From the NCBI GenBank assembly GCA_029238215.1, contig JAQWGN010000002.1, forward strand, positions 235 through 64,234: 64,000 nucleotides of DNA, read 5' to 3'. Positions 1 through 64,000 of this stretch are shown here, piece after piece. This stretch comes from Flavobacteriaceae bacterium. Lineage in GTDB: Bacteria > Bacteroidota > Bacteroidia > Flavobacteriales > Flavobacteriaceae. Numbering within the stretch: position 1 is the stretch's first letter; every line of letters starts with the position of its first letter. The notes beneath the pieces are model-generated. The model saw only the letters and a program-made list of their open reading frames with translations. It was not told the DNA's origin and made no database searches. Both the position numbers and the translations under genes were made by a program.

Positions 1-1
1 T

Positions 2-367
2 CAAATCACTTCTAGTTTGAATGGGCTCAATACCTCTGATTCGGAATATAAGGGTCTTATTGAAAATGCGTTTCAGCATTTAGAAAATTTTAAGAAAACC
101 TATACCAACAGTGCAATTTCTCATAAAAAGAAGTTGATTAGTTCGATTTTTCCAGAAAAAATAGAATTTGACGGAAAAAAATGTCGAACTACGAGAATCA
201 ATGATGTGTTGAGGTATATATTACAGATAGACAAGGAGTTAGTTGAAAATAAAAAGGGACAAATCTCAAAAAATATGAGTTTGTCCCGTGTGGTGGAGTC
301 GGAGGGAATCGAACCCTCGTCCAAACAAGTCAATTCAACGCTTTCTACAAGTGTAGTTTTCGATTAA
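2..367 (+). CDS. C-terminal fragment of a larger protein entering from the left edge; tentatively the tail of a Bacteroidota site-specific (serine-type) recombinase
   Basis: The frame is open from nt 2, with no stop upstream of the listed TTG at 17, so the gene is truncated by the window. The motif SSIFPEKIEFDGKKCRTTRINDVL resembles, from memory only, the C-terminal region of Bacteroidota resolvase/large serine recombinases. The last ~26 codons (291-367) are antisense to the tmRNA 3' end, so the listed stop may not be the native one. Confidence 0.3.
   Translation, partial: QITSSLNGLNTSDSEYKGLIENAFQHLENFKKTYTNSAISHKKKLISSIFPEKIEFDGKKCRTTRINDVLRYILQIDKELVENKKGQISKNMSLSRVVESEGIEPSSKQVNSTLSTSVVFD
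246..287 (-). terminator. Rho-independent terminator of ssrA
   Basis: On the minus strand, stem GGGACAAA (287-280) pairs with TTTGTCCC (263-256) and is followed by TTTTTATTTT, immediately downstream of the tmRNA 3' end at 291. Confidence 0.6.
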
Positions 368-689
368 TTTTCGAATAGTTGCTGACCGAAAACCGCCCAC
401 AATTACCTTAGCTTCTTTGTTTTGAGAATGCGTCGAAGCACCATATTCTCTATGTTGACTTTGATGGTGCCTTTATACGGAACGCCGTCAACAAGGGCTT
501 TCCAAAGACATCTCGCGTTCCCGCCTAGCGGGACGTGGCCTTAACCTACTATAATTCAGTTAATTAGGCTGCAAGAGCGTAGTTATTCTCGCCATTTAAA
601 ATGGTGGTACTATGAGATTTACGAGCTGTAGTCCAGCGCTCGACTTGCTTACATTGTCATGAATCTCGCTGTCAAAACCAGTCGACCCC
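291..689 (-). ncRNA. ssrA: tmRNA (transfer-messenger RNA)
   Basis: The minus strand starts GGGGTCGACTGGTTTTGACAGCG and ends GGTTCGATTCCCTCCGACTCCACCA (tRNA-Ala-like acceptor/T-arm). An internal tag ORF at 564-593 reads GGC GAG AAT AAC TAC GCT CTT GCA GCC TAA = GENNYALAA*, the typical Bacteroidota tag. Confidence 0.92.
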
Positions 690-726
690 ATGCCTTTCAA
701 AGAACGGCTCCCATCAAAGGGAAATG

Positions 727-734
727 CAAAGTTA
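727..734 (-). promoter_or_regulatory. Candidate Bacteroidota -7 box (TAACTTTG) upstream of ssrA
   Basis: Matches the TAnnTTTG consensus on the minus strand, ~38 nt upstream of the mature tmRNA 5' end. This would imply a processed precursor. Confidence 0.3.
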
Positions 735-742
735 CACTTATT

Positions 743-1555
743 TTAAGAGATTTGATTCACTGCCTTGCGAAGAATCGTCAAACGCTCAAGCAAGCCTTCC
801 ATTAAGTGGAGTGGAAGCATATTTGCTCCGTCACTTTTGGCACTGCTAGGATCGTGATGCGTTTCCATAAATAACCCATCTACGCCAGCTGCAATACCTG
901 CACGGGCAATGGTTTCAATAAGTTCTGGCTTTCCACCTGTAACTCCGCTCGATTGATTCGGTTGTTGCAAAGAATGCGTAACGTCTAAGACGGTTGGCGC
1001 AAAAGATTTCATTACTGGAATTCCCCTAAAATCTACAATCATATCCTGATAGCCAAACATGGTGCCTCTATCTGTTATCCAAACAGTTGAATTTCCCGAA
1101 TCTGTAACCTTTTTCACAGCATGTTTCATGCTTTCAGGACTCATGAATTGTCCTTTTTTCAGGCTTACGTACTTTCCAGTTTTTGCTGCTGCTACAACCA
1201 AGTCGGTTTGACGCACCAAAAAGGCAGGAATCTGTAAAACATCCACATATTGTGCGGCTTTTTCAGCATCTGCTACTTCGTGAATATCAGTAATGGTGGG
1301 CACGTTGAAACGTTGCCCTACTTTTTGAAGAATTTCAAGTGCCTTTTGATCACCAATGCCTGTAAAACTGTCAACTCTACTACGGTTTGCTTTTTTAAAA
1401 CTTCCCTTAAAAACAAAGGGAATGTTCAATTTATCGGTGAGTGTTACAAGCTGTTCTGCAATACGCATGGCCATCGTTTCACCTTCAATGGCACAGGGTC
1501 CTGCAAGTAAGAAAAATTGATCAGAATTGGCTTGGCGGTCTGTAAACTGTTTCAT
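743..1555 (-). CDS. kdsA: 3-deoxy-8-phosphooctulonate (KDO-8-P) synthase
   Basis: 270 aa. Family-typical stretches: LLAGPCAIE, FKGSFKKANRS, QIPAFLVRQTDL, and a C-terminal HHDP..AKSDG region. Confidence 0.9.
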   Translation of the reverse strand: MKQFTDRQANSDQFFLLAGPCAIEGETMAMRIAEQLVTLTDKLNIPFVFKGSFKKANRSRVDSFTGIGDQKALEILQKVGQRFNVPTITDIHEVADAEKAAQYVDVLQIPAFLVRQTDLVVAAAKTGKYVSLKKGQFMSPESMKHAVKKVTDSGNSTVWITDRGTMFGYQDMIVDFRGIPVMKSFAPTVLDVTHSLQQPNQSSGVTGGKPELIETIARAGIAAGVDGLFMETHHDPSSAKSDGANMLPLHLMEGLLERLTILRKAVNQIS

Positions 1556-1615
1556 GCGGTAAAAATACGGATTATGCTAAAGCAATATACGTTGGATTCC
1601 CATAGAAAATAACTG

Positions 1616-1623
1616 TACATTTG
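1616..1623 (+). promoter_or_regulatory. Candidate -7 box TACATTTG for typA, with TTG at 1592-1594 as a possible -33
   Basis: Matches the Bacteroidota sigma-A consensus TTG-N(17-23)-TAnnTTTG. Lies 18 nt upstream of the ATG at 1641. Confidence 0.45.
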
Positions 1624-1640
1624 TGCCGCCAAAAAAAGCT

Positions 1641-3446
1641 ATGGAAAATATCCGAAATATCGCCATCATCGCCCACGTAGATCATGGAAAAACAACACTT
1701 GTTGATAAAATTCTTCATCACTGTCAACTATTTAGAGACAACGAAACTAAGGGAGAACTGATCCTCGACAACAACGATTTAGAGCGTGAACGCGGAATTA
1801 CCATTTTGTCAAAAAATGTTTCTGTTCGCTACAAGGATACCAAAATTAATATTATCGACACGCCTGGTCACGCCGACTTTGGGGGTGAGGTAGAGCGTGT
1901 TTTAAACATGGCTGACGGTGTATTATTACTCGTAGATGCTTTTGAGGGACCTATGCCTCAAACACGTTTTGTGTTGCAAAAAGCGATTAACCTAAAGCTT
2001 AAGCCTATTGTGGTTGTCAATAAGGTTGATAAAGAAAACTGTACGCCAGAAGAGGTTTATGAAGCTGTTTTTGATCTGATGTTTGAGCTTGGAGCAGAAG
2101 AGTGGCAATTGGATTTTCCTGTGCTATATGGCTCTGCCAAGAACAATTGGATGTCTGAAGACTGGAAAAATCAAACCGAATCTGTAGAGCCGCTTTTGGA
2201 TGCTGTTGTGGAACACATACCAGCGCCTAAAGTTGAAGCGGGATCTACACAAATGTTGATTACTTCATTAGATTTCTCTTCATTTACAGGAAGAATCGCC
2301 ATTGGTCGTTTGCATAGAGGTTCGCTTAAGGCTTCAGCTATGGTTGCTATGGTAAAACGCGACGGCTCTGTGGTAAAATCTAGAATTAAAGAACTGTTGG
2401 TTTTTGATGGACTTGGACGTAAAAAAGTAGATCAAGTCGATGCAGGGGATTTATGTGCGGTTGTCGGTCTTGAAGATTTTGAAATTGGAGATACCATAGC
2501 AGATGTCGAAGCACCTGAAGCTTTACCGACCATTGCTATAGACGAACCAACAATGAGTATGTTGTTTACCATTAACGACTCACCGTTTTTTGGTAAGGAA
2601 GGAAAATTTGTAACTTCTAGACACATTAAAGATCGTTTGGAGCGAGAGCTTGAGCGAAATCTTGCTATGCGTTTAGAAGAAACGGGTGCTGCTGATAAAT
2701 TTATGGTATTCGGTAGGGGTGTACTTCACTTGTCTGTACTAATTGAAACCATGCGCCGTGAGGGTTATGAGCTTCAAATAGGGCAACCTCAAGTAATCAT
2801 TAAAGATGTTGATGGTAAAAAATGCGAGCCCATTGAAGAGCTTACAATCGATTTGCCTGATGCAGTTTCTGGAAAGGCAGTTGAAATGGTAACCATGCGT
2901 AAAGGAGAAATGCTTGCCATGGAGCCTAAAGGAGGACGTATGATATGTTCGTTTAAAATCCCTTCGAGAGGTATTATTGGTCTTCGAAATCAATTGCTAA
3001 CGGCAACAGCTGGAGAAGCGATTATGAACCACCGATTTGTTGCTTTCGAGCCATATAAAGGTGCAATTCCTGGTCGTATTAATGGATCGTTAATATCAAT
3101 GGAAAAAGGAACTGCAATTCCATATTCATTGGACAAACTTCAAGATCGAGGAAAATTCTTTATTCCACCAGGTGATGAAATTTATACAGGTCAGGTTATC
3201 GGAGAAAACTCACGTGCAGATGATTTGGTAGTGAATGTAACCAAAACAAAAAAGTTGTCAAACGTTAGAGCTTCTGGTACTGACGACAAGGTTAAACTTG
3301 CACCACCAATAACGTTTAGTTTAGAGGAAGCACTAGAATACATCCAAAAGGACGAGTACGTTGAAGTAACGCCAAACTCACTTAGATTACGGAAAATCTA
3401 CCTTGATGAAAACGAACGTAAACGTAACGACAAACAACTTGGATAA
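1641..3446 (+). CDS. typA: Translational GTPase TypA/BipA
   Basis: Begins MENIRNIAIIAHVDHGKTTLVD (G1 motif) and contains DTPGHADFGGEVER and NKVDK. About 600 aa, typical of BipA. The ATG at 1641 is preferred over the listed GTG at 1623. Confidence 0.93.
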   Translation: MENIRNIAIIAHVDHGKTTLVDKILHHCQLFRDNETKGELILDNNDLERERGITILSKNVSVRYKDTKINIIDTPGHADFGGEVERVLNMADGVLLLVDAFEGPMPQTRFVLQKAINLKLKPIVVVNKVDKENCTPEEVYEAVFDLMFELGAEEWQLDFPVLYGSAKNNWMSEDWKNQTESVEPLLDAVVEHIPAPKVEAGSTQMLITSLDFSSFTGRIAIGRLHRGSLKASAMVAMVKRDGSVVKSRIKELLVFDGLGRKKVDQVDAGDLCAVVGLEDFEIGDTIADVEAPEALPTIAIDEPTMSMLFTINDSPFFGKEGKFVTSRHIKDRLERELERNLAMRLEETGAADKFMVFGRGVLHLSVLIETMRREGYELQIGQPQVIIKDVDGKKCEPIEELTIDLPDAVSGKAVEMVTMRKGEMLAMEPKGGRMICSFKIPSRGIIGLRNQLLTATAGEAIMNHRFVAFEPYKGAIPGRINGSLISMEKGTAIPYSLDKLQDRGKFFIPPGDEIYTGQVIGENSRADDLVVNVTKTKKLSNVRASGTDDKVKLAPPITFSLEEALEYIQKDEYVEVTPNSLRLRKIYLDENERKRNDKQLG

Positions 3447-3477
3447 TTAATTTACTAAGTTTACGTTTTAATATTGG

Positions 3478-4446
3478 ATGAAAAATTTACGTATTGAGCG
3501 ATACAACAATACTCACAAACTAGCTTGGGATACATTTGTTAATCGGCTTGATACCCACAGCATACTTTTTTATAGAGATTTTATAAATTATCATCAGGAT
3601 CGATATGATGATTTTTCTCTTCTTATATTTAAGGATAATAAACTCCTTTCTATCCTGCCTGCTAATATTGATGCTAATAATATGATGCATTCACATCAAG
3701 GACTTAGCTATGGTGGATTACTTTTTAGCACTAACACTTCTTTTTCTTTTCGAGTTGAACAATTTTCGGTGCTACTTCATTTTTTGCATAAAAAAAACAT
3801 TAAAAAGCTTTTTATAAAAGGTCTTCCTCATTGCTACGCAAATGATTCTTCAGATAAACTCATATTTCATTGGTTAGAAGCAAAAACATATCGAACAGAT
3901 ATTTACTCTTACTTGCCTAAAGGTGCATATGAAAAGCCAAATCGAAATAGATTGAGACATTTGGAGAATGCAAAAAAACAGGATATTGAGATTCGTAGAG
4001 GGAAACAATTTGGTGAGTTTTGGGAAAAGGTATTGTCTCCAAATCTTAAAGACAGGTTTGCTGTTACACCAGTTCACACCTTAACTGAAATAGAACATTT
4101 GTCAGAGAAGTTTATTAATGAAATTATATTGTTCGGTACTTATCAAAATGATGTGCTACGAGCAGGAGCTGTGGTTTTTATTCATCGAGATGTAGTTCAT
4201 GTACAATACAGCGCTGGTGACAAAAATAGAGCAGATGGATCACTTGATTTATTGATTGATCACATTATTAAAAAATACAATACTGATAAGGTATTTAGCT
4301 TTGGGACATCATCTGAAAATCAAGGTAAACAGCTCAACGGCGGATTGTTATACTGGAAAGAAAGCTTTAAAGCTTGTAATGATGTACAGCCCTTTTATGT
4401 TATTGAGACAGAAAATCACACATTACTAGAAAATCGATTTAGATGA
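3478..4446 (+). CDS. GNAT/FemAB-like acyltransferase (putative amino-sugar N-acyltransferase)
   Basis: 322 aa. Its stop overlaps the downstream aminotransferase start (ATGA coupling at 4443-4446). The family assignment comes from recollection of similar ~320-aa GNAT-annotated proteins in Flavobacteriia sugar loci and was not checked by search. Confidence 0.45.
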   Translation: MKNLRIERYNNTHKLAWDTFVNRLDTHSILFYRDFINYHQDRYDDFSLLIFKDNKLLSILPANIDANNMMHSHQGLSYGGLLFSTNTSFSFRVEQFSVLLHFLHKKNIKKLFIKGLPHCYANDSSDKLIFHWLEAKTYRTDIYSYLPKGAYEKPNRNRLRHLENAKKQDIEIRRGKQFGEFWEKVLSPNLKDRFAVTPVHTLTEIEHLSEKFINEIILFGTYQNDVLRAGAVVFIHRDVVHVQYSAGDKNRADGSLDLLIDHIIKKYNTDKVFSFGTSSENQGKQLNGGLLYWKESFKACNDVQPFYVIETENHTLLENRFR

Positions 4447-5543
4447 TTCCATTTTATGACATAAAAGCTGAGAACAAACCATATGCAGCACAGTTTGCAA
4501 AGGAATTAACGTTGTGTATGGAGCATGGTCAATTTATTTTAGGAGATGCTGTAAAAGATTTTGAAATGCAGTACGCTGCCTTTTGTGGAACGAAACATTG
4601 TGTGGGAGTCAGTAATGGTTTGGATGCTCTACGATTAATTTTTGAGGGATATAAAGAATTGGGTGTGTTGCAAGAAGGAGATGCCGTATTGGTTCCAGCC
4701 CACACATACATTGCATCTATTTTGGCCGTAATTCAGTCGGGTTTAAAGCCTGTTTTTGTAGAGCCCGAGTTGTCGTCCTTCGGAATGGATATTTTGGAGG
4801 CTAAACAAGTAACTACATCATTAGTTAAAGCATGTCTGATTGTCCATCTTTATGGGTCTCTTGTAAATGTTGAACTTTTCCAAAAATTTGCTAAAAATAA
4901 TAAGTTATTATTAATAGAAGATGCGGCTCAGGCACATGGAGCGATAGATGCCTCCGGTCAAAAAGCAGGAGCCATTGGAAATGCAGCAGCTTTCAGTTTT
5001 TATCCCACAAAAAACATTGGAGCATTGGGGGATGCAGGGGCCGTTACAACAAATAATACAGACTTAAATAATGCAATACGTTCTATTCAAAATTATGGAG
5101 CCGCTAAAAAACATCAACACGATACGTTGGGCTTTAACATGCGGCTTGATAATTTACAAGCACGGTTTTTGTCAGTTAAGCTAAAAGACTATCCAGAGGC
5201 TATGAAGCGTAGGATACAAATTGCACACGGTTACTCCTCTAGTATTAAAAACCCCAAAATCACATTACCTGTGCACCCCAATGATGACTCTCACGTGTTT
5301 CATCTTTACGTTGTTCGTGTTGGAGACAGAAAAGGCTTTGTTAAATATTTAAATGAAGAAGGAATTGGTAATTTAATTCATTACCCAATACCACCACATA
5401 AGCAGAAAGCCCTCTCAGCCTTTACTAATTTAACCCTTCCTATTACTGAAAAATACCATGAGACGGTTGTTAGTATTCCACTTTATCCCAGCCTGAGCGA
5501 TGAGTCTATTCAGCGTATTATTGAAGTTTTAAACGCATACTAA
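4443..5543 (+). CDS. DegT/DnrJ/EryC1/StrS-family PLP sugar aminotransferase (FdtB/QdtB-like)
   Basis: 366 aa with motifs DAAQAHGA, FSFYPTKNIGALGDAGAV (PLP lysine context), NYG and GFNMRLDNLQA. Lies in an operon with an FdtA-like isomerase. Confidence 0.8.
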   Translation: MIPFYDIKAENKPYAAQFAKELTLCMEHGQFILGDAVKDFEMQYAAFCGTKHCVGVSNGLDALRLIFEGYKELGVLQEGDAVLVPAHTYIASILAVIQSGLKPVFVEPELSSFGMDILEAKQVTTSLVKACLIVHLYGSLVNVELFQKFAKNNKLLLIEDAAQAHGAIDASGQKAGAIGNAAAFSFYPTKNIGALGDAGAVTTNNTDLNNAIRSIQNYGAAKKHQHDTLGFNMRLDNLQARFLSVKLKDYPEAMKRRIQIAHGYSSSIKNPKITLPVHPNDDSHVFHLYVVRVGDRKGFVKYLNEEGIGNLIHYPIPPHKQKALSAFTNLTLPITEKYHETVVSIPLYPSLSDESIQRIIEVLNAY

Positions 5544-6836
5544 GTGAGCATTCAAAAAAAAATTACACAAAATGTACTATTCCGTGTCATTGGATATACG
5601 GGTAGTACAGGAATCCTTCGCCTTGGAGTTGGATTGGTTGCTCAAAAAGTCATCGCTGTTTTTCTAGGCGCGTCAGGTTTAGCAATTCTTGCTAATCTGC
5701 GTAATCTGATTGAAATTTTGACTTCGTTTTCATCTGTTGGTGCACAAAATGGCATTATTGCAGAAACTGCTTCTTCACAAAACAAACAAGCGTTTAGATT
5801 ATTAATTAATACTACAATAACAATGTTTCTAGGAGCTTCAATACTTCTAGCTATATTATTGCTATGGCAGCACGAATGGATTGCCATGCAGTTATACATT
5901 GATGCAACATATGGCGTAATTATTCAGGCACTTGCATTCACAATTCCTTTTATGGGGCTTACGTTATTAATGGAAGCTGTGTTAAGTGGAAAAAAGGCAT
6001 TTAAAACTGTTTCAAATCTTCAATTGGTATCAGCTATAAGTTCAGCTTTTCTCATGATTATGTTGCTTTATTATTATGGCATAAAGGGAGCGTTGTGCGC
6101 GCTGCTTTTACGTACTGTATTTACTTTTATCATCTATTTTATTTATTTCAAACTTACAGATTACGGGGAGTATTTTTTTAGCGGTTTCCGTCTTGATTTT
6201 TCAAAGATTAAGTTTTTACTTCCATACATTTTTATGGCTTTTGTTTCTGTCGGGTTTGTACATGCTATTAATATTGGGCTTCGTAGTTTTATAACAAGTA
6301 AAATTGACTTGCAATCAGCAGGGTTGTGGACAGCTATGAATGCTATATCATCAAATTATTTTGTTTTTATAACAGCTATTTTTTCACTCTATGTTTTGCC
6401 TCGATTTTCAGAAAAAACCATAAGTTTCAACCTGTTTGATGAATCAAAGAAAATACTTAAAACCTTAGTCCCTATTATTACACTTGGGTTGCTTGGTGTT
6501 TATGTTTTTCGAGAGTTTATAACTAAGTTGTTGTTTTCTACTGATTTCACTGCCATAACCTCACTTTTCAAATGGCAATTAGTAGCAGATTGGTTTCGTG
6601 TAATTTTTCTTGTTTTTGGTTATTATTTAGTAGCAAAAAAAGAATTAATGAAATATTTTATAGTTGAACTTTTTTCGTTTTCAATGCTCATTGGTTTAAG
6701 CTATTGTTGGATTGATAGTTTTGGAATTGAAGGCGTTGTTATGGCAAGTGCAGTCCGATATGTTGGATGCTTGATATTGGTTGTATTTTTATTGCGAAAA
6801 AAATTAACAAGAACTTATGGAAGTAGAATGGATTGA
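5544..6836 (+). CDS. wzx: Polysaccharide flippase (Wzx-like, MOP superfamily)
   Basis: 430 aa and very hydrophobic along its whole length, with multiple predicted TM segments. Located inside the sugar-nucleotide/glycosyltransferase locus. GTG start directly after the aminotransferase stop. Confidence 0.7.
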   Translation: MSIQKKITQNVLFRVIGYTGSTGILRLGVGLVAQKVIAVFLGASGLAILANLRNLIEILTSFSSVGAQNGIIAETASSQNKQAFRLLINTTITMFLGASILLAILLLWQHEWIAMQLYIDATYGVIIQALAFTIPFMGLTLLMEAVLSGKKAFKTVSNLQLVSAISSAFLMIMLLYYYGIKGALCALLLRTVFTFIIYFIYFKLTDYGEYFFSGFRLDFSKIKFLLPYIFMAFVSVGFVHAINIGLRSFITSKIDLQSAGLWTAMNAISSNYFVFITAIFSLYVLPRFSEKTISFNLFDESKKILKTLVPIITLGLLGVYVFREFITKLLFSTDFTAITSLFKWQLVADWFRVIFLVFGYYLVAKKELMKYFIVELFSFSMLIGLSYCWIDSFGIEGVVMASAVRYVGCLILVVFLLRKKLTRTYGSRMD

Positions 6837-7206
6837 CATACCAAACATTAAGGACCCCAGAGGAAACCTTGCTGTATTAGAAAACAGCAAACTTCCTTTT
6901 GATATTAAACGCGCCTACTATCTATATGACGTGCCTAGTGGAAGTGAGCGCGGAGGACACGCCCATAAAGAGCTCCTGCAATTGATTATTCCGCTTAGTG
7001 GAAGCTTTGAGCTGGTGCTCAAAGACGGTGTTAACCAAGCAACGATTTCCTTGAATAGCCCAGCCAAAGGAGTTCTTATTCCTAATATGATATGGCGTGA
7101 GTTGAAAAATTTCTCAGCAGGCACAGTGTGTTTGGTTTTGGCATCTGAAGAATATATTGAAGAAGATTACATTCGAGAATGGCAAGATTTCGTGCTACAG
7201 TGCTAA
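6817..7206 (+). CDS. fdtA: WxcM/FdtA-like cupin, dTDP-4-keto-6-deoxyhexose 3,4-ketoisomerase
   Basis: 129 aa. D.RG.L.V.E....PF.IKR.YY......ERGGHAH is the characteristic FdtA/QdtA cupin signature. Overlaps the wzx end by 20 nt. Confidence 0.75.
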   Translation: MEVEWIDIPNIKDPRGNLAVLENSKLPFDIKRAYYLYDVPSGSERGGHAHKELLQLIIPLSGSFELVLKDGVNQATISLNSPAKGVLIPNMIWRELKNFSAGTVCLVLASEEYIEEDYIREWQDFVLQC

Positions 7207-8100
7207 ACGCCTAAAAAACCACAAAATTTTAAAACAAAACTTACTTTGGGATGAAATATATAATAAGTACTGTTTTAATCTCCGCTTCTTTATTTTACTG
7301 AATGCCAGTGCTCCGTCTTTTGGTCTAAAATGTAGACTTGCATGAATTAGCTTTGTTTGAAAGTAATTTTCTTCAATCTTTTGAACAGCATCATTTCCCA
7401 AGTTGTATTTATTTACAAAAAACATCTTCATGTCAAAAAAGTCATGAAAATTACTCGAGTAAGATGTTTTTCTAACTCTGTAGGTAACAAAGGACTCATA
7501 GATAAAGTCATAGGTGCAATTAGATGTTAAGTCAGCTAATATTGGATAATCTTCAATCTTAAAACCTTTCTTTATATAAAGATCAAAATCTACATATAAA
7601 TCTAGAGCATTTTTCCTAAAACAGCATCCTAACGTTGGTGACCCTGTTGTTAGCATGTGATTCCTATAAGTCACTTTATTTAAAATATTTTTATTGTGAA
7701 AATAAGTTGATTTATTTCTGTGTTCATAAAATACATTGTACCCAGAATCAATGAAACCAAGGTTGGGATTACTCTCAAGCTTTTCAACCATTTTTTGTAA
7801 TCCAATTTCGTTGTGTATCCAATCGTCACCAGCCAAATCAAAAATATATTCTCCAGAGCACTGATCTAATGTGTTCTTGAAGTTTTTTAATATTCCTAAA
7901 TTCTTTTTGTTTTGAAATGGCTTTACATGCTCATATGTTTTTGCATAATCCTGAAGTATTTTAAATGTGTTATCAGTAGAGGCATCATCACCAATTACAA
8001 GTTCAAAAGGGAAGTTGATTTTTTGATTTAGCACAGAATCTATTGCATCTTTAATGTATCTTTCGCTGTTGTAAGTTAATATGTGGACAGATAGCTTCAT
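7195..8100 (-). CDS. Family 2 glycosyltransferase
   Basis: MKLSVHILTYNSERYIKDAIDSVLNQ...LVIGDDASTDNT is a canonical GT2 N-terminus with a DxD-type motif. The ATG at 8100 is preferred over the listed TTG at 8115. Confidence 0.8.
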   Translation of the reverse strand: MKLSVHILTYNSERYIKDAIDSVLNQKINFPFELVIGDDASTDNTFKILQDYAKTYEHVKPFQNKKNLGILKNFKNTLDQCSGEYIFDLAGDDWIHNEIGLQKMVEKLESNPNLGFIDSGYNVFYEHRNKSTYFHNKNILNKVTYRNHMLTTGSPTLGCCFRKNALDLYVDFDLYIKKGFKIEDYPILADLTSNCTYDFIYESFVTYRVRKTSYSSNFHDFFDMKMFFVNKYNLGNDAVQKIEENYFQTKLIHASLHFRPKDGALAFSKIKKRRLKQYLLYISSQSKFCFKILWFFRRLAL

Positions 8101-8131
8101 TGTATTATAAAACAATATTTGAATTAAATTG

Positions 8132-9229
8132 ATGTCAAAAGTAAGGATTGCAATTATAACACCATCTCTTGGAAGTGGTGGGGCTGAAAGAGTCTCATCT
8201 CTTGTGTCTATATTTTTAAGTAATATAGGGTATGATGTAACTGTACTTGCGGCCTATCCAAACCAAGAGTTTAATTATAAAGGTAAATACATTTATTTAG
8301 GTCAGTCCAAAACAAAATCAAAGAGCCTGTTTTCTCTTTTGGTTTCGTTTGGGTTATTATTTAAAGCTATTCGAAATGAAAAATTTGACTTTATCATTGA
8401 TTTTAGATCGAGAAGATTGTTTTGGATTGAAATGCTATTTCATACTTTAATTTATTCAGCTGTTAAAAATGTGATTTTAACCGTTCATCTTCCCCTTATT
8501 GAAAAGTATATACCAAAACCATGGTTTTTTTTTAAATCAATTTATAAGCGCGCTGCGGCACTAGTCGTAGTTTCTGATTCGATATACCATAAATTGACTC
8601 ATTTAGGTTACTCAAACCATCATGTTATCAAAAACCCTATCGATTTTACGCATATTGATAATCAAAAGAATGAGGATTTAGCATATACCAAGCCTTTTAT
8701 TTTGGCTGCAGGAAGAATGGATGATGATATTAAACGCTTTGATCATGTTATTCGGGCTTATGCTAGTAGTGTCCTTCCAAAAGCGGGGGTTGACTTGGTT
8801 ATCATAGGTAAAGGTAAAATAATGCCTTCGTTGATTGCGCTTGCAAAAGAACTTAATTGCGAGCTGTTGATTAAATTTGAAGGTTTTCAGAAAAACCCAT
8901 TCAAATACTTTTCAAAAGCTAAATTTTTTGTCCTTGCCAGTCGTTTTGAGGGTTTCCCCATGGTGTTGATTGAAAGCTTGGCTTGTGGTACGCCTGTTGT
9001 CTCTTACAATTGCCCAACAGGTCCCGATGAAATCATCAATCACGAACAAAATGGATTGCTAGTTGAAAATGGAAATTTGAATTTGCTATCTCAGGCTATA
9101 TCTAGATTGCAGATAGATAAAAACTTACACCATAACTGTAAAGAAAACGCTCGTAATTCAGTTAAGCATCTTTCATTTGATAAAATTCAAAAACAATGGA
9201 AAGATTTAATAGAATCTATTGTTGTTTAA
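8132..9229 (+). CDS. Family 4 (GT-B) glycosyltransferase
   Basis: N-terminus IAIITPSLGSGGAERV. The C-terminal motif SRFEGFPMVLIESLACGTPVVSYNCPTGPDEII is typical of GT4/RfaB-like enzymes. Confidence 0.8.
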   Translation: MSKVRIAIITPSLGSGGAERVSSLVSIFLSNIGYDVTVLAAYPNQEFNYKGKYIYLGQSKTKSKSLFSLLVSFGLLFKAIRNEKFDFIIDFRSRRLFWIEMLFHTLIYSAVKNVILTVHLPLIEKYIPKPWFFFKSIYKRAAALVVVSDSIYHKLTHLGYSNHHVIKNPIDFTHIDNQKNEDLAYTKPFILAAGRMDDDIKRFDHVIRAYASSVLPKAGVDLVIIGKGKIMPSLIALAKELNCELLIKFEGFQKNPFKYFSKAKFFVLASRFEGFPMVLIESLACGTPVVSYNCPTGPDEIINHEQNGLLVENGNLNLLSQAISRLQIDKNLHHNCKENARNSVKHLSFDKIQKQWKDLIESIVV

Positions 9230-9899
9230 CTATAACTTCAGAAACATTTCCATCCTCACACTTGAATGTTTTTCCCGGATATTTTTGAATAATACTAAAA
9301 TCGTGCGTAGCCATTAATACGGTAGTGCCTTGTTTATTGACACTTCGTAATACATCCATGATTTCCCAACGTGTAATGGGATCTAAATTACCCGTAGGCT
9401 CGTCAGCCAACAAAACCTTAGGCTTGTTAAGTAAGGCTCGTGCTATGGAAAGGCGCTGTTGTTCACCACCCGATAGCGTTTGTGGAAACTTCTTTTCTGT
9501 TCCCGTAAGATTCACTAGGGCGAGTACTTCTTCTATTCGTTGCTGACGCTCAATTTTATTTTTCCATCGAGTTGCACGCAAAACAAAGTCTAAGTTTTTG
9601 TATACATTTCTATCGGGTAATAACTTAAAATCTTGAAAGACGATACCCAAAGAGCGCCTAAGCATGTGAGTGTGGCGTTTCTTTAAGGTTGAAAGCTTTG
9701 TGGTATTGATGCTTATCTCACCATCTTGAAGCTGCAATGCGCCATACAACGTCCGAATCAAACTGCTTTTTCCACTGCCTGTACGTCCAATGAAATACAC
9801 AAATGAACCTTGAGTAATATCTAAAGTCACATTTTTTAACACTACGTTCTTATTTTGTTGAATCGCAGCATTTTGAATTGATATAATTGGTGTTTCCAT
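9216..9899 (-). CDS. ftsE: Cell-division ABC ATPase FtsE-like
   Basis: 227 aa with Walker A GRTGSGKSS, signature LSGGEQQR and Walker B LLADEPTGNLD. Size and layout are typical of FtsE. Confidence 0.8.
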   Translation of the reverse strand: METPIISIQNAAIQQNKNVVLKNVTLDITQGSFVYFIGRTGSGKSSLIRTLYGALQLQDGEISINTTKLSTLKKRHTHMLRRSLGIVFQDFKLLPDRNVYKNLDFVLRATRWKNKIERQQRIEEVLALVNLTGTEKKFPQTLSGGEQQRLSIARALLNKPKVLLADEPTGNLDPITRWEIMDVLRSVNKQGTTVLMATHDFSIIQKYPGKTFKCEDGNVSEVIVKQQ

Positions 9900-10078
9900 G
9901 CAGGTATAAAAGTAAGCATGTTTTTTTGAAGATTTTAAACTAGTAAATGATATTTTTCACACAACATGTTTAATTTTACAGTTAATTTGCTATAATTTGA
10001 TTTAATAATTAATCTAATAGTAGTATTTATTACTTAAAATCAAAATAAAAAAAGCAAATTTGCATTAAAATATAAACT

Positions 10079-11746
10079 ATGTGTGGAATTGTTTGTGCCC
10101 TAGATGTTAAGCAGTCTGTAGCCGAGCTGCGTCCTCAGCTACTTGAGATGTCAAAGAAAATTCGTCACCGTGGTCCCGATTGGAGTGGGATTTATGCTGA
10201 TGATAATGCCGTATTGGCACACGAGCGTTTAGCGATTGTAGACCCAACTTCCGGACAACAACCATTGTTAAGCCCAGATCAATCATTGGTTTTGGCTGCT
10301 AATGGCGAAATATATAACCATCGTGAACTTCGTGCAACTACTCCAGACTACCAATATCAAACAGGTTCGGATTGCGAAGTTATTTTAGCGCTTTACCAAC
10401 AAAAAGGAGCTGCGTTTATAGATGATTTAAACGGGATTTTCGGATTTGTGCTTTACGACTCTAAAACAAAAGGATTTTTAATTGCCAGAGATCATATGGG
10501 TATTATTCCATTGTATTATGGTTTTGACCAACAAGGAACCCGCTATGTTGCCTCTGAGCTAAAGGCTTTAGAAGGCGTGTGTCACACCATTGAAGTATTT
10601 CCTCCAGGACATTACATGACAGAAAAAGACGAATCGCCACAAAAATGGTACACCCGCGATTGGGAAGATTACGATGCCGTTAAAGACAATCCAACGAGTA
10701 TTGAAGACTTAGGAAAAGCCTTAGAGGATGCGGTTCATCGTCAATTAATGAGCGACGTTCCCTACGGCGTATTGCTTTCGGGTGGTTTGGATTCTTCTAT
10801 AACATCCGCACTTGCCAAAAAATTTGCCAAAAACCGCATAGAGGCCGATGACACACAAGAAGCATGGTGGCCACAATTACACTCCTTTTCTATTGGCCTA
10901 AAAGGATCTCCAGACTTGGCAGCAGCCCAAGTCGTTGCCGACCGTATTGGAACGGTGCATCACGAGGTAACATTCACTGTTCAAGAAGGACTTGATGCAA
11001 TTAAAGATGTAATCTATCACTTAGAAACTTATGACATCACCACTATAAGAGCGTCTACCCCCATGTACTTATTGGCTCGAGTAATTAAGTCTATGGGTAT
11101 TAAAATGGTACTTTCTGGTGAAGGGGCTGATGAAGTTTTTGGCGGGTATTTATATTTTCACAAGGCACCAAATCCTGAAGAGTTTCATAAAGAGACGGTA
11201 AGAAAGTTGGAAAAATTATATCAATACGATTGTTTGCGCGCAAACAAATCACTTGCCGCTTGGGGTATTGAGGGCCGTGTACCATTTTTAGACAAAGAAT
11301 TTATGGATGTTGCCATGCGTATAAATCCAAAAGATAAAATGATTACTTCCGAAAGAATGGAAAAATGGGTACTACGTAAAGCTTTTCAAGACGAACTTCC
11401 AGAAGCCATTGCATGGCGTCAAAAAGAGCAGTTTAGCGATGGCGTAGGATACAGCTGGATTGATTCTATTAAAGAGGTAGTGGAAACGGCTGTAAGCGAC
11501 TCGCAAATGGCTCAGGTCAGTCACAGATTCCCTATTCAGCCGCCGCGTACCAAAGAAGAATACTATTACCGTTCTATTTTTGAAGAACATTTCCCTTCTT
11601 CTGCAGCTGCGTTAACAGTGCCTTCTGTTCCTTCAATTGCCTGTAGTACTCCTACAGCGCTAGCTTGGGATGCGTCTTTTCAAAACATGAACGAGCCTTC
11701 TGGCCGTGCTATTGGAAGCGTGCATCTTGACGCCTATGAAGGGTAG
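10079..11746 (+). CDS. asnB: Asparagine synthase (glutamine-hydrolysing)
   Basis: MCGI N-terminal nucleophile, the SGGLDSS PP-loop, and 555 aa. Confidence 0.93.
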   Translation: MCGIVCALDVKQSVAELRPQLLEMSKKIRHRGPDWSGIYADDNAVLAHERLAIVDPTSGQQPLLSPDQSLVLAANGEIYNHRELRATTPDYQYQTGSDCEVILALYQQKGAAFIDDLNGIFGFVLYDSKTKGFLIARDHMGIIPLYYGFDQQGTRYVASELKALEGVCHTIEVFPPGHYMTEKDESPQKWYTRDWEDYDAVKDNPTSIEDLGKALEDAVHRQLMSDVPYGVLLSGGLDSSITSALAKKFAKNRIEADDTQEAWWPQLHSFSIGLKGSPDLAAAQVVADRIGTVHHEVTFTVQEGLDAIKDVIYHLETYDITTIRASTPMYLLARVIKSMGIKMVLSGEGADEVFGGYLYFHKAPNPEEFHKETVRKLEKLYQYDCLRANKSLAAWGIEGRVPFLDKEFMDVAMRINPKDKMITSERMEKWVLRKAFQDELPEAIAWRQKEQFSDGVGYSWIDSIKEVVETAVSDSQMAQVSHRFPIQPPRTKEEYYYRSIFEEHFPSSAAALTVPSVPSIACSTPTALAWDASFQNMNEPSGRAIGSVHLDAYEG

Positions 11747-11820
11747 TTTTTGCTTATAAAACTGTTGATAACTTGACAAATGTACCCCTGCATTTACTTC
11801 GATAAGTGTGGTTTATGCGT

Positions 11821-13800
<1,980 letters not shown>

Positions 13801-13854
13801 CTTTTTTAGTATTGGCATACATGCCGTACTTTTGAAAAACCAAAATAAAACACC

Positions 13855-14790
13855 ATGAAAGTTACAATTGTAGGTGCCGGAAACGTAGGCGCCACTTGTG
13901 CTGATGCCATCGCTACGCAACGAATTGCTAGTGAGGTCGTCTTGCTAGATATTAAAGAAGGATTTGCTGAGGGAAAAGCTCTTGATATGATGCAAACCGC
14001 AACCACATTAGGGTTTAATACCAAGATTATAGGCACTACCAATGATTATTCAAAAACCGCTCATAGCGATGTTGTAGTAATTACATCGGGTATCCCACGT
14101 AAACCAGGGATGACTCGTGAGGAGCTTATTGGGATAAACGCAGGAATTGTACAGTCGGTTGCTGAAAATATTTTGGAACACTCCCCAGATGCAATTATTG
14201 TGGTTGTTTCAAACCCTATGGATACCATGACGTATTTGACGTTAAAAAAGACGGGCTTACCAAAGCACCGTATCATTGGTATGGGAGGGGCGCTAGACAG
14301 TTCTCGTTTTAAAACTTATTTATCAAAAGCTCTTGATAAGCCAGCTAATGATATTCACGGAATGGTTATTGGAGGTCATGGCGATACCACAATGATTCCG
14401 CTTACGCGACTTGCTTCATATAACGGAATTCCTGTGTCATCACTTCTTAAAGATGAAGCTCTCAAACAAGTAGCTTCTGATACCATGGTGGGTGGTGCTA
14501 CACTTACAAAACTTTTAGGGACTTCTGCTTGGTATGCTCCTGGCGCTTCTGTTGCCTATTTGGTCGATAGTATCTTAAATGATCAAAAAAGAATTATTCC
14601 ATGTTCAGTTTTTCTAGAAGGAGAATATAATCAAGAGGATATTTGCATAGGGGTTCCCTGTGTTATTGGACGTAATGGTTGGGAATCAATTGTAGATGTA
14701 AACCTTAATACAGAAGAACAAGAAACGTTTAATAAAAGTGCTGCTGCGGTTAGAACCATGAATGCAGCCTTGGATAGCATTCTTTCATAA
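13855..14790 (+). CDS. mdh: Malate dehydrogenase (LDH-like family)
   Basis: MKVTIVGAGNVGATCA Rossmann motif, ITSGIPRKPGMTREEL and GGHGD. 311 aa. Confidence 0.92.
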   Translation: MKVTIVGAGNVGATCADAIATQRIASEVVLLDIKEGFAEGKALDMMQTATTLGFNTKIIGTTNDYSKTAHSDVVVITSGIPRKPGMTREELIGINAGIVQSVAENILEHSPDAIIVVVSNPMDTMTYLTLKKTGLPKHRIIGMGGALDSSRFKTYLSKALDKPANDIHGMVIGGHGDTTMIPLTRLASYNGIPVSSLLKDEALKQVASDTMVGGATLTKLLGTSAWYAPGASVAYLVDSILNDQKRIIPCSVFLEGEYNQEDICIGVPCVIGRNGWESIVDVNLNTEEQETFNKSAAAVRTMNAALDSILS

Positions 14791-14837
14791 TCAAACATTC
14801 AACCTATATAGTAATTTGTTAATCTGGGCGGATACGT

Positions 14838-14845
14838 TATATTTG
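14838..14845 (+). promoter_or_regulatory. Candidate -7 box TATATTTG for secDF
   Basis: TAnnTTTG match 33 nt upstream of the ATG at 14878. Confidence 0.4.
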
Positions 14846-14877
14846 CTCGTCTCATTTACGACTTTAAACATTTTATC

Positions 14878-17814
14878 ATGCAAAATAACGGACTCATTAG
14901 ACTTTTTGCCGTTTTATTTGGCCTTGTCAGCCTTTATCAACTTTCATTCACTTTTGTTACATCAAAAGTAGAGTCGGATGCCAAAACGTATGCACAAGCA
15001 TCTGTAAATCCCGACGATGCGGAGTATTTTGCACGGGTAGAACTGGCTGAAAGGGAATACTTGGATTCCATAGCAGATCAAACTGTTTTTGGATTTACTA
15101 CCTATAACGTGTCTAAAGACCGTGAACTCAATAAAGGTCTTGACCTTAAAGGAGGTATCAATGTTATTCTCCAAGTTTCGGTTAAAGATATTTTAAAAGG
15201 ACTTGCTGAGAACTCTCGCAATCCATTATTTAACAAGGCATTAGCAGATGCAGATGTTCTTCAGAAAAACTCGGACGAGACCTATGTGGAAAGCTTTTTT
15301 CAAGCTTTTGATGCTATTAAAGGTGACCAGAAGTTAGCCAGTCCTGAAATTTTCGCCAATAGATCTCTTAGTGACGATATCAATTTCAATATGGCTGATG
15401 AAGATGTGCAGCCTATTATTGTTAATAAAATTGATGCTTCTATTATTTCAGCATTTGAGGTATTGCGTAAGCGTATCGACAAGTTTGGTGTTACACAGCC
15501 CAATATTCAACGGCTAGGAAATTCAGGACGTATTCTTGTAGAGCTTCCTGGGGCTCGTGATGTAGAACGGGTTAAAAATTTGCTTCAAAGTACAGCACAA
15601 CTTGAATTTTGGGAAACCGCTTCTAATCAGTCTTATGGTACATTTTTATCACAGGCAAATGAATTGTTAAAGAATGTGATTAAAACAGAAAAGCCTATCA
15701 ATGAAGGCGAGACATCAGAAATTGATGACTTACTTTCAGATGTTTCTGCACAACAAGATTCAATAAGTACAGTCACCAATCCTATTTACGATTATGTAAA
15801 AGGTGCTGGATACTCTGGAGGCCCTGTTTTAATACAGGTAGCCGTAAAAGATCAACCAATACTTGAAGATTATTTAAACCGTTCGGATGTACGCGCATTG
15901 CTACCTGCCGATTTGCGTTTTACCAAGTTTTTATGGGGAATACCTGATCCTCAAACAGATATTGTTGACTTGTATGTGATTAAAGCAAATAGAGCAAACC
16001 AACCACCATTAAGCGGAAGTGTTATTGTAGATGCTTCTCAAACATATGACCAACTAGGCGCACCAGCAGTTTCCATGCAGATGAATGGAAAAGGGGCACG
16101 TGTATGGGAAGACATGACAGGTAAAGCCTTTAAAGATGGTAGTAATATTGCTATTGTTCTTGATGAAGTAGTTTATTCTGCACCAGGTGTTTCAAAAGGA
16201 GCAATTTCTGGAGGACGTTCTGAAATATCAGGGCAGTTTTCTCTTAACGAAGCTATTGATTTAGCAAACGTATTGCGAGCAGGTAAACTTCCTGCAGCGG
16301 CCGAAATTATTCAATCCGAAATTGTTGGTCCATCTCTTGGGCAAGAAGCGATTGAAAGTGGCGTTAATTCGTTTGTTATTGCATTACTCCTTGTGTTGGC
16401 TTGGATGATTTTCTACTACGGCCGTGCAGGATTATATGCCGACATCGCATTGAGTTTAAACATCGTATTGATATTTGGTATTTTAGCAGGCCTTGGCGCA
16501 GTGCTTACCCTTCCTGGTATTGCTGGTATTGTTTTAACAATAGGGATGTCAGTAGATGCTAACGTTCTTATTTTTGAGCGTATCCGTGAAGAATTGAACA
16601 AAGGTAAAGGGCAGAAACAAGCAGTGTCTGATGGATTTAAAAACGCATTATCTTCTATTTTAGACGCAAATATCACAACAGGTTTAACGGCATTCATTCT
16701 ATTTGTTTTTGGAACGGGCCCTATTAAAGGATTTGCCACAACGCTTCTTATCGGTATTGCCACGTCGCTTTGTACAGCAATTTTTGTAACTCGTTTGTTG
16801 GTCGATGGACGTTTAGCTAAAGGACATGTGTTAGGTTTTTCAACCAAAGCAACCAAAAACTTATTTCGAAACTTGTCGATTACATTCCTTAAAAAACGCA
16901 CCATTGCGTATGTAATTTCTGGATCTTTAATTGCTATTGCTATATTTTCGTTGTACACCAACGGACTAAATCAAGGGGTTGATTTTGTTGGAGGGCGTTC
17001 ATATACAGTTCGTTTTGAGCAAGCCGTTAATCCAACAGAAGTACAATCGCAGTTGGTTCCACTTCTTGGAAGTGCTGAAGCCAAAACTTTCGGTGACGAC
17101 AATCAATTGAAAATCACAACAAACTATAAGGTTGATGTTGAAGGAATTGCGGTTGATGAAGAAATTCAGAACGCATTATTCACAGGGCTTTCATCATTCT
17201 TACCACAAAGTCTTTCTTATGATGACTTTGTAAATGGCTTAGAGGATAAACAAGTTGGTATTATGTCTTCCATTAAAGTTGGTCCAACCATTGCTGATGA
17301 CATTAAGAAGAATTCCTTTTTAGCTGTTTTTGGTTCGCTTATCGTTGTATTCCTTTATATCCTGTTGCGTTTCCGTAAATGGCAGTATTCTCTTGGAGCC
17401 GTTGCTGCGGTTTTCCACGATGTGTTGATTGTGTTAGGAGTATTTTCTATTACCTATACGTTTATGCCATTTAGTATGGAAATAAACCAGGCGTTTATTG
17501 CGGCTGTATTGACGGTAATTGGGTATTCATTAAACGATACTGTTGTCGTGTTTGACCGTATTCGTGAGTTTACGCGTCTGCATACTTCATGGGATAGTCA
17601 AAAAGTAGTCGATAGTGCACTTAACAGTACGTTAAGTCGTACGATAAACACATCACTTACTACGTTAGTAGTGCTTTTAGCCATCTTTATCTTTGGAGGA
17701 GAGGCTATTCGCGGATTTATGTTTGCGCTTATTGTAGGGGTTATTGTAGGAACCTACTCATCGCTATTTATCGCAACTCCAGTAATGTTCGATACTTCTA
17801 AGAAAGTGAAGTAA
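14878..17814 (+). CDS. secDF: Fused protein-export membrane protein SecD/SecF
   Basis: 978 aa. A large periplasmic domain is followed by two 6-TM blocks, with LGLDLKGG, VGPSLG and SVDANVLIFERIREE motifs. The fusion is typical of Bacteroidota. Confidence 0.93.
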   Translation: MQNNGLIRLFAVLFGLVSLYQLSFTFVTSKVESDAKTYAQASVNPDDAEYFARVELAEREYLDSIADQTVFGFTTYNVSKDRELNKGLDLKGGINVILQVSVKDILKGLAENSRNPLFNKALADADVLQKNSDETYVESFFQAFDAIKGDQKLASPEIFANRSLSDDINFNMADEDVQPIIVNKIDASIISAFEVLRKRIDKFGVTQPNIQRLGNSGRILVELPGARDVERVKNLLQSTAQLEFWETASNQSYGTFLSQANELLKNVIKTEKPINEGETSEIDDLLSDVSAQQDSISTVTNPIYDYVKGAGYSGGPVLIQVAVKDQPILEDYLNRSDVRALLPADLRFTKFLWGIPDPQTDIVDLYVIKANRANQPPLSGSVIVDASQTYDQLGAPAVSMQMNGKGARVWEDMTGKAFKDGSNIAIVLDEVVYSAPGVSKGAISGGRSEISGQFSLNEAIDLANVLRAGKLPAAAEIIQSEIVGPSLGQEAIESGVNSFVIALLLVLAWMIFYYGRAGLYADIALSLNIVLIFGILAGLGAVLTLPGIAGIVLTIGMSVDANVLIFERIREELNKGKGQKQAVSDGFKNALSSILDANITTGLTAFILFVFGTGPIKGFATTLLIGIATSLCTAIFVTRLLVDGRLAKGHVLGFSTKATKNLFRNLSITFLKKRTIAYVISGSLIAIAIFSLYTNGLNQGVDFVGGRSYTVRFEQAVNPTEVQSQLVPLLGSAEAKTFGDDNQLKITTNYKVDVEGIAVDEEIQNALFTGLSSFLPQSLSYDDFVNGLEDKQVGIMSSIKVGPTIADDIKKNSFLAVFGSLIVVFLYILLRFRKWQYSLGAVAAVFHDVLIVLGVFSITYTFMPFSMEINQAFIAAVLTVIGYSLNDTVVVFDRIREFTRLHTSWDSQKVVDSALNSTLSRTINTSLTTLVVLLAIFIFGGEAIRGFMFALIVGVIVGTYSSLFIATPVMFDTSKKVK

Positions 17815-17842
17815 TCAAAGGCGTTATGCCTTTGATTTTTTT
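17814..17842 (+). terminator. Hairpin plus T-run after secDF, embedded in the last codons of convergent lgt
   Basis: ATCAAAGGC (17814-17822) pairs with GCCTTTGAT (17828-17836), and the T-run extends to 17842. The secDF stop is at 17812-17814 and the lgt stop at 17824-17826. Confidence 0.45.
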
Positions 17843-18657
17843 CGACTTGAGTACAAAACAAGTGTAATCCCTAATAGTATAAGCGGAATGCTAAGCCATT
17901 GTCCCGTTGATAGTGTACCTAACTGATCTCCAAAACCACCTTGGCTCTCCTTTACGAATTCAGCGAGAAAACGAACGCTAAACAGCAGCGCAAAAAACAA
18001 ACCGATTAAATACCCTTGCTGGGTTCTTATTTTTACATTTTTATAGCTGTAATACAGGATAAAAAACACAATAAGGTATCCAAGCGACTCATACAATTGG
18101 ACAGGATGTCTGGGCAGTGAGTCTCCATTGTTTTTAAAAACCACACCGTAATTGCTTGCGGTGTATTTTCCAACAATTTCAGAGTTAAAAAAGTTTCCTA
18201 TTCGGATAAAAACACCACCAAATGCAACAGTAATAGCAACGCGGTCGAGCAGCCAAAGTAATGAGGCAAACTTGAATTTTTTAATGTATAAATAAAGGGC
18301 AATTGAAATCCCTACGAACGCACCGTGACTTGCCAACCCTCTAAAGCCAACAAACTCCCATCCATCTTCTGAGATTTTAAAGGGTAAGATTATTTCGAGA
18401 AGGTTGTTTTGAAAATAATCCCAATTGTAGAAGAACACTTCTCCAAGCCGGGCACCAATTAGAGTTCCTACCACCATATAAATGAGTAATGGATCCAAAT
18501 ACTCAACAGATACACCTTCTTTTTTGAACATCGACTTCATAAGGTATAGTCCAGAAGCAAAGGCAACAACAAACATAAGGCTGTAATAATAGACGTTAAA
18601 ACTACCAAGACTTATGGCTACTGGGTCTGGGGCCCATAAAAACTTGAATGCAAGCAT
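17824..18657 (-). CDS. lgt: Prolipoprotein diacylglyceryl transferase
   Basis: 277 aa, polytopic, with the conserved RHPVQLYES motif and GLASHG. Confidence 0.9.
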   Translation of the reverse strand: MLAFKFLWAPDPVAISLGSFNVYYYSLMFVVAFASGLYLMKSMFKKEGVSVEYLDPLLIYMVVGTLIGARLGEVFFYNWDYFQNNLLEIILPFKISEDGWEFVGFRGLASHGAFVGISIALYLYIKKFKFASLLWLLDRVAITVAFGGVFIRIGNFFNSEIVGKYTASNYGVVFKNNGDSLPRHPVQLYESLGYLIVFFILYYSYKNVKIRTQQGYLIGLFFALLFSVRFLAEFVKESQGGFGDQLGTLSTGQWLSIPLILLGITLVLYSSRKKSKA

Positions 18658-18693
18658 GGTTTAAATTTTAGTTAAAGATACATGAAAAATCAG

Positions 18694-18918
18694 CTAATCA
18701 GGAACCGGGTCATTTCCGCTACCACCCCATGGGTGGCATTGACTTATTCTTTTTACAGCCATGACACCTCCCTTAAAAATACCGTGTTTTTTCAATGCCT
18801 CAAGACTGTATTGCGAGCATGTTGGGTGAAACCTGCAGGAAGACGGTAGTAATGGAGATAATGCTGCTTGATACAGCCGAATAAGCACTACAAAGGGGAA
18901 GACAAGTACTTTTTTCAC
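18694..18918 (-). CDS. yidD: Membrane protein insertion efficiency factor YidD
   Basis: 74 aa. [19 protein letters not shown]...HPWGG is the YidD signature. Confidence 0.85.
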
Positions 18919-18946
18919 ACGGATAAGTGTTTATGTTTTATAATTC

Positions 18947-20425
18947 TTAGGATTCCAGCGTATAGCTAGTACCATCTTTTCCGTCTTTAAGCTGAATTCC
19001 TTTTGCGAGTAACGCATCGCGGATTTGATCGGAAGTCGCAAAATCTTTATTTGCTCTGGCTTGTTCTCGCATGTGAATAAGCACAGAAAGGGCTTTATCC
19101 AAATAGGTGTTTTCACCCGTACTTGACGCTAGTGTTAACCCAAGTACATCAAAAACAAACAGGTTTATGGTTTGCCTAAGTTTTTGAATGTCACCCTGCG
19201 TAAGTGTTTCATCGCCTTTTTGGGTACGCTGAATCATTTTAACAGTTTCAAACAATTGTGCAATAAGTATGGGGCTATTAAAGTCATCATTCATAGCATT
19301 GTGGTATGCTGCTATATATTCGTTGACATCAAAACTACTGCTAGTACTTGCGGGTAGCTCTGGGAGTAATGCAATTCCTTGCTTAAGGCGGTTGTATCCT
19401 TTTTCTGCTGCTTCTAGGGCGTCGTTGCTTAAGTCTAATACGCTTCGGTAGTGTGCTTGTAGCATAAAAAAGCGCGCCACATCTGCATTAAAGGCTTTAG
19501 AAAGGATGGAGTTTGAGCCTTCAAACAGCTCTTGAGGTAAAATATTATTTCCAGTAGACTTCGCCATTTTCTTACCGTTTAGGGTAAGCATATTTGCGTG
19601 CATCCACGTATTTACAGGATTCTTTTTATTTATGGCTTTTGCTTGTGCAATTTCACATTCGTGATGTGGAAACTTTAAATCCATACCACCACCATGGATG
19701 TCAAATTGTTCGCCCAAATACTTGGTGCTCATAGCCGTACATTCCAAGTGCCAACCAGGAAAACCATCTCCCCAAGGGGAAGGCCAGCGCATAATGTGTT
19801 GGGGTTCAGCCTTTTTCCAAAGCGCAAAATCTTGAGGGGATCGCTTATCACTTTGTCCTGACAAGTCTCGTGTGTTATGAATCATGTCCTCAATATTCCG
19901 ACCGCTTAGTATTCCGTAATGATGCGTTTCGTTATATGTTTTCACGTCAAAATACACAGACCCATTTACTTCGTAAGCAAATCCAGCCTTTAAAATGCCT
20001 TTTATAATTTCTATTTGCTCAATGATGTGTCCTGTAGCTGTAGGTTCAATATTTGGCGGAAGTGTATTGAAAGCAGCAAGTGTTTTATGAAAGTCTACCG
20101 TATAGCGTTGTACTACCTCCATGGGCTCAATACGCTCAAGTCGTGCTTTTTTTGAAATGCGATCTTCTCCTTCATCGGCATCATTTTCTAAATGCCCTGC
20201 ATCCGTAATATTACGCACATAACGAACAGTGTAACCCAAGTACTTTAGGTATCGATATACCAAATCGAATGAAATAAACGTCCGGCAATTTCCTAAATGA
20301 ACATTGCTATATACTGTAGGTCCACATACATACATCCCTACATGTTTTTCCTCTATAGGAACAAACGGTTCTTTAGACCCGCTTAAAGAGTTGAAAATAC
20401 GTAAAGACGCAGCAGCTTTATTCAT
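18947..20425 (-). CDS. cysS: Cysteine--tRNA ligase
   Basis: 492 aa with [16 protein letters not shown] (HIGH region), KMAKS (KMSKS) and WHLEC. Confidence 0.95.
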
Positions 20426-20428
20426 ATT

Positions 20429-21124
20429 CTAGAAAGAGGTGTCTAGTTTTAGATAGCCTAAAAACTCTTTTTTTACATCTGGGTTTTTGAACGCACCACC
20501 AAACTCAGAAGTTACTGTACTGCTATCAATGTCTCTAATGCCTCGTGCATTAACACACAAATGCTTTGCGTCAATAACACAAGCCACATCATCGGTGTTT
20601 AATACTTCTTGTAAGGCTTTTACAACTTGAAGCGTTAGGCGTTCTTGTACTTGAGGGCGTTTGGAAAAATAATCCACCAATCGATTCATTTTAGATAAGC
20701 CTACAACAGTACCGTTTGAGATGTATGCAACATGTGCTTTTCCAACGATAGGGAGGAGGTGGTGTTCACAAGTAGAATAAACGGTAATGTTTTTTTCTAC
20801 AAGCATTTCACCATACTTATACTTATTGTCAAATGTTGAAGCACTTGGTTTGTTGTCGGGATGTAATCCAGAAAAAAGTTCGTTAACAAACATTTTGGCA
20901 ACACGCTTAGGAGTTCCTTTCAAGCTGTCATCAGTAAGGTCCATTCCTAGAGTTTCTAAAATACGAATCACATCTTTTTCGATACTTTTTATTTTTTCGG
21001 CATCCGATTGTTCAAAAGCATCATCCCTAAGTGGTGTATTGATATTACCACCTACGTGATCATCGTCGTTTATATCCTCTAAGGCATCGTTAAGTAGACG
21101 ATCAAATTTCATAGCATCTTCCAT
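20429..21124 (-). CDS. folE: GTP cyclohydrolase I
   Basis: Contains SCEHHLLPIVGKAHVAYI and PQVQERLT motifs. 231 aa. Confidence 0.9.
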   Translation of the reverse strand: MEDAMKFDRLLNDALEDINDDDHVGGNINTPLRDDAFEQSDAEKIKSIEKDVIRILETLGMDLTDDSLKGTPKRVAKMFVNELFSGLHPDNKPSASTFDNKYKYGEMLVEKNITVYSTCEHHLLPIVGKAHVAYISNGTVVGLSKMNRLVDYFSKRPQVQERLTLQVVKALQEVLNTDDVACVIDAKHLCVNARGIRDIDSSTVTSEFGGAFKNPDVKKEFLGYLKLDTSF

Positions 21125-21164
21125 AAGCGTACAAAGATACTACATTCATAAAAATTAGATGAAT

Positions 21165-22697
21165 TTAGAAACGCACATTGTAAGAGACCGCCACCGTGCC
21201 TGATTGTTGAGCTATTGCAGCCGTATCGGTTAATCCGATACTGTAAAATTGTTGCTGGAAATCTTTCTTCTGTTGGGTATAGGCAAAATCTAAAGAGCCG
21301 TTGCCAAAACGTATTCCAAAGCCTAATGAATAACCAGTGCGATCGCTATGAATGGCGGTGTTTGTAAAAGGGGATTGTTCAAACCAATACCCAGCACGTA
21401 AACTGAAATCTCCGATGCGTCCTTCTGCTCCAGCTCTTAGAAATGAGGCTGTGTCGAGGTTGTTGTCAATGGCTGTGTTTAGGGAATTATAAGGGTTGGA
21501 AAACTCATCATCAACTTTTGCACTTGCATAATTCTTTTTGCCATAATCAATGCTTAGTAAGCCCGCATCTTTAAATACTAAGGCCATACTGGCTTGTAGT
21601 ATCGCCGGCGTTCTTAAGTTATATGGCCGAACCAAATTCACAACATCTGGGTAAATGGCACTCTCAGATTCATCATAAAAACGAACACCCAATCCTTCAG
21701 TGTACTCTTCTTCTATTTCGTAGTAGGTAGGGCTGGTGTAGTTTAATCCAAGGCGCACAACTTCAGAGGCTTTAAACAATGCACCAAGCTGAACAGAGAT
21801 TCCTGACCCAAAAACGGTAAGGTCTTGTACGTAATCAACTTCTTTTAAATTATTATCACTGTTGCTGTCTAAGTATAAGTCTGAAGATTCTTTGTGTTGG
21901 GTATAGTCAATGCTATGAATGTTTAGATTGATCCCTAAGGATAACTTCTCCATATACCTCCCACTAAAATTTATGGTATACACCTGTTGTCCTCCTCTAG
22001 AGTTTAGTAGGTGGTATTGGTCGCTACCATTTCCAATATAATCATCAACAAAGTAAAAATCATCTTCTTCATTGTAACGAATCAAATCGGTGTACAGCGC
22101 CATATAGGCCAGTTGGGCATCTTGACCTTCATTTTCACCCCAATAGCTATATTCATTATTAACACTGTTGTTGAGATCAAAAGCAGTATAATTAAATCTT
22201 TGAGTCAGGGGAAGAAAATAATCTGCAATACCGTTCTGATCGTTTATGCCTTGTGCGTATAAATTTTTGTTGAAGTTATTGCTGCGTTGGGTGTTAAAGC
22301 CAAAGGCAATTTTATCCCAGTTGCTTGTGGGGTTTATAAAAATCAATACAAACCCTGCTTGGTCAAGCGCAAAAGATGATTTATCGGCTTCGTAATTTTC
22401 ATTAAAAAAGTTTGAATCATTTGTGAACGATTGCACACTTAACGTACCTCCAGCCTCATTAAAGGCAAATACACTAGACCCAGCAGGGTTATTGGTAATC
22501 GCAGACAAATCCCCACCAAGCGCCCCAAAAGCACCGCCTAAGGCTTGATAACGTGCAGACCCGTTGAGGTCGTCTGTGGAATAGCGAAGCACATCCTCAA
22601 GATTTTGTGCGCTTAGTGCCGTTATCGTAAAAAAGCTAATTAGTAGCCCTGTTCGTCTAAGGCTTGTTGCTACATGGGTGTGATTAAATAAAGACAT
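21165..22697 (-). CDS. FadL/OmpP1-like outer-membrane beta-barrel protein
   Basis: 510 aa. Signal peptide ends ALSAQ, followed by DVLRYS...ARYQALGGAFGALGGDLSAITNNPAG at the N-terminus. Alternating beta-strand pattern and a C-terminal ...SYNVRF with terminal Phe. Family call is from recollection. Confidence 0.6.
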   Translation of the reverse strand: MSLFNHTHVATSLRRTGLLISFFTITALSAQNLEDVLRYSTDDLNGSARYQALGGAFGALGGDLSAITNNPAGSSVFAFNEAGGTLSVQSFTNDSNFFNENYEADKSSFALDQAGFVLIFINPTSNWDKIAFGFNTQRSNNFNKNLYAQGINDQNGIADYFLPLTQRFNYTAFDLNNSVNNEYSYWGENEGQDAQLAYMALYTDLIRYNEEDDFYFVDDYIGNGSDQYHLLNSRGGQQVYTINFSGRYMEKLSLGINLNIHSIDYTQHKESSDLYLDSNSDNNLKEVDYVQDLTVFGSGISVQLGALFKASEVVRLGLNYTSPTYYEIEEEYTEGLGVRFYDESESAIYPDVVNLVRPYNLRTPAILQASMALVFKDAGLLSIDYGKKNYASAKVDDEFSNPYNSLNTAIDNNLDTASFLRAGAEGRIGDFSLRAGYWFEQSPFTNTAIHSDRTGYSLGFGIRFGNGSLDFAYTQQKKDFQQQFYSIGLTDTAAIAQQSGTVAVSYNVRF

Positions 22698-22744
22698 AGT
22701 TCTGATTCGTTAAAAATTATTCAAAATACAATTACGCAGGGTTC

Positions 22745-23770
22745 TTACCTTCTTCTTGAAGAAGATGAACTGCTACTTCTACGTGAAGAACTCGAGCCAG
22801 ACGACCTACTGCTACTGGATGATCTGCGGTAGCTGCTGTTACTAGACGATGACGAAGGTCTTCTATACGATGTGTTATTATTCGATGATGACTCATTTGA
22901 GTAGGTTCTAGGTGTTCTAGTAGTTGTATCTTCTTGCTGTTTCCTGGCCGTAGTTCTGCTAGGCGCTGCTGTACTTGTTTGTTTTGTTGTAGTCCTAGCT
23001 TGCGTGTTTACATTTTGTTGTGTTCGCGCATTTGGTTGTGTAGTTGTCTGGCTTCTGCGTGTTGTGGTACTACGCCTATTCAACGTTCTAGAAGTGTCAC
23101 TTCCTCGCAAGTCTCTACTGCTCGATATACGGTTTTGGTTTACAGCTCTAGGACCTCTAAGCCTGCTGTAGCGTACTGGGTTTCTGTAATAGCTAGGCCC
23201 GTAATAACGTTCTCTGTAATAAGGCCTGTTAAACCAGTTGTTATATCCCCAGCCAAAGCGGTGGGGGTTGTAATAATACGGATTATAATAGGGGTTGTGG
23301 TAATTGTTAAAATACCACGGGTGGTAATTGTACCCCCAGAATGAACTGCGGCCATAGCTGAAAGGTGCATTGTACCAGCCCAAGCCCCATGCAGATGGAC
23401 GGTTGTAAATGATATTCACATTAATTCGATCCGCTTGATCTTCCCATGACCCATGGGATTGGTAATTTCCATCGCTCGCTTGGTCTGGAGTAGCGTCTTG
23501 ATATTGTTCTGCATCGGTAAAGATGTAATCATCTTGAACGCCTTGTGCTGCTTTTTCTGAAAAGTAATTTTTATAATACGTACCACTCGGGTTTGTAGGA
23601 GTCTGTGCTTGTTGGTAGGTTGCTTGAGGTTCTACAGTACCATCATAGATGCCATCTTGATAGTAGGATACCGATTGATATCCGCTACAACCTACAAATA
23701 GGATAGCCGAAAATACAACCAAAGTGAAGGGGAAACTTTTTAAGTGGCGTGATGTGTATATAGTTCTCAT
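22745..23770 (-). CDS. Lipoprotein with an aromatic/Asn/Pro-rich core and an Arg/Ser/Thr-rich tail (function unknown)
   Basis: 341 aa. The signal peptide has a lipobox-like LFVGC|S. The middle is WGYNYHPWYFNNYHNPYYNPYYYNPHRFGWGYNNWFNRPYYRERYY. The last ~140 aa are almost only R, S, T, Q and N. Confidence 0.55.
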   Translation of the reverse strand: MRTIYTSRHLKSFPFTLVVFSAILFVGCSGYQSVSYYQDGIYDGTVEPQATYQQAQTPTNPSGTYYKNYFSEKAAQGVQDDYIFTDAEQYQDATPDQASDGNYQSHGSWEDQADRINVNIIYNRPSAWGLGWYNAPFSYGRSSFWGYNYHPWYFNNYHNPYYNPYYYNPHRFGWGYNNWFNRPYYRERYYGPSYYRNPVRYSRLRGPRAVNQNRISSSRDLRGSDTSRTLNRRSTTTRRSQTTTQPNARTQQNVNTQARTTTKQTSTAAPSRTTARKQQEDTTTRTPRTYSNESSSNNNTSYRRPSSSSSNSSYRRSSSSSRSSGSSSSRRSSSSSSSRRR

Positions 23771-23803
23771 GGCAAAAAGGTTTAATTAACTCTCAAATTT
23801 AAG

Positions 23804-23811
23804 TAGTTTTG
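23804..23811 (+). promoter_or_regulatory. Candidate -7 box TAGTTTTG for proS
   Basis: TAnnTTTG match 40 nt upstream of the ATG at 23851. Confidence 0.4.
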
Positions 23812-23850
23812 CACTACAACTACAATAAAAACAAAAGTTGTGCCAAACTC

Positions 23851-25329
23851 ATGGGGAAGCATTTAACTACACGAGCTGAAGATTATTCGAAATGGTATAA
23901 TGAACTGGTTGTTAAAGCTGATTTAGCTGAAACCTCTGCCGTTCGCGGATGTATGGTAATCAAACCTTATGGCTATGCCATTTGGGAACGTATGCAGGCC
24001 ATACTCGATAAAAAATTTAAGGAGACAGGGCATAGTAATGCGTATTTCCCCCTTTTTGTACCTAAGAGTTTGTTTGAGGCCGAGGAGCAAAATGCAGAAG
24101 GATTTGCAAAAGAATGTGCTGTGGTAACCCATTACCGTTTAGAAAACGATCCGGATCGTGCTGGAAAACTACGCGTTGATCCAAAGGCAAAACTAGAAGA
24201 GGAACTCATCGTGCGTCCCACAAGTGAGGCGATTATTTGGAACACCTATAAAAATTGGATTCAATCGTATCGAGACTTACCCATTTTAATTAACCAATGG
24301 GCAAATGTAGTGCGCTGGGAAATGCGTACACGTTTGTTTTTACGTACCGCCGAATTCTTATGGCAAGAAGGACACACCGCCCATGCTACTGAAGCCGAAG
24401 CTGTTGCAGAGGCACAGCAAATGAATCAGGTTTATGCCGATTTTCTAGAGCAATATATGGCAATTCCTGTCATACAAGGGGTTAAGTCTGCCGCAGAACG
24501 CTTTGCTGGTGCTGTAGATACCTATTGCATAGAAGCACTTATGCAAGATGGCAAAGCCTTACAGGCAGGAACCTCTCACTTTTTAGGACAGAATTTCGCA
24601 AAGGCATTTGATGTAAAATTCGCAACCAAAGAAGGTGGATTGGAACACGTTTGGGCTTCCTCTTGGGGCGTGTCAACCCGTCTTATGGGCGCACTTATTA
24701 TGACGCACAGCGACGATAATGGATTGGTACTCCCTCCTGAATTAGCGCCACATCAGGTGGTGATTGTTCCTATTTATAGAAGTGATGAAGAGCACCAAGC
24801 TGTTGAGGCTGCTGTTGCTCCTATTGTTGAAGCCCTTCGCAATGCAGATATACGTGTGCATTTTGATAATCGGGATACCCACAAACCTGGATTTAAGTTT
24901 AACGAATACGAGCTAAAAGGCGTTCCTTTGCGCATCGGAATTGGTCCCCGTGATGTGGCGAATGGCACTGTTGAACTTGCCCGACGCGATACTTTAACTA
25001 AGCAAAGCGTTGCACAAACAGATTTGGTAAAAGAAGTAACCGAAACTCTAGAAGAGATTCAAAAACAGCTGTTTTTACGTGCTGAAAAATTTAGAGCGGA
25101 ACACACGACCGATGTGGACTCATTTGACGCTTTTAAAGCGGTTTTAGAAAGCAAGGGTGGCTTTGTTGCTGCGCATTGGGACGGTACTGAAGCTACTGAA
25201 CTGGCAATTAAAGAACAGACCAAAGCAACCATTCGATGCATTCCCTTAGAAGGAAAACCCGAAAAAGGGAGCTGTGTGTACTCTGGAAAACCTTCTGCTC
25301 AGCGGGTGTTATTTGCCAAGGCATACTAA
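23851..25329 (+). CDS. proS: Proline--tRNA ligase (archaeal/eukaryote-like class II type)
   Basis: The N-terminus [20 protein letters not shown] is typical of this ProS type. 492 aa from the ATG at 23851; the listed TTG at 23809 looks like an over-extension. Confidence 0.93.
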
Positions 25330-25365
25330 TAGAAAATATATGTTGCAAGTTTGTTAGGTATCGCA

Positions 25366-25373
25366 TAAATTTG
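25366..25373 (+). promoter_or_regulatory. Candidate promoter of tRNA-Glu/rpsT (TAAATTTG, with TTG at 25343-25345)
   Basis: A -33 TTG and a -7 TAnnTTTG with a 20-nt spacer, 19 nt upstream of the tRNA 5' end. Confidence 0.5.
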
Positions 25374-25391
25374 CACCTCGTTAATCCGTAA

Positions 25392-25463
25392 GGCCCGTTC
25401 GTCTATCGGCTAGGACGCCAGGTTTTCATCCTGGTAAGAGGGGTTCGATTCCCCTACGGGCTA
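25392..25463 (+). tRNA. tRNA-Glu (anticodon UUC)
   Basis: Cloverleaf can be folded by eye: acceptor GGCCCGT/ACGGGCT (G1-U72 wobble), D arm GTCT..GGAC, anticodon stem-loop CCAGG-TTTTCAT-CCTGG, T arm AGGGG-TTCGATT-CCCCT. CCA is not encoded. Confidence 0.9.
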
Positions 25464-25477
25464 CAAATTATAAAACT

Positions 25478-25729
25478 ATGGCAAACCATAAATCTGCTTT
25501 AAAAAGAATTCGTTCAAACGAAACCAAGCGTCAGCGTAACCGCTTTCAGCACAAAACTACCCGTAATGCAATCCGTGACTTCAAAGAAGTTTCTGATAAG
25601 AAGGCTGCTGCAAAGCAGTTTCCACTTCTTGTTTCGATGATTGATAAATTGGCTAAGAACAATATCATTCACGCTAACAAAGCGGCTAACCTTAAGTCTA
25701 AGTTGACGAAGCACGTTACCGCATTATAA
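25478..25729 (+). CDS. rpsT: 30S ribosomal protein S20
   Basis: 83 aa, basic. MANHKSALKRIR... is the canonical S20 N-terminus. Confidence 0.92.
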   Translation: MANHKSALKRIRSNETKRQRNRFQHKTTRNAIRDFKEVSDKKAAAKQFPLLVSMIDKLAKNNIIHANKAANLKSKLTKHVTAL

Positions 25730-25749
25730 GCGTTACTTATATAAAACAT

Positions 25750-25775
25750 AAAGGCGTCCAATTGGACGCCTTTTT
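25750..25775. repeat. Copy 1 of a 26-bp perfect repeat AAAGGCGTCCAATTGGACGCCTTTTT (the rpsT terminator)
   Basis: An identical 26-mer recurs at 26805-26830. The core GGCGTCCAATTGGACGCC is a perfect palindrome, so direct versus inverted orientation cannot be told apart. Confidence 0.9.
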
Positions 25776-25777
25776 TT
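25753..25777 (+). terminator. Rho-independent terminator after rpsT
   Basis: An 18-nt perfect hairpin GGCGTCC-AATT-GGACGCC followed by T7. Confidence 0.8.
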
Positions 25778-25891
25778 ATGGTCTTGTTTTTTTTGTTAAC
25801 TTAGTATTCAACAAACCCCAAATTTGTTCTTCTATATGAATCACCTACGGCGTATTTCCTATACCAACTACAACTACTCTTATTTGAGACG

Positions 25892-26788
25892 TTGTTCACA
25901 ATTAAAAAAATAATCTTCTTTTTTCTAGCCTTAAGTTTTCTTGATTCCTTCTGTCAGTAAAGCATTCATAACAAAAAAAGAAATACTCTTATCGAATTCT
26001 CTGAGATTACAAGCAGTTTCGATAATCTTGAAAAACGAAATGGCGAAAAAGCAGTTATTTATTTTAATGCTTCTACTCCAGGATATTTGCTTTTAATTAA
26101 AAATACGGGAAGATTTCGAAAAATCCCATCTAAGAAATTTATATGGCTTGAAGGTGTATTTAAATCATTTCGTTTCCAACATAAAGTAGAAGACTTATTT
26201 AAAAATGAAGTACTAATAGAAACAGAAAGTGGAAACTATTGGCTCCCTATACAAAATAGCTTAGAGTCCTTTTGGCATGAGGAACTCAAAATTAGTGATT
26301 ATGCGTTAATTTATATTAGAGCCTATGGTTCAACATATGAGAAAACATCTGATAAGTGGTTATTTACGATTAATTCATTCAATTCAAATTATTATGACGG
26401 ACTTTGGGAAGAAGCTTTAAATAGTTTTAATGAAAAAGACTCATTCAACGGATTAAATTGTGTCAATAAGTTAATCGAATTGGATCCAAAAGATGGTCGA
26501 AACTTTTCAATGTTAGGGTTTTATTATTATGATAAAGGGTATCCATCAAATATTGAATTATTAAAAAAAGCAGATTCACTTTACACAAAAGCAATTGAAT
26601 TATCTCCAAATTACAGTTATGTTTATTATCAAAAGGCTCTCGTAAAAATGCAACTAGCTGAATATTCTAAAGCTTGGGATAATATAGAGCTAGCAAGAAA
26701 TTTAGGGGAAGAAAATATTAAAAAAAACAAGTTAGTAGAATTGGAAAATAAACTTCCCTATGAAAAATATCTTATAATTAAAGACTAA
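25892..26788 (+). pseudogene. Signal-peptide + TPR-like protein gene interrupted by an in-frame TAA (25958-25960); alternatively a shorter CDS starting at TTG 26087
   Basis: In a single frame: TTG-FTIKKIIFFFLALSFLDSFCQ-TAA-SIHNKKRNTLIEF...GYLLLIKNTGRF..., continuing into the listed 233-aa ORF. The C-terminal half has TPR-like helices (ELDPKDGRNFSMLGFYYYDKG, AIELSPNYSYVYYQKALVKMQ). The region is visibly AT-rich. Confidence 0.45.
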
Positions 26789-26804
26789 ATATACCCCCAA
26801 CAAA

Positions 26805-26830
26805 AAAGGCGTCCAATTGGACGCCTTTTT
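26805..26830. repeat. Copy 2 of the 26-bp repeat; serves as a bidirectional terminator between the TPR gene and rho
   Basis: Same 26-mer as 25750-25775, flanked by an A-run (26802-26807) and a T-run (26826-26830). Lies 19 nt beyond the rho stop. Confidence 0.85.
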
Positions 26831-26848
26831 CAATACATATATTCAGGG

Positions 26849-28465
26849 TTATTGATTCATAGAAATCAAGAACTCTTCGTTGTTTAGTGTCTTTTTAATA
26901 CGGTCGCTCACAAACTCCATGGCTTCCACAGGGTTCATGTCGGCGAGGTATTTACGCATAATCCACATCAGCTGAATGGTTTTTTCATCCAATAAGATGT
27001 CATCACGACGTGTGCTCGAAGAAACTAGGTCAATAGCTGGGAAAATACGGCGGTTAGAAATACGACGGTCAAGTTGTAATTCCATGTTACCGGTACCTTT
27101 AAATTCCTCAAAAATAACCTCATCCATTTTAGAGCCCGTTTCGGTAAGTGCCGTAGCTATAATCGATAGCGATCCGCCATTTTCAATATTACGAGCCGCT
27201 CCAAAGAAACGTTTTGGTTTGTGTAAGGCATTGGCATCTACACCACCACTAAGTATTTTACCTGAAGCAGGCTGTACGGTGTTGTAAGCACGCGCCAAAC
27301 GCGTAATAGAGTCAAGGAGGATAACCACATCATGACCACATTCTACCAATCGCTTCGCTTTTTCAAGCACGATATTGGCCACTTTTACGTGTCGGTCTGC
27401 AGGTTCGTCAAAAGTTGAAGCAACAACTTCTCCTTTTACATTGCGTTGCATGTCGGTAACCTCTTCTGGTCGTTCATCAATTAATAAGATAATTTGATAC
27501 ACCTCAGGGTGGTTTGCTGCAATAGCGTTAGCTACGTCTTTCAACAACATTGTTTTACCAGTCTTAGGCTGCGAAACAATCATTCCACGCTGTCCTTTAC
27601 CAATAGGGCAAAATAAGTCCATCACACGAGTTGAAATGGTGCTTTCCTTACCAGCGATATTGAATTTTTCTTGTGGGAAAAGCGGTGTAAGGTGTTCAAA
27701 CGACACACGATCACGCACGATATCTGGCGATAAGCCATTAATTAAGGAAACCTTAATCAGTGGAAAATACTTTTCGCCTTCTTTTGGTGGACGAATATGT
27801 CCAAGTACCGTATCTCCAGTTTTTAGGCCAAACAAACGCACTTGCGATTGTGATACATAAATATCATCAGGAGATGTTAGGTAATTGTAATCCGAAGAGC
27901 GAAGAAAACCATAGCCTTCTTGCATCATTTCCAAGACGCCTTCACTTTCTATGATTCCATCAAACTCATAATCGGGCTGACGGTAGCGGTTTCGGCTGTC
28001 CTTGTTGTGATTGGCTTCTTTCCCCGAATTGTTGTTGCCGTTGTTTCCACCTTGATTGCGGTTGTTGTTTTTGGCGTTCGGGTTGTTGTTTGGGTTGTTG
28101 TTCTGGTGTTTTTGCTTGCGCTGTTCCGGTTTGTCACCTTCTTTATTGTCGTCTTTCCGATCGTCTTTTCTGTCATCTTTTCGTTCCGGGCGTTCCTGCT
28201 TTTTGTGCGGGGCACGTTTCGGTTTTGAAAAACCTTCTTTTTTCTCAGCATCCTGTGCTGGTTTTTCTTCAGTTTTTGCCTCAGATTTTTCTTCTGTTGG
28301 CGCTACTGAAACCTCATTGGGATCGGGTAGCGTTGACTGATGGTCAATGATTTTATAGGTGAGTTCAATTTTTTTAAGTCCTGTGGTTTTTTTTAAACCA
28401 AGGTCTTTAGCAATTTCTTGCAACTCAATAAGCTTTTTAGCTTTTAGTTCTGATAATTCAAACAT
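26849..28465 (-). CDS. rho: Transcription termination factor Rho with a long low-complexity N-terminal insertion
   Basis: From the ATG at 28465: [23 protein letters not shown] (Rho_N), then a ~120-aa K/E/D/R-rich and later N/G/Q-rich insert, then the CSD-like [15 protein letters not shown], Walker A PKTGKT and the C-terminal RecA-like core. The listed start at 28528 is an over-extension. Confidence 0.93.
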
Positions 28466-28566
28466 GTGTGTGTAAGTAACGTATGTGGATATAATTACGG
28501 CTGAAGTTGTTGCCGTTAGGACAAACATACAACTTTTTTTATTTTTGTAACGAAATTTCTCTATCC

Positions 28567-29415
28567 ATGGCTAATATAGCTGTTATTGTTCCAGTATTTA
28601 ATGAGGAAACTGTGCTAGAGAAATCAGTGCTGTCGTTACTTGCACAAACATATCCTGCAACGGAACTTATCCTAGTTGACGACGGTTCAACAGATCGTTC
28701 TGCTGAAATTGCTAACGAATTGGCATCACGTTTTCCTTCCGTGCATAGCATTCAAACGACAGCACATGCTGTTCACGAACCGGGTAAAAAGGTTGTTTAT
28801 GCATTTCAACGCGGATTTGATGCACTACGTCAATCTTGGGACGTGGTTTGCAAATTTGATGCTGATATTGTTTTTCCAGAGACCTACTTAGCCCAACTTT
28901 CGCATGTGTTTGAAACAAATAAAGCCCTAGGCATGTTTGGCGGTGTCTTAATTGTAAACAATAAAGGTACTTGGACAAAAGAGAGTATTTCATCTTCAGA
29001 ACACGTTCGGGGTCCCATAAAAGCATACAGCAAGGCATGTTTTACTGCCATTGGTGGTTTGCGTCCTGCTCTTGGATGGGATACACTCGATGAATTACTG
29101 GCGTTGTATCATGGGTTTGAAGTGGTTACCGATCAAGCATTGGAAGCAAAGCATCTTAGGCCCACAGGGCAGGAGTATAGCCACAACCTAGCCAAAGCAA
29201 AAGGCAGGGTGTTTTACCAATTGGGATATGGTCTTTTACTGGGACTGTTGGCCTGCGTAAAGTGGTCGATTACCCAAGGGGGAAATTTCATAGGAGTACT
29301 TTCAGGGTTTCTACAGCAATGGGTGCTTCAAAAAGAAAAATTAGTTACCAAAGAACAGGCTGTTTTTATTCGTAAATACCGCTGGTCACGAATCTTTGGT
29401 CGGTTTGTCTCCTAA
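28567..29415 (+). CDS. Family 2 glycosyltransferase
   Basis: [14 protein letters not shown]...[12 protein letters not shown] is a GT2 N-terminus. The C-terminal hydrophobic segments suggest a membrane-associated GT2. The ATG at 28567 is preferred. Confidence 0.75.
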
Positions 29416-29898
29416 CTCTATTACGACCAAATTTTGTGCTTTTCCCGATTGCAATTCAAATTGAATTAGCGTTTGCTTTTTATGAAATCCATGCTTTCCA
29501 GCAGCTCCGGGGTTGATGCATAGCACTTGGTTGGTAGCATCGAATGCTACACGTAGGATGTGCGAATGTCCACAGATAAAAATATCCGGTTTATACGCTG
29601 TTATTTTATCCAAAACACCCTTGGCGTATTTTTTTGGTTTCCCGCCAATATGCGTCATAAACACCCGAACCCCTTCGAGTTCAAAATACAGGTCTTCTTT
29701 AAACTGTTGACGCAGCGCATTGTTGTCAATATTACCATATACTGCTCGAAGTGGTTTTATTTTCTCTAAGGCATCTGTAACTTCAAAGGAACCAATATCA
29801 CCCGCATGCCAAACCTCATCAGCTTTTTTTGCATACGCTAGAATACGAGGATCCAAAAAACTATGCGTGTCTGAAAGTAACAATATCTTTTTCATCAT
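29386..29898 (-). CDS. YfcE/MJ0936-family metallophosphoesterase
   Basis: 170 aa with LLLSDTHS, HAGDIG, GNID(N) and GHSH motifs of calcineurin-like phosphoesterases. Confidence 0.8.
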   Translation of the reverse strand: MMKKILLLSDTHSFLDPRILAYAKKADEVWHAGDIGSFEVTDALEKIKPLRAVYGNIDNNALRQQFKEDLYFELEGVRVFMTHIGGKPKKYAKGVLDKITAYKPDIFICGHSHILRVAFDATNQVLCINPGAAGKHGFHKKQTLIQFELQSGKAQNLVVIELGDKPTKDS

Positions 29899-29918
29899 CT
29901 TTGTGCAAAATTACAGCT

Positions 29919-30677
29919 TTGCGCTTCTTTTTGGAACTTTCATATAACGGAACTTCATTTCACGGGTGGCAACGTCAGCCAAATGCCTTGTCTGTACAAG
30001 AGCTTGTTGAAGAAGCCTTGACAAAATTACTTAAAGTTAATACGACTGTTATGGGCGCAGGAAGAACCGACACGGGGGTTCATGCTGCTCAAATGTATGC
30101 CCATTTTGATGTAGCAGAAATGGCGATAGACACAGACACACTGTTGTTTAGAATGAATAGATTTTTACCCAATAGCATTGCTATTCATGCCATTCACCCA
30201 GTAAGTGATAAAGCACACGCTAGGTTTGATGCAACTTCAAGAAGCTACGAATACCATATTGTCCAACGCAAGAATCCATTTCATGCCGATTCCGCCTATT
30301 GTTTTATGGCGCCCATAGCACTAGATGCAATGAATACTGCCGCTGCATTATTGCTGAGCCACACCAATTTTAAATGTTTTTCACGATCTAGAACAGATGT
30401 AAAAACCTATGATTGTGATGTAACCATCGCCCAATGGGAAAGCGCTAATGACAGCTTAACCTTTCATATTACTGCCAATCGTTTTTTGCGCAATATGGTT
30501 CGCGCTATAGTAGGAACGCTTTTGGATGTAGGAACCGGAAAAATATCTCTTGACGAATTTCAGCAAATCCTTAACAGTAACGACCGCACTAAGGCGGGAA
30601 GTTCTGCGCCAGCACAAGGCTTGTTTTTGACGGAAGTTCGCTATCCAAACACTATCTTTGATGTCCATGGGAACTAA
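29919..30677 (+). CDS. truA: tRNA pseudouridine(38-40) synthase TruA
   Basis: From the TTG at 29919: (M)RFFLELSYNGTSFHGWQRQPN, GAGRTDTGVHA (catalytic Asp) and RFLRNMVR. The listed upstream extension overlaps the divergent gene and lacks homology. Confidence 0.85.
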   Translation: MRFFLELSYNGTSFHGWQRQPNALSVQELVEEALTKLLKVNTTVMGAGRTDTGVHAAQMYAHFDVAEMAIDTDTLLFRMNRFLPNSIAIHAIHPVSDKAHARFDATSRSYEYHIVQRKNPFHADSAYCFMAPIALDAMNTAAALLLSHTNFKCFSRSRTDVKTYDCDVTIAQWESANDSLTFHITANRFLRNMVRAIVGTLLDVGTGKISLDEFQQILNSNDRTKAGSSAPAQGLFLTEVRYPNTIFDVHGN

Positions 30678-32442
30678 CACTTCAAAACAAGTTTTGGATG
30701 TAAGCTTATTTAAAAGGCTAATGACATTTGTTGGCCCATACCGCAGCACATTTATTTTTGTTTTGCTTGCCGCAATACTTCTGTCTGGGTTTTCTACACT
30801 CAGTCCATATTTATTAAAAATAACGATTGACGATTATATTACCCTTAAAGATTACGATGGAATGTTGGTGCTTATTGCACTTATGGCTGCCACACTTGTT
30901 TTAGAAGTTATTTTTCAGTTTTTGTTCATTTATTATGCCAATTGGCTGGGGCAACATGTTATTTATGATTTGAGGAACAAATTATACGCGCATATGCTAA
31001 GCTTTAAAATGGCATATTATGATAATTCGTCTGTTGGGCGATTGGTAACTCGAGTTGTAGGGGATATTGAAACGATATCAGGAATTTTTAGTCAAGGGCT
31101 ATTTATGATTATTGCTGATTTGCTTAAGATGCTAATTGTGATGATTGTTATGTGGACTGTAAGTTGGAAATTATCGCTTATTGTTTTTTGTCTTTTACCG
31201 CTTGTACTGTTTGCTACCCGTAAATTTCAAAAAGCCATGAAGTCTGCTTTTGATGAGGTACGTACACAAGTCGCAAACCTTAATAGTTTTGTTCAGGAGC
31301 GTATTTCTGGGATGAGCATCGTACAGCTTTTTGGTCGTGAGCAAATAGAGTCACAAGTCTTTAGAAAGATTAACGACAAGCACCGCAAAGCCTGGCTGCG
31401 TACGGTTTGGTACAATTCTATATTCTTTCCCATTGCTGAACTTTCAACCTCTATAACCATAGGGTTGTTGGTGTGGTATGGCGGTCTTAATGTTATTGCT
31501 GGGACTTCTGGAATTACGTTAGGAATTATCTTTTTATTTATTCAGTTGTCTCAAATGTTGTTTAGACCACTACGACAAATTGCAGATAAGTTTAACACCT
31601 TACAAATGGGTATGGTAGCGGTACGGCGTGTAATGGCGGTGTTAGATACTGAAGAACATATCGATAACAAAGGGGTGTTGCTATCAGATAACCTTCAAGG
31701 AGCATTACGCTTTGAAGACGTTCATTTTTCATACAAGAAAAGCGAACCCGTATTGCATGGTATTTCTTTTGATATGGCACCCGGAGAAACGGTTGCTGTT
31801 GTTGGTGCTACAGGTGCGGGCAAATCTACACTGATTAATATTTTAAGTCGCTTTTATGAAATTGATAGCGGCCGTGTTTTATTAGATGGTGTTTCTATCG
31901 ATAGCTACGATAGATCATGGATGCGCAAACAAATTGGTGTAGTGCTACAAGATGTGTTTCTCTTTGCAGATTCTATTTACAACAATATTACCCTTTGGGA
32001 TACTTCCATAGACGAAGCGACTGTTATTGCTGCTGCAAAAAAAATAGGCGTTCATAAATTTATCATGAGCTTGCCAGGTGGATATCACTTTAATGTTAAA
32101 GAGCGCGGTGGAATGCTTTCGACCGGGCAACGCCAACTGATTGCTTTTTTACGCGCAGCAATTATCCAACCAAAAATTTTGGTTCTTGATGAGGCTACAT
32201 CTTCAATAGACACACATGCCGAGTTGCTAATTCAAAAGGCGACAAAAGAAATCACAAAAGGAAAGACTTCTTTAGTTATCGCACACAGATTGGCTACCAT
32301 ACAACGTGCAGATAAAATTATTGTACTCGACAAGGGAAAAATTGTAGAAGTAGGCACCCATGAGTCATTATTAAAAAATGAAGAGGGTATCTATAAAAAC
32401 CTGTACGAGGTTCAGTTTTTAGAAATGGCACAACCGGTTTAA
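30658..32442 (+). CDS. ABC transporter, fused permease/ATPase (MsbA/exporter type)
   Basis: 594 aa. A 6-TM domain is followed by Walker A GATGAGKST, signature LSTGQRQ and Walker B LVLDEATSSID. Confidence 0.85.
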   Translation: MMSMGTNTSKQVLDVSLFKRLMTFVGPYRSTFIFVLLAAILLSGFSTLSPYLLKITIDDYITLKDYDGMLVLIALMAATLVLEVIFQFLFIYYANWLGQHVIYDLRNKLYAHMLSFKMAYYDNSSVGRLVTRVVGDIETISGIFSQGLFMIIADLLKMLIVMIVMWTVSWKLSLIVFCLLPLVLFATRKFQKAMKSAFDEVRTQVANLNSFVQERISGMSIVQLFGREQIESQVFRKINDKHRKAWLRTVWYNSIFFPIAELSTSITIGLLVWYGGLNVIAGTSGITLGIIFLFIQLSQMLFRPLRQIADKFNTLQMGMVAVRRVMAVLDTEEHIDNKGVLLSDNLQGALRFEDVHFSYKKSEPVLHGISFDMAPGETVAVVGATGAGKSTLINILSRFYEIDSGRVLLDGVSIDSYDRSWMRKQIGVVLQDVFLFADSIYNNITLWDTSIDEATVIAAAKKIGVHKFIMSLPGGYHFNVKERGGMLSTGQRQLIAFLRAAIIQPKILVLDEATSSIDTHAELLIQKATKEITKGKTSLVIAHRLATIQRADKIIVLDKGKIVEVGTHESLLKNEEGIYKNLYEVQFLEMAQPV

Positions 32443-33224
32443 GCCATGTCTTTGGCAATCATTTCTTTTAATTCTTTGTAAGAAGTATAAGAAACTTTTT
32501 CTCCATTTTTAAAGTAGCTAAGGGCTCCTGTTTCTTCAGAAATAGCCAAAACCAAGGCATCTGTTTTTTCGGAAATTCCCAATGCAGCTCTGTGTCGCAA
32601 TCCAAATCGTTTTGGTATGCTTGTTTTCTCTGATACGGGTAATACAACACGCGTAGCCGTAATTGTATTATTTTCGATAATAGCAGCGCCATCGTGCAGG
32701 GGAGCGTTCTTGTAAAAAATGCTTTCAACAACGGGTATTGATAAATCCATACTAACTTCAACTCCTGTCGGCTTTAAAAAATCGAGGCTGTTATTACGCT
32801 CAATGACTAAAAGCGCTCCTGTTTTTTGCTTTTTTAAACTGGCGCAACTTTGAATTAAAATATCAATGTTTAAGTCCGAATCATTTTGAACAGCATTTGC
32901 GTTAAAAATCCTCAAATAGCGACCAAGTACTTTGCGATTGGCCAAATTTGACGAACCAAGCATAAGTAATAGCTTTCTAATTTCTTGTTGAAACACCACG
33001 ATGAGTGCAAAAACTCCCACGCTCATAAATCCGCCTAATATGTTACTGAGCAACTCCATTTTTAGTGCATCCGTAATTTTCCAGACCAAGTAAAGAATAA
33101 CAATTCCAGTGAAAATATTAATTGCTGCCGTGCCACGAACCAATCGATAGGCATAGTAAAGCAGTAAGGCTACTAAAATTATGTCAAGGACATCCAGTAA
33201 ATTGAAATCTAAAAAATCAAACAT
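32439..33224 (-). CDS. cdaA: Diadenylate cyclase (c-di-AMP synthase) CdaA-type
   Basis: 261 aa. Three N-terminal TM helices, then a DAC domain with GALLVIE, DGA and RHRAALG motifs. Confidence 0.85.
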   Translation of the reverse strand: MFDFLDFNLLDVLDIILVALLLYYAYRLVRGTAAINIFTGIVILYLVWKITDALKMELLSNILGGFMSVGVFALIVVFQQEIRKLLLMLGSSNLANRKVLGRYLRIFNANAVQNDSDLNIDILIQSCASLKKQKTGALLVIERNNSLDFLKPTGVEVSMDLSIPVVESIFYKNAPLHDGAAIIENNTITATRVVLPVSEKTSIPKRFGLRHRAALGISEKTDALVLAISEETGALSYFKNGEKVSYTSYKELKEMIAKDMA

Positions 33225-33233
33225 GCCCTAAAA

Positions 33234-34076
33234 TTACGGATTAATTGGGTTTGCTGCGTGGAGTTGTTCCATAAGTCTGATGGTTTCCTTCGCTTCCTTA
33301 ACATCATGCACCCGTAATAACTGTGCCCCTTGGTTTAACGCTATGGTATTTAATACCGTAGTCCCGTTTAGCGATGCTGCAACATCGATATCCAAGGTTT
33401 TGTAAATCATTGATTTACGTGAAACGCCTACTAATAATGGCACTCCTTCTAATTGCAAACTATTTAAATGTCTGAGCAGCGTAAAGTTATCTTCTACAGA
33501 TTTACCAAAGCCAAACCCAGGGTCTAAAATAATATCCGTGATTCCAGCGTTACGGGCTTCTTTAACTTTATTTGAAAAGAAATAACGAATGGCCACTAAA
33601 AGATCTTTGTATGTTGGGTTATCCTGCATGTTTTGAGGTGTTCCTTGCATATGCATCGCAATGTATGGGACTCCTAGCTTCCCTACAGTGGTTAGCATCG
33701 CTGGGTCAAGATTTCCTGCAGAGATATCATTTACAAGGTGTGCTCCTGCTTCAATGGCTTTTTTTGCTACTGCACTTCTGTAGGTGTCTATTGAAAGTAT
33801 AGCTTCAGGAAAGTTTCTGTGGAGGGCTTCAATAACGGGAATAACACGTTTGAGCTCTTCTGTTTCAGAAATTTCATCAACGCCTGGTTTTGAGCTAGCG
33901 CCTCCAACATCAATAAAACAAGCACCTTCGTGCAGCATTTTAGATGCTTGGGTTAAAGCAATATTCATCTTATCATAACGACCTCCGTCGTAAAACGAGT
34001 TAGGCGTTACATTTAAAATCCCCATTATTTTAGGGGTAGTTAGGTCAATAAGATTACCCTTGCAATTGATGTTCAT
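33234..34076 (-). CDS. folP: Dihydropteroate synthase
   Basis: 280 aa with GILNVTPNSFYDGG, IDVGGASSKPG, INDISAG and DPGFGFGK. Confidence 0.9.
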   Translation of the reverse strand: MNINCKGNLIDLTTPKIMGILNVTPNSFYDGGRYDKMNIALTQASKMLHEGACFIDVGGASSKPGVDEISETEELKRVIPVIEALHRNFPEAILSIDTYRSAVAKKAIEAGAHLVNDISAGNLDPAMLTTVGKLGVPYIAMHMQGTPQNMQDNPTYKDLLVAIRYFFSNKVKEARNAGITDIILDPGFGFGKSVEDNFTLLRHLNSLQLEGVPLLVGVSRKSMIYKTLDIDVAASLNGTTVLNTIALNQGAQLLRVHDVKEAKETIRLMEQLHAANPINP

Positions 34077-34152
34077 AAAAAGCAGTTAAAAATATTGGTT
34101 TAGAACCAAATCCTTTCCATTTTTGAGCGAAATTTACAACAAATCAAATCGG

Positions 34153-34689
34153 ATGAAACATACCGAAGCGCAATATTTAGCAGAAGCAACCAAATGCAAG
34201 TCATTATTTGAAAAGAAAATGATTGATTATGGCTGTGCATGGCGCATTCTTCGCACCACTTCATTAACCGATCAGATTTTCATTAAGGCACAACGTATTC
34301 GTACCATACAAGAGGTTCGTGATAAACAAGTTGACGAGGGTGAGGAATCTGAATTTATTGGAATTGTAAACTACGCTATTATGGCACTCATACAGTTGGA
34401 GCTTGGTCCTGCCGATCAACCCGATTTAACCAATGAAGCTGTCATGGCTCAGTATTCCAAACATGCGCTGATTACAAAGGAGCTAATGGAACGTAAAAAT
34501 CACGACTATGGTGAAGCTTGGCGGGATATGCGTGTTAGTTCGTTAACAGATTTGATCTTGCAAAAATTACTTCGAGTCAAACAAATTGAAGATAATAAAG
34601 GGAAAACCCTTGTCAGTGAAGGTTTAGAGGCAAACTTTCAAGACATGATTAACTACGCCTTATTCGCATTGATACACTTAAATAACTAA
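34153..34689 (+). CDS. DUF1599-family protein made of two tandem repeats
   Basis: DYGCAWRILRTTSLTDQIFIKAQRIRTIQE recurs as DYGEAWRDMRVSSLTDLILQKLLRVKQIED, and NYAIMALIQL as NYALFALIHL. The ATG at 34153 is preferred over the TTG at 34123. The folP-neighbouring position is recalled as common in Bacteroidota. Confidence 0.7.
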   Translation: MKHTEAQYLAEATKCKSLFEKKMIDYGCAWRILRTTSLTDQIFIKAQRIRTIQEVRDKQVDEGEESEFIGIVNYAIMALIQLELGPADQPDLTNEAVMAQYSKHALITKELMERKNHDYGEAWRDMRVSSLTDLILQKLLRVKQIEDNKGKTLVSEGLEANFQDMINYALFALIHLNN

Positions 34690-34703
34690 TCAAAATTACA
34701 CAA

Positions 34704-35453
34704 ATGAGAAAGCAAATTGTAGCCGGGAACTGGAAAATGAACCTAGACGCAAAACAAAGTCAAGAACTTATTGAGGCACTTAAAGCCCAGTCGTTAGACT
34801 CAAACGTTTCGGTAGCCATTGCTACTCCCTCTGTACATCTAGCAGCTGCTGTTGCACAGACGCAGGATTCTTCTATTGATGTAGTAGCCCAAAACATGCA
34901 TCAAGCAACTTCTGGGGCTTATACGGGCGAGGTGTCAGCAACAATGCTAAAGTCCATAGGAGTGAATACCGTTTTGCTAGGTCACTCTGAGCGCAGAGCA
35001 TATTTTCATGAAACAGATGCTCAGTTAGCCGAAAAGGTTAATACAGCACTCGACGCAGGCCTAAACGTTATTTTTTGCTTTGGCGAAGAACTTGAAGAGC
35101 GTAAGTCAGGAAGCCATTTCGATGTAGTATCGTCGCAGCTTAGTAAGGCTTTATTTCATTTAAAAGCCAATCAATGGGATCACATCGTATTGGCCTATGA
35201 GCCTGTTTGGGCAATTGGTACAGGGGAAACGGCTAGTCCAGAGCAAGCCCAAGAAATTCACGCACACATCAGAGCAGTTTTGACAGCACAGTACGATGCT
35301 GCCTTAGCAGAAAGTATTTCGGTGCTTTATGGCGGTAGTGTAAAACCGAGCAATGCCGCGGACATTTTCTCTAAGCCTGATGTTGACGGTGGTTTAATTG
35401 GCGGCGCTTCATTAAATGCTGAAGACTTTGCTGCGATTGTCAATGCGTTTTAG
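34704..35453 (+). CDS. tpiA: Triose-phosphate isomerase
   Basis: Contains AGNWKMN, GHSERR, AYEPVWAIGTG and GGASL motifs. Confidence 0.93.
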   Translation: MRKQIVAGNWKMNLDAKQSQELIEALKAQSLDSNVSVAIATPSVHLAAAVAQTQDSSIDVVAQNMHQATSGAYTGEVSATMLKSIGVNTVLLGHSERRAYFHETDAQLAEKVNTALDAGLNVIFCFGEELEERKSGSHFDVVSSQLSKALFHLKANQWDHIVLAYEPVWAIGTGETASPEQAQEIHAHIRAVLTAQYDAALAESISVLYGGSVKPSNAADIFSKPDVDGGLIGGASLNAEDFAAIVNAF

Positions 35454-35455
35454 TA

Positions 35456-36289
35456 TTGAAGAATTATCGGGCATACCATTTTAAAGTTTCTCCATCCAAC
35501 AGCATAGAGATTGTATCTGCCTGGTTGACAACCTTTCCTTTTGAAAGTTATGTACAAACCAAGCAGGGTGTTACAGCTTATGTACAAGAAGCAGAAGTTG
35601 CTGAAATTTCCATTGAAGATTGCCTAGCAGTTCCATTTGATGGGGTAGATGTAATTGTTGAAACTGAGGATATTGCTGCTCAAAATTGGAATGCGTCTTG
35701 GGAAGAAAAATTCCATCCGATAAGGGTCGATGATTGGACCGTACGTGCTTCATTTCACAAGCCCTCTCAAACGCCTAACGAACTTATTATAGATCCAAAA
35801 ATGTCTTTTGGAACAGGGCACCATGCAACCACACAGCTTATGTTGTCACAGTTGATTAAACTGCCATGCATGGGACTTTCAGTCCTTGATGTAGGTACAG
35901 GAACAGGTGTGTTGGCTATTGCTGCAAAAAAGAAAGGTGCTGCACATGTTGTTGGTATCGATATTGAAGATTGGTGTGTTGAAAATGCCAATGAGAACGC
36001 CGAAAAAAATAATGCTACTGCCATTGCATTTAGCACCAATGATGTCACCACACTTACAAGCACAAAGTATGATATAGTTTTGGCAAACATTAATAGAAAT
36101 GTATTGCTAGAACACCTGCCTACTTATGCAGGATTACTTGCACCTGAAGGGGTTTTATTGTTATCAGGATTTCATTTGGAAGATGTGACTGTTCTTACGG
36201 AATTAGCAGAGAAACACAAACTTTCAACATTGAGTCAAACAGCAGAAAATGGTTGGATTTGTTTAAAATTTATACTTTCGTTAGTATGA
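35456..36289 (+). CDS. prmA: Ribosomal protein L11 methyltransferase
   Basis: 277 aa with IDPKMSFGTGHHATT and the LDVGTGTGVLAI SAM-binding motif. TTG start. Confidence 0.85.
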   Translation: MKNYRAYHFKVSPSNSIEIVSAWLTTFPFESYVQTKQGVTAYVQEAEVAEISIEDCLAVPFDGVDVIVETEDIAAQNWNASWEEKFHPIRVDDWTVRASFHKPSQTPNELIIDPKMSFGTGHHATTQLMLSQLIKLPCMGLSVLDVGTGTGVLAIAAKKKGAAHVVGIDIEDWCVENANENAEKNNATAIAFSTNDVTTLTSTKYDIVLANINRNVLLEHLPTYAGLLAPEGVLLLSGFHLEDVTVLTELAEKHKLSTLSQTAENGWICLKFILSLV

Positions 36290-36573
36290 TACGCTTTGAT
36301 CAAACCAAAGAACAAGGGCAACCACAACATGATTTGGCGGTTGCAAGCTCGCGTTTGCATGAGATTATCTTGTATAATGACGAGGTAAACACTTTCGACC
36401 ATGTTATTAAAACACTCATAGAGGTATGTGATCATACTCCTGAACAAGCTGAGCAATGTTCCCTTATTGTACACTATAAAGGGAAGTGTTCAGTAAAACG
36501 CGGTTCCTATGACGAGTTAGAACCAAAATGTATACGTTTACTTGCAGCAGGACTTAGTGCTGAAATCGTTTAA
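36286..36573 (+). CDS. clpS: ATP-dependent Clp protease adaptor ClpS
   Basis: 95 aa from the ATG at 36286, which forms an ATGA overlap with the prmA stop. Contains LYNDEVNTFDHVI and G.C ClpS-core motifs. Confidence 0.85.
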   Translation: MIRFDQTKEQGQPQHDLAVASSRLHEIILYNDEVNTFDHVIKTLIEVCDHTPEQAEQCSLIVHYKGKCSVKRGSYDELEPKCIRLLAAGLSAEIV

Positions 36574-36597
36574 ACCCTTTCGTTTTTTTGAATTGAC

Positions 36598-36605
36598 TAC
36601 ATTTG
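36598..36605 (+). promoter_or_regulatory. Candidate -7 box TACATTTG for the glutathione peroxidase gene
   Basis: TAnnTTTG match 14 nt upstream of the ATG at 36619. Confidence 0.35.
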
Positions 36606-36618
36606 TTAAAAATTGTAT

Positions 36619-37167
36619 ATGCGCATTTTTTTCCTTGTGTTGCTTGTTGCTACTACAGGTTGTGCTCAACCCCAAACTATGAAAGTATCAATCCATTCAT
36701 TTACAGTAGAAGATATTAATGGCGATTCCTTTTCAATGACCTCATTAAAAGGGAAAAAAGTAATGATTGTCAATACGGCTTCAAAGTGTGGCCTTACACC
36801 TCAATACAAAAAATTAGAAGCACTGTATCAGCAGTATAAAGATCAGGGTTTTACCATTGTTGGATTTCCAGCCAATAATTTTATGTGGCAAGAACCAGGC
36901 TCAAATGAGGATATTAAAACGTTCTGTGAAAAAAATTATGGCGTTACTTTTCCAATGATGGCGAAAGTTAGTGTTAAGGGAAGAAGTCAATCTCCGTTGT
37001 ACGCTTTTTTAACTAAAAAAGAACAAAATGGTTCGATCGACAGCTCTGTAAAGTGGAATTTTCAAAAGTATTTGATAGATGCAGATGGTTTTTTGGTTGA
37101 TGTAATTGCTCCACGAACCCAACCCGACGACCCACAGGTTATAAATTGGATTACAAACGCTCAATAA
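36619..37167 (+). CDS. Glutathione peroxidase-family protein with an N-terminal signal/lipoprotein peptide
   Basis: Contains VNTASKCGLTPQY (peroxidatic Cys), GFPANNF and KWNFQKYLI motifs. N-terminus is MRIFFLVLLVATTGC. Confidence 0.85.
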   Translation: MRIFFLVLLVATTGCAQPQTMKVSIHSFTVEDINGDSFSMTSLKGKKVMIVNTASKCGLTPQYKKLEALYQQYKDQGFTIVGFPANNFMWQEPGSNEDIKTFCEKNYGVTFPMMAKVSVKGRSQSPLYAFLTKKEQNGSIDSSVKWNFQKYLIDADGFLVDVIAPRTQPDDPQVINWITNAQ

Positions 37168-37883
37168 TGAAAGTAGATATTCTTGCTATTGGTGCACACC
37201 CAGACGATGTAGAGTTGTCTTGCGCTGGAACACTTGCCAAAGAAATTGCAGCTGGAAAAAGCGTGGCTATACTTGATTTAACACAAGGTGAACTAGGAAC
37301 ACGAGGAAGCGCAGCCGTACGAGCGCAAGAAGCTGATAAGGCAGCAAAATCCCTAGGTGTTGATGCACGTTATAATGCCGGTTTTGCTGACGGATTTTTT
37401 ACGAATGACCGTAAACATCAGCAAGCCCTTATTGCTTATATACGCCTATTGCAGCCTGAAGTTGTGTTGTGTAATGCTACTGAAGACCGTCATCCAGACC
37501 ATGGAAGAGCAGCAAAGTTAGTTACATACAGTTGTTTTTTGAGCGGATTAGTAAAAATTCCTTCTAATTTTGATGGTAAGTCTCAAAAAGCATGGCGCCC
37601 CAAACAGCTGTACCATTATGTGCAGTGGAATCAAGCGCAACCCGATTTTGTTGTAGATATTAGTAAGCATATGGACACTAAGCTTAAGGTGGTCCAAGCC
37701 TATGGGTCTCAGTTTTACGATCCCAATTCCAAAGAGCCAAAAACACCAATCAGTACGGCGAATTTTTTAGATAGTATTAAGTACCGTGCAGCGGATCTGG
37801 GACGTCTTATTGGAACTGATTATGCAGAGGGCTTTACAACTTCTCGTCTGCTAGGAGTAGACCGCATTACAGATTTACTATAA
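37167..37883 (+). CDS. bshB1: LmbE-family deacetylase, bacillithiol biosynthesis BshB1-like
   Basis: MKVDILAIGAHPDDVELSCAGT (PIG-L/LmbE motif) and HPDH. 238 aa from the ATG at 37167. Confidence 0.8.
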   Translation: MKVDILAIGAHPDDVELSCAGTLAKEIAAGKSVAILDLTQGELGTRGSAAVRAQEADKAAKSLGVDARYNAGFADGFFTNDRKHQQALIAYIRLLQPEVVLCNATEDRHPDHGRAAKLVTYSCFLSGLVKIPSNFDGKSQKAWRPKQLYHYVQWNQAQPDFVVDISKHMDTKLKVVQAYGSQFYDPNSKEPKTPISTANFLDSIKYRAADLGRLIGTDYAEGFTTSRLLGVDRITDLL

Positions 37884-37910
37884 ATCCTTTTTGAATTCTG
37901 AAAAACGTAG

Positions 37911-37918
37911 TACATTTG
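37911..37918 (+). promoter_or_regulatory. Candidate promoter of tRNA-His (TTG at 37891-37893, TACATTTG -7 box)
   Basis: A -33 TTG, a 17-nt spacer and a TAnnTTTG box, 13 nt upstream of the tRNA 5' end. Confidence 0.5.
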
Positions 37919-37930
37919 CAGCCTAATTAT

Positions 37931-38005
37931 GGTGGTTGTAGCTCAGTTGGTTAGAGCGCTAGATTGTGGTTCTAGAGGTCGCCGGTTCGAAACCGGTCTT
38001 CCACC
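37931..38005 (+). tRNA. tRNA-His (anticodon GUG) with encoded G-1
   Basis: G-1 + GTGGTTG acceptor, D arm GCTC-AGTTGGTTA-GAGC, anticodon arm CTAGA-TTGTGGT-TCTAG, T arm GCCGG-TTCGAAA-CCGGT, 3' strand CTTCCAC + C73. As folded, positions 5-68 and 6-67 are U-U. Confidence 0.85.
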
Positions 38006-38014
38006 CATCAAAAA

Positions 38015-38039
38015 CCCTCGAGAAATCGAGGGGTTTTTT
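38015..38039 (+). terminator. Rho-independent terminator after tRNA-His
   Basis: CCCTCGA-GAAA-TCGAGGG followed by T6. Confidence 0.75.
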
Positions 38040-38049
38040 GTACAAGTAT

Positions 38050-38087
38050 TTTTATTCTTTTAACCGCAATCGATCTTCGCGGTTGGC
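38050..38087 (-). repeat. Orphan copy of the last 11 codons plus stop of the M28 peptidase gene (38 bp)
   Basis: The reverse complement reads GCC AAC CGC GAA GAT CGA TTG CGG TTA AAA GAA TAA = ANREDRLRLKE*. Matches 38811-38848 at 35 of 38 positions, and all 3 differences are synonymous. Confidence 0.9.
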
Positions 38088-38233
38088 AAAAAATCAACTA
38101 TTTAAGTTTTTTTTATAGTAAATAAATTATCATGTTTTTTTGTCGTAAAACGTGTTTTTAACACTATTTGAGAATGTTTTGTTTCCTATCTAATAAAATT
38201 AGCACTAATCTTGCCGAACTAAATCTTAATAAC

Positions 38234-38743
38234 ATGAATTACAAATTATCAATTTTATTTATTTTAATCACATCTTTAACATATGCTCAATTTGGAGTAG
38301 AAGTCGGTTACTCATTGACTGAAGTTAAAATCACTCCAGGGGATTCAACCTCAGACACCAATGGTTTCACTATAGGTGCTGTACATGACCATGAGTTATC
38401 AGAATCTCTAGACTTACAGAGTGGCTTAGGTCTTCAGTTCTTGGATAAGATCGGAGAGGACTCTAATACACTTTTAGCGTTATCAGCGGAAGTTCAATAT
38501 TATTTAGCAGGTAGAGATAGCGGTTTCTTTGCGCATGCAGGACCTCAATATACCCTAAGATTTAAGGATATAGATGGCTTGAAAAAAGGCGCTGTTAATG
38601 CAGGGTTAGGTTTAGGCTATGATTTTTCAGAGCAGATTTCTTTCAAAGTAACTTATTTAACTCAATTAAGCGATTATTCTGATATTGATGATTTTGAGAT
38701 TAAACGAAGTGGTATAAACTTAGGATTGCAATACTTCTTCTAG
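38234..38743 (+). CDS. Small outer-membrane beta-barrel protein (OmpA-TM/opacity-porin-like)
   Basis: 169 aa from the ATG at 38234. Signal peptide MNYKLSILFILITSLTYAQ, alternating aromatic/hydrophobic beta-strands, C-terminal ...LGLQYFF. Confidence 0.65.
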   Translation: MNYKLSILFILITSLTYAQFGVEVGYSLTEVKITPGDSTSDTNGFTIGAVHDHELSESLDLQSGLGLQFLDKIGEDSNTLLALSAEVQYYLAGRDSGFFAHAGPQYTLRFKDIDGLKKGAVNAGLGLGYDFSEQISFKVTYLTQLSDYSDIDDFEIKRSGINLGLQYFF

Positions 38744-38771
38744 AAAGTATTAGTTTCCAGATATAACAATT

Positions 38772-38800
38772 AAAAAAGCCTCCTTACGGAGGCTTTTTTT
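38772..38800. terminator. Bidirectional hairpin terminator
   Basis: A6-GCCTCC-TTAC-GGAGGC-T7, between the OMP gene and the convergent peptidase gene. Confidence 0.75.
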
Positions 38801-38810
38801 GTCGTTATAG

Positions 38811-38848
38811 TTTTATTCTTTTAGTCTCAATCGATCTTCGCGGTTGGC
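38811..38848 (-). repeat. Resident copy of the 38-bp repeat (the true 3' end of the M28 peptidase gene)
   Basis: Reverse complement GCC AAC CGC GAA GAT CGA TTG AGA CTA AAA GAA TAA. Continuous with the 340-aa ORF. Confidence 0.9.
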
Positions 38849-39835
38849 GATTTCCCAAGCCGTATAAAAGATAAGCCGTGTTCGTTTTTCTAAAAGTTCA
38901 TATTCAATTTTTTCAACGGTATCTGTTGGTGCATGGTAATCGGCATGCGTTCCATTAAAGTAAAAGATAACTGGAATATCACTTTTTGCAAAGTTGTAGT
39001 GATCCGAACGGTAGTAATAACGGTTTTCTATAAAACGTCCACGTTCAAAAACCTTTGTAGTAGGGTCGTTGTAACGGTAATCCAATTCCAAATTGACGTA
39101 TTGCTGGTTCATGGCTTCAGACACATCGTGCAAGTCTTGAGATAAAATATCAGAACCAATCAAATACATATAATTGGCATTGTCTTTATGCAATTCGTCT
39201 ATACGCCCTATCATATCAATATTTAGGTTAGCAACTGTGTTTTCTAGTGGATAAATAGGATTGTCGGTATAATATTTTGATCCAAGAAGCCCTTTTTCTT
39301 CTCCAGTAACATGCAAAAACAGGATAGACCTTTTGGGTTTGTGTCCTTGTTTTGCTGCCAATTGAAAAGCTTCAGCAATTTCTAACATTGCTACTGTTCC
39401 TGACCCATCATCGTCAGCGCCATTGTTTATTTGCCCATCTGCTTCAACGCCAATATGATCTAAATGTGCTGTAATAACTAAAACTTCATTTGATTTTTCA
39501 CTCCCTTCAATAAAAGCGAGTACATTTTTAGCATTGATTGTTTTATTTTCTCGGGGTGCATTTAAGTTCATGGGCATAAAGTATGCGCCATCGGGCATGC
39601 CTCCTTTTATGTCTAAGGCTTTGTATTGGTCTTTAAGGTAATTTATGGCAATGGTTTCACCTTCAGTACCGGCCTCTCTACCCATAAATTCATCTGAGGC
39701 ATAGATGTATAAATGTTCTTTTAGTTCATCGGAAGTAATGGAACTCGCATAGGTGCTTGGGTTGACCTCCATGATTCTTTGACTAGTTGCGCAAGACAAA
39801 AACAATAAGCCACCAAAAAATATGAGCTGTTTCAT
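38813..39835 (-). CDS. M28-family aminopeptidase (lipoprotein)
   Basis: 340 aa with signal LLFLSC, AHLDH, GADDDGSG, TGEEKGLLGS and ADYH metal-ligand motifs. Confidence 0.85.
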   Translation of the reverse strand: MKQLIFFGGLLFLSCATSQRIMEVNPSTYASSITSDELKEHLYIYASDEFMGREAGTEGETIAINYLKDQYKALDIKGGMPDGAYFMPMNLNAPRENKTINAKNVLAFIEGSEKSNEVLVITAHLDHIGVEADGQINNGADDDGSGTVAMLEIAEAFQLAAKQGHKPKRSILFLHVTGEEKGLLGSKYYTDNPIYPLENTVANLNIDMIGRIDELHKDNANYMYLIGSDILSQDLHDVSEAMNQQYVNLELDYRYNDPTTKVFERGRFIENRYYYRSDHYNFAKSDIPVIFYFNGTHADYHAPTDTVEKIEYELLEKRTRLIFYTAWEIANREDRLRLKE

Positions 39836-39874
39836 AATTAAAAATATTAATTTAAATACAATATAGTAAAATTA

Positions 39875-40642
39875 TTAGAGGGCACTTTCAATGAAGTTCC
39901 ATAAACGGATGCGGTGCGAAAGTGCTTGTTGTGCATAATCTGAGGCCTCTTCCCAACGTTGGGGATCCTCTTGGCAAAGCTCTTGCATCATTTGAAGCGC
40001 CATCGGGCCATGCTCCTCACCATCAATTTCAATATGCCGTTCTAAGTAATATAATAGTGTGTTCACACTTGCATCTTTTTGTTGTGCCAATCCACGAACA
40101 AGGGCAATGAATAAATCGGGGATAAGATCCTCGCGACCGTAAGTAAAAACACCCCCTACAATATGTGCAGGAGCTTCTGTAGCGATGGAGAGTGAAAACC
40201 GAATAAACGATTTAATTTCTTCTGGGATTTCTGCTGTAGTAACGGCTTCTTCCCACGATGTTCCATTTTGAATGGCTGTGACCAAACCAACAATAGGGGA
40301 GGTGTCAGCGCCAATTTCCTCCATGGCTTGAAGGTAAAGCTCGTAATGGCTTATGGGTTTGTTGTTTAGGTCGATATCGCTTTCTTCACCCCAAACAATC
40401 TCATTTATTAAACGACGTGTACCCGGACTCCCTACAGGTACCCATGGTAGTGATGTGCATGTTAATTTTTGTTGCAAAGATTTGACTAAAGACATAAAAT
40501 CCCACACGGCAAAAGCGTGATAGGTCATAAATACACGAATGGATTCTATGGAGTTTAGTTTTTTGTATAACGGATGTTCCAATAGGGACTCACGATACGA
40601 TCCCAACGTCTGTTCAATACGTTCAGTTGTAGTCATCTGCAA
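39875..40642 (-). CDS. DUF3050-family (heme-oxygenase-like fold) protein
   Basis: 255 aa, all-helical. HPLYKKL...HAFAVWDFMSLVKSLQ..L.......W.P is recalled as the DUF3050 signature. Not verified by search. Confidence 0.6.
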   Translation of the reverse strand: MQMTTTERIEQTLGSYRESLLEHPLYKKLNSIESIRVFMTYHAFAVWDFMSLVKSLQQKLTCTSLPWVPVGSPGTRRLINEIVWGEESDIDLNNKPISHYELYLQAMEEIGADTSPIVGLVTAIQNGTSWEEAVTTAEIPEEIKSFIRFSLSIATEAPAHIVGGVFTYGREDLIPDLFIALVRGLAQQKDASVNTLLYYLERHIEIDGEEHGPMALQMMQELCQEDPQRWEEASDYAQQALSHRIRLWNFIESAL

Positions 40643-40706
40643 TTTTTATGCAAATTTAAGCTAAAAGCCTAATAATTAGCGTTGAAGGATTTGTTATTTT
40701 TGAACG

Positions 40707-41558
40707 ATGTCACGTGTTTTTATTACCGAATGTCCTAGAGATGCTATTCAAGGTATTAAAACCTTTATTTCTACTGAGAAGAAGGTTGCATACTTACAGG
40801 CATTGCTACGCGTTGGATTTGATGTATTGGATTTTGGGAGTTTTGTTTCTCCGAAAGCAATTCCACAGATGCGTGATACGCATGAGGTTGTCAAAGCCTT
40901 AGATTTAAGCAATACCAAAACAAAGCTTTTGGCTATAGTTGCCAACGAACGAGGAGCTAAAGAAGCACTAGCATATTCTCAAATCGATTTTTTGGGGTAT
41001 CCCTTTTCACTTTCTGAAAATTTCCAGATGCGAAATACGAATAAAACCATTCAAGAATCGCTTGGAGTTTTAAGCGAAATAGCTTCTCTAGTAAAGGAAA
41101 AAAATAAGGAACTGGTCGTTTATTTATCAATGGGTTTTGGTAATCCCTACGGAGACCCATGGAGTTTGGGGTTGGTTTCAGCTTGGGTAGAAAAACTTAC
41201 ATCATTTGGAATTCGACGTTTTTTGTTGTCCGACACAGTGGGGGTGGCTCCAGTTGAAGTAATTACTTCTTTATTTGAGCATTTAATTGGTAAATATCCA
41301 GAATTGCATTTTGGCGCACATTTACACGCATCGCCGAAAGAAGCTACTGCAAAAATTAATGCGGCTTACAAGGGAGGTTGTAGAGCTTTTGATAGTGCTG
41401 TACGTGGATTGGGCGGTTGTCCAATGGCAAAAGACGAATTGGTTGGGAATGTTCCAACAGAAAAACTACTTACGTATTTGACATCTAAAAACTGCAATTT
41501 TGATGCAAATCCGCTGCATTTTGAGGCAGCATATAACCAGTCACTTCATCTTTTTTAA
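40707..41558 (+). CDS. Hydroxymethylglutaryl-CoA lyase
   Basis: 283 aa with ECPRDAIQG, HLHA and GLGGCP(M)A motifs of the HMGL-like family. Confidence 0.85.
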   Translation: MSRVFITECPRDAIQGIKTFISTEKKVAYLQALLRVGFDVLDFGSFVSPKAIPQMRDTHEVVKALDLSNTKTKLLAIVANERGAKEALAYSQIDFLGYPFSLSENFQMRNTNKTIQESLGVLSEIASLVKEKNKELVVYLSMGFGNPYGDPWSLGLVSAWVEKLTSFGIRRFLLSDTVGVAPVEVITSLFEHLIGKYPELHFGAHLHASPKEATAKINAAYKGGCRAFDSAVRGLGGCPMAKDELVGNVPTEKLLTYLTSKNCNFDANPLHFEAAYNQSLHLF

Positions 41559-41608
41559 TTTTATTTAAATTAATTCTAAATAAGTTTTGCAATTACTATT
41601 TCTGTATT

Positions 41609-41616
41609 TATATTTG
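41609..41616 (+). promoter_or_regulatory. Candidate -7 box TATATTTG for the porin/FMN-binding operon
   Basis: TAnnTTTG match 32 nt upstream of the ATG at 41648. Confidence 0.4.
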
Positions 41617-41647
41617 CCTTAATTTAAAACCAATCTAAATAAAAACA

Positions 41648-42775
41648 ATGAAATTCCCACTTCTATTATCTCTATTGTTTACCACAAGTATTTTTGCGCA
41701 AACACAAAACTTTCAAAACAGTGCAATGCGCCAATTGTCAAATTTAGCAAACAGTAATAAAAACCTAACACTTGGTGGTTATGGTGAAATAAATTTTAAT
41801 GGTTATAACGGACAATCAAACCAAATTGATGTTAAGCGGTTGGTTCTTCTGTTTGCCTATAAATTTGATGATAGGGTGCAATTTGTTACCGAAATTGAAT
41901 ACGAACATGTTACAGAAGTCTATGTTGAACAGGCGTTTTTAAATTATTCTGTTAACAACAACCTAAACGTACGTGCGGGGCTGATGCTTGTGCCAATGGG
42001 TATTATAAATGAGTACCATGAAGGTCCAACGTATAACGGAGTTGAACGACCTAGCTTGGATGGCAAGGTTATCCCTACCACTTGGAGAGAGATTGGTTTT
42101 GGATTGGCAGGTAAGTCAAATGAATTGTCTTTTCGCTATCAGTTGTATGTAATGAACGGCTTTGTTTCATTTAATGAAGACTATGTATTGCGTGGTTCAG
42201 ATGGACTTAGAAAAGGGCGCCAAAAGGGGGCTGAGTCTGTTAACTCAGATGTTAACCTTTCTGCTAAGATTGAATACTACGGGCTTCCAAATATTCGATT
42301 TGGATTAGCTGCTTACACAGGTAAAACTCAAACGACAAACATTGACGATGCTGCTACACAAGTAGGTGTTGCTATGGTGGGTCTTGATTATCGTTACACA
42401 AAAGGACGATTTAGCTCGCGTGGTCAATGGGTAAATACGTCATTAAGTGATGTTGGTGCTTACAATGCTGCAGGAAATACAGACTTGGGTTCTGCTATGG
42501 GAGGGTATTACCTTGAGGCAGCGTATAATTTATTGCCATTAACGAATCGTCAACGTCTTGATATGTTTATACGTTATGAGGATTTTGATACTCACAAAGA
42601 AACTGCAGCAGGCTTGGTTGCCAATCCAGCATTTCATCGTAAAGAAACAACAATAGGTTTTTCGTATCATGTTGCTCCAGGGGCTGTTTTTAAAGCAGAT
42701 TATCAGGCTAAAAAAACTGCTGTACCTAATTATACATTAGATCAATTTAATATTGGTGTTGGATTCTTTTTCTAG
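41648..42775 (+). CDS. Outer-membrane porin-like beta-barrel protein
   Basis: 375 aa. Signal peptide ends IFAQ, beta-strand periodicity throughout, C-terminal ...NIGVGFFF. Confidence 0.6.
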   Translation: MKFPLLLSLLFTTSIFAQTQNFQNSAMRQLSNLANSNKNLTLGGYGEINFNGYNGQSNQIDVKRLVLLFAYKFDDRVQFVTEIEYEHVTEVYVEQAFLNYSVNNNLNVRAGLMLVPMGIINEYHEGPTYNGVERPSLDGKVIPTTWREIGFGLAGKSNELSFRYQLYVMNGFVSFNEDYVLRGSDGLRKGRQKGAESVNSDVNLSAKIEYYGLPNIRFGLAAYTGKTQTTNIDDAATQVGVAMVGLDYRYTKGRFSSRGQWVNTSLSDVGAYNAAGNTDLGSAMGGYYLEAAYNLLPLTNRQRLDMFIRYEDFDTHKETAAGLVANPAFHRKETTIGFSYHVAPGAVFKADYQAKKTAVPNYTLDQFNIGVGFFF

Positions 42776-42787
42776 TATTTTTGCTGT

Positions 42788-43333
42788 ATGAATATATTTT
42801 CTATCTCATCTTTTTGGCTTTCTTTAACTGTTGCTATTGCTTCGGTTTTTGTGATGCGCATAAGTCAAAAGAGTGATAGCGATATCCCTAAGCGGGCTGT
42901 AAAAGAAATCAATAAAACTTTTGAAGTTTCGGAGTCTTTATTATCCCCCGTTTTGACTCAAAATGTGGATGGAATCGACAAAGCACATTTGCTTCGCGTG
43001 TCAAAAAACGGAATTCTTTTAGGGTATGCTTATCTAGGAGAGGCACCAAGTAAGACAGACTCTTTTGAGTACTTAGTTGTTTTTGATACCGACTATTTCA
43101 TAAAAAAAACAAAGGTGCTTGTTTACCGAGAGGATTATGGAGGAGAGATTGGCAGTAAACGTTGGCTGCGTCAGTTTTTAAATAAAACACCTGAAGATCG
43201 TTTTGCGTATCGCCAAAATATTGCTGCTATTTCTGGAGCAACAATTTCAGTTAAATCCATGACGCAATCCATGAATAATCTAATGATTTCACTAGCTTCG
43301 TGGCGCAAAGATGGAGAACCCTACAAACTATAA
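42788..43333 (+). CDS. FMN-binding-domain protein with a flavinylation motif, N-terminally anchored
   Basis: 181 aa with one N-terminal TM/signal anchor. AISGATISVKS (SGAT at 43232-43243) matches the [ST]GA[ST] site that ApbE flavinylates in NqrC/RnfG-type FMN_bind domains. Confidence 0.6.
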   Translation: MNIFSISSFWLSLTVAIASVFVMRISQKSDSDIPKRAVKEINKTFEVSESLLSPVLTQNVDGIDKAHLLRVSKNGILLGYAYLGEAPSKTDSFEYLVVFDTDYFIKKTKVLVYREDYGGEIGSKRWLRQFLNKTPEDRFAYRQNIAAISGATISVKSMTQSMNNLMISLASWRKDGEPYKL

Positions 43334-43814
43334 TTTTCGATTACGACACTTGCCGCTATATGCGCGTAATTTTTGTGTCGCATTTGTTGTAATGCTCTCT
43401 ATTGGGTATTTTACTGGTATTGCTTTTGTGTTCCAAACAGATAGTAATTCCCCTACAGGCGTTGAAGAAAATTATAATGGGAATGAAGATCATTCTGAGG
43501 CTATGGAAATGAAATTCAAGAAAAGTCCTCGGGAGATGTTGACAATTGTACATACCCATATATTGAGTTTATCATTGATTTTTTTTGCTAGCGGGATACT
43601 CCTTTTTTTCTCTGAAGCACCAAAGAGGTTAAAGTCTTTTCTAATGATAGAACCCTTTGTTTCTGTACTGGTTACTTTTGGCGGAATCTACCTGATTTGG
43701 TATGGCTTTACTGCAATGGCCTATGTTGTTATTCTTTCTGGCTTGCTAATGACAATCTCGTACATCTTAAGTGTTTTTTATATTATTGGCGAGTTGCTGC
43801 GGGTAAAATCTTAG
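43311..43814 (+). CDS. Small polytopic membrane protein (about 4 TM, His-containing)
   Basis: 167 aa with four hydrophobic segments and HTHILS at the start of TM2. Overlaps the preceding gene by 23 nt, which suggests co-translation. No family recognised. Confidence 0.45.
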   Translation: MENPTNYNFRLRHLPLYARNFCVAFVVMLSIGYFTGIAFVFQTDSNSPTGVEENYNGNEDHSEAMEMKFKKSPREMLTIVHTHILSLSLIFFASGILLFFSEAPKRLKSFLMIEPFVSVLVTFGGIYLIWYGFTAMAYVVILSGLLMTISYILSVFYIIGELLRVKS

Positions 43815-43830
43815 TCAGGCTTATTTTTAG

Positions 43831-43838
43831 TATCTTTG
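43831..43838 (+). promoter_or_regulatory. Candidate -7 box TATCTTTG for guaB
   Basis: TAnnTTTG match 27 nt upstream of the ATG at 43865. Confidence 0.4.
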
Positions 43839-43864
43839 CGTGCAACAATTTCTAATCCGTTGCC

Positions 43865-45337
43865 ATGCACCCGCTTCCTTCAAAAATTAGTAGTTTAGGT
43901 TTAACATACGACGATGTACTGTTGGTACCTGCTTTCTCAGAAGTTCTTCCACGTGATGTGAGTTTAACATCTAAGTTTTCTAGAAATATTCCATTAAATA
44001 CTCCTATAGTTTCTGCTGCTATGGACACGGTTACAGAAAGTCAAATGGCGATTGCTATGGCTCGTGAGGGTGGAATAGGTGTACTCCATAAAAATATGCC
44101 GATTGCTGCCCAAGCAGATAAGGTTAGAAAAGTGAAACGTTCCGAGTCAGGTTTAATTATAGACCCTGTTACCTTGCCCACTACAGCCTTAGTTGCCGAT
44201 GCTAAAAAAATTATGCAAGAATATCGTATTGGAGGGATTCCTATTGTTGCAGACGATGACTCTTTGGTGGGTATAGTTACCAACCGAGATTTGCGTTTTG
44301 AAAAGAATGTAGCCCGCCCTGTAATGGAAGTCATGACTTCAGAGCATTTGGTCACTGCTAAAGAAGGTATTTCTATGGGCGAAGCAGAAGAAGTATTACA
44401 AGCCCATAAAATCGAAAAGCTGCCTGTTATTGATGATAATAACAAGCTCGTCGGTTTGATTACTTTCAGAGATATTACTCGAGTTACAATTACGCCTAAG
44501 GCCAATAAAGATCGCTTTGGAAGGCTTCGTGTGGCTGCGGCAGTTGGTGTTACTCCTGATGTTATTGACCGCGTAAAAGCATTAGCTAATGCAGGGGTAG
44601 ATGCTGTTGTTGTTGATACTGCCCACGGGCATACACAAGGAGTTCTTGATGTGTTGAAAAAGATTAAAAAAGAATTTCCTACACTCGACGTCGTAGTTGG
44701 GAATATTGCTACAGCAGAAGCAGCAGCATTTTTATTAGAGGCAGGAGCAGATGGAATCAAGGTTGGAATAGGTCCAGGTTCTATTTGTACCACTAGAATT
44801 ATTGCAGGTGTTGGGTATCCTCAGCTGTCAGCTGTTCTTGAAGTCGCTTCTGTACTTGCAGGAACAGACGTTCCTCTTATTGCCGATGGCGGAGTTCGTT
44901 ATACTGGGGATATTGTTAAAGCGGTGGCGGCTGGAGCTGATTGTGTGATGTTAGGCTCATTACTTGCAGGCACCAAAGAAAGTCCAGGGGAAACAGTAAT
45001 TTATGAAGGTAGAAAATTTAAAACCTATCGCGGAATGGGTTCTGTTGAAGCCATGCGGAAGGGAAGTAAAGACCGTTATTTTCAAGATGTTGAAGATGAT
45101 ATAAAAAAGCTTGTGCCCGAAGGAATAGTAGGAAGAGTTCCATATAAAGGAGATCTTAATGAAAGTATTCATCAATTTGTAGGCGGACTTCGTGCAGGAA
45201 TGGGCTATTGTGGTTCCAAGGATATTGCAACGCTAAAAGAAACTGCAAAGTTTGTGCAAATTACGGCATCGGGTATTAAGGAAAGCCACCCACATAATGT
45301 ACAAATAACCAAAGAGGCACCAAATTATTCTCGCTAA
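43865..45337 (+). CDS. guaB: IMP dehydrogenase
   Basis: 490 aa with [10 protein letters not shown], a CBS pair, [12 protein letters not shown] (catalytic Cys loop) and GSLLAG. Confidence 0.96.
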
Positions 45338-45338
45338 T

Positions 45339-46181
45339 ATGCGTTTTATTGTCCTATTTCTTATCGCCCTACTAACAACTTGTAATTTGAAGGATAAATC
45401 ATCTGAGCGAGCTGTAGCTCGTGTTAATGATCAATACCTTTTGACTTCTGAATTGGCTGCCAATGTTCGAACTACGCTTACAAATTCAGACAGTATAGCA
45501 TCTGCAACTAATTATATCAATACTTGGGCAATAGAACAATTACTCCTTGACAAGGCTGTTTTTAACTTGAACGTACAAAAACAAGAAGAGCTAGAGCGTC
45601 TTATAAAGCGTTACAGAAACGATTTATATATTAAAACCTATCAAGAGGAATGGTTGAAAGCACGTGTTGATACTTTGGTTACACAAGATGAAATAGATGC
45701 GTATTATCAATCCAACAAGAAAAACTTTAAACTACACCAAGACTTGATGCGTGGGCGCTATATTAAGTTGCCTTTGGTAAACTTTAATAAGGAAAGCGTG
45801 AAACGGGCTTTACGAAGGTTTAACGATGATGATCGTACATATTTAGATTCCATTTCATTGCAATTTAATAGTGCGTTACTCAACGATTCTATTTGGTTAA
45901 GACCTCAAACTTTTTTCTCCAGAATTAACCGTCCTACCCCCAATAGTTATAAACCCTATTTGAAAAGTAATCGTTTTTTTGAAATTGAAGATTCTTTAGA
46001 CCTATATTTGGTGTTCGTAGAAGAAGTAAGGCGAAGGAATGAAACGGCACCAATGGTCCATATACGTTCCACCTTAAAACAAATTCTACTTAATAAACGT
46101 AAACTTGATATGATGCGTCGCTTTGACCGTGATATATTGCAGGAAGCTGTAAAGAAAAATGTATTTGAAATCTATGAATAA
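45339..46181 (+). CDS. Lipoprotein, SurA-N-like chaperone-domain protein (function uncertain)
   Basis: 280 aa with lipobox LLTTC. Directly precedes and overlaps the SurA-like PPIase gene. Confidence 0.5.
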   Translation: MRFIVLFLIALLTTCNLKDKSSERAVARVNDQYLLTSELAANVRTTLTNSDSIASATNYINTWAIEQLLLDKAVFNLNVQKQEELERLIKRYRNDLYIKTYQEEWLKARVDTLVTQDEIDAYYQSNKKNFKLHQDLMRGRYIKLPLVNFNKESVKRALRRFNDDDRTYLDSISLQFNSALLNDSIWLRPQTFFSRINRPTPNSYKPYLKSNRFFEIEDSLDLYLVFVEEVRRRNETAPMVHIRSTLKQILLNKRKLDMMRRFDRDILQEAVKKNVFEIYE

Positions 46182-47532
46182 AACTGTTATTTTTTGTTTG
46201 GCTTTGGGTGTCTTTAGTTTGGCACAAGCTCAAGACACAACCACAAGACTTAAAATCGATGGGGTTTCAGCTGTTGTCGGAGATTATGTAATTCTTGATT
46301 CTGATGTTGATAAGGCATATATCGATTTGGAGTCACAGGGAGTATCTACAACGGATATTACCCGCTGCAGCTTGTTGGGTAAGCTTATGGAGGATAAACT
46401 TTATGCACATCATGCCGAGCAGGATAGTATTGAGGTTAGTAACGACGATATTAATAATTATGTAGAACAGACCATAGAGTATTTTGTGCAGCAAATAGGT
46501 AGTATGGATAAGGTTCTGGAATTTTACAAGAAAAAAAGCGAGGAGAGTTTTCGTGCAGAATTGTTTGAGGTCAACAGGGTACAACAGCTTTCACAACAAA
46601 TGCAATCTAAAATTATTGAGGATGTCGAGGTAACTCCAGACGAAGTCAAAGCATTTTTTAATGCCATTCCAAAAGATGATTTACCTGTTTTTGGTTCTGA
46701 ACTTGAAGTTGCTCAAATTGTAATTGAACCAAAAGTTAGTCCAGAAGAAGAAAAACGTATTATCGAGCAGTTAGAAACCATGCGAAATGATGTTTTGGAA
46801 AATGGATCTTCATTTGCATCTAAAGCTATTTTGTATTCTCAAGATCCAGGTTCTCGTTCACGTGGAGGTCGTTATACATTAGATAGAAAGCGCCCTCAGA
46901 TGGTAAAAGAATTTAGAGAGCAAGCATATCGATTGCAGGAAGGCGAGATTTCACAACCTTTTAAAACCGATTTTGGGTGGCATATAGTAACCGTTGATAA
47001 AATTAGAGGACGTCAAATAGACGTACGCCATGTTTTATTAGTACCTACAGTTTCTAGTGCCGCACTAGGTGAGGCACAAAATGAACTTAAACTTATTAAT
47101 AAGCGTGTTAGTGACGGTGAGCTTAGTTTTGCTGCTGCTGCAAGAGAGTTTTCTGATGATAAAATCACTAGAGCAAACGGAGGAGTTTTGATTAACCCTT
47201 CAACAGGAGATACCCGTTTTGAATTAACCAAACTAGACCCGCAACTTTACAACCAAATTCTAAAGCTCGAAGACAACGAAATTTCAATTCCCATTCTGGA
47301 AGAAGATCGATCTGGAAATAAAAAATATAAAATTGTTATGGTTTCAAACCGTTTTGATGAGCATGTTGCTGACTATGCAAAAGACTATGTGCGAATAAAA
47401 GAATTAGCCCTAAAAGAAAAGCAACTGAAGGCTATCGAAAAATGGATGGCTGAAAAGATTGCTGATACCTACGTAAGCTTAAATCGCGCCAATCAATCTT
47501 GTGATTTTGCCAATAACTGGTTAAAGAATTAA
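46159..47532 (+). CDS. SurA-like periplasmic peptidyl-prolyl isomerase/chaperone
   Basis: 457 aa with a signal peptide and a parvulin domain (FKTDFGWHIV). Confidence 0.8.
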   Translation: MYLKSMNKTVIFCLALGVFSLAQAQDTTTRLKIDGVSAVVGDYVILDSDVDKAYIDLESQGVSTTDITRCSLLGKLMEDKLYAHHAEQDSIEVSNDDINNYVEQTIEYFVQQIGSMDKVLEFYKKKSEESFRAELFEVNRVQQLSQQMQSKIIEDVEVTPDEVKAFFNAIPKDDLPVFGSELEVAQIVIEPKVSPEEEKRIIEQLETMRNDVLENGSSFASKAILYSQDPGSRSRGGRYTLDRKRPQMVKEFREQAYRLQEGEISQPFKTDFGWHIVTVDKIRGRQIDVRHVLLVPTVSSAALGEAQNELKLINKRVSDGELSFAAAAREFSDDKITRANGGVLINPSTGDTRFELTKLDPQLYNQILKLEDNEISIPILEEDRSGNKKYKIVMVSNRFDEHVADYAKDYVRIKELALKEKQLKAIEKWMAEKIADTYVSLNRANQSCDFANNWLKN

Positions 47533-47573
47533 AAACTCTTTTTTAAGCTATAGGTAGTTCATTTACAAATACT

Positions 47574-47581
47574 TAATTTTG
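47574..47581 (+). promoter_or_regulatory. Candidate -7 box TAATTTTG for ccsBA
   Basis: TAnnTTTG match 14 nt upstream of the ATG at 47595. Confidence 0.35.
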
Positions 47582-47594
47582 TAAAAAAATCGCT

Positions 47595-50500
47595 ATGAAC
47601 GTAGCTCAAAAGCTTCTTTCTCTACTATTTTCTACCCGTTTAACGGCCCTTCTTTTTGTTCTTTTCTCTGTTGCTATGGGGATTGGAACCTTTGTTGAAA
47701 GCGAACACGATACTGCAACAGCCCGTATCTGGATTTATAATGCTTGGTGGTTTGAGATCATGATGGTTTTTTTTGTGATTAATTTTTTGGGAAACATCAA
47801 AAGATACCGCTTACTGAGATGGGAAAAATGGCCACTGTTGTTACTTCATTTATCTTGGATTTTAATTATTGTTGGAGCGGGAATTACCCGTTATGTCGGA
47901 TATGAGGGAGTTATGCCCATTCGTGAAGGAGAAGATTCCCGTACGTTTTTAACCGAAAAAACATATTTGTCGATATATATTGATGGTGAAATTAACGGCG
48001 AACCTCGTCGAAAACTTTTGGAAGACGATATGTTGTTTTCCAAAGCAGCCAACAATCACTTTGAATGGCGTAGTGATTTTAATAAAATTCCTGTATCAAT
48101 CCAATATAAAAACTTTATTAAAGGAGCCGAAGAAGGTTTGGTTGAAGACCCCAATGGCGCGTTGTACTTTAAAATTGTGGAGGCTGGTGACGGTAACCGT
48201 CATGACCACTACTTGAAGTCGGGTGAAGTAGCAAATATTCACAACATTTTATTTGCTTTTAATGCCCAAACCGATGGTGCAATTAATATCACCTACAAAG
48301 ACGATACATATACGATTGAGTCTCCTTTTTCTGGCACGTTTTTGCGTATGGCTGACCAACAGTCTGGGCAACTTCTTTCAGACACAGAACAACCCCTACA
48401 ATTACGCACGCTCTATTCAACTGCTGGAATGCAATTTGTTTTTCCCGATCCGGCTACAAATGGCTCATATCAAATTATACCTGCAGTAGATTCCGAAAAC
48501 GCACCACAAGATGCGCTTTCTGTCCTTTTGTCAGCGAATGGTGAACTAAAAGAAGTCACTGTTTTGGGTGCAAGAGGTGTTGCTAACGCTCCAACTAAAG
48601 TTTCTGTGGGCGGTTTTGATTTTTGGGTAAAATATGGCTCTAAGGAAGTACCACTCCCATTTTCTATTCGCCTCAACGATTTTATCGCAGCAAAATATCC
48701 AGGGACAGAGAAAAGTTACAGCAGCTTTATGAGCAAGGTTACCGTACTGGATGAGCCTACTTTTGATTACGACATTTATATGAATCATATTTTAAATCAT
48801 AAGGGTTTTCGTTTTTTTCAAGCATCATTTGACCCTGATGAGAAAGGAACTGTATTATCGGTAAACCATGATGGATTGGGTACAGGAGTTACATACATCG
48901 GGTACTTTTTACTTTATGCGGGTTTATTGGGAATCATGTTTTTTGGAAAGACACGATTTAAAAAATTAGCTAAAATGCTTGAGGATATTCGTGTTAAAAA
49001 AGCAACGCTTACCATATTAGTACTTCTTGCTTTATCCCCTGTTGTTGCACAGCATCAACATGCCAATCAAAATCATTCTATTGATTCCATACTACAAGCA
49101 GAGGCTTATGACGCCGAACAAGCTGCAAAGTTTGGCGCATTAATTATTCAAGATGCTGGTGGACGGATGAAACCTGCCAATACTTTTGCCTCCGAACTAG
49201 TCCGTAAAGTGAGTAAATCAGATCATTACAAAACACTAGACGCAAACCAGGTACTACTCTCTATCTCTCAAAATCCATTATTGTGGTATCAAGTTCCGTT
49301 TATCTACCTAAAACGCGGGAATGATAGTTTGCGGAACTTACTAGGAGTTGATAAAAAGGCTAAATATGCAGCATTTGCCAATTTTTTTAATGAAACAGGG
49401 TCCTATAAATTAGCGCCACTACTTGAAGGTGCATACAAATCAGCTACACCCAATCAGTTTCAAAAAGATTTTATTGAAACGGATCGAAAAGTAAATTTGC
49501 TTTTTTCTGCACTTGAAGGTAAAATCCTTCGTGTTTTTCCCGTACCAAACGATATAAATAACCGGTGGATTGCCCCACAAGAAGTTCCAGAAACTGATTT
49601 TGAGGGGGTCGATTCGCTTTATGTCAATAATGTTTTGCCTTTGTATTTTACCTCATTACGTCAAGGAAAAACCACACAAGATTATACACAGGCTGATCAG
49701 TTACTTGAAAGCTTAAAAGGCTATCAAAATAAATACGGCGCTGAAGTGATTCCTTCTAAAAAGCAAATAGAGGCAGAGCTGCTTTACAACAAGTACGATA
49801 TTTTTAAACGCCTTTTTAGTTGGTATATGTATGCCGGAACACTAATGTTCTTTGTGCTTATTGCTCAGATGCTTTATAACGTTCGTTTCTTACGCCTCAT
49901 TGTTAAGTCTTGTGTTGTTGTTATTGCTGGGCTGTTTGTGCTCCACACGGCTGGTTTAGCTGCTCGTTGGTACATTTCTGGACACGCACCTTGGAGCGAT
50001 GCCTATGAGTCTATGATTTATGTTGCTTGGGCTACAATGGGTATGGGGCTTGCCTTTGGACGTAAATCCATGCTTACTATAGCGGCAACAGCTTTTGTAG
50101 CCTCCATGATTTTAATGATTGCGCATTGGAATTGGATGGATCCCGAAATTGCCAATTTAGTACCTGTGCTTGATAGTTATTGGCTAATGATACACGTGGC
50201 TGTTATTGTTGGGAGTTACGGTCCGTTTGCACTGGCCATGATTTTAGGAATTATAGCCATGTTTTTAATGTTGATTACCACCAAGAAATCTGCGGAAAAA
50301 ATGCGACTGCATATTGCCGAGCTTACTGTGGTAAATGAACTTGCTTTAACGGTTGGTCTTATCATGCTAACGATTGGAAACTTCTTGGGAGGTCAATGGG
50401 CCAATGAAAGTTGGGGTCGTTACTGGGGATGGGATCCCAAAGAGACATGGGCATTGATTAGTATTTTGGTGTACGCATTTGTACTGCATATGCGTTTGGT

Positions 50501-50723
50501 TCCAGGGTTACGTGGTAAATGGATTTATAGCTTGATGTCCGTATTGGCTTTTGCTAGCATTATGATGACGTATTTTGGAGTCAACTTCTACCTTACAGGA
50601 TTGCATTCGTATGCAAGCGGAGATAAGGTGATAACCCCTAATTTTGTTTATTATTCGCTAGTATTTGTAGCGGTATTAGGAATTGCATCATATGGAAAAG
50701 CAAAAAAATACTTTTCGCGTTAA
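47595..50723 (+). CDS. ccsBA: Fused cytochrome c biogenesis protein CcsB(ResB)-CcsA (System II)
   Basis: 1042 aa. A ResB-like N-terminal half is joined to a C-terminal CcsA with the tryptophan-rich WGRYWGWDPKETWA (WWD) heme-handling motif and conserved His residues. Confidence 0.88.
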   Translation: MNVAQKLLSLLFSTRLTALLFVLFSVAMGIGTFVESEHDTATARIWIYNAWWFEIMMVFFVINFLGNIKRYRLLRWEKWPLLLLHLSWILIIVGAGITRYVGYEGVMPIREGEDSRTFLTEKTYLSIYIDGEINGEPRRKLLEDDMLFSKAANNHFEWRSDFNKIPVSIQYKNFIKGAEEGLVEDPNGALYFKIVEAGDGNRHDHYLKSGEVANIHNILFAFNAQTDGAINITYKDDTYTIESPFSGTFLRMADQQSGQLLSDTEQPLQLRTLYSTAGMQFVFPDPATNGSYQIIPAVDSENAPQDALSVLLSANGELKEVTVLGARGVANAPTKVSVGGFDFWVKYGSKEVPLPFSIRLNDFIAAKYPGTEKSYSSFMSKVTVLDEPTFDYDIYMNHILNHKGFRFFQASFDPDEKGTVLSVNHDGLGTGVTYIGYFLLYAGLLGIMFFGKTRFKKLAKMLEDIRVKKATLTILVLLALSPVVAQHQHANQNHSIDSILQAEAYDAEQAAKFGALIIQDAGGRMKPANTFASELVRKVSKSDHYKTLDANQVLLSISQNPLLWYQVPFIYLKRGNDSLRNLLGVDKKAKYAAFANFFNETGSYKLAPLLEGAYKSATPNQFQKDFIETDRKVNLLFSALEGKILRVFPVPNDINNRWIAPQEVPETDFEGVDSLYVNNVLPLYFTSLRQGKTTQDYTQADQLLESLKGYQNKYGAEVIPSKKQIEAELLYNKYDIFKRLFSWYMYAGTLMFFVLIAQMLYNVRFLRLIVKSCVVVIAGLFVLHTAGLAARWYISGHAPWSDAYESMIYVAWATMGMGLAFGRKSMLTIAATAFVASMILMIAHWNWMDPEIANLVPVLDSYWLMIHVAVIVGSYGPFALAMILGIIAMFLMLITTKKSAEKMRLHIAELTVVNELALTVGLIMLTIGNFLGGQWANESWGRYWGWDPKETWALISILVYAFVLHMRLVPGLRGKWIYSLMSVLAFASIMMTYFGVNFYLTGLHSYASGDKVITPNFVYYSLVFVAVLGIASYGKAKKYFSR

Positions 50724-50913
50724 CCCTCGTTGGTGGTTGTATTCTGCAGGTGGTTTGCTGCTTATTGGTACGGGGCTGAGTGTTTTGGGTGAAGCCATAC
50801 TTGCTAAGGGTAGTGGTGAGGCATGGTTTTTGGTTGGTGCACTAGCAATAACATTAGTTAACACAGGAATATGTTTAGTAGCAGGAGCGGTTATTATTCG
50901 CTTAAAAAAATAG
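50692..50913 (+). CDS. Small 2-TM membrane protein (hypothetical)
   Basis: 73 aa from the ATG at 50692, with two clear hydrophobic helices. Overlaps the ccsBA 3' end by 32 nt. No homology recognised. Confidence 0.35.
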   Translation: MEKQKNTFRVNPRWWLYSAGGLLLIGTGLSVLGEAILAKGSGEAWFLVGALAITLVNTGICLVAGAVIIRLKK

Positions 50914-51524
50914 GATTTTTATTTCTTTTTATGGGAGGTACTGTCTTTGCTCAAGAGCAAAAAGGGGGTAGTGCATTGCCTATACTTAGTACGCCAAAAA
51001 GTGACTATGGACTACTACAGCCTGAGGAAAAAAATGAAGACTATTCGTTTTTAGATAGACCAAAACCAGCTCCACCGATGCTTTCGGAGGGGGAACAATT
51101 TATTGACCCTGGAAAAAAGTATTTGAAAAAACTTAAACGGGAAGGAACAGTTTCTAAAGACACCTATTTTGGTGATGTCTATTTGGGTGATATTATCACT
51201 ATATCGTCTCATGTAAAACTCCTATTACGAGACTTTGGAGCTGAAGATGGAGATCATGTTCGCGCTTTTATAAATGACAAAGAATTTATTTCGGTAATTC
51301 CTTTAAAGAATACATTCTTTGAATTACAGGTTCCACTCAAAGAAGGGTTCAATAAAATTGACTTTATGGCTCTTAACCAAGGAGCGTTGTATCCCAACAC
51401 GGCAGAATTGAGAATGTACGATGTCTATGGGAATTTATTACTAAAACATAATTGGAACTTGTCTACAGGCTCAAAGGCTACAGTTATTTTGGTTAAAGAG
51501 GGTAATGAGATTAAAACTGAATAA
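50871..51524 (+). CDS. Secreted hypothetical protein
   Basis: 217 aa with the signal-like segment KKIGFLFLFMGGTVFAQ. No family recognised. Confidence 0.5.
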   Translation: MFSSRSGYYSLKKIGFLFLFMGGTVFAQEQKGGSALPILSTPKSDYGLLQPEEKNEDYSFLDRPKPAPPMLSEGEQFIDPGKKYLKKLKREGTVSKDTYFGDVYLGDIITISSHVKLLLRDFGAEDGDHVRAFINDKEFISVIPLKNTFFELQVPLKEGFNKIDFMALNQGALYPNTAELRMYDVYGNLLLKHNWNLSTGSKATVILVKEGNEIKTE

Positions 51525-51533
51525 AGAGTAAAA

Positions 51534-52622
51534 TTAATAGTCCGCTTTTAATGCATTCAAAAACCCATAAAATGCCGGTTTTGGTTTTAGGTTTTCATCA
51601 TAAATGCAGGGCCAGTCTTTCAGTTTAAAAAATCGATTTATCCAAGTATCTCTATCGTTGAAGCCCCAAAAAGTAATACCATACTGTTGGGCTTTAGGGA
51701 CAGTTGTTTGATATATTTCAACCAACTCCGCATATTTTTTTGCTTGATCCATTCTCATGGCATCGGTTAATTCGTTATAAAGCTGAACACCTCCACCTTT
51801 GCTGTCATCGTGGGTGTTGAAAATAATATCCACTTCAGAAAGATGAATTTGCAATCCTGTGTCTGCGGCTCTTTTAAGGGTGTGAGCAATTACTTCGTTT
51901 GGGGTATCCATACGGATATGCATTTGAAAGCCAATTCCTGAGATGGGAACACCGCGTCGTTGAAAATCCTCAACCATTTTCATCATGGAATTGAACTTTA
52001 GGGTATCTCGTTCAATATTAAAATCGTTGTAAAATAAAACTGCGTCAGGGTCCGCCTCGTGTGCATAGCGGAAGGCTTTCTCGATATAGGTTTCACCCAT
52101 AGTCTTATACCAAATACTTTCAGTTCTATAACCAGCTCCTTTGGTATTGAACCCTTCGTTGACAACATCCCAGCCATGTACTTTGCCTTTGTATCGACTT
52201 ACATACTTTTGGATGTATTCCTTCATGAATTTGTCCAACCATACTGGATCCTTTTTTGCCTTTTTCTCAACCCACCATGGAGTGGCACTATGCCATATTA
52301 GTGTATGTCCAAACAGGCGTTGGTTGTTTTTTTTGGTGTAGGATACAATGCTATCTACTCTGTCCCAATAGTACACGTTGGGGCGTGGTGAAATTTGATA
52401 CATTTTCATGTCACTTCCAGCGGTATAGCTGTTAAAATGGTGTTGTTGTATCTTTTGTAATGGCGCATCATTCATAAAGGGAATAAATCGCAGCGATGAG
52501 CCAATTGGAAAATCGGATACTTTTTTTAGGGATTCGACTTCTGTTTGCTGTGTTTGCGCCGTTAAAAGGAATGTAGAGATTAAAAAGACGAATAGAACAG
52601 TTGATTTATTCATTAAATACAT
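51534..52622 (-). CDS. GH10 endo-1,4-beta-xylanase
   Basis: 362 aa with a signal peptide. GHTLIWH, WDVVNEG (acid/base Glu) and ITFWGF motifs are typical of GH10. Confidence 0.85.
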   Translation of the reverse strand: MYLMNKSTVLFVFLISTFLLTAQTQQTEVESLKKVSDFPIGSSLRFIPFMNDAPLQKIQQHHFNSYTAGSDMKMYQISPRPNVYYWDRVDSIVSYTKKNNQRLFGHTLIWHSATPWWVEKKAKKDPVWLDKFMKEYIQKYVSRYKGKVHGWDVVNEGFNTKGAGYRTESIWYKTMGETYIEKAFRYAHEADPDAVLFYNDFNIERDTLKFNSMMKMVEDFQRRGVPISGIGFQMHIRMDTPNEVIAHTLKRAADTGLQIHLSEVDIIFNTHDDSKGGGVQLYNELTDAMRMDQAKKYAELVEIYQTTVPKAQQYGITFWGFNDRDTWINRFFKLKDWPCIYDENLKPKPAFYGFLNALKADY

Positions 52623-52746
52623 TTAAATGATTTTGAAAATTATGTATTGATTAATCTCAAAAGAAAGGATTCCAGATTTTTTCATAAAGTTAGTATTTAA
52701 ATAAACATTGGCTATTATGCAGGTTCAATTTTCATACCTTTACTTT

Positions 52747-55356
52747 ATGAAAAATATTATTCTTTTGTTCCTTGGAGTACTAGTCGCTCCTTTTGTTATT
52801 CATGTTCAGGCCCAATCTAGCCATTGGGAGAGCGTGGTTCTTCCGGGTGATCAATGGGAGTATACCGTTCCTACGTCGCAATTACCAAACAACTGGTATA
52901 CGATTAGTTACAATGCATCTACTTGGGCAACTGGTCCTTCTGGAATTGGTTACGGCGATGGCGATGATGCTACAGATATCAACCAAGCTACTTCGGTGTA
53001 TATGCGTAAAACGTTTCAGATTAATGACCTTTCCCAGTTCAATAGAGTCGTTTTAGATATCGACTATGATGATGCCTACATTGCTTATGTAAATGGCGTA
53101 GAAGTTGGGCGTAATTTACTATCAGGAGATAATATTCCATACAATAGCCTTGCTGAAGGATATCATGAGGCAATGCTCTTTCAAGGGTATGCTCCAGATC
53201 GTGTTTTTATAGATAAAAACTTACTTGTAAACGGCACAAATATTATTGCGGTCCAAGTTCATAATCATACTGCAGACTCCTCAGACATGTCTGCATTACC
53301 TGTTATTTCTTTAGAAGTTTTTGGTAATACGCTAATTTACAACGGAACGCCAACTTGGTTTCAAGAACCCGACCCTGTCCCATTTCAAACAAACTTCACT
53401 TCTTCTAATTTGCCAATCGTATTGCTAGACACTGATGGAAATCAAGAGATTCCTAACGAGCCAAAAATTGGTGCACAAATGAAAATTATCAAGCGCCCAG
53501 AAAATGCACGGAATTTGGTTGCTGATTCAAACAATCCAGACTATCTAAATTTTGATGGACCAATTCAAATTGAAGTTCGCGGATCAAGTTCATCCTTATT
53601 TTCAAAAAAACAATTTGCACTTACTACTTACGATACCGCTGGGGAAAAAGATAACGTAACCCTTCTTAATTTGCCTAAAGAAAACGATTGGATTTTAAGT
53701 GGTTTGGCTTTTGATACAACATTTGTTCGTGATTATGTGAGTTATAAATTATCGAATATGATTGGTCAATACGCTTCTAGAGGGGAATATTGTGAATTGG
53801 TCTTAAACGGACAATATCAAGGCATTTATATGTTACTCGAAAAAATTAAAGCCGATGATAACCGTATTGATATAAAGAAACTGAAACCAGACGACACGTC
53901 ACTGCCTCAAATTACGGGAGGTTATGTTACCAAAGCTGATAAAATTGAGGGAGAAGAAATATTTGCATGGTCTATGGCTACACCAAATGGTTGGGGTGTT
54001 AATTTCGCTCATGAAAGCCCAAAAGCTGATGATATTACCAGTGAACAATCGAGCTATATACAAAATACTTTTGAAGCCCTAGCGGCTACAGCTTCTGAGT
54101 CAAACACCTCAATTACAAGCGGATATCCATCGGTAATAGATGTTCCGTCTTTTGTAGATTTTATGATACTAAATGAGTTTGCTTCAAACCCTGATGCCTA
54201 CCAGTTTAGCACATATTTCCATAAAGACAGAAGGGGTAAATTACGTGCAGGCCCTGTGTGGGATTTTAACTTGACGTATGGGAACGACTTGTTTTTTATG
54301 GGATTTGATAGAAGTGCATTTGATGTTTGGCAGTTTCAAGTAGGGAATAGGGGTGCAACTTTTTGGACTGACCTTTTTAACGATCCAACATTTAAGTGTT
54401 ATATGTCAAAAAGATGGGTTGCATTAACTGCTGTAAACCAGCCCTTACACCCAGATTCGATTATTGCATTAATCGATGAAACGGTTGCGTACATAGATGA
54501 AGCAGTTGCAAGACAGCAGCAGGTTTGGAATATAAATATTTCACACAACACTCGGATTAATGCGGTAAAGGACTTTGTAATTGACCGGGTTAATTGGATT
54601 TCCAACAGGCTTATTGATACCTCTTTATGTGAATCAGTTACTACGCCGCCACTTGTGATCACTAAAATTAATTATCATCCCCTTGATGAAACTATTGATG
54701 ATTCTGATGAATATGAATTTATTGGGATAACAAATAACAGTGGAGTAGAACAGGACCTTACAGGGGTATATTTTGGAGGTACTGGACTTTCATATCAGTT
54801 TCCTGCAGGATTTAAAATAGAGGCTGGTTCAGAAGTTGTTATTGCAAACAACGCAGTCAAATTTGAGTCTAGATACGGTTTCTCATCCTTTGATGAGTTT
54901 TCAAGAAATTTATCAAATAAAAGCCAAGAAATTAGTTTATTAGATGCTTTTGGAAACCTGATTGACAAGGTTGTATATGAAGATAGTGCTCCCTGGCCCG
55001 ATGCAGATGGAAGTGGTAGTTTTTTGAGACTAGCAAGCATCATGAGCGACAATGCCCTTGCTGAAAGTTGGGTTGCTAGTGTTGATTTTAATCCGTTATC
55101 CAACAAAGAAGTTTTTGAAAAGAACACCTTACTCGTTTATCCAAATCCAGTTAGCACGTATTTAAATGTAAGTATTACCAACAATGAAGTAATCAAATCT
55201 GTTGAAGTCCGAAATTTACTTGGACAAAAGGTAATGCAGCTTGCGCCAAATACCAAAAGAGTGAAAATGGATATGGCACATTTAGATAATGGAATTTACT
55301 TTATCCATATGCAGCTTAACAAGGGTACGGTTACAAAAAAAGTTCTAAAGAAATAG
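52747..55356 (+). CDS. CotH kinase-like protein with a lamin-tail (LTD) domain and a T9SS C-terminal sorting domain
   Basis: Begins at the ATG at 52747 (MKNIILLFLGVLVAPFVIHVQAQ). The CotH region includes FVRDYVSYKLSNMIGQYASRGEYCELVLNGQYQGIYMLLEKI. The LTD-like region includes ITKINYHP...EFIGITNNSG. The C-terminus LLVYPNPVSTYLNV...GIYFIHMQLNKG is T9SS type A. Confidence 0.8.
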   Translation: MKNIILLFLGVLVAPFVIHVQAQSSHWESVVLPGDQWEYTVPTSQLPNNWYTISYNASTWATGPSGIGYGDGDDATDINQATSVYMRKTFQINDLSQFNRVVLDIDYDDAYIAYVNGVEVGRNLLSGDNIPYNSLAEGYHEAMLFQGYAPDRVFIDKNLLVNGTNIIAVQVHNHTADSSDMSALPVISLEVFGNTLIYNGTPTWFQEPDPVPFQTNFTSSNLPIVLLDTDGNQEIPNEPKIGAQMKIIKRPENARNLVADSNNPDYLNFDGPIQIEVRGSSSSLFSKKQFALTTYDTAGEKDNVTLLNLPKENDWILSGLAFDTTFVRDYVSYKLSNMIGQYASRGEYCELVLNGQYQGIYMLLEKIKADDNRIDIKKLKPDDTSLPQITGGYVTKADKIEGEEIFAWSMATPNGWGVNFAHESPKADDITSEQSSYIQNTFEALAATASESNTSITSGYPSVIDVPSFVDFMILNEFASNPDAYQFSTYFHKDRRGKLRAGPVWDFNLTYGNDLFFMGFDRSAFDVWQFQVGNRGATFWTDLFNDPTFKCYMSKRWVALTAVNQPLHPDSIIALIDETVAYIDEAVARQQQVWNINISHNTRINAVKDFVIDRVNWISNRLIDTSLCESVTTPPLVITKINYHPLDETIDDSDEYEFIGITNNSGVEQDLTGVYFGGTGLSYQFPAGFKIEAGSEVVIANNAVKFESRYGFSSFDEFSRNLSNKSQEISLLDAFGNLIDKVVYEDSAPWPDADGSGSFLRLASIMSDNALAESWVASVDFNPLSNKEVFEKNTLLVYPNPVSTYLNVSITNNEVIKSVEVRNLLGQKVMQLAPNTKRVKMDMAHLDNGIYFIHMQLNKGTVTKKVLKK

Positions 55357-55360
55357 GAGA
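55309..55360 (+). repeat. Resident copy of a 52-bp perfect direct repeat (last 15 codons, stop and 4 nt of the CotH gene)
   Basis: ATGCAGCTTAACAAGGGTACGGTTACAAAAAAAGTTCTAAAGAAATAGGAGA is identical to 58080-58131. Confidence 0.95.
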
Positions 55361-55455
55361 CTACTATTTTTACTTGATAGTTTTATTGTTTTTTATACAG
55401 GGATAGTAAAGCTTTTAGAAAACCAATATCTATCTATGTCAAGTTTATATAAATC

Positions 55456-55487
55456 AAAAAGGGCTGCACATACGTGCAGCCCTTTTT
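55456..55487. terminator. Bidirectional hairpin terminator between the CotH gene and the convergent T9SS cargo gene
   Basis: A5-GGGCTGCAC-ATAC-GTGCAGCCC-T5. Confidence 0.75.
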
Positions 55488-55531
55488 GATATGAAATCAC
55501 TTAGCCTAAGTGAGTTTATGCATTTTAATGC

Positions 55532-58000
55532 TTATTGTTTAATTATTTTGGCAACTCCAATTCCAATTCCATTGGCATTTTTCAGCTGTAAAATATAAAC
55601 GTTGTTTGGTAGGCTTGATAAATCAATAACAGAAGCGGTACTGCTAATCATTACTTTTCCTGTAATATCATAAATCAAAGCTTTGGAGAAGTTTGAGTTG
55701 ATTTGGATATGCGATGATGTTGGATTGGGATAAAAATCAACATCAATCTTAAAATCTTCTAAAGAAGCTGTTTGACATACTATATTCACAACTTGAGCCC
55801 TTGATATAGAGTTGTTATTTTCGTCAGTAAACGTCCATATAACTCCAAATGTTTCTACACTTGGATCTATTGGAAAGCACTTGTCGTTTATCGCTGTTAC
55901 AGTTGAATGATAATCTGATATTCCCTCTGTAGGGATAGTAAGGCCATGTAATTGTTGACCTTCACAAATTTCATAGGTTACACTTTCTATAACATCTGGA
56001 ACTAAAGGAGGCTGCGTATCATTAACCCCATCAAATTCATAAGCGCCAATGTCTGCAGTTCCGAATCTGTAATATCCCCTTTGATCTTTATTTAATGCAT
56101 CTGAAGATCCTGCATCAATCAGAAAAGAGTCATTTTCTAATGCAACATACGGAATATTAGTTCCAAATATTTGTAGCGTTTCTTTGAGTCCAGAGTCATC
56201 TCCTGTTAATAATGTTTGTGATGTAATTGAACCACTTATTCCATCAGTATTTGATAAAAAAGAATTGATGATTGTAATATCGTTAGAAGAACCCTTAACT
56301 TCTGTAGGACTATTGTTCTCTAAAACAGAATTTTTAATCACAGCGGTTGTATAGGCAGTAATTACTGCAGGCTGATTGGTATCACTAGCAACGTTGTTTT
56401 TAAATGTTGAGCTTTCGATGTTTAGAGTTCCATCATGGGCAGGAATATAAAAAAGACCACTTTTTGTGCTATTTTCAAAAAATGTACAATTAATAATTTC
56501 TACTTCACCTGTGCCATTAGGGATAAATATTAATTCAGCATTAGTAGCTGTGTTTTGATAAAATGTGCAATTTTTAAGTGAAAATATAATATCAGACTGT
56601 TCTTTACTATTGGGAAAATAAAATAGATTATCAGAATTATTATTATTATGAAAATATGAATTTGTAATTTTCAAAGCCCCTTTACTATTAGGCTTGTAAA
56701 TAATTTCCTTAGAATTAAAATTTGTGAAAGTAAGGCCATCAATTGTTATTGATCCGTCCCTATAGCTATAAATCATTCGGTTTGAGCCAATATTAACTCC
56801 ATCAATTGTTAGCAAATTTGCGCCAGGGCCTAATATGGTGATATTTACATCATTATTATGATTTACCGCTCCGTCAACACTAATTACACCACTTAATTCT
56901 CTTAAATCTATTATTGCATTACTGCAGCCATAGTTGTTTGCTTCTGTTAATGCATTTTTAAATGAACCAGCTCCTGAAGCATTCAAATTTTCAACCAAAA
57001 AATATCCAGACGTGCTAATGCTTTTTTCATCAGTATCGTTCGTTATAGTGCTTATTGTGCTTTCAGAAACAACGATAGAAGCTAGGTCAAAGTCTATAGT
57101 GTTACCTATTGTAGCATTATTTTTTAAATCTATAGTTAGCCAATAAACATTGTCTCCCGAACTAAGCAATTCATTTAATTCAAAAGTTATTTCTGAAGAC
57201 GGATTAATTGATCCTATTAGGTTTTCGTCAATAAAATTGGCACTGCGATACAAATTAATTTTTGAGATTTCTTCACAATAGTTTTGTGAGTTGTTTAAAA
57301 AAACTAATTTTTCTAGTTCTAATGGGGAAAGACTTCCATTTGTTGTGACTGTAGCTTTTAATGCTATTTGATTGTCAAAGCCAGGGTTTAAATTACACGA
57401 TGCAGTTTGAGTTCCTGCAGACAAAAATTCCATGTCTGATTCAGCATATATTCTCAATTCATCAATGCCAATACCCAGATCCCCAGACTCTGGTAAATCA
57501 CAATTTCCAACAAAATCAATCTGAACGTCATTCAAATTAGAAAAATCTGAAAGATCAATTGTATTTTTCTTCCATTCAGATGAGTTTGTAGTTATAGTAT
57601 GCACCAACAAACCATTAACATAAACTGCCAGCGTTTCCAGACCATCTGGATGAATGTTGTAAAAAGACAGGTATGGATCTTGCGTAGAAGAAAGATCAAT
57701 GCCCTTTAAAGTCAATTTTACGTCAATAAAAAAATCATATCCATCCATCCCAGAATTTAAATATGCAAATCCATTTCCATTATATGGGGGAAAGCCATCC
57801 CATTGAAAAGACATATTTTGTCTAATGGTTTCCTCTGAATTGTGGTACCAGCGTAATAAGCCATTACGAGCATTCCCATCTTCAGCTATTGGGGTTTCTA
57901 TTGTAAATGCAATAGATTCAGTTAGAGTGTTTAGTGTATCGAAATTTTCAGTCTGTGCAAATATTACAGTTGAAAATAAAAGGATTATTGATTTTTTCAT
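55532..58000 (-). CDS. T9SS-secreted protein with a right-handed beta-helix / choice-of-anchor-Q-like region
   Basis: 822 aa with signal MKKSIILLFSTVIFAQ. The central part has repeated N.T/F.NN beta-helix turns and DQRGYYRFGTADIGAYEF. The C-terminus DFYPNPTSSHIQIN...NVYILQLKN is a T9SS sorting domain. Confidence 0.7.
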   Translation of the reverse strand: MKKSIILLFSTVIFAQTENFDTLNTLTESIAFTIETPIAEDGNARNGLLRWYHNSEETIRQNMSFQWDGFPPYNGNGFAYLNSGMDGYDFFIDVKLTLKGIDLSSTQDPYLSFYNIHPDGLETLAVYVNGLLVHTITTNSSEWKKNTIDLSDFSNLNDVQIDFVGNCDLPESGDLGIGIDELRIYAESDMEFLSAGTQTASCNLNPGFDNQIALKATVTTNGSLSPLELEKLVFLNNSQNYCEEISKINLYRSANFIDENLIGSINPSSEITFELNELLSSGDNVYWLTIDLKNNATIGNTIDFDLASIVVSESTISTITNDTDEKSISTSGYFLVENLNASGAGSFKNALTEANNYGCSNAIIDLRELSGVISVDGAVNHNNDVNITILGPGANLLTIDGVNIGSNRMIYSYRDGSITIDGLTFTNFNSKEIIYKPNSKGALKITNSYFHNNNNSDNLFYFPNSKEQSDIIFSLKNCTFYQNTATNAELIFIPNGTGEVEIINCTFFENSTKSGLFYIPAHDGTLNIESSTFKNNVASDTNQPAVITAYTTAVIKNSVLENNSPTEVKGSSNDITIINSFLSNTDGISGSITSQTLLTGDDSGLKETLQIFGTNIPYVALENDSFLIDAGSSDALNKDQRGYYRFGTADIGAYEFDGVNDTQPPLVPDVIESVTYEICEGQQLHGLTIPTEGISDYHSTVTAINDKCFPIDPSVETFGVIWTFTDENNNSISRAQVVNIVCQTASLEDFKIDVDFYPNPTSSHIQINSNFSKALIYDITGKVMISSTASVIDLSSLPNNVYILQLKNANGIGIGVAKIIKQ

Positions 58001-58079
58001 GGTTCAAATTTAACTAATTTTTAATGGCTCCCTTGATTTCTACAACAATGTTTAGTTTTATTTCAGTATTGTTTAGGTA

Positions 58080-58131
58080 ATGCAGCTTAACAAGGGTACG
58101 GTTACAAAAAAAGTTCTAAAGAAATAGGAGA
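58080..58131 (+). repeat. Orphan copy of the 52-bp repeat (displaced CotH 3' end), 151 nt upstream of the sulfatase gene
   Basis: Perfect match to 55309-55360. An in-frame TAG at 58074-58076 just upstream shows it is not part of a longer ORF. Confidence 0.95.
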
Positions 58132-58282
58132 TCATGGCTGGGTTACGATGTATTCCTAGTAAGGCTCCAGAATCTAATTTTAACGTCAAAAAGCATATAT
58201 TTTTTTAATTTCTAGTTGAAAATTCAAATAAATTATAACCCAAACATGCTAAGGTTATTATTTAGTTGTTAGTTTTACAACG

Positions 58283-59674
58283 ATGAGACTACACGTTGCG
58301 ATTTTCTGTTTTTTTTCAATTCTATCTTTTGGTCAATCACATCCAAACATCCTTGTAATTCATATTGACGACTTAGGATACCATGACCTGAGTATTCATG
58401 GTTCTAAAACGTATCAAACTCCACATATCGATACGCTTGCGAGGCAATCAGTCTCTTTTGCAAAAGCATATGCAAATTACCCAAGATGCGTACCCTCCAG
58501 ATTTTCTATGATAACGGGGAATTACCCGATACAAAATGGAAATATTCCAGATGATGGATTTAAAATTAAAAATATAGCTACAAACAAAAACTTCATTAAA
58601 TCATTTAATGCGATAGGTTATCAGACGGCTTATTTTGGTAAATGGCATTTAGGAGATGAACAAAGTTTACGCGACTTTGGATTTCAATTTAGCTTTGGTG
58701 CAGGAAAAGCTGGCTCACCAATTAGTTTCATCTATCCCTTTAATATTTCCAAGGGAAAAGGGAAGAACAATAAAAAACCAATTCCAGATGTTGATGGCGT
58801 AAGTACTGAAGGTGATTACCTTACTGACGTCATGACAGATCAAGCAATTAATTACTTAAGGCAGCATGATTCATTGACACCATTTATGTTGATGCTTTCA
58901 TACTATGCTGTTCATCAGCCTATTGAAGCAAAATCTAATGATATTGAACTTAACCGTTTAGAAATAGATGCTGTTGACTATGGCAACCAACCCGAATATA
59001 TTCAAGAAGGTACAGGACGAACAAAAATGCGTCAGGATAATCCCGCTTATGCCGCCATGGTAGAAAACTTGGACTATAACATTGGTAAACTTTTAGCTCA
59101 TTTAGACTTTAGTAATGTTTTGGAAAATACAATAATTATTTTTTCATCCGATCATGGAGGATTATCTAATGATGGCTATAACAAAAGGCGGTTGGCTACC
59201 TCAAATTTTCCGTTGCGTGCTGGAAAAGGGTGGCTATACGATGGAGGGATAAAAGTTCCATTATTTATTAAATGGCAAAATAAATTTAAACCTCGAACTG
59301 AAGATACTTCTATTGTAACGCTTATGGATATTTTTCCAACACTGTTAGATATAACTGCCAAAATTGATTTGGGCGTGGACGGAAAAAGCATGCTACCCGT
59401 ACTTTATTCAAAAAAGAAATGGCAAAATCGAACGGTCTACTGGCATTCTGAAAAAGCAAGGCCTAAAAGTACCGGAGACACAAAATCATCTGCAATACGA
59501 AAAGGAAAGTACAAGCTCATTCATTGGTTTGAATCCAATAAGATTGAGCTCTATAATATGGAAAAAGACCCTTATGAAAGACATGATTTAGCCAATGAAA
59601 AACCAAAATTACGACTAGCACTTTTGTCCGATTTGAATGATTGGAAATCTGAAATGGGGCAAGATAAATACTGA
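58283..59674 (+). CDS. Sulfatase (formylglycine-dependent, Cys-type)
   Basis: 463 aa with a signal peptide. Contains IHIDDLG, the CVPSRFSMITG (C-x-P-x-R) formylglycine motif and SSDHGG. Confidence 0.88.
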   Translation: MRLHVAIFCFFSILSFGQSHPNILVIHIDDLGYHDLSIHGSKTYQTPHIDTLARQSVSFAKAYANYPRCVPSRFSMITGNYPIQNGNIPDDGFKIKNIATNKNFIKSFNAIGYQTAYFGKWHLGDEQSLRDFGFQFSFGAGKAGSPISFIYPFNISKGKGKNNKKPIPDVDGVSTEGDYLTDVMTDQAINYLRQHDSLTPFMLMLSYYAVHQPIEAKSNDIELNRLEIDAVDYGNQPEYIQEGTGRTKMRQDNPAYAAMVENLDYNIGKLLAHLDFSNVLENTIIIFSSDHGGLSNDGYNKRRLATSNFPLRAGKGWLYDGGIKVPLFIKWQNKFKPRTEDTSIVTLMDIFPTLLDITAKIDLGVDGKSMLPVLYSKKKWQNRTVYWHSEKARPKSTGDTKSSAIRKGKYKLIHWFESNKIELYNMEKDPYERHDLANEKPKLRLALLSDLNDWKSEMGQDKY

Positions 59675-60157
59675 TTTTTTTGCTGCATTAGCGCTTGCTT
59701 CATTTTAACTTTTTGTTGATTTATTCTTGACTCAAGGAGGATTATTACTTAATCCTAAAAAGCGCCGCTTTGAAAATAGTACTAACAAAAAAACACTAAT
59801 GCAGACTTGGCGTTTTTTCTTATTGCGCGGTTTATTCGTGACCCAAACTTATGGTAGTTCAAACTTTTTGGATGAAATCAATAAATTGATTCAAAAAAAA
59901 ACTAAATTCGTTAATTATTAGCTGAACCAACTTGAAACGTGTTTATACGTTCGGTGTGTTGAGGATTAAGAAGTCAAACTCAACTTTAGTCTATCGTCTA
60001 GGCTCCCGAGATTTAAAGCTAACTTTTGTTTTTATTCAAAGTCTTTTACCTTCAGAAGCCTTTTGTTTCCAACATCCTGATTATCATCGTAGGGTTTAGT
60101 TTTTTCATATTCTAATAAAGCTATTTATATAACATTTTATTTAAGATAATATGAAAA

Positions 60158-61552
60158 ATGAAGACAAGATATATTGATTTAATCGAACAAACATTTGACT
60201 TTCCTCAAGAAGAATTTATGATTTCTGGAAGCCAACTAAGCTTTCATAATATTGATTTGATGAAGTTGGTTGAAACCTATGGCACTCCTCTAAAATTCAC
60301 CTATTTGCCTCAAATCTCTAATAACATAACTAAAGTGAAACTTTGGTTTTCAGATGCTATGGAAAAGCATAATTATCAAGGAACATACCATTATTGTTAT
60401 TGCACAAAAAGCGCACATTTCAAATTTATACTTGATGAAGTATTAAATAACAATATACATATTGAAACCTCTTCGGCAATCGATATAGACATCGTAGAAA
60501 ACTTAAAAAATTCTGGGAAAATAACCAATCAAACCTTTGTATTGTGTAATGGATTTAAGCGCGAACAATACATTTCCAAAATAGGAAGACTGATTAATGA
60601 TGGACACAAAAATTGTATTCCCATTGTGGACAATTATGAAGAACTAAATCTTCTTTCAGCAGCCATTTCAGATACATTTAAAATTGGGATTCGTATTGCC
60701 TCTGAGGAGGAGCCAAAATTTGAATTTTACACCTCAAGATTAGGTATTGGATATAAAAACATTGTACCTTTTTTTAAAGATTACGTACAAAACAACCCCA
60801 AAGTGGAGTTAAAAATGCTTCATTTTTTCATCAATACAGGCATCCGAGATAACGCTTATTATTGGAATGAGTTGCAAAAATGTCTTAGAGTTTACACTAC
60901 TTTAAAAAAGCTCTGCCCTACACTAGACAGTTTAAATATCGGAGGTGGTTTTCCAATTAAAAACTCGCTGAATTTTGATTTTGATTATAGTTATATGATA
61001 GATGAAATCATCAATCAAATTCAAATCAGTTGTGCAGAAGAAAATGTACCTGTACCTGATATTTTTACTGAATTTGGAAGTTTTACTGTTGGAGAAAGTG
61101 GTGGGTCTATTTTTGAAGTGCTGTACCAAAAGCAACAAAACGATAGAGAGAAATGGAATATGATAAATTCCTCTTTTATTACTACGCTACCAGATTCATG
61201 GGCTATCAACAAACGCTTTATTATGCTACCCGTAAACAGATGGGAAGATACCTACGAGCGAGTGCTTTTAGGCGGGCTTACTTGTGATAGTGATGATTAT
61301 TACAACAGTGAACAGCATATTAATGCCATTTACCTTCCAAAGTTTAATCCCCAAAAGCCACTCTACATTGGGTTTTTTAATACAGGAGCTTATCAAGAAA
61401 ACATCGGAGGATATGGCGGATTGCAGCATTGCTTGATTCCAAGTCCAAAACATGTGTTGATAAACAAAGATGAACAAGGGGTAATACAGACGCGTCTTTT
61501 TCGTCCACAACAAACAAAAGAAGATTTTTTTAAAATTTTAGGATATGAATAA
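60158..61552 (+). CDS. speA: PLP-dependent (fold type III) arginine decarboxylase-like enzyme
   Basis: 464 aa with Orn/DAP/Arg decarboxylase layout (YCTKSAHF Lys context, NIGGGFP, GGLTCDSDD). Its stop overlaps the agmatinase gene start. Confidence 0.75.
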   Translation: MKTRYIDLIEQTFDFPQEEFMISGSQLSFHNIDLMKLVETYGTPLKFTYLPQISNNITKVKLWFSDAMEKHNYQGTYHYCYCTKSAHFKFILDEVLNNNIHIETSSAIDIDIVENLKNSGKITNQTFVLCNGFKREQYISKIGRLINDGHKNCIPIVDNYEELNLLSAAISDTFKIGIRIASEEEPKFEFYTSRLGIGYKNIVPFFKDYVQNNPKVELKMLHFFINTGIRDNAYYWNELQKCLRVYTTLKKLCPTLDSLNIGGGFPIKNSLNFDFDYSYMIDEIINQIQISCAEENVPVPDIFTEFGSFTVGESGGSIFEVLYQKQQNDREKWNMINSSFITTLPDSWAINKRFIMLPVNRWEDTYERVLLGGLTCDSDDYYNSEQHINAIYLPKFNPQKPLYIGFFNTGAYQENIGGYGGLQHCLIPSPKHVLINKDEQGVIQTRLFRPQQTKEDFFKILGYE

Positions 61553-62417
61553 TTCCAAAACCTATGCGGGAATTCCTGAACAATATGCAAAACTAGACAG
61601 TGCAGAAATTGTGCTTATTCCAGTTCCATACGATGGTACAAGTAGCTGGCAAAAGGGAGCAGATAAGGGGTTTGATGCCTTTTTAGAGGCTTCTGAAAAT
61701 ATGGAACTTTATGATATTGAAACCAATAGTGAAGTTTATAAAAAAGGAGTTTTTATTGCAGAAATCATTGATGAGAATACCTCTCCTGAAGCTATGGTTG
61801 AGCAGGTCCATAAGACTGTAAAAAGGTATATTCAGCAAAATAAGTTTGTAACCGTTTTTGGTGGAGAACATTCCATTTCTATTGGAACGATACGTGCCTT
61901 TAAGGACTCGTTTAAAAACCTGACGGTTCTTCATTTAGACGCCCATGCCGATTTGAGAGAAGCCTATGATGGAACTTCCTATAACCACGCGTGTGCGGTT
62001 TATGAAGCAAGTAAAACCACCAATCTGGTTCAGGTGGGAATTCGTTCCATGGACAGTAGCGAACGTGATGCGATGAATACAGACAAGGTCTTTTTTGCAG
62101 AGCAAATGATTTACGATAATTCGTGGGTAGATCGTGCTATTGATATGATGACAGATCAAGTCTTTATTACATTGGATGTTGATGTTTTTGATCATTCCAT
62201 AATGCCTTCTACGGGTACTCCCGAACCCGGTGGATTGTTATGGAATGAAACCATTGAGTTCCTCAAAAAAATATTTAAGGAAAAGGAAGTAGTGGGTTTT
62301 GATATTGTTGAGTTGTGTCCAAATCCAACAAACAAAGCACCAGATTTTATGATTGCCAAACTCTATTACAAAATGCTATCCTATAAGTTTTCAAAAGAGG
62401 GTTTTAATTTCTTTTAA
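61545..62417 (+). CDS. speB: Agmatinase (ureohydrolase family)
   Basis: 290 aa with Mn-ligand motifs GGEHS, LDAHADL, DVDVFD and TPEPGGL. Confidence 0.88.
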   Translation: MNNSKTYAGIPEQYAKLDSAEIVLIPVPYDGTSSWQKGADKGFDAFLEASENMELYDIETNSEVYKKGVFIAEIIDENTSPEAMVEQVHKTVKRYIQQNKFVTVFGGEHSISIGTIRAFKDSFKNLTVLHLDAHADLREAYDGTSYNHACAVYEASKTTNLVQVGIRSMDSSERDAMNTDKVFFAEQMIYDNSWVDRAIDMMTDQVFITLDVDVFDHSIMPSTGTPEPGGLLWNETIEFLKKIFKEKEVVGFDIVELCPNPTNKAPDFMIAKLYYKMLSYKFSKEGFNFF

Positions 62418-62475
62418 AAGGTTTACAAACATATTTAGTGAAATAATAAAACGAAACAGTAAAAAAAATTAAACG

Positions 62476-63456
62476 ATGACCAATAATAATAGAGGAGATA
62501 TTTCACAATTTATTGATACTTATTTTTTGCACTTTAATGCTGCTTCATTGGTAGATGCTGCAAAGGCCTACAATGAACAATTGGAAAATGGTTCAAAAAT
62601 GTTGGTTTCTTTAGCTGGAGCTATGAGTACCGCTGAAATTGGGAAAATTTTTTCCGAGATAATCCGAAAAGACAAAGTTCATATTGTGTCTTGTACTGGT
62701 GCTAATCTTGAAGAAGACATAATGAATCTAGTAGCTCATTCTCATTACAAGCGAATTCCCAACTATAGGGATTTAACCCCTCAAGATGAACGGGATTTAC
62801 TGGTCAAGGGTTTAAATCGAGTTACAGACACCTGTATTCCCGAGGATGAAGCTTTCAGGAAATTGCAACGACATATTTTTAAGATTTGGAAAGATGCTGA
62901 AGAAAATGGTGAACGTTTTTTCCCTCATGAATTTATGTACAAACTATTGATGTCTGGTATTTTGGAAAATACTTATGAAATTGATCCCCGAGATTCTTGG
63001 ATGTATGCGGCTGCTAAGAAAAATCTTCCTATGGTAGTGCCTGGATGGGAAGATAGCACCATGGGTAACATTTTTGCTTCTTATGTATTAAAAGGTGAAC
63101 TCAAAGCTAGCACTATGAAATCAGGTATTGAATACATGACTTTTTTGGCTGATTGGTATACTATTAACTCCGGAAATGGGATAGGGTTTTTTCAAATTGG
63201 TGGTGGTATTGCCGGCGATTTTCCCATTTGTGTAGTACCCATGCTCTACCAAGACATGGAAAAAGAAGATACCCCTTTCTGGAATTACTTTTGTCAAATT
63301 AGCGACTCCACAACGAGCTACGGCTCTTATTCTGGAGCTGTTCCTAATGAAAAAATCACTTGGGGAAAACTTGATATTAACACTCCTAAATTTATGATTG
63401 AAAGCGACGCTACCATTGTGGCGCCATTGGTTTTTGCGTACCTATTAAATATGTAA
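62476..63456 (+). CDS. Deoxyhypusine synthase-like protein (probable homospermidine synthase)
   Basis: 326 aa with the DHS-family layout (LAGAMSTAEIG, TGANLEED, GGGI..DF). Sits in an operon downstream of speA/speB. Confidence 0.8.
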   Translation: MTNNNRGDISQFIDTYFLHFNAASLVDAAKAYNEQLENGSKMLVSLAGAMSTAEIGKIFSEIIRKDKVHIVSCTGANLEEDIMNLVAHSHYKRIPNYRDLTPQDERDLLVKGLNRVTDTCIPEDEAFRKLQRHIFKIWKDAEENGERFFPHEFMYKLLMSGILENTYEIDPRDSWMYAAAKKNLPMVVPGWEDSTMGNIFASYVLKGELKASTMKSGIEYMTFLADWYTINSGNGIGFFQIGGGIAGDFPICVVPMLYQDMEKEDTPFWNYFCQISDSTTSYGSYSGAVPNEKITWGKLDINTPKFMIESDATIVAPLVFAYLLNM

Positions 63457-63458
63457 TT

Positions 63459-63749
63459 ATGAAAAGATTAATTGTAGATTATAAAAAACTCACAGCTGAA
63501 ATTTTAGACCTTGTGGTTTCGCAGTATCCGTATGGTTTTGATGATGATATAATAGAGTTTAAGTTGGCCTCTGGTGAAATTGTAGAGGCCATTGAAGTGC
63601 GTTCAGAAGACACGGTTTATTTGGTCAAGATTGGTAGCAAACTCGCAAAAGCCATTAAAGAATATGAAGATACAGTTATTGAAAATGATGATGAGTTCAC
63701 ACATTTTGAAGACGATCAAGTTAGTGATGATGAAACCCTGGAAGAATAA
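63459..63749 (+). CDS. Small acidic hypothetical protein
   Basis: 96 aa with a strongly acidic C-terminus (DDEFTHFEDDQVSDDETLEE). Tightly packed after the DHS-like gene. No family recognised. Confidence 0.5.
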   Translation: MKRLIVDYKKLTAEILDLVVSQYPYGFDDDIIEFKLASGEIVEAIEVRSEDTVYLVKIGSKLAKAIKEYEDTVIENDDEFTHFEDDQVSDDETLEE

Positions 63750-64000
63750 TGAAAATGCCTAATCCCCAACAAAAAGATTTGAAATCAAAAGATATGAGTT
63801 CATTATTTCACATATCACTACCTTGTGCCGATATAGAAAAAACTACAAATTTTTATATAAATATCTTGGGTTGTGAAATGGGCAGAAATGCCCAACATTG
63901 GGTAGATATCAATCTTTTTGGTCATCAAGTTACTTTTACAGAAGTAGGAAAATTTAGCTTTGAGAATCCTAATTACGTTTTTGAAGGAAAGGTGCTGCCT
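63749..64000 (+). CDS. VOC/glyoxalase-fold protein, N-terminal part (runs off the right edge)
   Basis: Not in the supplied ORF track because it has no stop in the window. The ATG at 63749 overlaps the upstream TAA (TAATG). Translation is MKMPNPQQKDLKSKDMSSLFHISLPCADIEKTTNFYINILGCEMGRNAQHWVDINLFGHQVTF..., and FHISLP...FY...LGC resembles VOC-family N-termini. Confidence 0.45.
   Translation, partial: MKMPNPQQKDLKSKDMSSLFHISLPCADIEKTTNFYINILGCEMGRNAQHWVDINLFGHQVTFTEVGKFSFENPNYVFEGKVLP

Follow-up and report, generated by a model that had tools for sequence, protein, structure and literature searches.

How do single genes come to lie between short copies of the end of a resident gene? The question is raised by three loci in the window, a 64,000-nucleotide stretch of DNA from an uncultured marine flavobacterium. 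As set out below, the three inserts resemble scars that recombination left when genes were gained, and not a new mobile element.

The repeat pairs are locus-specific and derived from their targets

All three repeat pairs described in an earlier note on this DNA were present: R1 (25750-25775 and 26805-26830; 26/26 nt identical), R2 (38050-38087 and 38811-38848; a 38-nt core of 92% identity, which stretches to 60 nt at 82% as 38028-38087/38789-38848) and R3 (55309-55360 and 58080-58131; 52/52 nt identical). They were the only long short-range direct repeats within the 64-kb window, where an exact repeat of 26 nt has a chance expectation of 5e-7 and one of 52 nt has 1e-22. Neither a further occurrence of these sequences anywhere in the window or across 1.5 Mb of related loci, nor inverted repeats or a core motif shared among the three sites, was found, and a search of the cassettes for a recombinase gene and an intact attC found none. 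The comparison of the window with related loci showed that the repeats are locus-specific and target-derived, not members of a dispersed REP or terminator family, and the earlier description of cassettes free of inverted repeats, attC-like structure, shared core and recombinase was borne out, a decayed attC relic in insert 1 aside. Domain matches also upheld the gene identities (rho, M28 peptidase, CotH with a T9SS tail, TPR_17 protein, OMP beta-barrel and a T9SS-tailed 822-aa protein). All three inserts are GC-poor, and their cargo families are rare, with a patchy distribution.

Repeat lengths of 26 and 52 nt, one below plausible k-mer sizes, and the fact that R1 is a terminator could point to a strain-chimeric assembly or to dispersed terminator or REP members flanking genes by chance. 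This reading is vanishingly improbable. Contigs that stem from several independent samples and several assemblers contain both copies of R1 and of R2, and both R3 and its counterpart R3' were found in a sister strain of 98.7% identity. An assembly artefact was rejected because independent metagenome assemblies and sister lineages show the same structures, and artefact and coincidence together are refuted by the independent contigs, the locus-specific repeats and the diverged stubs of sister lineages.

Three resident gene ends and their cargo

The left resident of the first locus is rpsT, encoding ribosomal protein S20 (25479-25730, +; an 83-aa Ribosomal_S20p call in identical contigs). The first copy of R1 (25750-25775), which the earlier note had taken for an orphan, turned out to be the working intrinsic terminator directly 3' of rpsT, with an orthologous single-copy hairpin in relative L012; it is a perfect palindrome, AAAGGCGTCCAATTGGACGCCTTTTT, so direct and inverted orientation are indistinguishable. 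The same hairpin at 26805-26830 is a bidirectional terminator serving the cargo and the convergent rho gene (26849-28528, -; Rho_RNA_bind, Rho_N and ATP-synt_ab domains), and no decayed rho stub was found beside hairpin copy 1 (p = 0.4-0.6). Insert 1 (25776-26804, +; GC 0.289) measures 1029 nt, about one integron-cassette unit (1041 nt in L102, 1046 nt in L096). Sequence alignment revealed in it a cassette 5' boundary relic, GAGACG/TTGTTCACAATT (25886-25903, +; slash, boundary), an attC L'/R' remnant that aligns with ...GACCG/TTGTGTTTAATT upstream of TPR cassettes in L096, L102 and L110. Three-frame translation of the TPR-like cargo (25903-26788, +; PF13431) against its homologues of about 295 aa identified a pseudogene: the start codon is gone and the signal-peptide codons run into an in-frame TAA, leaving a 233-aa ORF (26087-26788) without a signal peptide, so that the earlier reading as a signal-peptide protein fails. 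The TPR cargo is what remains of an integron gene cassette.

At the second locus, tRNA-His (37932-38006, +; ARAGORN) is followed by its native terminator hairpin T1, CCCTCGAGAAATCGAGGGG (38015-38033, +), which is kept 3' of tRNA-His in L009-L016. R2' (38028-38087, -), the displaced native copy, consists of a T-run, a spacer and the last 12 M28 codons (coding stub 38052-38087) and matches the empty site of L010 and L014. Insert 2 (38088-38788, +; 701 nt, GC 0.321) encodes an OMP beta-barrel with signal peptide MNYKLSILFILITSLTYAQ (38235-38743, +; PF13505; mechanical ORF start 38168), for which only 3 homologues exist among 5.8 billion proteins, and has its own terminator hairpin T2 (38778-38793), unique to this lineage. 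The functional copy R2 (38789-38848, -), delimited by sequence comparison, overlaps the 3' end of the resident M28 peptidase gene (38813-39835, -; PF04389). Read directly, the last 12 codons of stub and functional copy both give ANREDRLRLKE and the stop. From this synonymous-only divergence the earlier note had concluded that incoming DNA brought its own copy of the target, which does not follow: comparison with sister lineage L094 placed the divergence after the duplication, in situ. Stub and functional copy were nearly identical at origin, and the ancestral stub took in 40 nt of the gene (in L094 the stub ends with ...GGCAATT). Later drift in the functional copy was synonymous, first an A>G common to L094 and then CGG>AGA, while the stub kept the ancestral state in the window and took 6/40 changes in L094, some of them amino-acid changing.

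The third resident encodes a CotH-family T9SS-secreted protein (52708-55356, +; CotH, LTD and Por_Secre_tail domains), whose last 15 codons, stop and 4 further nt make up R3 (55309-55360, +; sequence comparison). Insert 3 (55361-58074, -; about 2.7 kb, GC 0.323) contains a bidirectional terminator (55453-55490) and an 822-aa T9SS cargo with signal peptide MKKSIILLFSTVIFAQ (55532-58000, -; Por_Secre_tail and BNR_assoc_N domains), with a TAAATTTG motif upstream of its ATG and homologues elsewhere in unrelated contexts. Beyond it lie a dead CotH 3'-end stub, AGGTA plus the 52 nt of R3' (58075-58131, +; sequence comparison), and the native downstream neighbour, a sulfatase gene (58283-59674, +; PF00884). 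The AGGTA (58075-58079), the five bases left of R3', matches CotH at 55229-55233, suggesting that the stub was perhaps once 132 nt long; it was probably trimmed by a 75-nt deletion between two ATGCAGCTT repeats. The stub of sister strain L091 carries an additional A that shifts its frame. Substitutions, frameshift and internal deletion thus all erode these non-coding stubs.

Relatives hold empty sites and other cargo at the same junctions

Insertion polymorphism at the hotspots, as the earlier note had expected, was evident among relatives. Insert 1 is missing from L010 and L012, where the rpsT-hairpin-rho site is empty and holds a single repeat copy, and insert 2 is missing from L010 and L014, where tRNA-His-T1-spacer-M28 likewise holds one. 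L011 carries a glycosyltransferase gene flanked by two rho-hairpin copies, and in L009 two T1 hairpins enclose an OMP gene, while an LRR lipoprotein gene lies between a 41-nt M28 stub and M28. L011 and L009 both cluster with the empty L010, apart from the window, in the phylogeny, and the insertion events are therefore independent. In L013, L015 and L047 cargo adjoins M28 without a stub; these are donor-like arrangements. In L019 the stub C-terminus reads FWDL-stop, against FWF-stop in the functional copy, and in L024 and L065 terminator duplicates lie about 100 nt apart. Direct orientation prevailed among repeat pairs in 1.47 Mb: 5 direct pairs had one copy at an ORF 3' end and the other in intergenic DNA, and 2 pairs were inverted, both of them palindromic hairpins. 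The prediction of many more cases genome-wide proved too generous: related sequence totalling 1.41 Mb yielded about 6-9 more, and several of these again occupy the two hotspots. Likewise, the layout of cargo convergent with the resident holds for the window loci and is broken by L016, where a 94-nt repeat (tRNA-His 3' part plus terminator) surrounds 2.3 kb of cargo without an integrase.

Within the roughly 200-nt tRNA-His-M28 interval, repeat positions vary widely between lineages, spanning the tRNA 3' part and terminator in L016, the terminator only in L009, and spacer plus 40 nt of M28 in the window. The outer boundaries fall at stop +1 (L009), stop +4 (R3) and the end of the terminator (L016); two independent M28 stubs end alike, at nt 37-40 from the stop, with different outer boundaries. 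Reconstructed ancestral copies were nearly identical to the resident sequence: those of L009 each differ from L010 at 2/41 positions, the R2 and R2' ancestors differ at 1/40, and R3 equals R3'. Original repeat lengths were estimated at 65-132 nt (R2 ancestor, L016 with 94 nt, and R3 before its deletion).

Homology-anchored gene gain as the proposed mechanism, and its alternatives

The explanation that we favour, and to which we give about an even chance, is homology-anchored, recombinase-independent insertion at compact 3'-3' junctions. Incoming DNA would carry the cargo gene with an adjoining short copy of the resident 3' end or terminator, as expected if a donor relative already had the cargo at that junction, and this short homology would be the sole anchor for integration. 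A circularised fragment might enter by a single Campbell-type crossover, or homologous recombination at one end might be coupled to an illegitimate join at the other (HFIR); a dedicated recombinase would be unnecessary. Such anchoring would flank the cargo with two copies of the target segment that was overlapped, initially 26 to about 130 nt long. One would preserve the resident gene or terminator, and the other would serve as a second terminator (R1) or become an eroding dead stub (R2', R3'). Only non-disruptive events would be visible, because selection would keep those sparing the neighbour's end, and outer boundaries at the limits of conserved function would be expected if donor-recipient homology stops there. 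The empty sites with exactly one repeat copy support this mechanism, as do, from sequence comparison, different cargo with the same kind of duplication at the same junctions in independent events, and an L019 stub that encodes another C-terminus than the functional copy. Further support comes from the donor-like arrangements, from the locus-specific repeats with no shared motif, inverted repeats or recombinase, from the low-GC, rare and patchy cargo, and from the overlap of the estimated 65-132-nt repeats with the low end of experimental duplications (109-950 bp). Against it, RecA-dependent recombination has a minimal homology length at or above 26-34 nt, the size of the hairpin-only repeats, and the missing rho stub also counts. 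Near-identical ancestral copies would mean a very close donor, for which a scarless double crossover is much easier; the shared M28 stub end is not predicted by random fragment ends (rough chance estimate 5-15%); no donor arrangement for cargo 3 was found among its homologue contexts; and it is not obvious why cargo 1, from a one-unit integron cassette, should bring the rho terminator with it.

Alternatively, illegitimate joining may have attached non-homologous foreign DNA at two positions, staggered or overlapping, perhaps where the DNA broke or a fork stalled at a terminator or convergent gene end, with the 26-130-nt interval copied on both sides and selection retaining duplications, not deletions, of the interrupted terminator or last codons. 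We consider this unlikely, even if it would accommodate ancestral copies nearly identical to the resident's own sequence, the scatter of repeat positions between tRNA-His and M28, the short spacing of the L024 and L065 duplicates, a possible 3-5 nt microhomology (AAGGC/ACGGC) at the right junction of insert 1, and a cargo 1 that as a cassette relic would share no homology with rpsT or rho. It requires target duplications of variable length, tens to more than 100 nt, for which we know of no bacterial pathway; it leaves the sharp outer boundaries (stop +1 to +4, terminator ends) unpredicted, and the L019 copies differ at the extreme C-terminus. Quite unlikely, too, is that the cassettes are integrase-less, CIME-like or decayed tycheposon-like remnants flanked by attL and attR, whose recombinases are encoded elsewhere in the genome and which supply a replacement 3' end of the target gene. 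Direct repeats spanning a target gene's 3' end are its classical signature, the L016 repeat around integrase-free cargo and the common inner boundary of the M28 stubs fit it, and partial tRNAs and degenerate elements of the tycheposon kind are described in marine bacteria (bioRxiv 10.1101/2020.12.28.424599). The three window targets lack a common core, however, and would require three recombinases; together with the shifting tRNA-His-M28 positions, this makes a single trans-acting enzyme unlikely. Moreover, a recombinase was found neither across the 64 kb nor inside a cassette, each insert is one gene of 0.7-2.7 kb, the repeat copies were identical to host sequence at origin, and an original 132-nt R3 repeat would be unusually long for an att core. 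The left-edge ORF that the earlier note considered recombinase-like had no match in Pfam, NCBIfam, PDB, phage or plasmid searches and overlaps the tmRNA gene. Insertion of integrase-excised cassette circles at secondary integron sites, such as terminator hairpins, is very improbable. Three other Bacteroidota genomes carry the TPR family as a genuine attC-flanked cassette (one of them, a Flavobacteriaceae genome, has an array of at least 10 attC sites), insert 1 is one unit long, and the window retains a G/TTGT cassette boundary and a decayed R'' box. Yet the canonical G/TT boundary is not at the resident junction, 116 nt lying before it; insert 1 has no intact attC, cassettes 2 and 3 lack attC features, the window has no IntI gene, and integrase-mediated insertion does not, to our knowledge, duplicate its target. 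Of the earlier proposal, Campbell-type or short-homology insertion by the recombinase-independent route is the part that we favour, with an experimental precedent for duplications from a single crossover on short homology (PMC3240628), and the trans-acting site-specific recombinase the part that we think unlikely.

Comparison with known systems

Integron cassettes and CALIN arrays resemble the window loci in being single-gene units, mostly for exported or unknown proteins, and in other genomes the cargo-1 family does form a real cassette; the window loci differ in having neither an intact attC nor an integrase gene, and in repeats that are target copies rather than attC. Neisseria minimal mobile elements and integrase-free HGT hotspots between core genes are exchanged by double crossover in both flanks, with no duplication. 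Both share with the window the absence of mobility genes and, from lineage to lineage, alternative whole-gene cargo between the same conserved genes, whereas target duplication in the window marks a one-sided event. CIMEs and tycheposon or tRNA-island remnants (bioRxiv 10.1101/2020.12.28.424599) likewise have direct repeats of target 3' ends around cargo only, tRNA-proximal hotspots and successive insertions, but the window loci have no identifiable cognate integrase, unrelated targets, variable repeat positions and single-gene inserts, and 2/3 of their targets are protein-gene ends or a terminator instead of tRNA genes. HFIR and the C-terminal displacement arrays of rhs, CDI and T6SS effector loci (PMC5361080) have one conserved anchor flank, as here, and in these arrays as in the window an older 3' fragment is displaced downstream as an orphan without an integrase. 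In the arrays, however, the variable 3' part of one and the same toxin gene is exchanged for an incoming module and immunity genes remain, whereas the window has unrelated single genes beside housekeeping genes, and what is displaced is a non-coding stub of 36-57 nt or a terminator that has been reused. Experimental HFIR also usually deletes recipient DNA, and the window loci show duplication. A close mechanistic parallel to homology-anchored gain by Campbell-type crossover is E. coli lacZ, where non-replicating circles bearing a piece of a gene end integrated by single crossover to give 109-950 bp duplications, more commonly than by HFIR (PMC3240628). There, too, cargo is flanked by a direct gene-end duplication with no site-specific recombinase, although that system is experimental, with engineered plasmids, and the window events are natural, with repeats of 26-60 nt today and an estimated 65-132 nt at origin.

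Repeat-flanked single-gene inserts in the window

All three repeat pairs on which the earlier note was built were recovered: R1 at 25750-25775 and 26805-26830 (26/26 identical), R2 with a 38-nt core at 38050-38087 and 38811-38848 (92% identity; 82% over 60 nt when extended), and R3 at 55309-55360 and 58080-58131 (52/52 identical). They were the sole long short-range direct repeats within the window, and the chance expectation in 64 kb is 5e-7 for an exact 26-nt repeat and 1e-22 for one of 52 nt. The gene assignments also held, with rho, an M28 peptidase and a CotH protein with a T9SS tail as residents, and a TPR_17 protein, an OMP beta-barrel and an 822-aa T9SS-tailed protein as the respective cargo. 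All three inserts are low in GC (0.289, 0.321 and 0.323 vs 0.380 for the window), each value lying within the lowest 1.5-8% of same-sized windows. A Bacteroidetes-type TAnnTTTG promoter motif was found only upstream of cargo 3, and a sigma-70 promoter scan gave no informative signal. The source organism is an uncultured member of the Flavobacteriaceae whose nearest species representatives, which are MAGs, share 82-85% amino-acid identity with it in a neighbouring ABC transporter. Separately, positions 3478-9900 hold a low-GC (0.30-0.37) polysaccharide-biosynthesis cluster with a DegT aminotransferase, a flippase-like Polysacc_synt_3 protein, FdtA, and GT2 and GT4 glycosyltransferases, which is a typical replaceable surface-glycan island.

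Two features of locus 1 had been described differently. Copy 1 of R1, taken for an orphan repeat, sits 20 nt 3' of rpsT and is the terminator of that gene, and is therefore no orphan; R1 is an intrinsic terminator and a perfect palindrome, so that its direct and inverted orientations are indistinguishable. The TPR cargo, taken for a signal-peptide protein, is a pseudogene whose start codon is gone and which carries a TAA behind the signal-peptide codons; its homologues are about 295 aa long and have the signal peptide. At locus 3, the displaced copy R3' is preceded by AGGTA; these 5 nt and the 9 nt after them match CotH 55229-55242. This stub is best read as what would remain of an originally 132-nt copy after loss of the 75 nt between two ATGCAGCTT repeats. 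In the CotH T9SS tail itself, the two ATGCAGCTT repeats lie at 55229-55242 and 55304-55317, 75 nt apart and in frame (KVMQL / HMQL), and are a ready substrate for in-frame deletion in the sorting domain. In another contig, L093:3615-6500, part of an HTH regulator gene (nt 3649-3678 plus 3765-3822) recurs downstream of the adjacent TonB-dependent receptor gene; this copy lacks 86 nt between two 12-nt AAAATATTGCAT repeats, a pattern of putative stub trimming like that proposed for R3'.

The repeats were considered as assembly artefacts, a reading with next to no probability. Both R1 copies and both R2 copies occur in contigs of several independent samples and assemblers, R3 and R3' recur in a sister strain (L091/L092, 98.7% nucleotide identity), and the OMP cassette with its stub is also present in the sister lineage L094, whose M28 gene is 92.5% identical. 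Identical structures in independent assemblies and diverged sister lineages thus rule the artefact out. A dispersed REP or terminator family was likewise rejected, since, across the window plus about 1.5 Mb of related sequence, the R1 hairpin, the tRNA-His terminator hairpin T1, the OMP-cassette terminator hairpin T2 and R3 were each confined to their own loci. In Dokdonia ponticola (L084), a REP- or terminator-like palindrome, TACGCTTTCGCGAAAGCGTA, recurs at 2127, 3108, 9147, 16563 and 19464, giving a picture of a truly dispersed family that contrasts with R1.

Recurrence at the same junctions in relatives

Scanning genome collections with the stretch between loci 1 and 2 yielded 80 syntenic loci. 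At the rpsT/rho junction, two relatives (L010 and L012) have a gap of about 75-100 nt with a single bidirectional hairpin, which in L012 is GGCGTCCATTTGGACGCC, 1 base different from R1. In L011, a different cargo, a DXD glycosyltransferase, is flanked by two copies of the rho hairpin (34 nt, 91%). Three further loci carry their own rpsT/rho terminator hairpin twice (L024:6020-6182, L065:4797-4946 and L088:2126-3043), with the copies about 125-130 nt apart in the first two, where about 100 nt separates them, and about 880 nt apart in L088, where about 860 nt with an 80-aa ORF intervenes; these doubled terminators could be pre-insertion intermediates or remnants following cargo loss. A decayed rho stub beside hairpin copy 1 was sought with no significant match, and the upstream regions of the window and L011 cassettes showed no significant homology.

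At the tRNA-His/M28 junction, empty sites in L010 and L014 consist of tRNA-His, T1, about 20 nt and the M28 stop. L009 carries two cassettes in succession: an OMP flanked by two T1 copies (28 nt, 89%), and an LRR lipoprotein flanked by a 41-nt M28 stub and the true M28 end (90%). In L016 (18393-20854), an intact tRNA-His precedes 2.3 kb of cargo (two signal-peptide ORFs and a 127-aa ORF), after which comes a 94-nt, 99%-identical copy of the tRNA-His 3' part (about 62-64 nt) plus terminator, with no integrase between the tRNA-His copies. In L019, a 154-aa ORF has a stub on one side and, on the other, the 3' end of a convergent gene. Other cargo abuts M28 in L013, L015 and L047, with no detectable stub; inside the L013 cargo region, a 54-nt direct repeat (74%) surrounds a 68-aa ORF (9505-9957) and may be an older nested event. 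For locus 3, a metagenome scan with CotH returned only two short loci and no informative empty site. Exact-protein look-ups of CotH and the sulfatase returned no record, probably owing to start-codon or strain differences.

Nucleotide identities place the window with L094 in one clade and L009, L010 and L014 in another, with L009 and L010 closest and the two clades about 75% apart, and L011 groups with L010. Given this structure, the window, L011 and L009 each underwent duplication independently; the stub in L009 has substitutions that mark its own clade. We also surveyed 1.47 Mb in 84 loci for short repeats spaced 150-6000 nt with one copy at the 3' end of a long ORF and the other intergenic. 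The survey gave five direct and two inverted pairs, both of the latter being palindromic hairpins that also score as direct, so that orientation is non-random. Beyond the window, the density was about one case per 150-250 kb, several of them at hotspots 1 and 2. One interval (L053:100-7100) was left out of the survey, as its tandem arrays of 270-340-nt coding repeats are very long and dominated the direct-repeat counts; these arrays belong to a giant repetitive surface-protein gene.

Divergence of the repeat copies

Comparison with L094 polarises the R2 pair. The R2 stub and the functional copy, the working end of the resident M28 gene, were almost the same at their origin, comprising a T-run, a spacer and 40 nt of M28 (about 65 nt), and T1 and T2 already differed at that time. 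The functional copy acquired an A>G change common to L094 and then CGG>AGA in the window, all synonymous. The stub kept the ancestral state in the window and changed at 6/40 positions in L094, some non-synonymous. Each of the two M28 copies in L009 differs by 2/41 from the single copy in L010, and L091 has three amino-acid-changing substitutions in R3 and a frameshifting extra A in R3'. From these copy histories, the synonymous-only divergence, previously interpreted as the mark of a foreign copy, instead reflects selection on the working copy.

Origin of the TPR cargo

In three other Bacteroidota genomes, the TPR family occurs as a bona fide integron cassette. In the Flavobacteriaceae genome of Muriicola sp. 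SD30 (JBGEWB010000006.1; L102:1-6078), it lies in a textbook array with at least 10 attC sites of the form xxxxAAC-AACGGCTATAAT...ATCATAGCC-AAGACC-GTTxxxx, in which the R' tail of one cassette is always the reverse complement of the R'' in the cassette after it. In a metagenomic organism (L096-L101), an IS3-family transposase lies just downstream of the attC of the TPR cassette, and the third genome (L110) carries the closest homologue of the window gene. The homologues in L102, L096 and L110 have the G|TT boundary and perfect complementarity of the R' tail to their own R''. In the window, the boundary GAGACG|TTGTTCACAATT is retained with a decayed R'' 3' of the stop codon; the sequences GTTGTTC and ATATACC/CCCCAAC show decay, and 116 nt of insert 1 precede G|TT. 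Insert 1 (25776-26804) is 1029 nt long vs 1041-1046 nt for the TPR cassette unit elsewhere, about one unit. The cassette homologues, the retained boundary and the unit length together trace cargo 1 to the integron cassette pool. The insert appears to have opened beside the R'' box and not at the canonical G|TT.

Evidence of attC sites in the window was confined to these remnants. The 116 nt before G|TT showed no significant resemblance to an attC interior, where the known interiors of the TPR family barely align with one another, and no Muriicola-type attC occurred in the window. An ad hoc attC-architecture scan performed no better than on shuffled sequence, being a weak detector that recovered about half of the known L102 attC sites. 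No attC-like sites were found near cassettes 2 and 3; T2 is flanked by TATAAC...GTTATA boxes, but these are unconserved in the sister L094.

Mechanism of insertion

What these loci record is a real and recurrent, integrase-free mode of gene gain that duplicates its target at compact 3'-3' junctions. As to mechanism, we favour, with moderate confidence, homology-anchored insertion by a Campbell single crossover or by homology-facilitated illegitimate recombination (HFIR), in which the duplicated segment would be the donor-recipient homology, ending where synteny ends. This reading fits because the repeats' outer edges lie at the limit of conserved function (stop +1 to +4, or the terminator end), in L019 the stub encodes an alternative C-terminus, the original repeat lengths are estimated at 65-132 nt, and relatives have other cargo at the same gene, with the donor-like layout of cargo abutting M28 in L013, L015 and L047. 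In E. coli, single crossovers of circles with a partial gene end produce 109-950 bp duplications and are commoner than HFIR (PMC3240628), and for T6SS and rhs loci a displacement of 3' ends resembling HFIR has been proposed (PMC5361080). Among the homologue contexts checked, no donor layout was found for the TPR gene, nor for cargo 3, whose homologues adjoin unrelated genes. Three observations speak against homology-anchored insertion: the two copies started out almost the same, which calls for a donor that is very closely related; the repeats made of a hairpin alone are very short; and of the M28 stubs, two that arose independently both stop at nt 37-40. These three points keep in-place staggered duplication with selective filtering alive as an unlikely alternative, together with site-specific recombination by a trans-acting enzyme, which we consider quite improbable. 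Other events at the tRNA-His/M28 hotspot used the tRNA or the terminator instead of the M28 end.

No recombinase gene was present in the cassettes or among the 20 window ORFs, of roughly 60, that were domain-scanned, no sequence core common to the three sites was found, and none of the cargo was found on viral contigs. The left-edge ORF once suggested as a recombinase (frame +2, 2-367), which runs off the window edge and overlaps a tmRNA gene, had no match in Pfam, NCBIfam, PDB, phages or plasmids. The tmRNA gene itself (291-689, minus strand) encodes the tag GENNYALAA; tmRNA genes are common integration sites, so the DNA immediately left of the window may hold an element. There is a slim chance that an unrecognised trans-acting Flavobacteriaceae system inserts single-gene cassettes into gene 3' ends or terminator hairpins and regenerates the interrupted end. 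As its enzyme one could imagine a structure-specific recombinase, of the integron type or another, that uses terminator hairpins or fixed near-stop positions for attachment. If such a system existed, its traces would be the stub boundary shared by two M28 events of independent origin, whole terminator hairpins duplicated repeatedly, and the one-unit integron cassette between two rho terminator copies. An integron-related route is very improbable. Insert 1, unlike an integron cassette, has no intact attC and only decayed R'/R'' remnants.

Relation to known systems

Many hotspots of horizontal gene gain lack mobility genes, and the usual account is a double crossover in flanking core genes, which leaves no trace. 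At the loci described here a trace is left, a duplicated gene end or terminator, from which some gains can be seen to be one-sided or overlapping, and it shows independent recurrence at the same compact 3'-3' junctions followed by stub decay. The duplicated end is a simple searchable signature with which integrase-free gains in uncultured marine Bacteroidota can be dated and counted, and with which one can ask whether genes for surface and secreted proteins enter preferentially at convergent-gene terminators. The relic of an integron cassette, lying outside any array, links cassette pools with ordinary chromosomal hotspots.

Like integrative elements and CIMEs (cis-mobilisable elements without their own integrase), R2, R3 and the L009, L016 and L019 stubs form direct repeats derived from the target 3' end; unlike them, they come with no cognate tyrosine or serine recombinase in the cassettes or among the 20 scanned window ORFs. 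The cassettes differ from transposons, IS elements and MITEs in that their ends have no inverted repeats apart from the palindromic terminator and their duplications vary from 26 to 94 nt (up to an estimated 132 nt), vs a short target-site duplication of fixed length. REP and terminator families are set apart by the single-locus nature of the repeats within the window and 1.5 Mb of related loci. Mechanistically nearest are the scars of Campbell or HFIR events and C-terminal displacement, found here at the ends and terminators of housekeeping genes.

Follow-up and report, generated by a model that had tools for sequence, protein, structure and literature searches.

The locus between the tRNA-His gene and an M28 peptidase gene of an uncultured marine flavobacterium raises the question of how a single gene for an outer-membrane beta-barrel protein (OMP) came to lie there, with the peptidase gene intact and a second, non-coding copy of that gene's 3' end on the far side. 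A reading made from the letters of this DNA by themselves (hereafter the sequence-only reading) took the arrangement for a mobile insertion, brought in by DNA that carried its own, diverged allele of the peptidase end. We analysed the window, by which we mean the whole stretch of 64 kb, against about 190 compared loci in all, designated here by L-numbers, and conclude that the locus is an old insertion scar, one of several in these bacteria, and not an active mobile element.

Results

The left flank of the insertion hotspot is a conserved tRNA-His gene (GTG; 37932–38006, plus strand), called by ARAGORN and, at 59.9 bits, the only structured RNA in the region to pass the Rfam threshold. A terminator, T1 (38010–38039), located by a scan of both strands and consisting of an A-tract, the hairpin CCCTCGAGAAATCGAGGG (stem 38015–38032) and a T-run, follows it. 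Next come a 10-nt spacer, GTACAAGTAT (38040–38049), and the orphan (38050–38087, minus strand), which direct reading, pattern search and translation identify as a non-coding copy of the last 11 codons of the peptidase gene with its stop and 2 nt more; the T-run ends 10 nt ahead of it, as originally reported. The following 146 nt (38088–38233, plus strand) are by reading and alignment dissimilar to the peptidase gene, are conserved in L169 and L167, and presumably hold the promoter of the OMP gene. In L179 this upstream region is shared together with the first 35 nt of the OMP open reading frame, after which the sequences diverge, at 38269, and an alternative frame takes over.

The cargo gene itself (38234–38743, plus strand) encodes a 169-aa protein with a signal peptide and an OMP_b-brl domain (PF13505, E 1.9e-8), and runs convergently toward the peptidase gene. 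No other credible gene lies in the enclosed 723 bp (38088–38810), a 191-aa call being the same frame from an upstream TTG start. Beyond it lies a second terminator, T2 (38772–38799; terminator and inverted-repeat scans), with the hairpin GCCTCCTTACGGAGGC set within a longer palindrome (38762–38809); it is now common to the OMP and peptidase genes, and in L169 a T1-type hairpin occupies its place. A single T and then GTCGTTATAG (38800–38810) form the counterpart, by repeat scan and alignment, of the spacer at 38040–38049. The live copy of the peptidase end follows (38811–38848, minus strand; direct reading, list of open reading frames, pattern search), being the true 3' end of the gene plus 2 nt. 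The gene, which we call the anchor, encodes 340 aa (38813–39835, minus strand; PF04389 Peptidase_M28, E 4e-40), forms the right flank of the hotspot and is syntenic in about 170 loci. The list of open reading frames and the domain matches revealed no recombinase or transposase in the 723-bp unit, and an inverted-repeat scan revealed no terminal inverted repeats, just terminator hairpins and weak AT-rich pairs. At present the locus functions as an OMP gene that has an upstream region of its own and shares its terminator with the peptidase gene.

The two copies of the peptidase end form a direct repeat of 38 nt, in which 38050–38087 reads TTTTATTCTTTTAACCGCAATCGATCTTCGCGGTTGGC and 38811–38848 reads TTTTATTCTTTTAGTCTCAATCGATCTTCGCGGTTGGC, with mismatches at 3 of the 38 positions (positions 14, 15 and 17 of the repeat). 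A degenerate pattern search of the window returned exactly these two sites and none in 100 shuffles, which rules out chance similarity, and an independent repeat scan recovered the pair as 60 nt at 82% identity, spacer included. An assembly artefact is ruled out by the presence of the arrangement in five independent assemblies (the metagenome contigs L001 and L004, where it is identical, and L169, L167 and L168, where it is diverged). The analysis bears out the initial description of a 38-nt repeat with three mismatches around 723 bp, one 169-aa OMP gene and no recombinase. The further description of the repeat as sharply bounded stands for one side of it. Toward the peptidase body the edge at 38087/38088 is sharp in the window, L169 and L167, with no similarity past it that would point to a longer decayed paralog, whereas on the spacer side homology runs on through the 10 nt and the T-run, reaching 55–59 nt in L167 and L168 and, in L169, 68–80 nt that include the terminator hairpin and begin 3–4 nt past the tRNA. 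Both spacer copies in L167 and L169 read GTAGYTGTAT or GTGGTTGTAT. We conclude that the 38-nt repeat is the remnant of an originally longer duplication, of about 55–80 nt, with the spacer and, in L169, the terminator; because a T1-type hairpin stands at the T2 position in L169 only, the original extent, 55 nt or 78 nt, is uncertain.

Several relatives have an empty site, with the peptidase gene directly next to tRNA-His, as the sequence-only reading had anticipated: L011, L015, L088, L090 and L189, the last being the nearest outgroup (84% amino-acid identity). These sites match the precise removal of the insert and one repeat copy, and in L189, L011 and L015 the T1 hairpin is the single hairpin between the two genes. 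The empty site is the ancestral state; before the insertion, the peptidase gene ended about 30–50 nt from one bidirectional terminator that abutted tRNA-His. Among Flavobacteriaceae, the distance from tRNA-His to the peptidase stop is about 260 nt or less in roughly 49 of 160 loci.

Both repeat copies translate to ANREDRLRLKE* (asterisk, stop), the orphan with CGG TTA and the live gene with AGA CTA, and three random substitutions would all be silent with a probability of 0.011. This silence had been read as a sign that the orphan derives from a functional, diverged allele, a view that the relatives contradict. The live peptidase gene carries CGG TTA in the sister lineage L169, in the outgroup L189 and in L010, L011, L015 and L089, so the three silent changes arose on the window's live copy; the window's orphan matches the L169 live copy at all 38 positions. 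CGG TTA is the ancestral state, which the orphan has simply kept, and the silent differences are changes of a live copy under purifying selection. We reject a foreign diverged allele as the source of the orphan in the window, the orphan being equal to the ancestral state. Orphans elsewhere in the clade bear amino-acid-changing substitutions, one in L169 and five in L167; the orphan evolves as dead DNA.

L001/L004, L169 and L167/L168 all have the insertion with both copies; these are three lineages about 10% diverged, and their flanks are 89–93% identical and mosaic. Close homologues of the OMP (95% and 86% identity) make up two clusters among 5.8 billion proteins, both at this locus. The OMP gene with the same flank was not encountered at other loci: elsewhere no homologue exceeded 35% identity, and the one other relative is a 34%-identical gene in the same hotspot of L010. 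Since three lineages about 10% diverged share the insertion and no homologue above 35% occurs elsewhere, the insertion is old and predates that divergence. No donor context, that is, an OMP gene beside a peptidase gene without an orphan, was seen in 189 loci, and no same-species empty site was found among the peptidase-side and PIG-L-side contigs. The metagenomes ERZ27289248, ERZ27289233, ERZ23487877 and SRR14511903 contain the species. Every locus-spanning contig of the OMP-bearing clade has both copies, and several contigs break inside the insert. The sequence-only reading had named an identical arrangement in all relatives as evidence against itself, and the state of the spanning clade contigs comes close to this. 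Neither the contigs of that clade nor the homologue search gave any sign of present mobility. The mobile-insertion reading holds in that this is a real insertion of a single gene at a site empty in relatives; nothing indicates that it moves now, and the repeats could still mediate precise loss of the cassette.

The architecture, in which cargo faces its anchor gene convergently and the anchor's 3' end recurs as an orphan beyond the cargo, is found elsewhere. In another species (L010) a repeat of 38–41 nt with the same starting codon in the peptidase gene flanks a 637-aa LRR gene, and the orphan there is contiguous with a native-like spacer and terminator; the second OMP gene there is flanked by terminator copies only, and against the empty L011 the locus resembles two adjacent inserts, each between duplicated host sequence. 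The orphans of the window and L010 are unlike at 11 of the 38 positions, each being similar to the allele of its own host, for which reason a single island-borne peptidase-end block common to both is rejected. Within the window, an 822-aa gene lies between the end of a CotH gene and an exact 52-nt copy of that end (a record look-up of the CotH and sulfatase proteins, for an empty site of this repeat, gave no match), and a 26-nt terminator repeat, a perfect palindrome that is exactly duplicated, flanks a TPR gene between rpsT and rho. At the latter site L175 has no insert, and L172, L174, L177 and L178 have different cargo; its conserved leader, considered as a wider motif, proved locus-specific and was not found elsewhere. 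Analogous repeats are 26–78 nt long, and in at least six cases their outer edge lies 0–4 nt from the stop codon. A by-eye comparison of the OMP, LRR, TPR and 822-aa segments disclosed no common backbone or end motifs.

Islands with a PF00589 tyrosine integrase occupy this tRNA-His in L009, L014, L016, L100 and L184; the one in L014 includes a truncated integrase piece of 181 aa, and the att repeat of the one in L184, 94 nt long, already includes the terminator beyond the tRNA. In the window's own species other islands follow tRNA-His in L182 and L183, and the island ends there carry the terminator only, while L089 has a cargo-only insert of two genes flanked by the terminator and a decayed 22-nt tRNA-His end. 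Contigs of about 42 kb proved to be pieces of chromosome that terminate at the island. In related tRNA islands the last 36–78 nt of the tyrosine integrase gene punctuate the cargo arrays, with orphans between cargo genes in L016, L184, L087, L190, L192, L193, L194 and L199, several of the long ones starting at the identical nucleotide. Against the live gene of L184, the codon changes in its orphans are silent in 4 of 4 cases for the first and 7 of 9 for the second, and differences so largely silent mark them as pieces of once-functional, diverged alleles. The tails appear as mini-ORFs of the form MQKLNLSLTYLRGLEVAELKEEDMPMV*. The integrase 3' end as a DNA site conserved across the family is not supported, L188 showing silent-site differences beneath a conserved protein tail. 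A phage nature of the islands found no support: they had no match in a phage collection and only a generic integrase match among PHROGs. By tblastn, no integrase lies at the peptidase end in L001–L183 (183 loci), integrases being found only by partial tRNA-His, and the 64-kb window holds no relative of the island integrase; nor was an intact island with a peptidase-end block seen in the roughly 190 loci.

Discussion

We favour, with a probability of about 0.45 and thus at somewhat less than even odds, the reading that the OMP locus is the fossil of a single-crossover insertion at the tRNA-His/M28 peptidase hotspot, the incoming DNA having brought along a target end of its own. A DNA molecule would have arrived with the OMP gene, the gene's own upstream region and a local target copy consisting of the last 36 nt of the peptidase gene, the spacer, the T-run and possibly the terminator. 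A single crossover with the chromosome within this short homology, in the manner of Campbell, would have duplicated the target, one copy completing the peptidase gene and supplying the OMP terminator and the other being stranded as a non-coding orphan beside tRNA-His; because the 3' end was duplicated, the peptidase gene stayed intact. The catalyst was most likely host homologous recombination acting on 26–80 nt of homology, as we infer, and the main alternative would be a tyrosine integrase of the tRNA-His islands acting in trans. Since then at least three lineages, about 10% diverged, have inherited the segment vertically and reshuffled it through ordinary homologous recombination.

That the anchors differ (peptidase, CotH, integrase and terminators) argues for homology over one sequence-specific site. 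The minimal homology for RecA recombination in E. coli is about 25 nt, and all the repeats, at 26–80 nt, are at or above it. Pointing the other way, toward site specificity, are the inner boundary codon shared by the window clade and L010 and the common start of integrase orphans, which random fragment ends do not predict, and the crossover model does not account for the passage of a small non-replicating circle from cell to cell. The general idea of incoming DNA with its own target end, already part of the sequence-only reading, gains support from the L010 cargo and the mostly silent integrase orphans; the silent differences in the window lend it none.

Alternatively, one could envision that the locus is what remains of an integrase-driven island at tRNA-His, a relic like those of CIMEs or tycheposons, or a cargo-only unit mobilised in trans, a possibility we consider real but doubtful. 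The att block of such an island would have run from the tRNA through terminator and spacer to the last 36 nt of the peptidase gene, and later deletions would have taken away the partial tRNA, the integrase and other cargo, so that what is left of attL and attR encloses just the OMP gene. The integrase islands at tRNA-His, the island ends in the window species, the terminator within the L184 att repeat, the decayed tRNA end in L089, the terminator-flanked OMP gene of L010 and the start of the L169 repeat just past the tRNA all favour it. An island-borne block with a fixed outer limit would also explain the identical boundary codon in L010 and the window clade, and tycheposon islands have been described as including degenerate elements and partial tRNAs scattered among them (10.1101/2020.12.28.424599). 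However, the peptidase-proximal copy has no partial tRNA, the survey contains no intact island that reaches the peptidase end, and the islands of the window species end in the terminator; the host-like orphans of the window and L010 are not one island-borne segment, several precisely placed deletions would be required, and the model would leave unexplained the CotH and integrase-end orphans, situated as they are elsewhere than at tRNA att sites.

We think it improbable that the repeat is a true target-site duplication, in which the OMP segment was pasted into a staggered break of about 40–80 nt, or was joined by template switching during break repair, with fill-in on both sides. The L169 copies, 78–80 nt long and 94–95% identical with the hairpin included, speak for it, as do the clade-specific 10-nt spacer, found in both copies and absent from outgroups, the pair of inserts between duplicated host sequence in L010 and the exact duplication of the rpsT-rho palindrome. 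Yet there are neither terminal inverted repeats nor a transposase nor shared end motifs in the cargo, the repeat lengths vary from 26 to 80 nt, the recurrent ending of repeats within 4 nt of a stop codon is not what random staggered cuts predict, and the many silent differences in integrase orphans indicate other alleles and not copying in place. Still less credible, and in our view very improbable, is that the orphan is the last trace of a second full-length peptidase copy, from a tandem duplication or an imported segment trimmed by deletion: streamlined genomes do quickly delete redundant DNA, and related islands hold truncated integrase genes such as that of L014, but the similarity stops abruptly at the Ala codon, the AT-rich 146 nt that adjoin it bear no relation to the peptidase gene, none of five spanning contigs from three diverged lineages keeps a longer remnant, and the same boundary recurs in L010.

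General literature searches returned nothing specific to this architecture, and each known system resembles it in part. One of these is prophage e14 in the icd gene of E. coli, which leaves an icd' pseudo-copy of 163 bp (PMC6379469). For e14 and phage 21 alike, the element supplies the 3' end of its target, the displaced native end becomes a pseudo-copy and the gene stays intact, and our locus shows the same gene-end direct repeats and intact gene. In contrast, e14 is a 15-kb element with its own integrase, whereas here 723 bp hold a single cargo gene without a recombinase, the repeat measures 38–80 nt, and the peptidase end was never seen with an integrase beside it; the only other peptidase-end repeat, that of L010, is cargo-only as well, and no recombinase-bearing relative using a peptidase-end att came to light. 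In Streptococcus, CIMEs related to ICESt1 and ICESt3 occupy the 3' end of the fda gene. As a class, CIMEs are cis-mobilisable elements that are bounded by att sites and lack recombination genes (PMC5704250). They share with our locus a cargo-only segment between att-type direct repeats, the end of a protein-coding gene included, but they derive from, and are mobilised by, an ICE with the same att, and no partner element was found for the peptidase end.

With the tycheposon islands of marine bacteria and their degenerate remnants (10.1101/2020.12.28.424599) the locus has several things in common: the host is a streamlined marine bacterium, the hotspot adjoins a tRNA gene, and there are islands with a tyrosine integrase, tandem accretion, and remnants that hold only cargo between att snippets. 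L089 and L184 (94-nt repeat) fit that pattern, with full and partial tRNA flanks. The OMP repeat, on the other hand, contains no tRNA sequence, with no partial tRNA near T2 and no tyrosine recombinase by a putative att site, and the repeats within related islands are integrase 3' ends and not partial tRNAs. Integron cassettes, too, are small, mostly single-gene units without a recombinase, and the related islands hold arrays of such units, with repeated sites, by a tyrosine recombinase gene. However, the OMP repeat is the coding end of a neighbouring gene, and the cargo has its own upstream region; the repeat lacks the R''/L''-L'/R' boxes and imperfect palindrome of attC, its only internal inverted repeat being 6 bp (AACCGC-N11-GCGGTT), and has no GTTRRRY core. 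The flanking genes scanned include no integrase, and no intI with attI and a common promoter was seen among them; moreover, the island arrays lie at the 3' and not the 5' end of the integrase gene, with which their cargo is convergent. Integrons, insertion sequences and MITEs were rejected on open-reading-frame content and the inverted-repeat scan, and in place of the fixed short duplication of a transposon the repeat measures 38 nt here and 55–80 nt in sisters.

In homology-facilitated illegitimate recombination and Campbell-type single-crossover integration, both established mechanisms, short one-sided homology anchors foreign DNA with no dedicated recombinase, and the anchor may be duplicated. 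These processes are known from transformation experiments and do not predict the recurrent boundaries seen here, and to our knowledge no description exists of their giving rise repeatedly, in nature, to cassette arrays that bear gene-end orphans.

A wider reading, which we offer as speculative and rather unlikely, is that marine Flavobacteriaceae have an undescribed cassette system, in which single-gene units bounded by copies of about 36–80 nt of an anchor's 3' end are captured, stacked and exchanged at gene-end repeats, the OMP cassette being a peptidase-anchored fossil member. The anchor may usually be the island's own integrase gene and sometimes a chromosomal gene such as that for the peptidase or CotH, with the integrase possibly acting in trans on a site that overlaps its own stop-proximal codons. 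Such a system would fit the recurrent boundaries, the outer edges precise to the stop codon and the near-exclusively silent orphan differences.

By itself the scar, which is well preserved, shows a streamlined marine bacterium gaining a gene for a surface protein without harm to the neighbouring gene. Many flexible genes in this group, mostly for surface or secreted proteins, are likewise convergent with an anchor gene and have an orphan of the anchor's end on their far side. If a dedicated or semi-dedicated route of capture does lie behind them, it would help explain the flexible gene pool of the abundant ocean Flavobacteriaceae, which have few classical mobile elements, and would provide a simple sequence signature by which such insertions could be spotted in metagenomes.

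Results

The direct repeats at 38050-38087 and 38811-38848 are 38 nt each with three mismatches, both translate to ANREDRLRLKE*, and they enclose 723 bp holding a single gene; the sequence-only reading had described exactly this, and reading the sequence bore it out. An M28 peptidase gene (340 aa, 38813-39835, minus strand; PF04389, E 4e-40) ends in the right copy, and the left copy is a noncoding orphan. The enclosed gene (38234-38743) encodes a 169-aa outer-membrane beta-barrel protein (OMP) with a signal peptide (PF13505) and is followed by a terminator hairpin at 38772-38799, while tRNA-His lies at 37932-38006 with its terminator at 38015-38032. Searching with a degenerate repeat pattern gave no site in the window beyond those two, and none in 100 shuffles. 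Two independent metagenome contigs with a peptidase identical to the window's (L001 and L004) have the same structure. The terminator between OMP and peptidase sits in a palindrome at 38762-38809 (22-nt arms, 86% complementary) that includes the spacer, and this may be why the window's spacer has diverged from its counterpart at 38040-38049.

The window comes from an uncultured marine Flavobacteriaceae lineage, and the peptidase of the nearest genome representatives is only ∼80% identical. In ∼49 of 160 loci from genomes and metagenomes, distant genera included, the peptidase stop is followed within ∼260 nt by a convergent tRNA-His, which makes the empty arrangement the ancestral one. Of the loci obtained, L189 is the nearest outgroup (84% aa identity), and it is empty, with the stop codon, a ∼28-nt spacer, one terminator and tRNA-His, and L011, L015, L088 and L090 are empty sites as well. 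In other relatives much is inserted in this interval, which is a hotspot. Five loci (L009, L014, L016, L100 and L184) carry islands here, in which a tyrosine integrase adjoins a 62-70 nt partial tRNA-His. In L089, two genes (114 and 113 aa) with no integrase are inserted between the peptidase gene and tRNA-His (6020-6900), flanked by a terminator and 22 nt of decayed tRNA-His 3' end; this is clearly a cargo-only relic of tRNA-type integration in the same hotspot as the OMP cassette. Two contigs of the window's own species (L182 and L183, with identical PIG-L protein) have an island ending directly after tRNA-His, where a variant tRNA 3' half, a hairpin like that of the tRNA-His terminator and then island-end sequence are seen (L182 1856-1899, L183 940-1591). 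Because 44 nt of L182 are 100% identical to L014, whose clade has a peptidase only ∼70% identical, islands move between clades. Another same-species contig (L179, 6068-6220, corresponding to the window from 38234-38269 on) matches the window over tRNA-His, the orphan, the leader and 35 nt at the start of the OMP ORF, and then runs into a different ORF (MNYKLSILFILILINVYYLF...), which is either another cargo preceded by this leader or a graph branch; several more contigs of this species break within the OMP gene.

A search of 5.8 billion proteins found only two clusters of OMP homologues, at 95% and 86% identity, both at this locus and in an identical architecture (L169, and L167/L168); no close homologue turned up at any other locus, and no donor context in 189 loci. 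The insertion is thus present in three lineages whose mosaic flanks are 89-93% identical, and is therefore older than ∼10% divergence. In L169 the OMP gene is window-like and the PIG-L and peptidase genes are L167-like, and the insertion has been inherited and has been reshuffled through ordinary homologous recombination. The focal OMP cassette is an ordinary fossil.

At the two variable codons, the live copy reads CGG TTA in L169, CGG CTA in L167 and AGA CTA in the window, and CGG TTA is also found in the outgroups L189, L089, L010, L011 and L015. The window's orphan carries CGG TTA and matches the L169 live copy at 38/38 positions, which places all three changes on the window's live copy, the one in which only silent changes pass selection. 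The 3/38 difference is in line with the ∼10% divergence among these lineages. The orphans behave as dead DNA: that of L169 translates to ANCEDRLRLKE* and that of L167 to ATHEERLRVEE*, with five non-silent changes. A foreign, diverged functional allele, which the sequence-only reading had proposed as the source of the window's orphan, is thus not needed; the low chance of all three changes being silent (0.011) is real but is explained by changes on the live copy. The window's orphan also contains a 6-bp inverted repeat (AACCGC-N11-GCGGTT, 38062-38084) that is lost in its live copy. In the decayed L167 orphan, 4 of 6 substitutions fall in this stem with pairing kept (one compensatory pair, two wobbles), and in the L169 orphan the stem is broken, in a sample too small for a judgement.

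The duplication was originally longer than 38 nt. A 10-nt spacer and T-run ahead of each copy (GTAGYTGTAT) are clearly homologous in L167 and L169, and the hairpin that follows the OMP gene in L169 has the very sequence of the tRNA-His terminator, giving two copies of 78-80 nt with 94-95% identity; in the window and L167 the second hairpin differs (GCCTCC..GGAGGC). Possibly the whole interval was duplicated, starting at the tRNA 3' end and reaching 36 nt into the peptidase gene, and the OMP-side terminator was replaced afterwards; possibly the duplication was ∼55 nt and the L169 hairpin was converted afterwards. Towards the peptidase body the repeat ends abruptly in every lineage, which excludes a long decayed peptidase paralogue as the source of the orphan.

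Similar structures occur elsewhere in the window. The end of a CotH/T9SS gene (882 aa) at 55309-55360 is repeated exactly at 58080-58131 (52 nt: 15 terminal codons, the stop and 4 nt), with a convergent T9SS-tailed gene of 822 aa (55532-58000) between the copies, a topology identical to that of the OMP cassette. Likewise, the 26-nt palindromic terminator common to rpsT and rho (AAAGGCGTCCAATTGGACGCCTTTTT) is exactly duplicated (25750-25775 and 26805-26830) around a TPR-protein gene at 26087-26788. Among contigs encoding an identical S20 protein, this site is empty in L175, occupied by the TPR gene in four (L170, L171, L173 and L176) and by other cargo in L172, L177 and L178, and has two cassettes with the terminator between them in L174. 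A conserved leader of ∼75 nt opens each rpsT-rho cassette and occurs nowhere else in the window.

The peptidase hotspot itself holds a parallel in L010, whose flanks are ∼93% identical to the empty L011 and which has two stacked cassettes at 6984-9800. In the first, an LRR gene (637 aa) is bounded on one side by the peptidase stop and on the other by a 38-41 nt orphan that starts at the same codon as the window's (between EI and V/A NR) and is followed by a native-like spacer and terminator; the second has an OMP gene 34% identical to the window's with a copy of the tRNA-His terminator on each side, and then tRNA-His. The L010 orphan resembles the L010 allele and the window's orphan the window's allele, so either the two arose in separate events or they have since been homogenised. 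At the DNA level, the LRR gene shares 76% identity with one within the L184 integrase island.

Related Flavobacteriaceae have tRNA islands in which cargo genes are separated by copies of the final 36-78 nt of the tyrosine integrase ORF (a family with >3000 homologues in the protein collection). There are three such orphans in L016 (9582-9642, 11220-11264 and ∼12100-12128), two in L184 (11548-11607 and 12660-12737), five in L192, where a second island family occupies a different locus (2225-2260, 7924-7967, 8530-8605, 9186-9261 and 9890-9964), and one to four in L190, L193, L194 and L199; L087/L008 have three copies (L087 8079-8115, 8743-8779 and 9094-9115) and lack a live integrase gene at the locus. 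After every orphan, at its stop codon or close to it, comes a convergent cargo gene. Most changes relative to the live gene are silent (4/4 changed codons in the first L184 orphan, 7/9 in the second; eight silent changes in the L192 orphan at 9261), and these orphans are therefore pieces of once-functional, diverged integrase alleles, so that the allele signature of the sequence-only reading holds here, even if the peptidase orphan does not require it. Several long integrase orphans share a start nucleotide (TTAAATGTATCCCTAACC; L192 8525-8605 and 9880-9964, L199 ∼2843-2923). An in-frame ATG in 3/5 gives predicted mini-ORFs such as MQKLNLSLTYLRGLEVAELKEEDMPMV*, consisting of the integrase tail with its catalytic tyrosine motif.

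Discussion

What is seen is a duplicated target on either side of a single-gene insert, within a hotspot. We favour homology-driven recombination because several kinds of anchor are involved (peptidase, CotH, integrase, terminators), because all repeats are 26-80 nt, and because the outer repeat edge lies 0-4 nt from the anchor's stop codon. DNA bearing a copy of the target's end plus the insert would enter by a single crossover, and homology between the recipient and a donor with its anchor convergent with the cargo would stop at the anchor's stop.

The chief competing explanation is an integrase island, decayed or mobilised in trans, with an att block extending into the peptidase gene. It would account for the shared boundary codon and suits the neighbourhood; it requires several precise deletions, and there is no intact example among ∼190 loci. 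Duplication by a staggered cut agrees with L169 and with the palindromic terminator case but is at odds with the allele-like differences of the integrase orphans. A dedicated capture system is improbable, and retains some weight because the recurrent inner boundaries are not accounted for. No attC, inverted termini or recombinase is present at the focal cassette, and an integron cassette or transposon is rejected on these grounds.

Nearest among known systems are e14 in icd, where a duplicated gene end of 163 bp remains (PMC6379469), CIMEs (PMC5704250) and degenerate tycheposon-type tRNA islands (10.1101/2020.12.28.424599). The focal locus operates like these but without a recombinase or partner element, and, unlike in the tRNA islands, its repeats are not tRNA-derived. 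We class it as a recombinase-less, single-gene, gene-end-anchored insertion scar, a variant of known systems, and the family-wide pattern that it exposes merits systematic survey.

What the first reader, a model, noticed from the sequence alone, without database searches (positions are those of the whole stretch)
55309..58131. Cassette 3: a 2.7-kb insert carrying one T9SS cargo gene, bracketed by a perfect 52-bp direct repeat of the CotH gene 3' end
ATGCAGCTTAACAAGGGTACGGTTACAAAAAAAGTTCTAAAGAAATAGGAGA forms the last 15 codons, stop and 4 nt of the CotH gene (55309-55360). It recurs perfectly at 58080-58131, where it is a stranded fragment with an in-frame TAG just upstream. Between the copies lie 2719 bp: a bidirectional terminator and a single convergent gene for an 822-aa beta-helix T9SS protein with its upstream region. 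No transposase, integrase or terminal inverted repeats are visible. Perfect identity over 52 bp argues for a recent event.
Basis: seen in the sequence. Interest (0 to 1): 0.7.

Follow-up and report, generated by a model that had tools for sequence, protein, structure and literature searches.

The report
Stranded gene-end copy beside inserted gene
A 52-base copy of the end of one secreted-protein gene sits stranded on the far side of a neighbouring 2.7-kb gene; it is most likely an ordinary recombination scar from an old gene gain in a marine flavobacterium, not a new kind of mobile cassette.

Summary
A perfect 52-bp direct repeat lies at 55309-55360 and 58080-58131. It brackets 2719 bp holding a bidirectional terminator and one 822-aa T9SS-tailed gene.

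It is not an assembly artefact. Four other assemblies carry the same structure. It is not demonstrably recent. A lineage 1.3% diverged has it with five differences between the copies. No empty site was found.

CotH relatives at 85-87% identity lose homology exactly at the stop codon. The sulfatase block occurs at 96% identity in another genomic context. Homologues of the 822-aa gene never travel with a CotH fragment.

There is no recombinase and there are no terminal inverted repeats. The repeat ends 4 nt past the stop codon. A second insert in the window has the same layout, and its two copies differ only by synonymous changes.

Best reading, about 50%: one-sided homologous recombination displaced a CotH 3' end. 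The route was a single crossover of a circularised fragment or homology-facilitated illegitimate recombination.

Rivals: a decayed e14/icd-type integrase island, an unknown insertion with a long target duplication, or a duplication followed by deletion.

Low to moderate interest.

The parts
52747..55356 (+). CotH kinase-like / lamin-tail / T9SS C-terminal-domain gene. Alternative starts are 52708 and 52717; gene callers used 52717, giving 879 aa.
   Evidence: Pfam CotH 4.9e-52, LTD 5.5e-12, Por_Secre_tail 1e-12. TIGR04183 6.5e-14. An identical 879-aa product is called on L017 and L018.
55229..55242 (+). AGGTAATGCAGCTT inside the CotH C-terminal domain. This is the upstream member of a 9-bp ATGCAGCTT pair spaced 75 bp apart (55234 and 55309).
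   Evidence: It is identical to 58075-58088, which is the 5 nt left of copy 2 plus its first 9 nt. ATGCAGCTT occurs only three times in the window. AGGTA has a frequency of about 1e-3.
55309..55360 (+). Copy 1 of the 52-bp direct repeat: the last 15 codons of CotH, TAG, and GAGA.
55361..58079 (.). The 2719-bp interposed segment: terminator, 822-aa gene, and 79 bp upstream of that gene.
   Evidence: No TIRs. No similar DNA in plasmid or phage collections.
55453..55490 (.). Bidirectional intrinsic terminator between the convergent CotH and 822-aa genes.
   Evidence: 17-bp stem, 4-nt loop; -30.2 and -32.1 kcal/mol; z -8.6 and -7.0.
55532..58000 (-). 822-aa secreted multi-domain protein with a T9SS C-terminal sorting domain, from a rare family.
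   Evidence: PF18962, BNR_assoc_N and choice_anch_Q hits. Only 7 representatives below E 1e-30 among 1.84 billion. GC3 0.219, z -2.1. AF2 model and GH87-like hit.
58080..58131 (+). Copy 2 of the 52-bp repeat: a stranded CotH 3' end with an in-frame TAG at 58074-58076.
   Evidence: In L019 it differs from the window at 58097 (T>C) and has one extra A.
58139..58194 (+). Possible degenerate copy (B') of the B repeat that lies upstream of the sulfatase block in L062.
   Evidence: MAFFT aligns it to the B copies. Local alignment to the L062 upstream copy was reached by 4 of 1000 shuffles. An nhmmer profile of B does not detect it. This is weak evidence.
58227..59900 (+). Sulfatase block (gene 58283-59674). 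It is found at 96.4% identity in a different genomic context in L062.
   Evidence: Pfam Sulfatase 2.3e-51. A recombination breakpoint near 58500 is seen in L017: 2 differences over 45000-58500 against 61 over 58500-59793.
59724..59794 (+). B repeat: a decayed tRNA-Arg 3'-end-like fragment, probably an old attachment-site relic. The sister strain L017 diverges from the window at 59793.
   Evidence: nhmmer E 4e-21 against other B copies. The L017 B copy aligns to reverse-complemented tRNA-Arg at 24 of 31 positions, reached by 0 of 2000 shuffles..
59833..59900 (+). C repeat (GTGACCCAAACTTATGGTAGTTCAAAC...). In relatives it occurs in roughly 107-nt tandem units with a terminator-like hairpin.

Best explanation
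The 52-bp repeat is the scar of a recombination-mediated gene gain that used homology on one side only.

Two haplotypes of the same or a very close species shared the CotH gene but differed downstream of its stop codon. One had CotH followed by a terminator and the convergent 822-aa gene. The other had CotH followed directly by the sulfatase block.

DNA from one haplotype entered the other by one of two routes. The first is a single (Campbell-type) crossover of a circularised fragment that carried a short piece of the CotH 3' end. The second is homology-facilitated illegitimate recombination: a homologous crossover on one side and an illegitimate joint on the other.

Either route leaves an intact CotH, then the non-shared DNA, then a displaced duplicate of the CotH 3' end. 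That duplicate sits against the older CotH/sulfatase junction.

Copy 2 is therefore a dead relic. It may once have been at least 132 bp (55229-55360), later shortened by a 75-bp slippage deletion between two ATGCAGCTT repeats.

Shown:
- the anatomy;
- its presence in all sampled close relatives;
- the absence of recombinase and inverted repeats;
- the end of inter-lineage homology at the stop codon;
- active homologous and microhomology-mediated recombination at this locus.

Inferred:
- the two parental haplotypes, neither of which was observed;
- the route of entry;
- which side was the newcomer.

The repeats could still support RecA-dependent loss of the 2771-bp unit. No such deletion was seen.
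For: 1. The right edge of the repeat falls 4 nt after the CotH stop codon. Homology between this CotH and its 85-87% relatives (L058; L027, L059-61) also ends at the stop codon, and three different downstream contexts follow. A repeat made of shared homology predicts this edge. A random staggered cut does not.

2. A second insert in the same window has the same layout. It runs from 38088 to about 38810 and holds an OMP beta-barrel gene convergent to the M28 peptidase gene. It is bracketed by a duplicate of the last 11 codons plus stop of the peptidase, ending 2 nt past the stop. The two copies differ at 3 nt, all synonymous (CGG/AGA, TTA/CTA). They therefore diverged as working gene ends in separate lineages before being joined.

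3. Recombination is visibly active at this locus.
- L017 is nearly identical to the window up to about 58500, then 4.7% different within the sulfatase.
- The sulfatase block occurs at 96.4% identity in another context.
- In L027 and L059-61, CotH is fused at residue 281 to a C repeat through a 7-nt microhomology, AGTTCAA.

4. There is no recombinase, no TIR and no att-like motif in the 2719 bp. Flanks of 822-aa homologues lack any CotH fragment.

5. AGGTA left of copy 2 matches CotH at 55229-55233 (p about 1e-3). This fits a longer homologous segment of 132 bp.

6. There is experimental precedent. In E. coli conjugation, 56 of 60 integrations of DNA with one-sided homology were single crossovers of re-circularised molecules. 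These duplicated 109-950 bp of the homologous gene end. True HFIR was rarer (PMC3240628). Displacement of 3' ends by incoming modules is described for T6SS effector and rhs loci (PMC5361080).
Against: - Neither parental haplotype (CotH-sulfatase without the 822-aa gene, or CotH-822 without copy 2) was found in any collection searched.
- 52 bp is short for efficient RecA-dependent crossover. The 132-bp version rests on a 5-nt match.
- The illegitimate joint cannot be checked for microhomology without the parents.
- The 822-aa gene is AT-richer than the core genes. Its ultimate source is therefore not a sister strain, and an earlier separate acquisition must be assumed.
- Evidence from the second insert is by analogy only.
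- An e14/icd-type integrase element predicts the same repeat edge and the same synonymous-only differences.
Confidence: 0.5

Rival explanations
1. A decayed or non-autonomous integrative element of the e14/icd type. A tyrosine-recombinase element whose attP carried a replacement CotH 3' end integrated into the end of CotH. The repeat would be attL/attR. The integrase and other genes were later deleted, or the unit is a cis-mobilisable element served in trans.
For: - A direct repeat covering the 3' end and stop codon of the target gene, with the displaced fragment at the far end, is the classic layout of e14 in icd with the icdC pseudogene (PMC13626634).
- The neighbourhood is an integration graveyard. 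B repeats are decayed tRNA-Arg 3' ends.
- Sister strain L017 carries a 493-aa tyrosine integrase next to a perfect 44-nt tRNA-Arg fragment, 1.7 kb to the right.
- An 822-aa homologue (L069) sits between tRNA-Arg and its terminator.
- Scattered partial tRNAs of this kind are known from tycheposon islands (bioRxiv 10.1101/2020.12.28.424599).
Against: - There is no integrase, excisionase or fragment of one. Only 171 bp and 79 bp of non-coding DNA lie outside the single cargo gene.
- The only integrase seen nearby is tied to a tRNA-Arg site, not to CotH.
- The 822-aa gene family never carries a CotH-like attP elsewhere.
- No excision polymorphism was seen in five assemblies.
- The second insert would need an independent element, trimmed just as cleanly, aimed at a different gene.
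Confidence: 0.2
2. In-situ insertion of foreign DNA with a long target-site duplication. A staggered break with roughly 52-nt overhangs was filled in around captured DNA, or an unknown insertion enzyme produces duplications of about 50 bp.
For: - Perfect identity of the two copies in the window.
- No homology beyond the repeat on either side.
- The insert is a compositional outlier.
- The window holds two other short inserts bracketed by 26-60-nt repeats.
Against: - Known transposable elements make duplications of 2-15 bp and carry inverted ends or a transposase (background knowledge). None is present here.
- Repeat edges fall 4 nt and 2 nt after a stop codon in two independent inserts. That is unlikely for random cuts in intergenic spaces of about 150 bp, roughly 0.03 each.
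- The two copies in the second insert differ only synonymously. An in-situ duplication with one dead copy does not predict that.
- The AGGTA match is unexplained under this model.
Confidence: 0.12
3. A tandem duplication of a segment starting in the CotH 3' end, followed by deletion of nearly all of the second copy. Only 52 bp of that copy remains.
For: It needs no foreign DNA and no special enzyme. A slippage deletion between ATGCAGCTT repeats is already suggested.
Against: - It needs a second deletion that ends exactly 4 nt after the duplicated stop codon.
- It does not explain the low GC3 of the 822-aa gene.
- It does not explain the different downstream contexts in relatives.
- It does not explain the synonymous-only differences in the analogous second insert.
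Confidence: 0.1
4. Assembly artefact: a chimeric or collapsed contig of a metagenome-assembled genome.
For: The window comes from a MAG contig of 64.7 kb, Flavobacteriaceae bacterium.
Against: The same order and both repeat copies occur in four other assemblies made with different assemblers (L001/L017, L018, L019, L020). In L019 and L020 the copies differ, so they cannot have been confused during assembly.
Confidence: 0.02

Closest known systems
Single-crossover (Campbell-type) integration of a re-circularised fragment, and homology-facilitated illegitimate recombination (PMC3240628; de Vries & Wackernagel 2002 and Prudhomme et al. 2002, as cited there)
   Same: Foreign DNA lies next to a gene end that served as the only homology. 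A direct duplication of that gene end flanks the insert. No recombinase is needed, and junctions fall at or near the limit of homology.
   Different: The experimental duplications were 109-950 bp. Here 52 bp remain, possibly from 132 bp originally. Classical HFIR usually deletes recipient DNA rather than duplicating it. The parental molecules are not known here.
C-terminal displacement / orphan 3' ends in rhs, CDI and T6SS effector loci (PMC5361080 and Jackson et al. 2009, cited there)
   Same: An incoming module recombines through a conserved part of a secreted-protein gene. The old 3' end is pushed downstream as a stranded fragment. The loci are cargo genes of a secretion system.
   Different: In those systems the new tip differs from the old and brings a new toxin and immunity pair. 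Here the new and old CotH ends are identical, and the added gene is a separate convergent gene, so CotH itself does not diversify.
e14 prophage in icd with the icdC 3' pseudogene (Hill et al. 1989; PMC13626634)
   Same: The functional gene end and a stranded duplicate bracket the inserted DNA. The repeat runs to the end of the coding sequence. Recombination between the copies restores a single gene.
   Different: e14 is 15 kb, encodes its integrase and excises on SOS induction. The present unit is 2.7 kb with one cargo gene and no recombinase.
Islands with scattered partial tRNA attachment sites (tycheposons; bioRxiv 10.1101/2020.12.28.424599)
   Same: The DNA just right of the finding holds decayed tRNA-Arg 3' fragments. 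In a sister strain it holds an integrase beside a perfect tRNA-Arg fragment, the pattern reported for tycheposon islands.
   Different: The 52-bp repeat is not tRNA-derived. The integrase-linked sites lie outside the finding.

Membership tests
Transposable element with target-site duplication (IS, Tn or MITE) | A transposase gene, or terminal inverted repeats for non-autonomous copies | tested here: not met
   Pfam and NCBIfam find only T9SS, BNR_assoc_N and choice_anch_Q domains. The score for the insert ends against each other was reached by 1356 of 2000 shuffles.
Transposable element with target-site duplication (IS, Tn or MITE) | A short duplication (2-15 bp) and multiple copies of the element | tested here: not met
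   The repeat is 52 bp. The insert is single-copy in the window. It has no DNA match in the plasmid or phage collections.
Integrase-mediated island at a gene 3' end (e14/icd type) | A direct repeat that covers the 3' end of the target gene and restores it | tested here: met
   Copy 1 completes CotH. Copy 2 is the stranded duplicate.
Integrase-mediated island at a gene 3' end (e14/icd type) | A tyrosine or serine recombinase encoded within the repeat-bounded element | tested here: not met
   The segment has one ORF of 822 aa and no recombinase domain. Non-coding parts total 250 bp.
Integrase-mediated island at a gene 3' end (e14/icd type) | The same attachment segment travels with the element in other genomes, or excision polymorphism is seen | tested here: not met
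   No CotH-like fragment lies next to 822-aa homologues in L021-25 and L069-72. All five close assemblies are filled.
Cis-mobilisable element (att-flanked, recombinase supplied in trans) | Flanking sites recognised by the integrase of a related element | not testable with these tools
   The only integrase seen nearby (L017) lies beside a tRNA-Arg fragment, not a CotH segment. Recognition would need an experiment.
Integron gene cassette | An attC recombination site at the cassette end, plus an integron integrase with attI and Pc nearby | tested here: not met
   The repeat derives from the target gene and is not an imperfect palindrome. No inverted repeat was found at the ends. No integrase was found among the ORFs scanned from 47.6 to 63.5 kb. 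Other ORFs of the window were not all scanned.
One-sided-homology recombination scar (single crossover or HFIR; C-terminal displacement) | The repeat equals the segment shared by both parents, and its edge is the limit of homology | tested here: met
   Homology with the 85-87% CotH lineages ends at the stop codon. The repeat ends 4 nt after it.
One-sided-homology recombination scar (single crossover or HFIR; C-terminal displacement) | Both parental haplotypes exist, and there is microhomology at the illegitimate joint | tested here: inconclusive
   Neither haplotype was found in the genome, metagenome or protein-context searches. The joint cannot be evaluated without them.

The most novel reading that the evidence does not exclude
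Marine Flavobacteriaceae may have a recombinase-less class of single-gene cassettes. These would insert at the 3' ends of resident genes with long duplications (about 45-55 bp) of the gene end. They would move as small circles, either by host recombination or by a tyrosine integrase acting in trans. The result would be an integron-like exchange of T9SS cargo and outer-membrane genes. Two inserts with this exact layout lie in one 64-kb window, and integrase/att relics lie next door.
Probability: 0.07. Interest if true: 0.7.

Novelty: new member of a known kind. Interest (0 to 1): 0.27.

Why it matters
If the best reading holds, this is a clean natural example of how accessory secreted-protein genes enter a flavobacterial chromosome without any mobile-element machinery. 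The only trace is a short displaced gene end. Such scars could be mined to date and orient gene gains in metagenome-assembled genomes.

It also shows that a perfect short repeat is not evidence of recency. The wider locus is a mosaic of gene-sized blocks, repeats and decayed tRNA-Arg attachment sites. That makes it a useful marker of strain-level variation in this uncultured lineage.

It does not open a new mechanism unless circle junctions or many more such inserts are found.

Tried and rejected
**Searches for an empty site**
- The genome-contig scan with CotH gave a best hit of 59% identity with no synteny.
- The metagenome-contig scan gave an 87% relative on a 2.2-kb contig.
- Context look-ups of 88% and 87% CotH clusters gave no CotH-sulfatase adjacency. 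Look-ups of 97%, 85% and 82% sulfatase clusters gave none either.
- The look-up caps are now exhausted.

**Exact look-up of the window's sulfatase**
- It is not on record.

**Does the 822-aa gene travel with a CotH fragment?**
- No.

**Phage or plasmid origin**
- No DNA match in either collection.
- No hit in viral contigs for the repeat or for the C-repeat core.

**RNA and sequence features**
- Rfam shows only sub-threshold hits on the terminator.
- No tRNA lies near the finding.
- No terminal inverted repeats were found.

**Similarity of either flank to the CotH-downstream DNA of L058 and L059**
- Neither 55361 onward nor 58132 onward is significantly similar. It stays undecided which flank is native.

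**B' at 58139-58194 as a copy of the B repeat**
- Support is weak: 4 of 1000 shuffles against one copy, and an nhmmer profile does not detect it.

**GH10-sulfatase adjacency in L066 as an 'empty' state**
- Rejected. That GH10 is only 22-24% identical to the window's GH10.
Full report
**Observation**

The 52-mer ATGCAGCTTAACAAGGGTACGGTTACAAAAAAAGTTCTAAAGAAATAGGAGA occurs exactly twice in the window, at 55309-55360 and 58080-58131. Both copies are on the + strand with no mismatch. No match appeared in 100 dinucleotide shuffles (family D2). Identity stops sharply on both sides.

Copy 1 is the last 15 codons (MQLNKGTVTKKVLKK), then TAG, then GAGA, of a gene with CotH, lamin-tail and T9SS C-terminal domains. 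Copy 2 is intergenic, with an in-frame TAG at 58074-58076.

The 2719 bp between the copies hold two features:
- A 17-bp-stem hairpin at 55453-55490 that folds on both strands at -30 and -32 kcal/mol.
- One gene on the minus strand (55532-58000) for an 822-aa protein with a signal-peptide-like start and a T9SS sorting domain.

The AlphaFold model is of moderate quality, with pLDDT 70. It is consistent with a strand-rich repetitive core, and its best PDB match is a GH87 catalytic domain at low TM-score. 'Beta-helix' is therefore plausible but not established.

There is no recombinase domain and there are no terminal inverted repeats. The window comes from a 64.7-kb contig of an uncultured Flavobacteriaceae MAG.

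**The structure is not an artefact and is not demonstrably recent**

The same gene order and both repeat copies are present in four other assemblies:
- L001/L017 (ERZ27289248)
- L018 (ERZ23488175)
- L019 and L020 (Logan DRR337545 and DRR337544)

L019 differs from the window at 99 of 7856 aligned positions, or 1.26%. Its two copies are not identical. Copy 1 has C>T at 55315, C>A at 55320 and A>G at 55321. Copy 2 has T>C at 58097 and one extra A.

At each variable site the other three sequences agree. The duplication therefore predates the split of these lineages.

About 0.65 changes are expected in 104 bp along one lineage. Zero changes in the window lineage is unremarkable. Perfect identity over 52 bp does not date the event.

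**No empty site was found**

- The genome collection holds no close relative; the best CotH is 59% identical and lacks synteny.
- Metagenome and protein-context searches gave two lineages with CotH at 85-87% nucleotide identity: L058, and L027 with L059-61.
- In both, homology with the window ends at the CotH stop codon (55356).
- The two lineages share about 30 nt of different downstream sequence and then diverge from each other. L058 continues into a 218-aa ORF. L059 continues into a TonB-dependent receptor.
- Neither lineage has the 822-aa gene or the sulfatase downstream of CotH.

It is left open for more distant ones.

**The surroundings are a mosaic**

- The sulfatase block (58227-59900) is 96.4% identical to a block in L062. 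There it lies between an MFS transporter and other sulfatases.
- Sulfatases at 85% and 82% identity lie in yet other contexts.
- L017 is almost identical to the window from 45000 to about 58500, with 2 differences. It then differs at 61 positions up to 59793. This marks a homologous-recombination breakpoint inside the sulfatase.
- Three assemblies end between 58441 and 58583.

Right of the sulfatase lie repeats that recur at block boundaries in relatives:
- The B repeat is at 59724-59794. Its L017 copy aligns to the reverse complement of the tRNA-Arg(ACG) 3' end at 24 of 31 positions, reached by 0 of 2000 shuffles.
- The C repeat is at 59833-59900. In relatives it forms roughly 107-nt tandem units with a terminator-like hairpin.

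L017 diverges from the window at 59793. It carries a 493-aa tyrosine integrase next to a perfect 44-nt tRNA-Arg fragment. In L062 the B repeat flanks the sulfatase on both sides. In the window, 58139-58194 may be a degenerate upstream copy, but the support is weak.

In L027 and L059-61, CotH is truncated at residue 281. It is fused there to a C repeat through the 7-nt microhomology AGTTCAA. Illegitimate recombination has therefore demonstrably acted on this gene in a relative.

**The inserted gene**

Full-length relatives are rare. There are seven clusters in the 5.8-billion-protein search, and seven representatives below E 1e-30 among 1.84 billion.

Those whose contexts could be read lie in unrelated places:
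- beside an HTH gene and a TonB receptor (L021);
- beside an AraC-type regulator (L022-25);
- between an intact tRNA-Arg and C/hairpin repeats (L069-72).

None has a CotH-like fragment nearby.

The gene's GC3 of 0.219 is the second lowest among 47 ORFs in the window, z -2.1. This is consistent with foreign ancestry. No similar DNA is in the plasmid, phage or viral-contig collections.

**Two details bear on mechanism**

First, the 5 nt left of copy 2 (AGGTA) equal the 5 nt left of the only other ATGCAGCTT in the window, at 55234 and 75 bp upstream in CotH. The chance of this is about 1e-3. It suggests copy 2 was once at least 132 bp (55229-55360) and lost 75 bp by slippage between the 9-bp repeats.

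Second, another insert in the window has the same architecture. An OMP beta-barrel gene (38168-38743) lies convergent to an M28 peptidase gene. A stranded duplicate of the peptidase's last 11 codons plus stop lies on its far side, next to tRNA-His. The shared identity there extends only 2 nt past the stop codon.

The three nucleotide differences between those copies are all synonymous (CGG/AGA, TTA/CTA). The two copies therefore diverged while each was a working gene end. This points to two alleles brought together by recombination. It does not point to a duplication made in place with one dead copy.

**Interpretation**

I conclude, with about 50% confidence, that the repeat is a scar of gene gain through homology on one side only.

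- Two haplotypes shared CotH and differed from its stop codon onward.
- A fragment entered by one of two routes: a single crossover of a circularised molecule carrying a short CotH 3' segment, or a homologous crossover plus an illegitimate joint.
- The result was CotH, then the non-shared DNA, then a displaced CotH 3' end against the older junction.

The first route is the commonest outcome seen experimentally with one-sided homology. It duplicated 109-950 bp of the gene end (PMC3240628). Displaced 3' ends are also well known in rhs, CDI and T6SS effector loci (PMC5361080).

The evidence cannot say whether the 822-aa gene or the sulfatase block, with copy 2 at its left end, was the newcomer.

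**Rivals**

- The main rival, at about 20%, is a decayed or trans-mobilised integrase element of the e14/icd type (PMC13626634). The att relics and the integrase next door make this credible. The absence of any recombinase remnant in a 2.7-kb single-gene unit weakens it. So does the lack of the same att segment elsewhere.
- An unknown insertion process with a roughly 50-bp target duplication is at about 12%. It is disfavoured because both repeats end within 2-4 nt of a stop codon, and by the synonymous-only differences in the second insert.
- A duplication followed by deletion is at about 10%.
- An assembly artefact is effectively excluded.

**Verdict**

The claims of recency and of a mobile cassette are not supported.

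This is a new example of a known kind of recombination scar, in a strongly mosaic locus. Interest is low to moderate.

A residual chance of about 7% remains that such inserts form a real class of recombinase-less cassettes. Junction-read searches and a genome-wide survey would test that.

Noticed in passing
window 38028-38087 and 38789-38848 (insert about 38088-38810; tRNA-His at 37932-38006): A second single-gene insert has the same architecture. An OMP beta-barrel gene (38168-38743) lies convergent to an M28 peptidase gene. On its far side is a stranded copy of the peptidase's last 11 codons plus stop (ANREDRLRLKE*). The 3 nt differences between the copies are all synonymous.
   Followed up: partly
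window 59724-59900; L062 3950-4200 and 5700-5930; L017 19876-20082; L027 1-148; L069 3189-3289: A family of intergenic repeats marks block boundaries in this lineage. The B repeat resembles a decayed tRNA-Arg 3' end. The C repeat (GTGACCCAAAC...) forms roughly 107-nt tandem units with a terminator-like hairpin (ATTCCCA...TGGGAAT). There is no Rfam match.
   Followed up: partly
L017 17083-22004 (the window equivalent diverges after 59793): A sister strain (99.2% identical over 52001-59793) diverges from the window after 59793. There it carries two unknown ORFs, two C/hairpin units and a perfect 44-nt tRNA-Arg(ACG) 3' fragment. A 493-aa tyrosine integrase (Arm-DNA-bind_5, Phage_int_SAM_5) follows. 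The far end is off the contig.
   Followed up: partly
window 58227-59900; L062 4205-5879: The sulfatase block is 96.4% identical to one in a different genomic context, where the B repeat flanks it on both sides. In L017 the 3' two-thirds of the sulfatase is 4.7% diverged while the 13 kb to its left is nearly identical. This indicates a recent recombination tract.
   Followed up: partly
L027 1-200; L059 126-300; L060 227-420; L061 1-60: In an 85%-identity lineage, CotH is truncated at residue 281 and fused to a C repeat through the 7-nt microhomology AGTTCAA. This is seen in four contigs from different samples.
   Followed up: yes
window 25750-25803 and 26775-26830: A perfect 26-nt palindromic terminator (AAAGGCGTCCAATTGGACGCCTTTTT) is repeated on both sides of a TPR gene (26087-26788). 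It extends to a 54-nt inverted repeat at 78% complementarity. That gene has the lowest GC3 in the window (0.209, z -2.4). tRNA-Glu lies at 25392-25464.
   Followed up: no
L021 3649-3684/3780-3828 and 6427-6462/6458-6506: In the contig of a 52% homologue of the 822-aa gene, two pieces of an HTH gene recur at 92-96% identity about 2.7 kb downstream. They bracket a TonB-dependent receptor gene, and the second copy lacks about 100 bp. The contig ends soon after, so this may be a paralogue.
   Followed up: no
L069 14-88 and 539-3004: A 55% homologue of the 822-aa gene lies between an intact tRNA-Arg(ACG) and the hairpin/C repeats. In L017 those repeats directly follow the tRNA-Arg fragment. The homologue is therefore itself an integrase-less islet at a tRNA site.
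   Followed up: partly
window 55315-55321 (L019 equivalent): In L019 the functional CotH end carries three clustered non-synonymous changes (MQLNKG to MQFKEG). Its stranded copy keeps the ancestral residues. It also has C at 58097, as in the 85-87% outgroups (GGC).
   Followed up: partly
window 291-689: A tmRNA gene with tag peptide GENNYALAA lies at the start of the window.
   Followed up: no
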